Notes: a model not told the origin generated them from the sequence alone. A stretch of DNA of 63,621 nt, filler included, from Reclinomonas americana ATCC 50394 (GCA_048213135.1; 15 parts of 15 records of this genome joined end to end with filler, not necessarily neighbours in it), one strand, 5' to 3'; shown: positions 1-63,621, counted from the whole stretch's first letter. Numbers and translations are program-made.

Positions 1-99
1 CCTTACCGTTACGTTACGTTCGTTACCGTTAACGTAACGAACGAACGAACGAACGTACGTACGTACGTACGTCGACGACGACGTACGTCGCGTCTCGTC

Positions 100-150
<51 letters not shown>

Positions 151-876
151 CCTCCCTCCCTCCCTCCCCCCTCCTCTCTCCCTCTCTCTCTCTCCAATCA
201 CACAACTCACCCACATGTGCACATTCCACGTCTGACAAACACACACAAGCGGTGAGAGCATGAACAGACAAGACAAGGAGAGGGACACAAAGACGCAACG
301 CATACACGCAAAGTGCTTGGCGTTCTCTCCATAATGAGTGCAATTTTTCCGACGAGACTGGACACGACTGACAGGATTTGTATGCAGATTTGTCGTGAAG
401 TTGCACTCGTCGTCCACAAGGGTCGACAAGCGTTCCAGAGGGGAGGGTCTGGGGCCAAAGATCGGTCACAAAAAAGAATGGATCTCGGTGACCCGGACCG
501 AAAAAGAATGGATCTTGGTCCCTGAAAAGAAAGGATCTCGCCCAGGAAGATTGGGTCTCTCAGCCGGAGCACAGTGCACGTGTTTTTAGATGCATCCAAA
601 CCGTTGCTGCGAATACGACAGCCAGTAGTAAATCGGTGTAGTTCTGTTCGCGGACGCTTGCAGAGACAACAACAAATTCATTCACCAACAAACAAGCACA
701 GCTGTCTTGATGACCAAATTCATGATCAACCGAATCCAAAACATCAACACAGACACCAATCTTGAGGCAGCAGCAGGTTCTTGCCAGAGACAGACTTTGC
801 ATCCCCCATCCCCCCTGTCTCTCACCCACCCCTTCCATTCGACAGCTCCACAAAGAAAAGAGCACATCAAGCACCA

Positions 877-1823
877 TTACTGCCCTTCCACCCTCAGCCT
901 CCCTTCCTCTCCTTCCCCCCTTTCCCCTTTCCCCCCTTGAATCCTCTCCGCCAACACCCTCACCCTCTCCACATCCAGATTGCCCACCTCCACCGCACTC
1001 TCCACCGGCATGCCCGCCTCGGCGTAGAACCGCAGCGTGCGCTCATCTCTGCACGCCCGCTCCACGCCCGTGCCCACGATAAAGTAGCGCACAAACGGCA
1101 GATAGTCGTCGACATTCTCCGCGGTCACGCCCGAGGCCAGCGCCAGCGGTGCACGCCCGCGCAGTGCCGCATGCAAGCGCCGCACGTCGTCCACACTGGC
1201 CGGCCGCCCCGTGCCCGGACCCGTGGTCGTCGGCACGTCGCACAAGTCGAGCGCCTGCTCGGCCAGCGCCTCCAGCTCGTCGTCGGTCTCCGGCATCTCC
1301 CTGCGCCCGCCCTTGTGAAAAAAGCCGGCGAACCACTGCACCGCCAGCTCGCGCACGCCACGCTGCAGCTCGACCATGTCCCGCATCACGCCGCTCGCGT
1401 CGACGCCACTGTCCGTCCACACACCATCGATGATGCGCTCACCGGCAGTGGTGATTTCCGACAGGGCTTTGAAGACAATCGGGACGGAACGTAAATAGTT
1501 TACGAGGATCAAGGCGTGCGGGAAGCGGTGGCGGACGGCGCGAGCGGCGCCGTTGACGGCCTCGGAGGGGACGTGGGCTTCGGCAGGGATGAGGGCGACT
1601 CCGTGGGCGTTGCCGTCGGCGAGGGCGAGGGTGGATTGGTGGAGGGCGCGGTCGATGAGGGCGCGGCTGTTTTCGGCGGTGGTGCGGGGAGGGGAGGAGG
1701 GGTCCATGTCGTCGTCGGTGATCATGTGGATGACGACGATGAGGGAGGAGCGGGGGTGGGGGGAGGGAAGGGAGGGGGAGGGGGGGAGGGGAGGGTGGGG
1801 AGGGCGAAGGTCGGTGCTGACAT
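877..1823 (-). CDS. BtpA/SgcQ-family TIM-barrel protein, intronless; probable homopolymer frameshift near the 5' end
   Basis: ORF 877..1725 extends upstream to IVVIHM. It contains DGVWTD, FAGFFHK, DVPTTTGPGTG and LALASGVTAENV...YFIVGTG, as recalled for BtpA/SgcQ. The likely ATG at 1823 is out of frame across the C-rich run at 1741-1805. Confidence 0.65.
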
Positions 1824-2165
1824 GATGAGGGTGGAAGTGAGAAGGACGACTGTGAAGGACAACTCGCGCGAAGCTCGCTCACAAATCAACAACAAAGGTT
1901 CCTGTTTTGATGTCCACGTTCATCGATATCCAGATGGGTACAAGAGCATGAGCGCCACATTGAAGTCAGCGGAGGGGTTTCTTTGACCAGATTGGAGCAA
2001 GTGCTCCATTTTGCGAGGCTGAAGCACTCGCTGCGCTCATTGTCAATCGCATTCAGCCTCGTTTTGTTTGTGTTCTACTGCGACCTGCTGTATCTGCTAT
2101 TGCTGCTGGGTAGCACGCGCAGGAACCAAACAACGCAATCCATATGAAAAAGACATCCTTCAATC

Positions 2166-5023
2166 TCAAAGTTCCAACGTTAACGTAAACTGCCCGCACA
2201 CCTCGCGCACTGAGCGCATCACATCGAGCACCTCCTGCGCCGTTGGTCTCTTCGATTGCATGCTCATGCAGCGCATGCCGAGCTCGAACATTGGTTCGGC
2301 GATGCGCGGTGTCCACTCTGCTCCACCGTCCACCAACTCCATTACGCGCAACGAGGCAGTTGAGTCGTCCCACTCCACAGACCAGTCCACCACTGTGGCC
2401 ACGGGCTTGGCGGTGACCAGCTGCACCAGCACCACTCCCATGCTGTACACGTCGTGTTTGGGTTGTGGACGACGCACACGCATCGCCATAGGGTCCATGT
2501 AGTCCAGCGTGCCGGCGGCAGTCGTGGTCTGCGTAATGCGAGACAGTGAGAGAACGTGGAAGAGAGAAGGAGAAGGAACCCATCTAACCTTGCCTTCTGC
2601 AATCGACCGCGCGATGCCAAAGTCACCGAGACATGGCTCCAGTCGGTGATCGAGAAGCACATTGGAGGGCTTGATGTCGCGGTGTACCACCTCGTTCTGC
2701 GAGGAGGGGTGAGTGATGCGAGAAATAAGCACAAACACAACAGCGAAAATGGAGAAAGTGAGAGAGACTTGGAGACACAAGGAGGGAGGAGAGAAAAAGG
2801 GCAAGAACAGATACTCAGAGAGAGAGAGAGAACACGTGAGAGTGGGAGAGACAAGAACAGCGGAAGAGTGACGAGGAGAGAAGAGGGAGAGAGCGCAGAA
2901 CAGAGTGCTCGGGTGACAAAGAGAGGGTGAATGGGAGATGGAGGATGATATCAACATCGCAACACAAACCTTGTGCAAGAACACCACAGCCTCGGCCAGT
3001 CCGAGACCAATCTGCACACGCTGCACGACAGAGAGTGGTGCGCGACCGGCGCGGGGCAGCAGCAACAGATCCTCCAAGTTGGGAACTCTGTGTGCTCTTA
3101 CAGTGAGGAGATGAATGGAGAAGAGGGGGAAGGAGAGATGGACACGCACTGCAGGGCCTTGTATACGAGACAGCGTGCCTTGTCGTCGCCCACCGAGTAG
3201 CCGACAAGAGGCACAATGCGACGATCGCGCAGGCGACCGAGGGTGGCAACCTGCGAGGATGGGAAGGAAGGATGAGGAGAAAGAAGAAACAGGAGAGGGA
3301 GAGAGACACAGACCTCACTCTCAAATGACTCCACTGTCCACAGTGCCTCGGGATCGAGCACCTTGATGGCCACGTGCATCTCGCGGAGGATGGAGATATA
3401 CACGGCACCCTGGCCACCCTCGCCGACCTTGAGGCGTGGAGAGAATGTGTTGGTGGCGTGCACGATCTCGGGCCACTCGAAGCGCTGCACGGCGGTGTCG
3501 ACTGTAGAATGAGGTGGTGGGAAGTAAGAGATGAGTGAGAATGAAGGAGACAGAAACACGGAACAAAAGAACCAAAAAAGGAGGCAAGAGACTGACCTTG
3601 GGTGAGGAGGAGATCCTGTCGCAACTGAGAGATGAGTTGATTGTTTTCTTGCAGCTGCGCAGTGAGATCCTCCTTGTCACGCAGAGCCGCAGTTAGCTGG
3701 GCCTGAAGTTGGCCATGAGCTTGCTGCCATTCAATTACCGCTTGCTGCAGATGGGCGTTCTTCTGCTGCTCGCTGGCATGAGCTTGTTGCCACTGAGAGT
3801 TAACTTGGAGAAGCTGGGCATTGCCTTGTTGAAGCTCCGTGTTAGCTTGCTGCAGTTGGGCGCTCTTCTGCTGCTCCTCGGCCTTGCCATGCTGCAGCTC
3901 TGCATTGGCTCGTTGCAACTGGGAATTTTTCTGCAGCTCATCGGCATTGGCTCGCCGCAGCTGGGCGACGACGTCCTCGTATTCACGACGCTGCCGATCC
4001 CACTCCCGCAGCTGCTGCTCCCGCTCCTGCTGCGCAGCGGCAAGATCGCGCTGGAGTCGGGCGAGGAGTGCGTCTTTGTCGACGAGCTGGCGTGCCATGG
4101 CGGAATCGCCACCAGCCACCTGTACAGCAAGTCGATGTGGCACGAAAGTGCGATGGATCATGGAAAATATTCGAAAATTGAGTGGAACGAACAACAGATG
4201 CAAAGAGTGGGACTCTCTATCTCACCTGGCGAGCTGCTACTACCACAGAATGACACACAAAGACAGAGAAGCGTGGAGCGTGAGCACGAATGACATGAAT
4301 CACAAACACGCCAACAGATCATACCTGCAGGTGTAGATAATCGCGGCTGTGGCTGCAGTTGCTGTCGGCGTGAAGGCGCTTGTTGCCCCGCAGCAAGGTA
4401 ATCGAGCAAATCGGCCACTTGCTGCTTCTTGTTATCGCGCGCCAGCTGAGCCGCCGTCTTGCCCATCTTATTGACCACGGGAATTAGGTCGGGGAAGCGA
4501 GTGGCGAGGAGTCGCACAATTGCTTCGCGGTCATTCATGGCTGCAAAGTGTAGTGCAGTGGACTGTGCATAGAAGTCACCGTCATTGGTGACCGCCCGCA
4601 CCATCTCCGGCGGACATCGTCGCTCATCGTCAAGCAGCCATTCGACCACTGGCAGATGTCCGCCATAGGCAGCCGTCATCAGTGGCGTCGCGCCATAGTC
4701 TGTGACCAACTGAGCGAGTTGTGGCCCAATACCACTCTTCGCCCACAAATACTCCAACATAGGAAGATTGCCACGGTGCGCGGCACAATGAAAGGCCGAT
4801 TTGCCGTTCCCATCCATCTCCTCTCTCTTCAGCAAAGTCTGCGCGCCCTCACGCGCCACCAACTTGCGCAGTGCCTGCACATCGTCGTACAATGCCATCT
4901 CATATGCTGCCTTTCGAGGAGCGCTGTAAAGCCACGAACACATACAACACACATAAAGCAGAAGCGGAAGTGAGTGGCAGAGAGCACTGCCACCAACGAT
5001 GCAACCGTCATAACACACCTCAT
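2166..5023 (-). CDS. Ankyrin repeat / coiled-coil / IRAK-Pelle-RLK-type Ser/Thr kinase, copy 1 (9 exons)
   Basis: Exons: ATGAG, ANK exon (SAFHCAA, TPLMTAA, TALHFAA), 14-nt micro-exon 4226-4239, Q-rich coiled coil, then five kinase exons. Kinase motifs GEGGQG, VAIK, CLVY, HRDIKPSN, DFG, GTLDYMDP, DVYSMG. All introns GT-AG and frame-consistent. Confidence 0.9.
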
Positions 5024-5325
5024 TTTCCGACAGCGACTCTCCCTCTCTCTCTCACACACACACGCACTTCGTTTTCTTGCTTGTCCTCTTTCACTGCCGG
5101 ACAGCGCATGTTTGCGACGTCGTTCTGCTGCCGTGACTCGACGGAGAGAACCTCATGTAGCTTGCACACAATCGCCCCTTGCTCGTTGATACTGGACTTG
5201 AGCCAGTTGCATGTCGGCCGCAAGCGACAAAGCTCCCACTTGGAAAACCGCGCGCGCCGGCGCCAATATATTAACAGTATGCTGAATCGCACCCACTGCA
5301 TGCGCACTCGCCGAGGGGGCTCACT

Positions 5326-6213
5326 TCATTTCCGTTGCTCCAGCGCACACGCCTTTCGCGCTGCACGCATCACATCGAGCATTTCCTGCGCGCGGTCGGT
5401 CATGGAATTGGATCGATCAGCAGACGCAGAGTGCAGCATTCTCGTTGTCTCACCTGGCGTGTTGACACTGCATCTTTGCATGGGTAGCACACAAGCACAC
5501 ACACAGCGGAGTGTGAGCACGAGCTACATTCATCACACAACAAGGCTGCAGAACAATACACGCACCTGCAGGTGGAGGTGATCGCGGTTGTTGCCATTCT
5601 TTACTTGGCGGCGGTGGCTGCACAGCGAGGCGCTCCAGCAACTCGGCCACCTGCAACTCCTCCTCGTCGCGTGCCCACTGAGTCGCCGTCTTTCCAGCCT
5701 TGTTGACCATTGGCACAAGATCGGAGAAGCGCGTGGCGAGGAGTCGCACAATGGAATCGTGGCCTTCTCGGGCCGCATAATGCAGCGCAGTGGACTGCGG
5801 ATAGGCGGAAATATCATGGGTGATCGCCCACACCATCTCCGCTGGACATCGTCGCTCATCGGCGAGCAACCACTCCACCACTCGCAGGCGCCCATTGGAG
5901 GCAGCTGTCATCAGTGGCGTCCAGCCATAGTTGTTGACCAATTGTGCGAGTTGTGGCCCCACGCGACTCTCCTCCCACAAATACACCAACACAGAGAGAT
6001 GACCAGTGTTTGCGGCGTGGTGAAATGCCGAGCCGCTACCAGCACTCATCTCCTCACTCTCCAGTAGAGTGTGTGCGCCACCAACTCGCGCAGTGCCTTC
6101 ACATCGCCCTCATCTGCCATCTCGTATGCTTTCTTCCGACTGACGAAGGAGACACAACAATGCATGTGAGTGATGGAACAAGCAGGCAGTGCAACCATCA
6201 CAGCACACCTCAT
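5326..6213 (-). pseudogene. Truncated ankyrin-kinase paralog, copy 2
   Basis: A 10-nt deletion near 6075 relative to copy 5 frameshifts the ANK exon. After the micro-exon the sequence jumps straight to a degraded kinase C-terminus (AQEMLDVMRAARKAC, ~5340-5400); the coiled coil and most of the kinase are absent. Confidence 0.8.
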
Positions 6214-6244
6214 TCTTTGATCGTGAGACTGAAGGAACAACAGC

Positions 6245-6281
<37 letters not shown>

Positions 6282-6500
6282 GATCGTCACTCGTTTTTCC
6301 GCGTGTCCTGTTTCATGGTGGACAGGCGACGTCGTGTTGTTGCCAGAACTTGCGAGAGCTCGGAAGGAAGGCTTAATCACACGGTACACAATCCTAACAA
6401 GGTGATTTGCAAGCTGCGAGCAGGCAGCAACCGTTTTCACCCGATGATCGCCTGACGCTGAATCGCCAGGCAGTGCTCTCGTCGTTACAAAGCCTTTACG

Positions 6501-9438
6501 TCATAGTTCTATCGTAAACTGTCCACACGCCTCCCTCAGTGCGCGCATCACATCGAGCACCTCCTGCGCTGTCGGTCGCTTCGGTTGCATGCTCATGCAG
6601 CGCATGCCGAGTTCAAACACGGGTTCGGCGATGCGCGGTGTCCACTCTGCTCCACGATCCGCCAGTTCCATTGGACGCAGCGAGGCTGGCGAGTCGTCCC
6701 ACTCCACGGACCAGTCCACGACGGTGGCCACGGGCTTGCCAGTGACCAGCTGCGCCAGCACTACACCCATGCTGTACACATCGTTCTTGGGTTGCGGGCG
6801 ACGTACTCGCATCGCCAGTGGGTCCATGTAGTCGAGCGTGCCGGCGGCGGTCGTGGTCTGTGAGATGAGGTGAGAGGGAGTGGGAAAGAGAGAGAGAAGA
6901 GGGGAAAATCAACACACCTTGCCATCAGCAATAGACCGCGCAATGCCAAAGTCACCAAGACATGGCTCGTAGCGGTGATCGAGAAGCACATTGGAGGGCT
7001 TAATGTCGCGATGCACCACCTCATTCTGCGAGGAGAGGTAAGAGAGGCGAGAACAAAGCGTAAAACACAACAAGACGGGAAAGAGAGCAGTGGGAATCAG
7101 AGAACCAGGAGTGACAAGAAACGCACAGAGTGACGAAGACAGAAGAGACTAATGAGCAACGTAAAGAGAGCAAGGGTGACCAAGAGAGAGAATGAGAGAG
7201 ACAGAAGAGTGGTAAAGTAGAAGCACGAGAGACAAGATAAAGTAGAAGCACGAGAGACAAGAACATCAGTAGAGTGACATGGAGAGAGAGCAGAGCGATG
7301 AACGCAAAGGCATAGCGAGGGTGAATGCAAGATGGAGGATGGTTTCCACATCGCACAAACCTTGTGCAAGAACACCACAGCCTCGGCCAGTCCGAGACCA
7401 ATCTGCACACGCTGCACGACAGAGAGTGGTGTCTGACCGGCGCGCGGCAGCAGCAACAGATCCTCCAGGTTGGGAACTCTGTGTGCATTCACAATAAGAC
7501 GATGATGGAGAAAAAGAGAGAGAGGTGCGGGGCACGCACTGCAGAGCCTTATACACGAGACAGCGTGCCTTGTCGTCGCCCACCGAGTAGCCGACAAGGG
7601 GGACGATGCGACGGTCGCGCAGGCGTCCGAGAGTGGCCACCTGTGAGATGTGGAGACGGATGAGGAGAAAGAGAAAGAGAGAAGAAACAAGAGAGGGAGA
7701 GACACAGACCTCACTCTCAAACGACTCCATGGTCCACGGTGCTTCGGGATCGAGCACCTTGATGGCCACGTGCATCTCGCGGAGGAGAGTGATGAACACG
7801 GCACCTTGACCGCCCTCGCCGACCTTGAGGCGGGGAGAGAATGAGTTGGTGGCTTGCACGATCTCCGGCCACTCGAAGCGCTGCACGGCGGTGTCGACTG
7901 TGGAACGAGAGGGAAGGGAGTGAGAAATGGGTGAGAATGAAGGACTCAGACCACAGACCTTGGGTGAGGAGGAGATCCTGTCGCAGCTGAGATACGAGTT
8001 GATTGCTTGCTTGCAGCTGCGCGGTGAGATCGTCCTTGTCACGCAGAGCCGCAGTCAGCTGATCCTGCAGTTGGCCATGAGCTTGCTGCAATTGGCCATG
8101 AGCTTGCTGCCATTCAACATTGGCTTGTTGCAATTGAGCATTCCTCTGCTGCTCACTGGCGTGAGCTTGTTGCCATTCCAAGTTGGCTTGCTGCAATTGC
8201 GCGATTTGATGTTGTCCGTCAGCATGAGCTCGCTGCCATTCACCAACCGCCTGCTGCAGTTGGGCGTTCTTTTGTTGCTCCTCGACCTTGGCTTGCTCAA
8301 CCTCCGCGTTGATCCGCTGCAACTGGGCAATTTTCTGCAGCTCTTCGGCCTTGTCTCCTTCGAGCTGTGCACTGGCTTGTTGCAGTTGGGCGACAATGTC
8401 CTCGTGTTCACGCCGCTGTCGATCCCACTCCCGCTGCTGCTCCACTCGCTCCTGCTGTGCTGCCGCAAGATCGCGTTGGAGTTGCGCAAGGAGTGTGTCC
8501 TTGTCGGCGAGCTGGCGCGCGACGGTGGGATCATCAACAGCCGACTGCAATTTACGAGAGTGCGAGGGAGACACGGAATGGATGTGAGAAGTGAGGTTCA
8601 CGAGCAACAAGAAGCAGAGAGTGGCACTCTCCTATCTCACCTGGCGTGCTGGTACTGCATCATATTCGCCAGAAACGACACACAATGGCAAACCACAGGT
8701 GGTGGAGCGTAAGCACGAACTCAACTTGCCAACAGACATAATCGAGATCATACCTGCAGGAGGCGGGGGTCGCGGCTGCTGTTGTTGCTGTTGTTGCTGT
8801 TGTTGGGGCAGTGGTACTGGTTGTGCAGCAAGGCGGTCGAGTAATACGGCCACTTGCTGCTTGCCACAGTCACGTGCCCATTGAGCCGCCGTCTGGCCCT
8901 CCTTGTTGACCATGGGAATGAGGTCGGGGAAGCGAGTGGCGAGGAGTCGCATAATGGCTTCGTGGCCTCGATAGGCAGCCCAGTGCAGAGCAGTGGACTG
9001 TGAATTGTTGTCACGATCATTGGTGACCGCCCGCACCATCTCAGGCGGACATCGTCGCTCATCGGCAAGCAACCACTCCACCACTTGCAGTTGCCCACTG
9101 TAGGCAGCAATCATCAGTGGCGTCAAGCCATAGTCGTTGACCATTTGTGCGAGTTCTGGCCCGACGCCACTCTCTTCCCACAAATACTCCAACACAGAGA
9201 GATGGCCTCCGAGAGCGGCACAGAGAAATGCCGAGCCGCCACTCCCAGTCATCTCCTCGCTTTTGAGCAGTGTCTCTGCTCCCTCACGCGCCACCAACTC
9301 GCGCAGTGCCTCCTCGTCGCCCTTCTCCGCCATCTCCCATGCTTTCTTCCGACGAGCACTGCCACCAAAGAGGCAAAAGCAGAAGCGCGAGTGAGAGTAA
9401 GAGAGAATGCCACCTGACAACATCACAGCAAACCTCAT
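6501..9438 (-). CDS. Ankyrin repeat / coiled-coil / IRAK-Pelle-RLK-type kinase, copy 3
   Basis: Same 9-exon structure as copy 1, micro-exon 8641-8654, intact HRDIKPSN, DFG and GTLDYMDP, ends QFTIEL*. Confidence 0.9.
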
Positions 9439-9585
9439 ATTCTTTGAGAGAAAACAACAGCAGCGTGCTCTCTCTCTCGCACACACACACTCGCCCTCAC
9501 TCTCTCCCTCTCTCTGCCTCGCGCACTTCCTTTTTTTCTTTCCAGCCAACAACGACAGGACACCCTTCTTCCTATCCTCGTCTTT

Positions 9586-10207
9586 TCACTGCCCACACTC
9601 CACATTCCTCCGCTTCTTCTCCGGCGCCTCTTCTGCCTCCGCACTCTCCGCCGCCCGCTTCTGCAAGCGGAACACACCAGAGCCGGGTGCTGCTGGTCTG
9701 CTCGACGTCGACGTTGCTGTTGCTGCTGTTGTGGAGGAGTAGGGAGGCGAGACAGTGGGCGTTATTCGTGGTGACGGGGTGGGTGCTGGGGAGACGGACT
9801 GGGAGCGTGCTTGTCGTGCGTGCTCCAGGCGGTGGGCGCGCACGGCGGCCGACATGTGGACGGATTGGTGGTGTGGCTTGCTGGCGGGTGGTGGTGGTGG
9901 AGGAGGAGGTGGTGGAGGTGGTGGAGGTGGTGGAGGTGNNNNNNNNNNNNNNNNNNNNNNNNNNNNNNNNNNNNNNNNNNNNTTAATTAATTAANNNNNN
10001 NNNNNNNNNNNNNNNNNNNNNNNNNNNNNNNNNNNNNNTCTCTCTCTCTCCCTCCCTTCTCCCCTTCCACCCCCCACCTCTCAAATGCGTTCTGATCACC
10101 CGCAAACACAGTTCCTCCAACTTCGGCACCGGTCCATTATCTCGTCTCCGCGCAGACTGCTCCGCAAGGATCTCAAACAGAGGCCGATGATCGCTCATGG
10201 TCGTCAT
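9586..10207 (-). CDS. Hypothetical protein with N-terminal BC-box-like motif (Elongin A/SOCS-like); middle lost in the gap
   Basis: First exon MTTMSDHRPLFE...VPKLEELCLRVIRTHL followed by a GT donor. A low-complexity C-terminal exon ending PEKKRRNVECGQ* lies across the gap; the linkage between the two is assumed. Confidence 0.35.
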
Positions 10208-10469
10208 GGTGACGTATGACAATTCGTTCACACAGGACACGCCGCAGGTGAAAAGAGACGGAGGAGACAGGGAGAGAGGTGAGTGGTGTGTGTGGTAGAT
10301 GATATGGCAACACAGTCCGTCGTTGTGAGCAGAAGAGCGCGACGTTGGTGAACGTCCGAACACGCAGGACACTCTAACGACTGTGCTGCGAGAAGGCAGT
10401 GCGTGTGTGTATTTAGGAGTGCTTAAAAGAGAGTGCTGCGGGCAGCTGCTGACAAGTATCTTGTCGCGA

Positions 10470-13236
10470 ATGAGGTGTGCTTTGTTGTTGTTGTCAGATA
10501 TGTGCGCTGCCTGACATTCTCGCACCTGTGGCTATCGTGTGCAGTGCACCTCCGTCACACGAGAGGAAGAAAGCATGGCAGATGGGGATTGCTGGCGATT
10601 TGGAGGCACTCCGCGAATTGGTGGCGCTTGAGGGCGCAGACATTCTGCTGCACAGTGAGGAGATGAGTGGCAGCATCTCGGCGTTTTCCACGGCCGCTTT
10701 CACGGGCCATCTCCCTGTGTTGGAGTATTTGTGGGAGGAGAGTGGAGTCGGGCCACAACTTGCACAGATGGTTGACGACAATGGCTGGACGGCACTTATG
10801 GTGGCATCTGATGGAGTAAGGCCGCAAGTGGTGGAGTGGCTGCTGGCCGATGAGCGACGGTGTCCGCCGGAGATGGTACGGGCGGTCAGTAAGGATGGTG
10901 ACTCTGCGCTGCATTACGCAGCAATGCACGGACACGAAGCTATTGTGCAACTCCTCGCCACGCGATTTCCCGACCTCATTCCCCTGGTCAATAAGAAGGG
11001 CAAGACGGCGGCGCAGTGGGCATGCGATCGAGGCAAGCAGCAAGTGGTTGAGTTGCTTGATCGTCTCGCTGCGCAGCCAGCGCCACTACTTCAACAACAA
11101 CAACAACAACAACAGCAACCACCGCGACCTCCTCCACCTGCAGGTTTAATCTCTTTGTTGGCATGTCGTGTGATTCGCCGTCTGTGCTCACACTTCACTG
11201 CATGCTTCTCCTTGTGTGTCACCTTTTGGAACACGAAGTGCCAGCACGCCAGGTGAAGCTGAGATGTGCCACTCTCTGTGTCAGTGTTGATCGTCCATCT
11301 CACTTGCTTCATGCGTTCCATGTTTCTTTCGCGTCGCATTATCTTCTGTGCAGGCGGCTGTTGATAATCCCGCCACATTGGCACTCCAGCTCGCCGAAAA
11401 GGACGCGCTCCTCACCCAACTCCAGCGTGATCTTACCGCAGCGCAGCACGAGCGAGTGGAGCAGCAGCGACAGTGGGACCGGCAGCGGCGAGAACTCGAA
11501 GACATTGTCGGTCAACTGCAGCAAGCCAACACGGCGCTGCAGCAAGGCAAGGCCGAGGAGCAGCAGAAGAATGCCCAACTGCAGCGAGCTGTCACGGAAT
11601 GGCAGCAAGCCCACGGCCAACTGCAGGATCAGCTGACTGCGGCTCTGCGTGACAAGGACGATCTTACCGCACTCGTCTCCCAGCTGCGTCAAGATCTCCT
11701 CCTCGCCCAAGGTCAGTCTCTTGTTCTCTCAGTTTCTTGATCAGTCTCGATGTTCTCTGACCTTCACTCTCACTCATTTCTCACTTTCCCATGACACACC
11801 TTCTACAGTCGACACCGCCGTGCAGCGCTTCGAGTGGCCCGAGATCATGCAAGCCACCGACTCATTCTCACCCCGTCTCAAGGTCGGCGAGGGTGGTCAG
11901 GGTGCCGTCTTCATCACCTTGCTTCGGGAGATGCATGTGGCCATCAAGGTGCTCGACCCCGATGCACCGTGGACGATGGAGTCGTTTGAGAGTGAGGTCT
12001 GTGTCTTTCTCCATCTCCTTTCCTTCTCCCTCTCTCTTTCTCTTTCTCCTCATCCGTCTCCACATCTCACAGGTGGCCACCCTCGGACGCCTGCGCGACC
12101 GTCGTATCGTGCCTCTTGTCGGCTACTCGGTGGGCGACGACAAGGCACGCTGTCTCGTGTACAAGGCTCTGCAGTGCGTGTCCATCTCTCTACCCTCTTC
12201 TCTTTCTCAATCATCATCTCACTGTGATAGCACACAGAGTTCCCAACCTGGAGGATCTATTGCTGCTGCCACGCGCCGGTCGTGCACCGCTCACCGTCGT
12301 GCAGCGTGTGCAAATTGGTCTCGGACTGGCCGAGGCTGTGGTGTTCTTGCACAAGGTATACTCGATGTCTCACTTCTTTTTCTCTTCCGTTAAAGGCACA
12401 ATTGCCCTCCTTGTGTTTGCACTCTTTCTCTCTTCTTTCCTTCTTATTTCTTATGTTGTTCTTTTCTCTTCTGTCTGTCGTGTTCTCCGCTTCCTCACTC
12501 GTCGCTCTCTTTCTCTCTCTCACACACTCATTCTTCCTGTTGCTAACCCTTGTTCTGTTATGTTGCGCTCATTACCTCTTCTCTCCTTGTCTATTTTTCG
12601 CTGTTGTTGTCTCTCAGTGTCTCTCTCATTCTCTCTTTCATCTTCTCCTTACTGTTATGTATGCTTGCTTGTTCCTCGCCTCACTCACGTCTCCTCGCAG
12701 AATAGTGTGGTGCACCGCGACATCAAGCCCGCCAACGTGCTCCTCGATCACCGTTTCGAGCCATGTCTCGGTGACTTTGGCATTGCGCGGTTGATTGCAG
12801 ATGGCAAGGTTTGTTGTGCTCCCTTCTCTCCCCTCTCTCTCCTCACGCCTGCTCACATTCTGTCATCTCGTAGACGACCACCGCCGCCGGCACGCTGGAC
12901 TACATGGACCCACTGGCGATGCGTGTGCGCCGTCCACATCCGGAGCACGACGTGTACAGCGTGGGCATTGTGCTGGTGCAGCTGGTCGCCGCCAAACCCG
13001 TGGCCACGGTGGTGGATTGGTCCGCGGCATGGGAACGGTCTGCTTCCTCGCTGCGCGTGATGGATTTGGTCGATCGTGGAGCTGAGTGGACTCAGCGCAT
13101 CGCCGAACCGATGTTCGAGCTCGGCATGCGGTGCATGAGCCTCCGACGCGATATCGATCGACCGACGGCGCAGGAGGTGCTCGACGTGATGCGTGCAGTG
13201 CGGGAGGCGTGTGGGCAGTTTACGATGGAACTTTGA
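10470..13236 (+). CDS. Ankyrin repeat / coiled-coil / IRAK-Pelle-RLK-type kinase, copy 4 (inverted orientation)
   Basis: Same exon structure, micro-exon 11239-11252, shorter coiled coil. Kinase has HRDIKPAN, DFG and GTLDYMDP, ends QFTMEL*. Confidence 0.9.
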
Positions 13237-13609
13237 AGCGAAACCTCTCGGGCAACACCGTGACTATACAGGGTAGACTATCATATCTTGATTCGAGCAG
13301 TTCTTTGGAAAGGATCAAGCGAAGAGGCCAATGAGCAGTCGGCAGTTTTCATCTCTCACGATCATGCAATTGTTTCGTAGAATCTGTTGCTCACTCACAT
13401 GCCATAAACCTGATTTGTTGTTTTCCTCATGTGTTCTGACACCGGTACCAACACCTCTTGCTATCTTTCTCATTTCCTTCGTGATATTCGGCGTCAAATC
13501 CATGCTTGTCATGAGCTATGGTTTCTCTTGCAGAAACGCCCTCATTGGCCATCTCGATTTTTCTCGCCTTTTTTCCGCGAAGTCTGAGTTTCTGGTGCTC
13601 ACTCAAAGA

Positions 13610-13800
13610 TCATGATCATCATGCAGCTGTGTTGCTGTTTGGATTAGTAAAGTAGTTGTTGTTGTACACTGTGGCAGCGCAAACACTGCCAAGTGCGTCC
13701 AAACCGTTCGACGTTTAGAAGAAAGAAAAACACTTCATTCACCACATTCCAATAATGCGATAAACGCCCACAAATCCCTTGCCGACAATGACTGAGGCAC
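13610..13800. repeat. Fragment of a dispersed intergenic repeat family
   Basis: The reverse complement of 13610-13665 matches 63470-63520. 13730-13792 matches 24723-24785 (cacttcattcaccacattccaataatgcgataaacgcccacaaatcccttgccgacaatgac). Confidence 0.75.
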
Positions 13801-14056
13801 AAACTACCATAAACTTCTCCAAACAGTTTCACCAACCGCATGCGCATGTTTCGCCTAGTCACGACTTCAACAACTGCAGCTGCCCTCAAATGCATGCTTG
13901 TTGACGATGGTATTGGGTTATTGCAAGCAAGCATGCTCATTTGCAAAACGTGAACTGCACACATCAGAGTCTCCAACGCACAATATCGAACAATCACTTG
14001 TCCCGCACACCGCAAACTGACCGTTTCGCATTGGCTCTTGCTCACGCAAATCAACA

Positions 14057-14888
14057 ATGGCGTCTTCCTCTCGCGCACCACCACCTCCCGCTCGATCATC
14101 ATCAGCAGCCGCAGCCGCAGCAGCAGCAGCGCCAGCAGTGGGCGACGATGAAGGCGACGAGCTGAATGAGAGTCACAAGGATGAGATCAAGATCATTTTG
14201 CTGTTGCGTCAGAGGGAGAGTGAAGGGGAGAGAGGGAGAGAGAGGAGAGAGAGAGGAGGGAGAGGAGAGAGGAGGGGTGAAGGGGAGAGAGTGTGTGTGT
14301 ATGTGTGAGTGTGTGCACGTGCGTGTGTGTGTGCACGTGCGTGTGTGCGTGTGTGTGTGTGAGAGAGAGAGACAAGTGTGAGAGAAAAGAACATGTGAGA
14401 GTGAGCAGAGTGTGCATGTGATTGTGTGTGTGTGTCTCTCTCTGTGTGTGTGCTTGTGTGTGTTTGTGTCTCTGTAAGAGAGTGTAAGAGAGGGACAAGA
14501 GTGTGAAGTGTGTGTAAGAGAGACAAGTATGCGTGAGCGTCTCTGTCTCTCTCTCTCTCTCTGCGAGAGAGTGTGTTTTAGAGGGACAACAGGGTGCTCA
14601 TGCGTGTGAGAGAGACAAGTGTGTGAATGTGTGTGTGTTTTCTCTCTCTCTGTGCGTGTGTGTGTGTGTGTGTGTTTGTGTCTCTGTACGAGAGTGTGTA
14701 AGAGAGGGACAAGAGTAGATGTGTTCGTGTGAGAGAGTGAGACAAGGGTGTGTGAGACAAGTCGGTGAATGTGTGTGCGTGTGTTTCTCTCTCTCTCCCT
14801 CTCTCTCTCTGTCTGTCTCTGTCTGTCTCTCTCTGCGAGAGTGTGTTTGAGAGGGACAACAGGGTGCTCATATGTGTGCGAGAGACAA

Positions 14889-14919
<31 letters not shown>

Positions 14920-17900
14920 CTCTCTCACTCACACGAATTCGCGCACTCTGTGAGAGAGATTGTTTGAGTGCGTGTGAGACAAGTTTGTGAGTGTCATTCT
15001 GTGAATGCGCTTGTGTGTGTATGAACGCGATTATGACTTCTGTCGTGTGTTTTCTCCTTGTCGAGAGTATGTGAGACGAGTGTGTCTGCGAGAGACGGAA
15101 GCACTCAGCTGACCGACCACTCATTCATCCTCGATGACGTCCTCTTTTACTCACTCTGTCACACCCGATTCTTACTTGTCCCTCACTGCCCTTCCCTTCC
15201 CCTGTCTCCTCCCTCCCCGTCTTCCCTTCCCTTTGCCGCTCACCCTCACCACCCACCACAGCGGCGACAGCGCCGTCGGCAAGTCAAAGCTCGTCGAGCG
15301 CTTCCTCATGGACAACTAGTTGCGCCTCTCTCTTTCTCTCTCTCCTGTCCTTGACCTCCTCGCCTCCTCGCGCCTCACTCTCTCCACCGCAGTCAACCAC
15401 AACGGCAATCCACATACGCGCTCACTTTGTTCCAGTACGAGGCCGACATTGATGGAGAGAAAGTACCTGTTGGTGAGCGCGAATGTCCATTCTCCTCTTG
15501 CTTGGAGAGTGTTCCTCTCTTGTTCCCCTTGTGTTCCCCTTGTGTTCCCCTTGTGTCCCCTTGTGTTCCCTTGTGTTCTCCAGTGTGTTCCCCTTGTGTC
15601 CCCTTGTGTTCCCTTGTGTTCTCCTGCGTGNNNNNNNNNNNNNNNNNNNNNNNNNNNNNNNNNNNNNNNNNNNNTTAATTAATTAANNNNNNNNNNNNNN
15701 NNNNNNNNNNNNNNNNNNNNNNNNNNNNNNCCCCTTGTGTTCCCCTTGTGTTCCCCTTGTGTTCCTCTCTTGTTCTCCCTGTATTCCCCTCGTGTTCCTC
15801 TTTTATTTCACCTCGTGTTCCCCTTGTGTTCTCCTTGTGTTCCCCTTGTATCCCCTTGTGTTCCCCTTACAACTTCTGCAATCTTTCTCCAGCGCTTCCC
15901 TTTCTCCCCTTTCCCCGTCATTCTGCTTCCCTCTTCACTCCCCCATGTCTTCCCTCTCCTTCCTCCCTCCTCCCTTTCCCCTTCTCCCTTCTCCCCTTCC
16001 CCCTTCCCCTCATACCCTTCTCACCCTTTCCCCCTTTGCCCCTTCCCCTCCCTCCAGGCATCTGGGACACCGCAGGACAAGAGCGCTTCAACAGCCTCCA
16101 CCCATCCTACTATCACCGCGCCAACGCCTGCATCCTGGTACGCCACCGCCACCCTTCCCTTTCCCCTGCCGCACCCCCTTGCCTCACCACTCCCCCTGTG
16201 CAGGTATTCGACACCACAAGAAAGGTTACCTACAAGAACCTGGACCGGTGGTACGCGGAGCTGCAAGAGTACCGGAAAGCGATTCCGTGTCTCGTGGTGG
16301 CCAATAAGATTGACGGTGAGGGAGGGGATGAAAATCAGAAGGAGATTTTCTCTCATTCCTCTGCTCTGTTCATCTCTGTGTTCGTTTTTTTCAACTACAG
16401 CCGTTCTCACTTCTCCATCTCTCGACTCGCCCTTTCTCGATCTGCTCCATTTTTCTCCTGCACTGCGCAGACGCATGGCTACCTTCTCTCTCGTTTCCCG
16501 CCGTTTGCTTTCCCTCTGTCTCTCTCTCTCTCTCTTTCCCATTTCTCTCCTCTCGCTCTGTCTCTCTCTCATGTCTCTCCTCTCGCTCTGTCTCTCTCTC
16601 ATGTCTCTCCTCTCGCTCTGTCTCTGTTTCTTTCTCTCTCTCCCTTTTCTCTCCCCTCTCTTTCTCTCCTATTTCTCTCCCCTCTCTTTCTCTCCCTTTC
16701 TCTCCTCTCTCTCTCTTTCTTTCTTTCTCTCGTTTTTGCTATTTCTCCCATCTTGCTCTGTCTCTCCTCTCGCTCTGTCTTCGTTCTCTCTCCTCTCTCA
16801 CCCCATTTCTTTCCACTCGCTCTGTCTCTCTTTCTTTCTTTCTTTCTCTCTCACTCTGTGCTCTCGTTTCTGCTAGCTGTGGTACATTTCTTTCTGCTTG
16901 TCGCTCTTCCACTCTCATGTCGTTTAGCTATCTACACTGCCTCTCGTCTCACTCGCCTCTTGCCACCCGCTCTCATTCCTTTTGTTATCCTGGCTGTTTT
17001 TCAATCCTCTCCTCGCTGTGAGTATCCTTCCAGTAATCTTGCATTCTCTCTTTCCCTCTTTCACACTCTGTCTGTCTGCTTTCATTGCACACTCATCGCC
17101 CAAGTTTTCACCTGATCCTCTCCAATCTTCTCTTTTGTCAATTCTCTGCCTCTCCCTCTATAATTCTTCCTCTTGCCATGCATCTCGCTTCCTCTTTTCT
17201 GACTTACTGCATTCATCGCGTGATGATTAGTCTCCAGTTAGGAGCCTTTCATTGTGTAACGAGAGACAGATGGACATACGAGTCATTTCGTTCCCTCAAT
17301 TCCTATTGTCCACTACCCTCGTTATTTGTGTGTTTCTTAGAGAGGGACTCACTGCACCCCAGTGTGTGAGTGGAACAATGTCACCATGTTCCCTCACTTC
17401 ATCAATCGCCTACATCTTTCTCGTTTCTCATGTCTTCTCTTTTCCTTTCCTCTTCCCTCTTTCCCGCCGCTTTCCCTCTCTCACCCCTTCCCCTCTCCCT
17501 CCCCCTTTCCTTCACCTTGTCTTCCCTGTACTATTATGTTCCCTCTCTTCTTTGTATCAGCCGTCCTGCATCCCCAGCCGTTCTCAATTCTCCTCTCTCG
17601 TCACCGCACTTCATTATTGTGATGTCCTTGGCTCTCTCTCTCAAAACTTCTCCCATTTTCCCCTTTTCCTGTCTCCCCTTCCCCCCTTCCCCCTTCCTCA
17701 CCTCCTTCCCCTCCCCCCTCCCCCCAGTCGACTACAGCGTCACCAACAAATCCTTCAACTTCGCCACTAAGCGCAACCTCCCCTTCTACTTTTGCTCGGC
17801 CAGCGACGGCACCAACGTCGTCAAGGTTCTTTCGACTTCCCCTTGCTCACCTTCTGCCCATCCTCCTCCCTTACCTTAATACCTGCAGCTCTTCCATGAC

Positions 17901-17978
17901 GCAATTCGCATGGGATTCGAGGCCAAGAAGAACCCACAAAAGGACTTTTACGACGCGGTACTCGACCTGCTGAGCTAG
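14057..17978 (+). CDS. RABL2: Rab-like GTPase 2 (ciliary)
   Basis: Spliced product reads IKIILL|GDSAVGKSKLVERFLMDNY|QPQRQSTYALTLF...WDTAGQERFNSLHPSYY...YKNLDRWY...VANKID...FCSASDGTNVVK|LF...LDLLS*. It has no CAAX motif and spans the gap at 15631-15730. Confidence 0.9.
15520..15870. repeat. Intronic 11-bp minisatellite (TTCCCCTTGTG)n, interrupted by a gap
   Basis: Directly visible tandem repeat. Confidence 0.85.
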
Positions 17979-18349
17979 AGCCGCTGCAGTGAGGGCAGAG
18001 GAGAGAAAATTCAACGCTGACTGTGCTGCATACATGTACGTCTCGTGAGCAATTGCGCAAGAGTAAGTTCACTGTATCTTCGATCAGTGAGGAGGTGAAA
18101 TTAGTATCAGTCGTTCTGTTGCTGTTTGTGTGTTGATTCACTCATTGCGGTCGAAGCAATGGCTCGTTTTGAGAATACTCAGACAGTACGAGCGAGGCGC
18201 GACAGCAATGTGTTTCTGCACTCGTTTCTCTCCCTCTCTCTTTTTCTTTCACAGACGACGTTTCATGCTTCTTTCATCAACCTCGTCGCCTAACACTGGG
18301 GAAGAGGAGAAGGGTCTCAGTCCTCACTCTCGCACTCTGGGCTAACAGT

Positions 18350-18388
<39 letters not shown>

Positions 18389-20117
18389 NNNNNNNNNNNN
18401 NNNNNNNNNNNNNNNNNNNNNNNNNNNNNNNNTTAATTAATTAANNNNNNNNNNNNNNNNNNNNNNNNNNNNNNNNNNNNNNNNNNNNGAGAGAGAGAGA
18501 GAGAGACAGACAGAGAGAGAGAGAGAGCGCGCGCCAGCGACCTATCGCCCAGGAGCGACAGATCTGCAAGTTGTCTTTCTCGGATTCAATCATGCGGACT
18601 ACCTAGCTTTGTGTTTGCCAGCGGCGCGAGGCTCTTTTCCTATTACTTTCTGAGCGCCTAGCTCTCTCTATCTCTCTCTCTTTATGTGTGTGTGGGTGTA
18701 AGTTTTGTCCTGCTTCTCTTTGTCTCCATCTCTCTGAGAGAGTGACTGAGAGTGAAGAACAGAGGGAGACAGAGAGGGACGAGGGAGATTGAGAGTGGTG
18801 AGCATAGTGAGACTGAGAAAGACAGCCAGAAGGAGATTGAGAGGGAAGAGCACAGGGAGATTGAGAGTGGTGAGCATAGTAAGACTGAGAGAGAGATAGA
18901 GAGAGAATGAGAGGGATGAGCAGAGGGAGACAGAGAGTGGTGAGCTGATTGAGACAGAGATAGACGAGCAGAGGGAGTCTGAGGGAGAGGGGGACAGAGA
19001 GACGAGCAGTGACTCTCTCTGCTTGTCTCTCTCAGTATCCCTCTTCAGTTTTCTCCCAGTCTTCCCCGCCTCGTGTATCACTTTCTCTCTGTCTTGACTC
19101 TCTCTGTTTCCATCAGCTCCTCTCCCTCAGCCTCCCGCTGCTCTCCACTCTCTTCATCTCTCTATCTCTGCCCCCCTCTGCTCGTCACTCTCTGTTCATC
19201 TCCCTATCTCTCCCTTTGCTCAACTCTCTCAATCTTCGTCTGCTCGTCAGTTTCAGTCTCTCTCAGAGACGAGCAGAGGAAGACTGAGAGAGCGCAGAGC
19301 AGAGGGAGAGAGAGAGACGACCAGGGAGATAAAGAAAGAAGCAGGGAGAGAACAAGAGAGACGAGCAGGGAGAAAAAGAAAGACGAGCAGGGAGATAGAG
19401 AGAGACGAGCAGAGAGAGACTGAGCAAGACAACCAGAAGGAGATTGAGAGAAGAGAAGCGGGATATTGAGAGAGAAGAGAAGCGGGAGATTGAGAGGAAC
19501 AAGCAGAGGGAGGCTGAAAGACATGAGCGGGGGGAGACAGAGAGGGACGAGCAGAGGGAGAAAAAGAAAGACGAGCAGGGGGATAGAGAGAGACGAGCCG
19601 AGGGAGAACGAGAGAGGCGAGCAGAGGGAGACTGAGAAAGACAACAAGAAAAAGACTGAGAGGGAAGAGCAGAGGGAGATTGAGAGAACCAGCAGAAAAA
19701 GACTGAGAGGGACTATCAAATGGAACTTGAGAGTAATGAGCAGAGAGAGAGATAGACTGAGAGACATGCGCAGGGGGCGACTGAGAGAGCTGCCTTCCCC
19801 TGCCAGCGTCACTTCTTGTCCCCTCTCTTTCCTCTCCTCCCCCCTCTCCCTTCCCTGATTGAGAGGGACGAGCAAAATTGAGATTGAGAGTGATGAGCAG
19901 AGGGAGACTGACAGAGCTGCCTTCCCCTGCCAGCGTCACTTAATTTCCCCTCTCTCTCCCTTCCCCCGATTGAGAGTGATGAGCAGGGAGAGAGACTGCG
20001 AGAAATGAGCAGAGGGAGACCGACAGAGCTGCCTTCCCCTGCCCTCTCTCCTTTCCTCTCCCCCTCTCTCCCTTCCCCAATTCCCCTTTCCCCTTTCCAC
20101 CCTTCTCCTTGTGGCTC

Positions 20118-20518
20118 ACCTTCATCACCCCACCCTCCACCACCACCACCCCCGCATCATCACCATCACCTCCTTCACCCTCACCCACCGCCGGCAACGT
20201 GTGCGACGCCACCGGCGCTCTACTCCACTGCGCCTCAAACTCCGCTCGCGCACGCTCCCTCCGCTCCATGCGCTCCTCCGCCACCCACTCGTCGCCGCGC
20301 ACCGTGCAATTGTCGCGCTGCCGTTGCACGCGTCTCTGCACGCGCTCGCGCAGCCGCTCACGCATGCGCTCTCGTTTGGAGTACTCGCAGGCCAGGCAGA
20401 AGCAGCAGCAGGTGGGGCCGCAGCCGTGGGCGTTGATAAAGGCACTAAAGTGGGAAGGGGGAAGCGGGAGGGCGTAAGGGAAAGGGAGAGGGGGAGGGTG
20501 AGAGGGAGAGAGTGGGAA

Positions 20519-20565
<47 letters not shown>

Positions 20566-21068
20566 GAAGGAGAGGAGGAGGAGAGAGGAGGAGGAGAGAG
20601 AGAGACGACGAGGACGGAGAGAGAAGAAGAAGAGAGAGAGAGAGAGTAGGTGGTGGAGGAGGGAGGGAGAGGAGGNNNNNNNNNNNNNNNNNNNNNNNNN
20701 NNNNNNNNNNNNNNNNNNNTTAATTAATTAANNNNNNNNNNNNNNNNNNNNNNNNNNNNNNNNNNNNNNNNNNNNTCACTCACTCACTCAAACTCTCACT
20801 CACTCTCTCACTCACTCACTCTCTCTCTCCCTCTCAACTCACCGTCAACCGTGATCGCACATGCGGCGTGCACATTGGGAAGCACAGATGACACCAGCAA
20901 CTGCACACAAACAAACACACATGAGCAACTCACACACACACACACACACACACTCTCTCTTTGTTGTCTCTCACACCTCTCCTCATCATTACAATGGTTC
21001 CACAGACGAAAGGCGCTGCCGGAGACTCGTGCATAGTCGTCGTCTTCGTCGCCATCGTAGAAGCTCAT
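20118..21068 (-). CDS. Cysteine-rich protein, possibly PLAC8-like; partial
   Basis: Spliced MSFYDGDEDDDY...LWNHCNDEE|SCWCHLCFPMCTPH..., then after the gap HGCGPTCCCFCLACEYSKRE. The Cys spacing resembles PLAC8. The 3' end is unresolved. Confidence 0.4.
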
Positions 21069-21395
21069 CAGAGAATGAGAGAGAGACAGACAGCGCAGCG
21101 GACAACTTGTCACAAATCAATTGTCAGATGACTGACTTCACTTTGTCATGACTGCAAAGATGGCTGTTGTTGTTGCAACTAATTGCAAACAAGCAATAGC
21201 TGTCTTGTTGGCCGTACAACAAGACTGCGTGAATGACTTGGAGTGAAGTAGACTTGCTCAAGTTTATCGAGGGCAGGCTCCCGATACCATATTACATCAA
21301 CTCCTGCATTCGGAATTCAAGACGAGAAGCGAGTTGCGACAAACGGTTGTGCATGCTTCTGTCCATTGTTCTCGCGATTGCTTCACTTGCTTTCT

Positions 21396-24218
21396 TCAAA
21401 GTTCCAGCGTATACTGGCCACACGCATCGCGCAGCGCGCGCATCACATCAAGCACCTCCTGTGCCGTTGGTCGTCTCGATTGCAAACTCATGCACCGCAT
21501 GCCGAGTTCGAACATGGGTTCGGCGATGCGCGGCGTCCACTCTGCTCCTCCGTCCACATGCTCCATGACACGCAACGAGGCTGGCGAGTCGTCCCACTCC
21601 ACGGACCAATCCACCACTGTGGCCACAGGCTTGCCGGTGACCAGCTGCAACAGCACAACACCGACGCTGTACACATCGTGTTTGGGTTGTGGACGGCGCA
21701 CGCGCATGGCCAGCGGGTCCATGTAGTCCAGGGTGCCGGCGGCGGTCGTGGACTGGGAGATGAGAGAAGTGAGACAGGGGGAATTGAGAGAGAAGGACTG
21801 AATGGAAACAAACCTTGCCATCGGCAATCGACCGTGCAATGCCAAAGTCACCGAGACATGGCTCCAGTCGGTGATCGAGAAGCACGTTGGAGGGCTTGAT
21901 GTCGCGGTGTACCACCTCGTTCTGCGAGGAGGGGTGAGTGATGCGAGAAATAAGCACAAACACAACAGCGAAAAAGGAGAAAGTGAGAGAGACTTGGAGA
22001 GACACGAACAGCACGAGAGAGACAAGGAGAGAGAGGAGAGAAAAGGGCAAGCACAGAGAGCAAGGGCTATTTAGAGAGAGAACACGTGAGACAGGGAGAG
22101 ACAAGAACAGCGAAAGAGTGACGAGGAGAGAAGAGGAAGAGAGTGCAGAACAGAGAGCTCGGGTGACGGAGAAGGTGAATGGGAGATGGAGGATGGCATC
22201 CGCATCGCACAAACCTTGTGCAGGAATGACACAGCCTCGGCCAGGCCGAGACCAATTTGCACACGCTGCACGACGGAGAGTGGTGCACGACCGGCGCGTG
22301 GCAGCAGCAACAGATCCTCCAGGTTGGGAACTCTGCTTGTTTACAGTGAGCACAAGATGATGTATGAGAAGGAAAGAGACACGAACACGCACTGCAGGGC
22401 CTTGTACACGAGACAGCGTGCCTTGTCGTCGCCCACCGAGTAGCCGACAAGAGGCACAATGCGACGATCACGCAGGCGTCCGAGAGTGGCCACCTGGGAG
22501 ATGGGAAGAAGGATGAGGAGAGAGAGAAGAAACAGGAGAATGGAGAGACACAGACCTCACTCTCAAACGATTCCATGGTCCACGGTGCATCGGGATCGAG
22601 CACCTTGATGGCCACGTGCATCTCGCGAAGCAGAGTAATGAAGACGGCACCCTGGCCACCCTCGCCGACCTTGAGGCGTGGGGAGAATGAGTTGGTGGCT
22701 TGTACGATCTCGGGCCACTCGAAGCGCTGCACGGCGGTGTCGACTGTGGAGAGTGGGTAATGGGAAGAGAGAGATGGGGTGAGAATGAAGGACATGAACA
22801 CCGATATAAAGAAAGAAAGAGGGCAAGACGCACCTTGGGTGAGGAGGAGATCCTGTCGCAGCTGAGAGACGAGTTGATCCTTTTCTTGCAGCTGCGTGGT
22901 GAGGTTGTCCTTGTCACGCAGAGCCGAGGTCAGCTGAGCCTGCAGTTGGCCATGAACTTGCTGCCATTCCGCGTTGGCTTGTTGCAATTGAGCACTCCTC
23001 TGCTGCTCACTGGCATGAGCTTGCTGCGATTCACTGACCGCCTGCTGCAATTGGGCGACCCTGTGCTGGTCCTCAACCTTGGCTCGCTCAAGCTCCGCGT
23101 TGATTCGTTGCAACTGGGCATTTTTCTGCAGCTCCCCGTCCATCCCTCGCTCAAGCTCTGCATTGGCTTGCTGCAGCTGAGCGACGATGTCTTCGTGTTC
23201 TCGTCGCTGCCGGTCCCACTCCCGCTGCTGCTCCTCTCGCTCCTGCTGCGCTACGGCAAAATCGCGCTGGAGTTGCGCAAGAAGTGCGTCCTTGTCGGCG
23301 AGCTGGCGTGCGACGGTGGGATCATCACCAACCGACTGTAATTTACGAGAGTGTGAGGGAGACACGGAACAGATGTGAGAAGTGAGTTTCACGAGAAACA
23401 AGAAGCAGAGAGTGGCAGCACTCTGTCTCACCTGGCGTGCTGGTGCTGCATATTCGCCAGGAACGACACACAATGACAAACCACAGATGGTGGAGCGTGA
23501 GCACGAACACAACATGCCAACACACATACAGAGGTCATACCTGCTGGAGGCGGGGATCGCGCCTGCTGTTGTTGTTGTTGGCGTAGTGGTGCTGGTTGCG
23601 CGGCGAGGCGGTCGAGCAACTCGGCCACTTGCTGCTTGCCTTCGTCGCGAGCAAACTGAGCCGCTGTCTTGCCCTCGCCATTGATCACTGGTATGAGGTC
23701 GGGGAAGCGAGTGGCGAGGAGTTGCACAATGGCTTCGTGGCCTTGCCAGGCAGCCCAATGCAGTGCAGTGGATTGTGGATATTCGGCACGGCCATTGGAG
23801 ACCGCCCGCACCATCTCCGGCGGACATCGTCGCTCATCGGCAAGCAACCACTCCACCACTTGCAGATGCCCATAGGCGGCTGCCACCATCAGTGGCGTCC
23901 CGCCACCGTCGTCGACCATTTGTGCGAGTTGTGGCCCCACGCCACTCTCCTCCCACAAATACTCCAACACAGAGAGATGGCCATAGGCAGCGGCACAGTG
24001 AAATGCCGAGCTGCCATACCCATCCATCTCCTCTCTCTTCAGCAGAGTGTGTGCGCCCTCACGCGCCACCAACTCGCGCAGTGCCTTCACATCGCCCTCA
24101 TCTGCCATCTCCCATGCTTTCTTCCGAGGAGCACTGCCACCAAAGAGGCAAAAAGCAGAAGCGCGAGTGAGAGCGAGAGAGAGAGAACGCCACCTGACAA
24201 CATCACAGCAAACCTCAT
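21396..24218 (-). CDS. Ankyrin repeat / coiled-coil / IRAK-Pelle-RLK-type kinase, copy 5
   Basis: Same 9-exon structure, micro-exon 23432-23445, intact kinase motifs, ends QYTLEL*. Confidence 0.9.
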
Positions 24219-24945
24219 TTTCTTTGAGAGAAAACAACAGCAGCGTGCTCTCTCTCTCTCGCTCTTTCTCACTCACACTCCGTCTCTCTGCCTCGCGCAA
24301 TAACAACAGAACGGATCACAGAACGAAAGCCTTTTTTCCATGTCCTCTTTTGTTGGCGGACAGAGATTGCACATGCGACGTCGTCTTGTTGCTTCCTCAC
24401 TGGCAAGAGAAAGTCGTGGAAATAAACTCTTCCTCCTACACCTCCGCCACAAATCACTGCTCCTCAGCCTCCTCTGTGTACACAGCGAACACGCAAACGT
24501 CGACGTCGACAATGCAAACTCGACGTCGATCTCTTCTCAGGCAGCAAGCCCGCACTCGTCTCTACGTTCATCTTCTCCACTAGGACCCCTACAACCGCAG
24601 CACAACACTCGCAGAAATGCAANNNNNNNNNNNNNNNNNNNNNNNNNNNNNNNNNNNNNNNNNNNNTTAATTAATTAANNNNNNNNNNNNNNNNNNNNNN
24701 NNNNNNNNNNNNNNNNNNNNNNCACTTCATTCACCACATTCCAATAATGCGATAAACGCCCACAAATCCCTTGCCGACAATGACCTTGGCACACCAACAA
24801 TATACAAACACATAATTACTTCTCCAACAGTCATCTTCCCCAATGGTTGAAGGAAAGACAGCGAATAACTAACCTTGCAGACAGCAATCAACCGCTCGCT
24901 CGATACGGATATCGCCTGTGGGTCCACAACAGGCCACGTCCACTC

Positions 24946-63621: not shown

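What the first reader, a model, noticed from the sequence alone, without database searches (positions are those of the whole stretch)
2166..24218. Cluster of cytoplasmic ankyrin / coiled-coil / IRAK-Pelle-RLK kinases: candidate protist immune receptors
Seen: four intact paralogs and one pseudogene in 22 kb, with no signal peptide or transmembrane helix. The kinase begins QRFEWPEI..ATN.FS..LKVGEGGQGAV, has a Tyr gatekeeper (CLVY), GTLDYMDP in place of APE, and DVYS.GVVL. Knowledge: the F..xEI..AT..F pre-kinase motif, Tyr gatekeeper and GT.xY.xP are hallmarks of animal IRAK/Pelle and plant RLK/RLCK kinases, which act in innate immunity. Inference: sensor (ANK), oligomerising stalk and signalling kinase in one chain. 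I do not recognise this architecture from a protist.
Basis: partly seen in the sequence, partly recalled or inferred. Interest (0 to 1): 0.8.

Follow-up and report, generated by a model that had tools for sequence, protein, structure and literature searches.

The report
Ankyrin, coiled-coil, IRAK/RLK-type kinase gene cluster
An unidentified single-celled eukaryote carries a cluster of duplicated genes for soluble signalling enzymes that join an ankyrin binding head and a pairing stalk to a kinase of the family used in plant and animal innate immunity, but nothing yet shows what they sense.

Summary
Four intact nine-exon genes (617-693 aa, all introns GT-AG) and one broken copy lie at the stated coordinates. 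Each encodes about four ankyrin repeats, a 119-195 aa Q/A/L/E-rich helix and a complete Ser/Thr kinase. There is no signal peptide or membrane helix.

The kinase is of the RLK/Pelle/IRAK kind. Single-exon searches of solved structures return almost only IRAK4/IRAK1 and plant receptor-like kinases. Among 1.84 billion representative proteins the best whole-domain matches are plant U-box kinases (RLCK-IXb/PUB type), at only 33-36% identity. No close relative was found anywhere.

The layout is not wholly new. Plant RLCK-IXb proteins have a head domain, a long helix, the kinase and a U-box. One protein of the green alga Chlorokybus has ankyrin repeats, a helical region, the kinase and a U-box. The genes here lack the U-box.

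A structure model supports a parallel dimer of the stalk. All domains are under purifying selection, and the paralogues differ mainly at ankyrin binding positions.

A sixth gene nearby joins the same head and stalk to a different kinase.

Verdict: a new variant of a known kind, of moderate interest.

The parts
2166..5023 (-). G1, intact gene, 9 exons, 672 aa
   Evidence: Script gene model, open frame from ATG to stop, all introns GT-AG.
4325..4923 (-). G1 exon 2: ankyrin repeats and Q/P-rich linker
   Evidence: It is 71.5% identical over 200 aa to the G4 ankyrin exon (tblastn), which scores Ank_2 3.6e-20.
4226..4239 (-). G1 14-nt microexon (encodes VAARQ together with the preceding G)
   Evidence: A block conserved in the five aligned copies (G1-G4 and the pseudogene), flanked by AG and GTGA. 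It is needed to keep the frame between exon 2 and exon 4.
3597..4119 (-). G1 exon 4: coiled-coil stalk (174 aa)
   Evidence: The G4 counterpart is modelled as a parallel dimer.
2166..3501 (-). G1 exons 5-9: kinase domain (292 aa) and stop codon
   Evidence: All catalytic motifs are present.
5300..6400 (-). Pseudogene: frameshifted ankyrin exon, microexon, then an internal deletion joined to the last ~60 nt of the kinase
   Evidence: blastn to G4 is 73.6% over 898 nt. Two out-of-frame tblastn segments. Alignment. Ank_2 7.8e-20 on 5567-6109.
6501..9438 (-). G2, intact gene, 9 exons, 693 aa (ankyrin 8754-9358, microexon 8641-8654, coiled coil 7959-8544, kinase exons 6501-7897)
10470..13236 (+). 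G3, intact gene, 9 exons, 617 aa (ankyrin 10545-11143, microexon 11239-11252, shorter coiled coil 11354-11711, kinase exons 11809-13236)
   Evidence: The coiled coil is shortened by deletions relative to G2 and G4.
21396..24218 (-). G4, intact gene, 9 exons, 661 aa
23541..24133 (-). G4 exon 2: ankyrin repeats and linker
   Evidence: Ank_2 3.6e-20 and Ank 1.7e-19.
23432..23445 (-). G4 14-nt microexon
22834..23335 (-). G4 exon 4: coiled-coil stalk (167 aa)
   Evidence: Composition: Q 36, A 21, L 21 and E 16 of 167 residues. The homodimer model scores 0.48 against a best control of 0.00.
21396..22743 (-). G4 exons 5-9: kinase domain (290 aa) and stop codon
   Evidence: Pkinase on exon 8 (2.9e-9) and exon 9 (1.4e-7). 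Solved-structure hits.
25473..31550 (-). G5, a related sixth gene outside the finding. It has the same head (ankyrin exon about 30921-31466, coiled coil about 29747-30067), then an unassigned middle part and a different kinase (27133-27507, 25747-26097, 25473-25790), interrupted by the scaffold spacer at 26770-26869.
   Evidence: tblastn with G4: 72% over 182 aa and 52% over 114 aa. Frames. Pkinase 7.9e-13, 1.1e-5 and 8.6e-4.

Best explanation
These genes are a tandemly duplicated family of soluble, dimeric signalling kinases. Each protein has an N-terminal head of about four ankyrin repeats and a long parallel coiled coil that holds two chains together. At the C-terminus is a catalytically complete RD-type Ser/Thr kinase of the RLK/Pelle/IRAK family, closest to the plant RLCK-IXb (U-box kinase) branch but without a U-box.

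The likely mechanism is that of a receptor-like cytoplasmic kinase or IRAK. The ankyrin head recruits the dimer to a partner or ligand, and the paralogues differ in which one. The stalk places the two kinase domains side by side. Activation then occurs by trans-autophosphorylation of the short Ser/Thr-bearing activation loop (DFGIARSIADGK-STT-AAGT), followed by phosphorylation of downstream substrates.

Shown here: the gene structures, the domains, the family affinity, the intact catalytic motifs, purifying selection and the variation at ankyrin binding positions. Supported only by a model: dimerisation. Inferred: activity, the activation mechanism and the partners. The biological process served, whether immunity or something else, is unknown.
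For: Gene models: four open nine-exon genes.

Domains: Pfam Ank_2 3.6e-20 and Pkinase.

Family, solved structures:
- The C-lobe exon gives 35 of 35 hits at E<=1e-3 to IRAK4 or plant RLK/RLCK.
- The profile of the four paralogues gives 170 hits at E<=1, of which 60 are shown. The first 47 are IRAK4 or plant RLK/RLCK (best 1.1e-5). The first other kinase is Aurora A at 6.8e-3. Overall 49 of the 60 are RLK/IRAK and 11 are Aurora A, and none is RAF, MLK, RIPK, LRRK or STKR.
- The N-lobe exon gives 16 hits at E<=1. Twelve are named RLK or IRAK1, and two are named only 'Protein kinase' (2qkw_B and 3hgk_A, which I recall to be Pto). One is a designed repeat protein and one is YabT.
- Exon 6 gives 4 of 4 hits to BRI1.

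Family, protein library: the search of 1.84 billion representatives with the exon-9 profile found 581 hits at <=1e-3, 17 at <=1e-10 and 0 at <=1e-30. I rescored all 150 listed hits with a profile of the spliced whole kinase domain. Of the 11 best single domains (129-147 bits), 7 carry a Pfam U-box. The source names include 'U-box domain-containing protein 57-like' and 'U-box domain-containing protein kinase family protein'. blastp identity is 33-36% over 293-342 aa.

Tree: 89 rows, made of G1-G4 and 85 of the 150 hits. G1-G4 form one clade (SH-aLRT 100) inside a 27-row side (SH-aLRT 92). That side also holds the U-box kinase clade (12 rows, 95), a 7-row clade with Vitrella and Platyproteum, Gefionella kinases and an Artemia protein whose cluster members are named 'IRAK4-like' or 'JAK2-like'. 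The other 62 rows include all 11 with WAK, malectin, CRK, PP2, LRR_6 or EF-hand accessory domains.

Activity: the Gly loop, VAIK Lys, the Glu aligned with the family's conserved N-lobe Glu (95% of relatives), HRD, the catalytic-loop Lys and Asn, DFG and the C-lobe Asp and Arg are kept in all four.

Selection: dN/dS is 0.10-0.20 for the kinase, 0.19-0.34 for the stalk and 0.24-0.56 for the ankyrin head, with dS of 0.26-0.71.

Ankyrin head: 17 of 20 canonical binding-position columns vary between paralogues, against 32 of 84 framework columns (one-sided Fisher p = 1.5e-4). The set of binding positions is recalled from designed ankyrin proteins.

Stalk: two copies of the 167-aa exon scored 0.48 against a best of 3 controls of 0.00.
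- The mark was reached by 21 of 30 proteins solved as pairs of one chain and 0 of 23 solved as single chains.
- On eukaryotes it was reached by 17 of 29 pairs, but by only 1 of the 7 with no older solved relative, and by 0 of 30 single chains.
- The runs agree in at least 96% of contacts, and partner pLDDT is at least 87.
- Contacts are in register (residue i with residue i) along residues 8-167.
- My alignment was not used by the tool.

Shared layout: plant RLCK-IXb proteins also have a long helix directly before the kinase (PMC12803775, passages).
Against: There is no transcript evidence, so the 14-nt microexon that joins head and stalk is inferred only from conservation and reading frame.

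Identity to the nearest known kinases is low (33-36%). The family sits on a long stem (1.29 changes per column), its position inside the 27-row side is unresolved, and that side's support (92) is below the tool's 95 mark.

The tree holds only proteins picked by similarity to the query and no named TKL outgroups. It therefore cannot show that the family lies inside RLK/Pelle rather than beside it.

Several residues typical of the relatives are changed in all four genes: H to D, hinge E to K, G to P, W to V, and the K before DFG to C. The Glu of the APE/DPE motif is Leu or Met. Activity could therefore be unusual or reduced.

One characterised plant relative, SlRLCK-IXb-1, showed no kinase activity in vitro (PMC12803775).

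Coiled coils resemble many solved complexes, so the dimer score may reflect likeness rather than this protein's behaviour, as the tool warns.

Variation at ankyrin binding positions is expected for any ankyrin family, because those positions are the least constrained.
Confidence: 0.7

Rival explanations
1. This is the first reader's reading: the proteins are innate immune sensors. The ankyrin head binds a pathogen-derived or danger ligand, and oligomerisation through the stalk switches on the IRAK-like kinase. The cluster expands and diversifies under host-parasite conflict.
For: The kinase family is the one used in animal (IRAK, Pelle) and plant (RLK, RLCK) immunity. Plant RLCK-IXb relatives regulate immune responses (PMC12803775, passages).

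The locus shows tandem duplication with a pseudogene. The stalk varies in length, from 119 to 195 aa. Variation is concentrated at ankyrin binding positions (17 of 20 against 32 of 84 columns). Modules have been shuffled: G5 reuses the same head and stalk with a different kinase.
Against: No test of immunity was possible.

The ankyrin head is under purifying selection overall (dN/dS 0.24-0.56), and four sequences cannot show positive selection at single sites.

No accompanying immune-type domain was found. Pfam on the head shows ankyrin repeats only, and the middle part of G5 matches nothing.

RLK/Pelle kinases also serve development and growth, and tandem kinase clusters are common. TKL kinases are the ones most often clustered in Phytophthora (PMC3019232).
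Confidence: 0.15
2. The ankyrin part and the coiled-coil/kinase part are two neighbouring genes rather than one chain, and the microexon is an artefact of my model.
For: There is no RNA evidence. A 14-nt exon is unusually small. The ankyrin frame can run on for about 40 codons past the proposed donor in G4.
Against: The 14-nt block with its AG and GTGA flanks is the best-conserved stretch of the interval in all five aligned copies. A similar peptide (AAPVRQ) is seen in G5.

With the microexon, the frame is restored in all four genes. The donor CAG|GT at the end of the ankyrin exon is conserved.

The coiled-coil exon has no conserved start codon. In G4 the first Met lies about 64 residues into the exon.

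Head and stalk travel together in six copies.
Confidence: 0.1
3. The proteins are scaffolds with weak or no catalytic activity (pseudokinase-like), working through binding alone.
For: The Glu of the APE/DPE motif is replaced by Leu or Met, and several family-typical residues differ. A plant RLCK-IXb relative showed no kinase activity in vitro (PMC12803775). The five Phytophthora infestans IRAK-class proteins are predicted to be inactive (PMC3019232).
Against: Every residue needed for ATP binding and phosphotransfer is kept in all four paralogues. The kinase domain is the most strongly constrained part (dN/dS 0.10-0.20).
Confidence: 0.1

Closest known systems
Plant RLCK-IXb / PUB class VI U-box kinases (for example SlRLCK-IXb-1 and AtPUB33; hits P0130, P0087, P0082, P0124, P0077, P0106)
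   Same: These are the best whole-kinase-domain matches among the 150 library hits (129-147 bits, 35-36% identity). They share the pre-kinase motif, VAIKVL, and GT..Y.DP in place of APE. A long helix sits directly upstream of the kinase (PMC12803775). They are soluble proteins with an N-terminal accessory domain.
   Different: The plant proteins end in a U-box E3 ligase domain and often start with a USP domain. The genes here stop about 10 residues after the kinase, and no U-box is found in the window (tblastn). They start with ankyrin repeats. In the tree they lie outside the U-box kinase clade.
Chlorokybus atmophyticus protein EP00898_P003753 (P0132, 923 aa)
   Same: It is the only one of the 150 hits with ankyrin repeats. 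Its order is ankyrin, a helical region, then the kinase (Pfam). Its pre-kinase peptide 'LRQFEWEELKIATGNF' resembles 'VQRFEWPEIVQATNSF'. It is the nearest row to G1-G4 by path length in the tree.
   Different: It has a C-terminal U-box, and a weak MLKL_N-like four-helix region (4.2e-5, below Pfam's cut-off) instead of a Q-rich coiled coil. Its ankyrin repeats give no BLAST match to those here. Kinase identity is only 33%.
Animal IRAK4 / IRAK1 / Pelle
   Same: These are the top solved-structure matches for the C-lobe (IRAK4) and among the top for the N-lobe (IRAK1). They are soluble kinases. They have a Tyr gatekeeper and are activated by proximity in an oligomer; both of these points are my knowledge and were not tested here.
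   Different: IRAK and Pelle proteins have an N-terminal death domain. Here the head is ankyrin repeats followed by a coiled coil.
IRAK-class TKL kinases of oomycetes (five in Phytophthora infestans)
   Same: They are RLK/Pelle/IRAK-like kinases in a protist, forming a clade separate from other TKL subfamilies (PMC3019232, passages).
   Different: Four of the five have a membrane helix and all are predicted to be inactive (the same paper). The genes here are soluble and keep all catalytic residues. I made no sequence comparison with them.
Other ankyrin-kinase fusions (RIPK4/ANKK1, ILK, TNNI3K, RNase L; all recalled, none tested here)
   Same: Ankyrin repeats and a kinase or kinase-like domain in one soluble chain. 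In RNase L the ankyrin repeats are the ligand sensor.
   Different: Those kinase domains belong to other branches. None of these appeared among the solved-structure hits listed for the kinase exons (60 of 170 shown).

Membership tests
RLK/Pelle/IRAK kinase family (TKL group) | The kinase-domain sequence is closer to RLK/Pelle/IRAK members than to other kinases. | tested here: met
   Solved-structure searches with single exons: 35 of 35 hits, the first 47 of 60 shown, 14 of 16 and 4 of 4. The best library hits are plant RLK/RLCK-type kinases.
RLK/Pelle/IRAK kinase family (TKL group) | Forms one clade with RLK/Pelle/IRAK, to the exclusion of RAF, MLK, RIPK, LRRK, STKR and tyrosine kinases, in a tree with named references. 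| not tested
   The spliced domain could not be sent to the search tools and no named TKL reference set was at hand. The tree holds only query-selected hits.
RLK/Pelle/IRAK kinase family (TKL group) | Pre-kinase motif F.x.E[IL]..AT..F and a Tyr gatekeeper. That these are hallmarks is recalled. | tested here: met
   'RFEWPEIVQATNSFS' aligns with 'EFTYQELAKATNNFS' of LYK3. 'CLVYK' aligns with 'LLVYE' of BRI1.
IRAK / Pelle proper | An N-terminal death domain. | tested here: not met
   Pfam on the N-terminal exon finds only ankyrin families. The rest of the pre-kinase region is a Q/A/L/E-rich helix.
Plant receptor-like kinase (RLK) | A signal peptide, an extracellular domain and a single membrane helix. 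| tested here: not met
   There is no hydrophobic segment outside the kinase core and the N-terminus is charged.
RLCK-IXb / U-box kinase | A C-terminal U-box domain. | tested here: not met
   The stop codon lies about 10 residues after the kinase in all four genes. tblastn with three U-box regions finds nothing better than E = 0.028 in the window.
RLCK-IXb / U-box kinase | A long helix or coiled coil directly upstream of the kinase. | tested here: met
   A 119-195 aa helix-forming exon abuts the kinase and is modelled as a parallel dimer. The feature in plants is described in PMC12803775.
RLCK-IXb / U-box kinase | The kinase falls inside the U-box kinase clade. | tested here: not met
   G1-G4 lie outside the 12-row U-box kinase clade (SH-aLRT 95) but on the same 27-row side (92).
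Active eukaryotic protein kinase | Gly loop, VAIK Lys, the N-lobe (alpha-C) Glu, HRD Asp, catalytic Asn and DFG Asp. | tested here: met
   All are present in G1-G4. The APE Glu is Leu or Met. Enzyme activity itself cannot be tested with these tools.
Ankyrin repeat proteins | Tandem 33-residue ankyrin repeats. | tested here: met
   Ank_2 3.6e-20, Ank 1.7e-19 and Ank_4 1.6e-17. Four repeat registers were aligned.

The most novel reading that the evidence does not exclude
The cluster is part of a protist innate-immune or conflict system built on an ancient soluble branch of the IRAK/RLK family. Interchangeable ankyrin heads act as sensors. A dimeric stalk pre-assembles the kinase pair. The same head-and-stalk cassette is plugged onto different effector kinases, as in G5. 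That would place IRAK-like immune signalling, without death domains or Toll-like receptors, outside animals and plants, and would give a model for the soluble ancestor of plant RLCK-IX and animal IRAK kinases.
Probability: 0.12. Interest if true: 0.75.

Novelty: new variant of a known kind. Interest (0 to 1): 0.4.

Why it matters
The RLK/Pelle/IRAK family underlies pattern-triggered immunity in plants and Toll/IL-1 signalling in animals, and its history outside those two kingdoms is thinly sampled.

This locus adds a divergent and apparently active soluble branch from an organism with no close relative in the libraries searched. In 1.84 billion representative proteins there was no hit below 1e-30. 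Its layout mirrors plant RLCK-IXb proteins (head, long helix, kinase) but with an ankyrin head and no ubiquitin-ligase tail.

If the organism lies outside the green lineage, this would support an old origin for the 'helix plus RLCK-IX-type kinase' unit. If it is a green alga, it is simply one more RLCK variant.

The six-copy locus offers a natural series for testing how ankyrin heads and stalk length set kinase specificity. It contains a pseudogene, stalks of varied length and a head-stalk cassette reused with another kinase.

Tried and rejected
- Word-based homologue search with the last exon, longer proteins: no hit.
- Whole genome of the window: none is held, so no genome-wide copy count.
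- Sequencing runs, kind rna, for 21300-24300: none was listed.
- One search was my own frame error (the exon was read one frame off). It gave 0 hits and should be ignored; I repeated it correctly.
- Ankyrin-exon search, longer proteins: 188 hits at <=1e-5 and 120 listed, all generic ankyrin proteins at <=41% identity and no orthologue.
- Attempt to place the organism with the BtpA-like ORF at 880-1725: five hits at 32-41% identity, none carrying an organism name. The lineage stays unknown.
- Metagenome scan with the exon-9 profile: five loci, only 41-46% identity over about 40 residues. I did not follow these up.
- My recalled idea that the middle part of G5 is HEPN-like: no Pfam hit even at E<=10 and no Atlas hit. 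Unsupported.
- Attempt to label ankyrin-kinase proteins as outgroups: the kinase of P0185 is PknB-like, and the P0158 list was filled with ankyrin hits. Neither was used in a tree.
Searches gave 0 papers, because the phrase did not match 'RLK/Pelle'. Searches gave the papers I cite.
- Four reviews and primary papers on RLK/Pelle evolution (PMC4657737, PMC3415837, PMC166995, PMC2675737) are not held. What they say about protist members is not covered here. I recall that one of them reports a Plasmodium member, while PMC3019232 states that none was detected in P. falciparum.
- I opened no supplementary files. Figure S2 of PMC12803775 and Additional file 1 of PMC3019232 may bear on the subfamily comparisons.
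- Script errors were corrected.
- Pfam was run at E<=1e-12 to shorten the output, so weaker U-box or ankyrin hits among those 51 proteins could have been missed. A motif check over all 150 found ankyrin motifs only in P0132. Pfam covered 88 of the 150 hits in all.

Full report
**What is there**

The window is eukaryotic DNA of about 55% G+C with short introns. It is a scaffold rather than one contig. Fourteen spacers of 44 N + TTAATTAATTAA + 44 N divide it.

Pairwise blastn showed four long paralogous stretches, 74-84% identical to each other including introns, and a fifth shorter one. I aligned the copies, located conserved peptide blocks in each frame, and built gene models by script.

Each of the four long copies gives an uninterrupted coding sequence of nine exons with GT-AG introns of 60-345 nt:

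| Gene | Strand | Coordinates | Length |
|---|---|---|---|
| G1 | minus | 5023-2166 | 672 aa |
| G2 | minus | 9438-6501 | 693 aa |
| G3 | plus | 10470-13236 | 617 aa |
| G4 | minus | 24218-21396 | 661 aa |

These limits match the finding's 2166-24218 exactly.

The exons are laid out as follows:
- Exon 1 is only 'ATGAG'.
- Exon 2 holds the ankyrin repeats and a Q/P-rich linker.
- Exon 3 is a 14-nt microexon.
- Exon 4 is a Q/A/L/E-rich helix.
- Exons 5-9 hold the kinase.

The microexon is an inference. It is the best-conserved block between exons 2 and 4 in all five aligned copies. It is flanked by AG and GTGA. It is needed to bring the phase-1 donor of exon 2 into register with the phase-0 acceptor of exon 4.

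The fifth copy (about 5300-6400) is dead. It has a frameshift in the ankyrin exon, and a deletion runs from just after the microexon to the last ~60 nt of the kinase.

**Domains and integrity**

Pfam finds Ank_2 (3.6e-20) on exon 2 and Pkinase on exons 8 and 9. No hydrophobic stretch lies outside the kinase core, and the N-terminus is charged.

All four keep the Gly loop (GEGGQG), VAIK, the Glu aligned with the family's conserved N-lobe Glu, HRDIKP.N, DFG, the C-lobe Asp and the RP Arg. They are RD kinases with a short activation loop that carries S/T residues.

Departures from relatives are fixed in all four:
- the Glu of APE/DPE is Leu or Met;
- H to D;
- hinge E to K;
- G to P;
- W to V;
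- the K before DFG to C.

Nei-Gojobori estimates show purifying selection everywhere. dN/dS is 0.10-0.20 for the kinase, 0.19-0.34 for the stalk and 0.24-0.56 for the ankyrin head. dS is 0.26-0.71, so the duplicates are not recent.

Between paralogues, 17 of 20 columns at canonical ankyrin binding positions vary, against 32 of 84 framework columns (Fisher p = 1.5e-4). The position set is recalled from designed ankyrin proteins. Gap columns in repeat 3 count as variable.

**Which kinase family**

Against all solved structures:
- The C-lobe exon gave 35 hits at E<=1e-3. All are IRAK4 or plant RLK/RLCK.
- The profile of the four paralogues gave 170 hits at E<=1, of which 60 are shown. The first 47 are IRAK4 or plant RLK/RLCK. 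The first other kinase is Aurora A at 6.8e-3. No RAF, MLK, RIPK, LRRK or STKR appears in the 60.
- The N-lobe exon gave 16 hits at E<=1. Fourteen are LysM-RLKs, IRAK1, CERK1, a lectin RLK, BRI1, BIK1 and two chains named only 'Protein kinase' (Pto by my recall). The other two are a designed repeat protein and YabT.
- Exon 6 hit only BRI1 and puts the Tyr of CLVY on BRI1's 'LLVYE' Tyr.

A full HMMER scan of 1.84 billion representatives with the exon-9 profile found 581 proteins at <=1e-3 but none at <=1e-30. The best was 7.7e-17. Neither this genome's proteins nor any close relative are in that library.

I rescored the 150 listed hits in the Python box with a profile of the spliced whole domain. 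This put kinase-plus-U-box proteins at the top: 7 of the 11 best single domains carry a U-box (Pfam). They come from land plants and from the alga Chlorokybus (names), at 33-36% identity.

Pfam on 88 of the 150 hits shows that most of the rest are plant RLKs, with WAK, malectin, CRK, PP2 or LRR accessory domains. Many are fused multi-kinase gene models.

The tree has 89 rows: G1-G4 and the 85 hits with at least 220 profile positions, so 65 hits were left out. It was built with IQ-TREE quick, LG+C20. G1-G4 form one clade on a long stem, inside a 27-row side (SH-aLRT 92). That side also holds:
- the U-box kinase clade (95);
- a clade with Vitrella brassicaformis and Platyproteum vivax (100);
- Gefionella okellyi kinases;
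- an Artemia protein whose cluster members are named IRAK4-like or JAK2-like (names).

The position inside that side is unresolved. The tree has no named TKL outgroups, so it shows affinity, not proven membership.

**Layout compared with known proteins**

Plant RLCK-IXb proteins are described as USP, a flexible region, a long 'Smc' helix, the kinase and a PUB domain, and as regulators of immune responses (PMC12803775, passages read).

The Chlorokybus protein P0132 has Ank_2, a weak MLKL_N-like region, the kinase and a U-box. It is the only one of the 150 hits with ankyrin motifs.

The genes here share the 'head, helix, kinase' order but have no U-box. The stop codon follows the kinase directly and tblastn finds no U-box in the window. 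They also have no death domain. They therefore fail the domain definitions of IRAK/Pelle proper, of RLKs and of U-box kinases, while matching the wider kinase family.

IRAK-class kinases in a protist are not new. Five are reported in Phytophthora infestans, mostly membrane-bound and predicted to be inactive (PMC3019232, passages).

**The stalk**

The exon-4 product has almost no Pro or Gly and a heptad-like spacing of hydrophobic residues. Its length varies from 119 to 195 aa through gain or loss of 'AQLQQAN.EWQQAH'-like units.

Two copies of the G4 stalk were modelled:
- The score was 0.48, against 0.00 for the best of 3 controls.
- The mark was reached by 21 of 30 proteins solved as pairs of one chain and 0 of 23 solved as single chains.
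- On eukaryotes it was reached by 17 of 29 pairs, but by only 1 of the 7 with no older solved relative, and by 0 of 30 single chains.
- The runs agree in at least 96% of contacts, and pLDDT is at least 87.
- Contacts are in register along residues 8-167, that is, a parallel dimer.

Coiled coils are abundant among solved structures. The pass shows likeness to such dimers and supports pairing, but does not prove it.

**How it most likely works**

The most likely form is a constitutive or regulated parallel dimer, with ankyrin heads that recruit it to paralogue-specific partners. The two RD kinase domains would activate by trans-autophosphorylation. This is the logic of RLCKs and IRAKs (established knowledge for IRAK4), with an ankyrin head in place of the death or USP domain.

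The steps shown, modelled and inferred are set out under Best explanation.

**The immune reading**

In favour:
- the kinase family;
- the immune roles of plant RLCK-IXb proteins;
- tandem expansion with a pseudogene;
- variation at binding positions;
- stalk length variation;
- a sixth gene, G5 (about 25473-31550, minus strand), that reuses the same head and stalk with an unassigned middle region and a different, APE-type kinase.

Against:
- no functional or expression evidence;
- dN/dS below 1 in the head;
- no other immune-type domain;
- the family also has many non-immune roles.

I put this reading at about 0.15.

**Limits**

The organism is unknown. The window also carries a small-GTPase gene that I recall as RABL2-like, and a MYCBPAP-like exon. 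I recall both to be linked to cilia, which suggests a flagellated cell.

A search with a BtpA-like ORF gave only hits without an organism name, at 32-41% identity. Whether the organism is a green alga or lies outside the plant lineage decides much of the interest.

**Verdict**

The kinase-family reading is supported. The immune reading is open. The layout is a new variant of a known kind, with interest of about 0.4.

Noticed in passing
window 9939-10038, 15631-15730, 18389-18488, 20676-20775, 24623-24722, 26770-26869 and eight more: Spacers of 44 N + TTAATTAATTAA + 44 N join separate contigs. Contig ends lie in simple repeats. The window is thus a scaffold, and distances between G2, G3, G4 and G5 are unknown.
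   Followed up: partly
window 25473-31550 (-): G5 has an ankyrin head (72% identical to G4's) and a coiled coil like the cluster genes. These are followed by a ~300-400 aa middle part with no Pfam or Atlas match and a different kinase (HRDLKPQ, DFG, ...APE). The gene runs across a scaffold spacer. My recalled resemblance of the middle part to HEPN domains was not supported.
   Followed up: partly
window 15950-16330 (+): Exons of a small GTPase. Pfam gives Ras 1.9e-5 and Roc 9.2e-6 on 16180-16330. The peptide 'GIWDTAGQERF...VFDTTRKVTYKNLDRWYAELQEYR' looks RABL2-like by my recall. It lies between the kinase genes.
   Followed up: no
window 38712-39212 (-): An exon matching the MYCBP-associated protein family (PF14646, 2.6e-8).
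   Followed up: no
window 45787-46947 (+) and 47907-49379 (+): Two tandem paralogous single-exon ORFs (387 and 491 aa as read from stop to stop) with a hydrophobic N-terminus and no Pfam match.
   Followed up: no
window 57729-59611 (-): Exons of a WD40 repeat protein (WD40 6.7e-12, 3.4e-7 and 1.6e-5).
   Followed up: no
window 877-1725 (-): A single-exon ORF of 282 aa with a weak BtpA-family match (0.0064, below the cut-off). Its only relatives found are five proteins without an organism name, at 32-41% identity.
   Followed up: partly
window 14102-15124, 16300-17100, 18600-19900, 25000-26800: Long CT/GA and related microsatellite-like tracts that read as SLSL, THTH or ERER in all frames. They fill introns and intergenic DNA and coincide with contig ends.
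   Followed up: no
P0003-P0152 (library hits): Many of the best library hits are proteins with two to six tandem kinase domains plus malectin, WAK or EGF parts. They look like fused gene models of plant RLK clusters. Their summed scores inflate their rank in a whole-protein list.
   Followed up: partly
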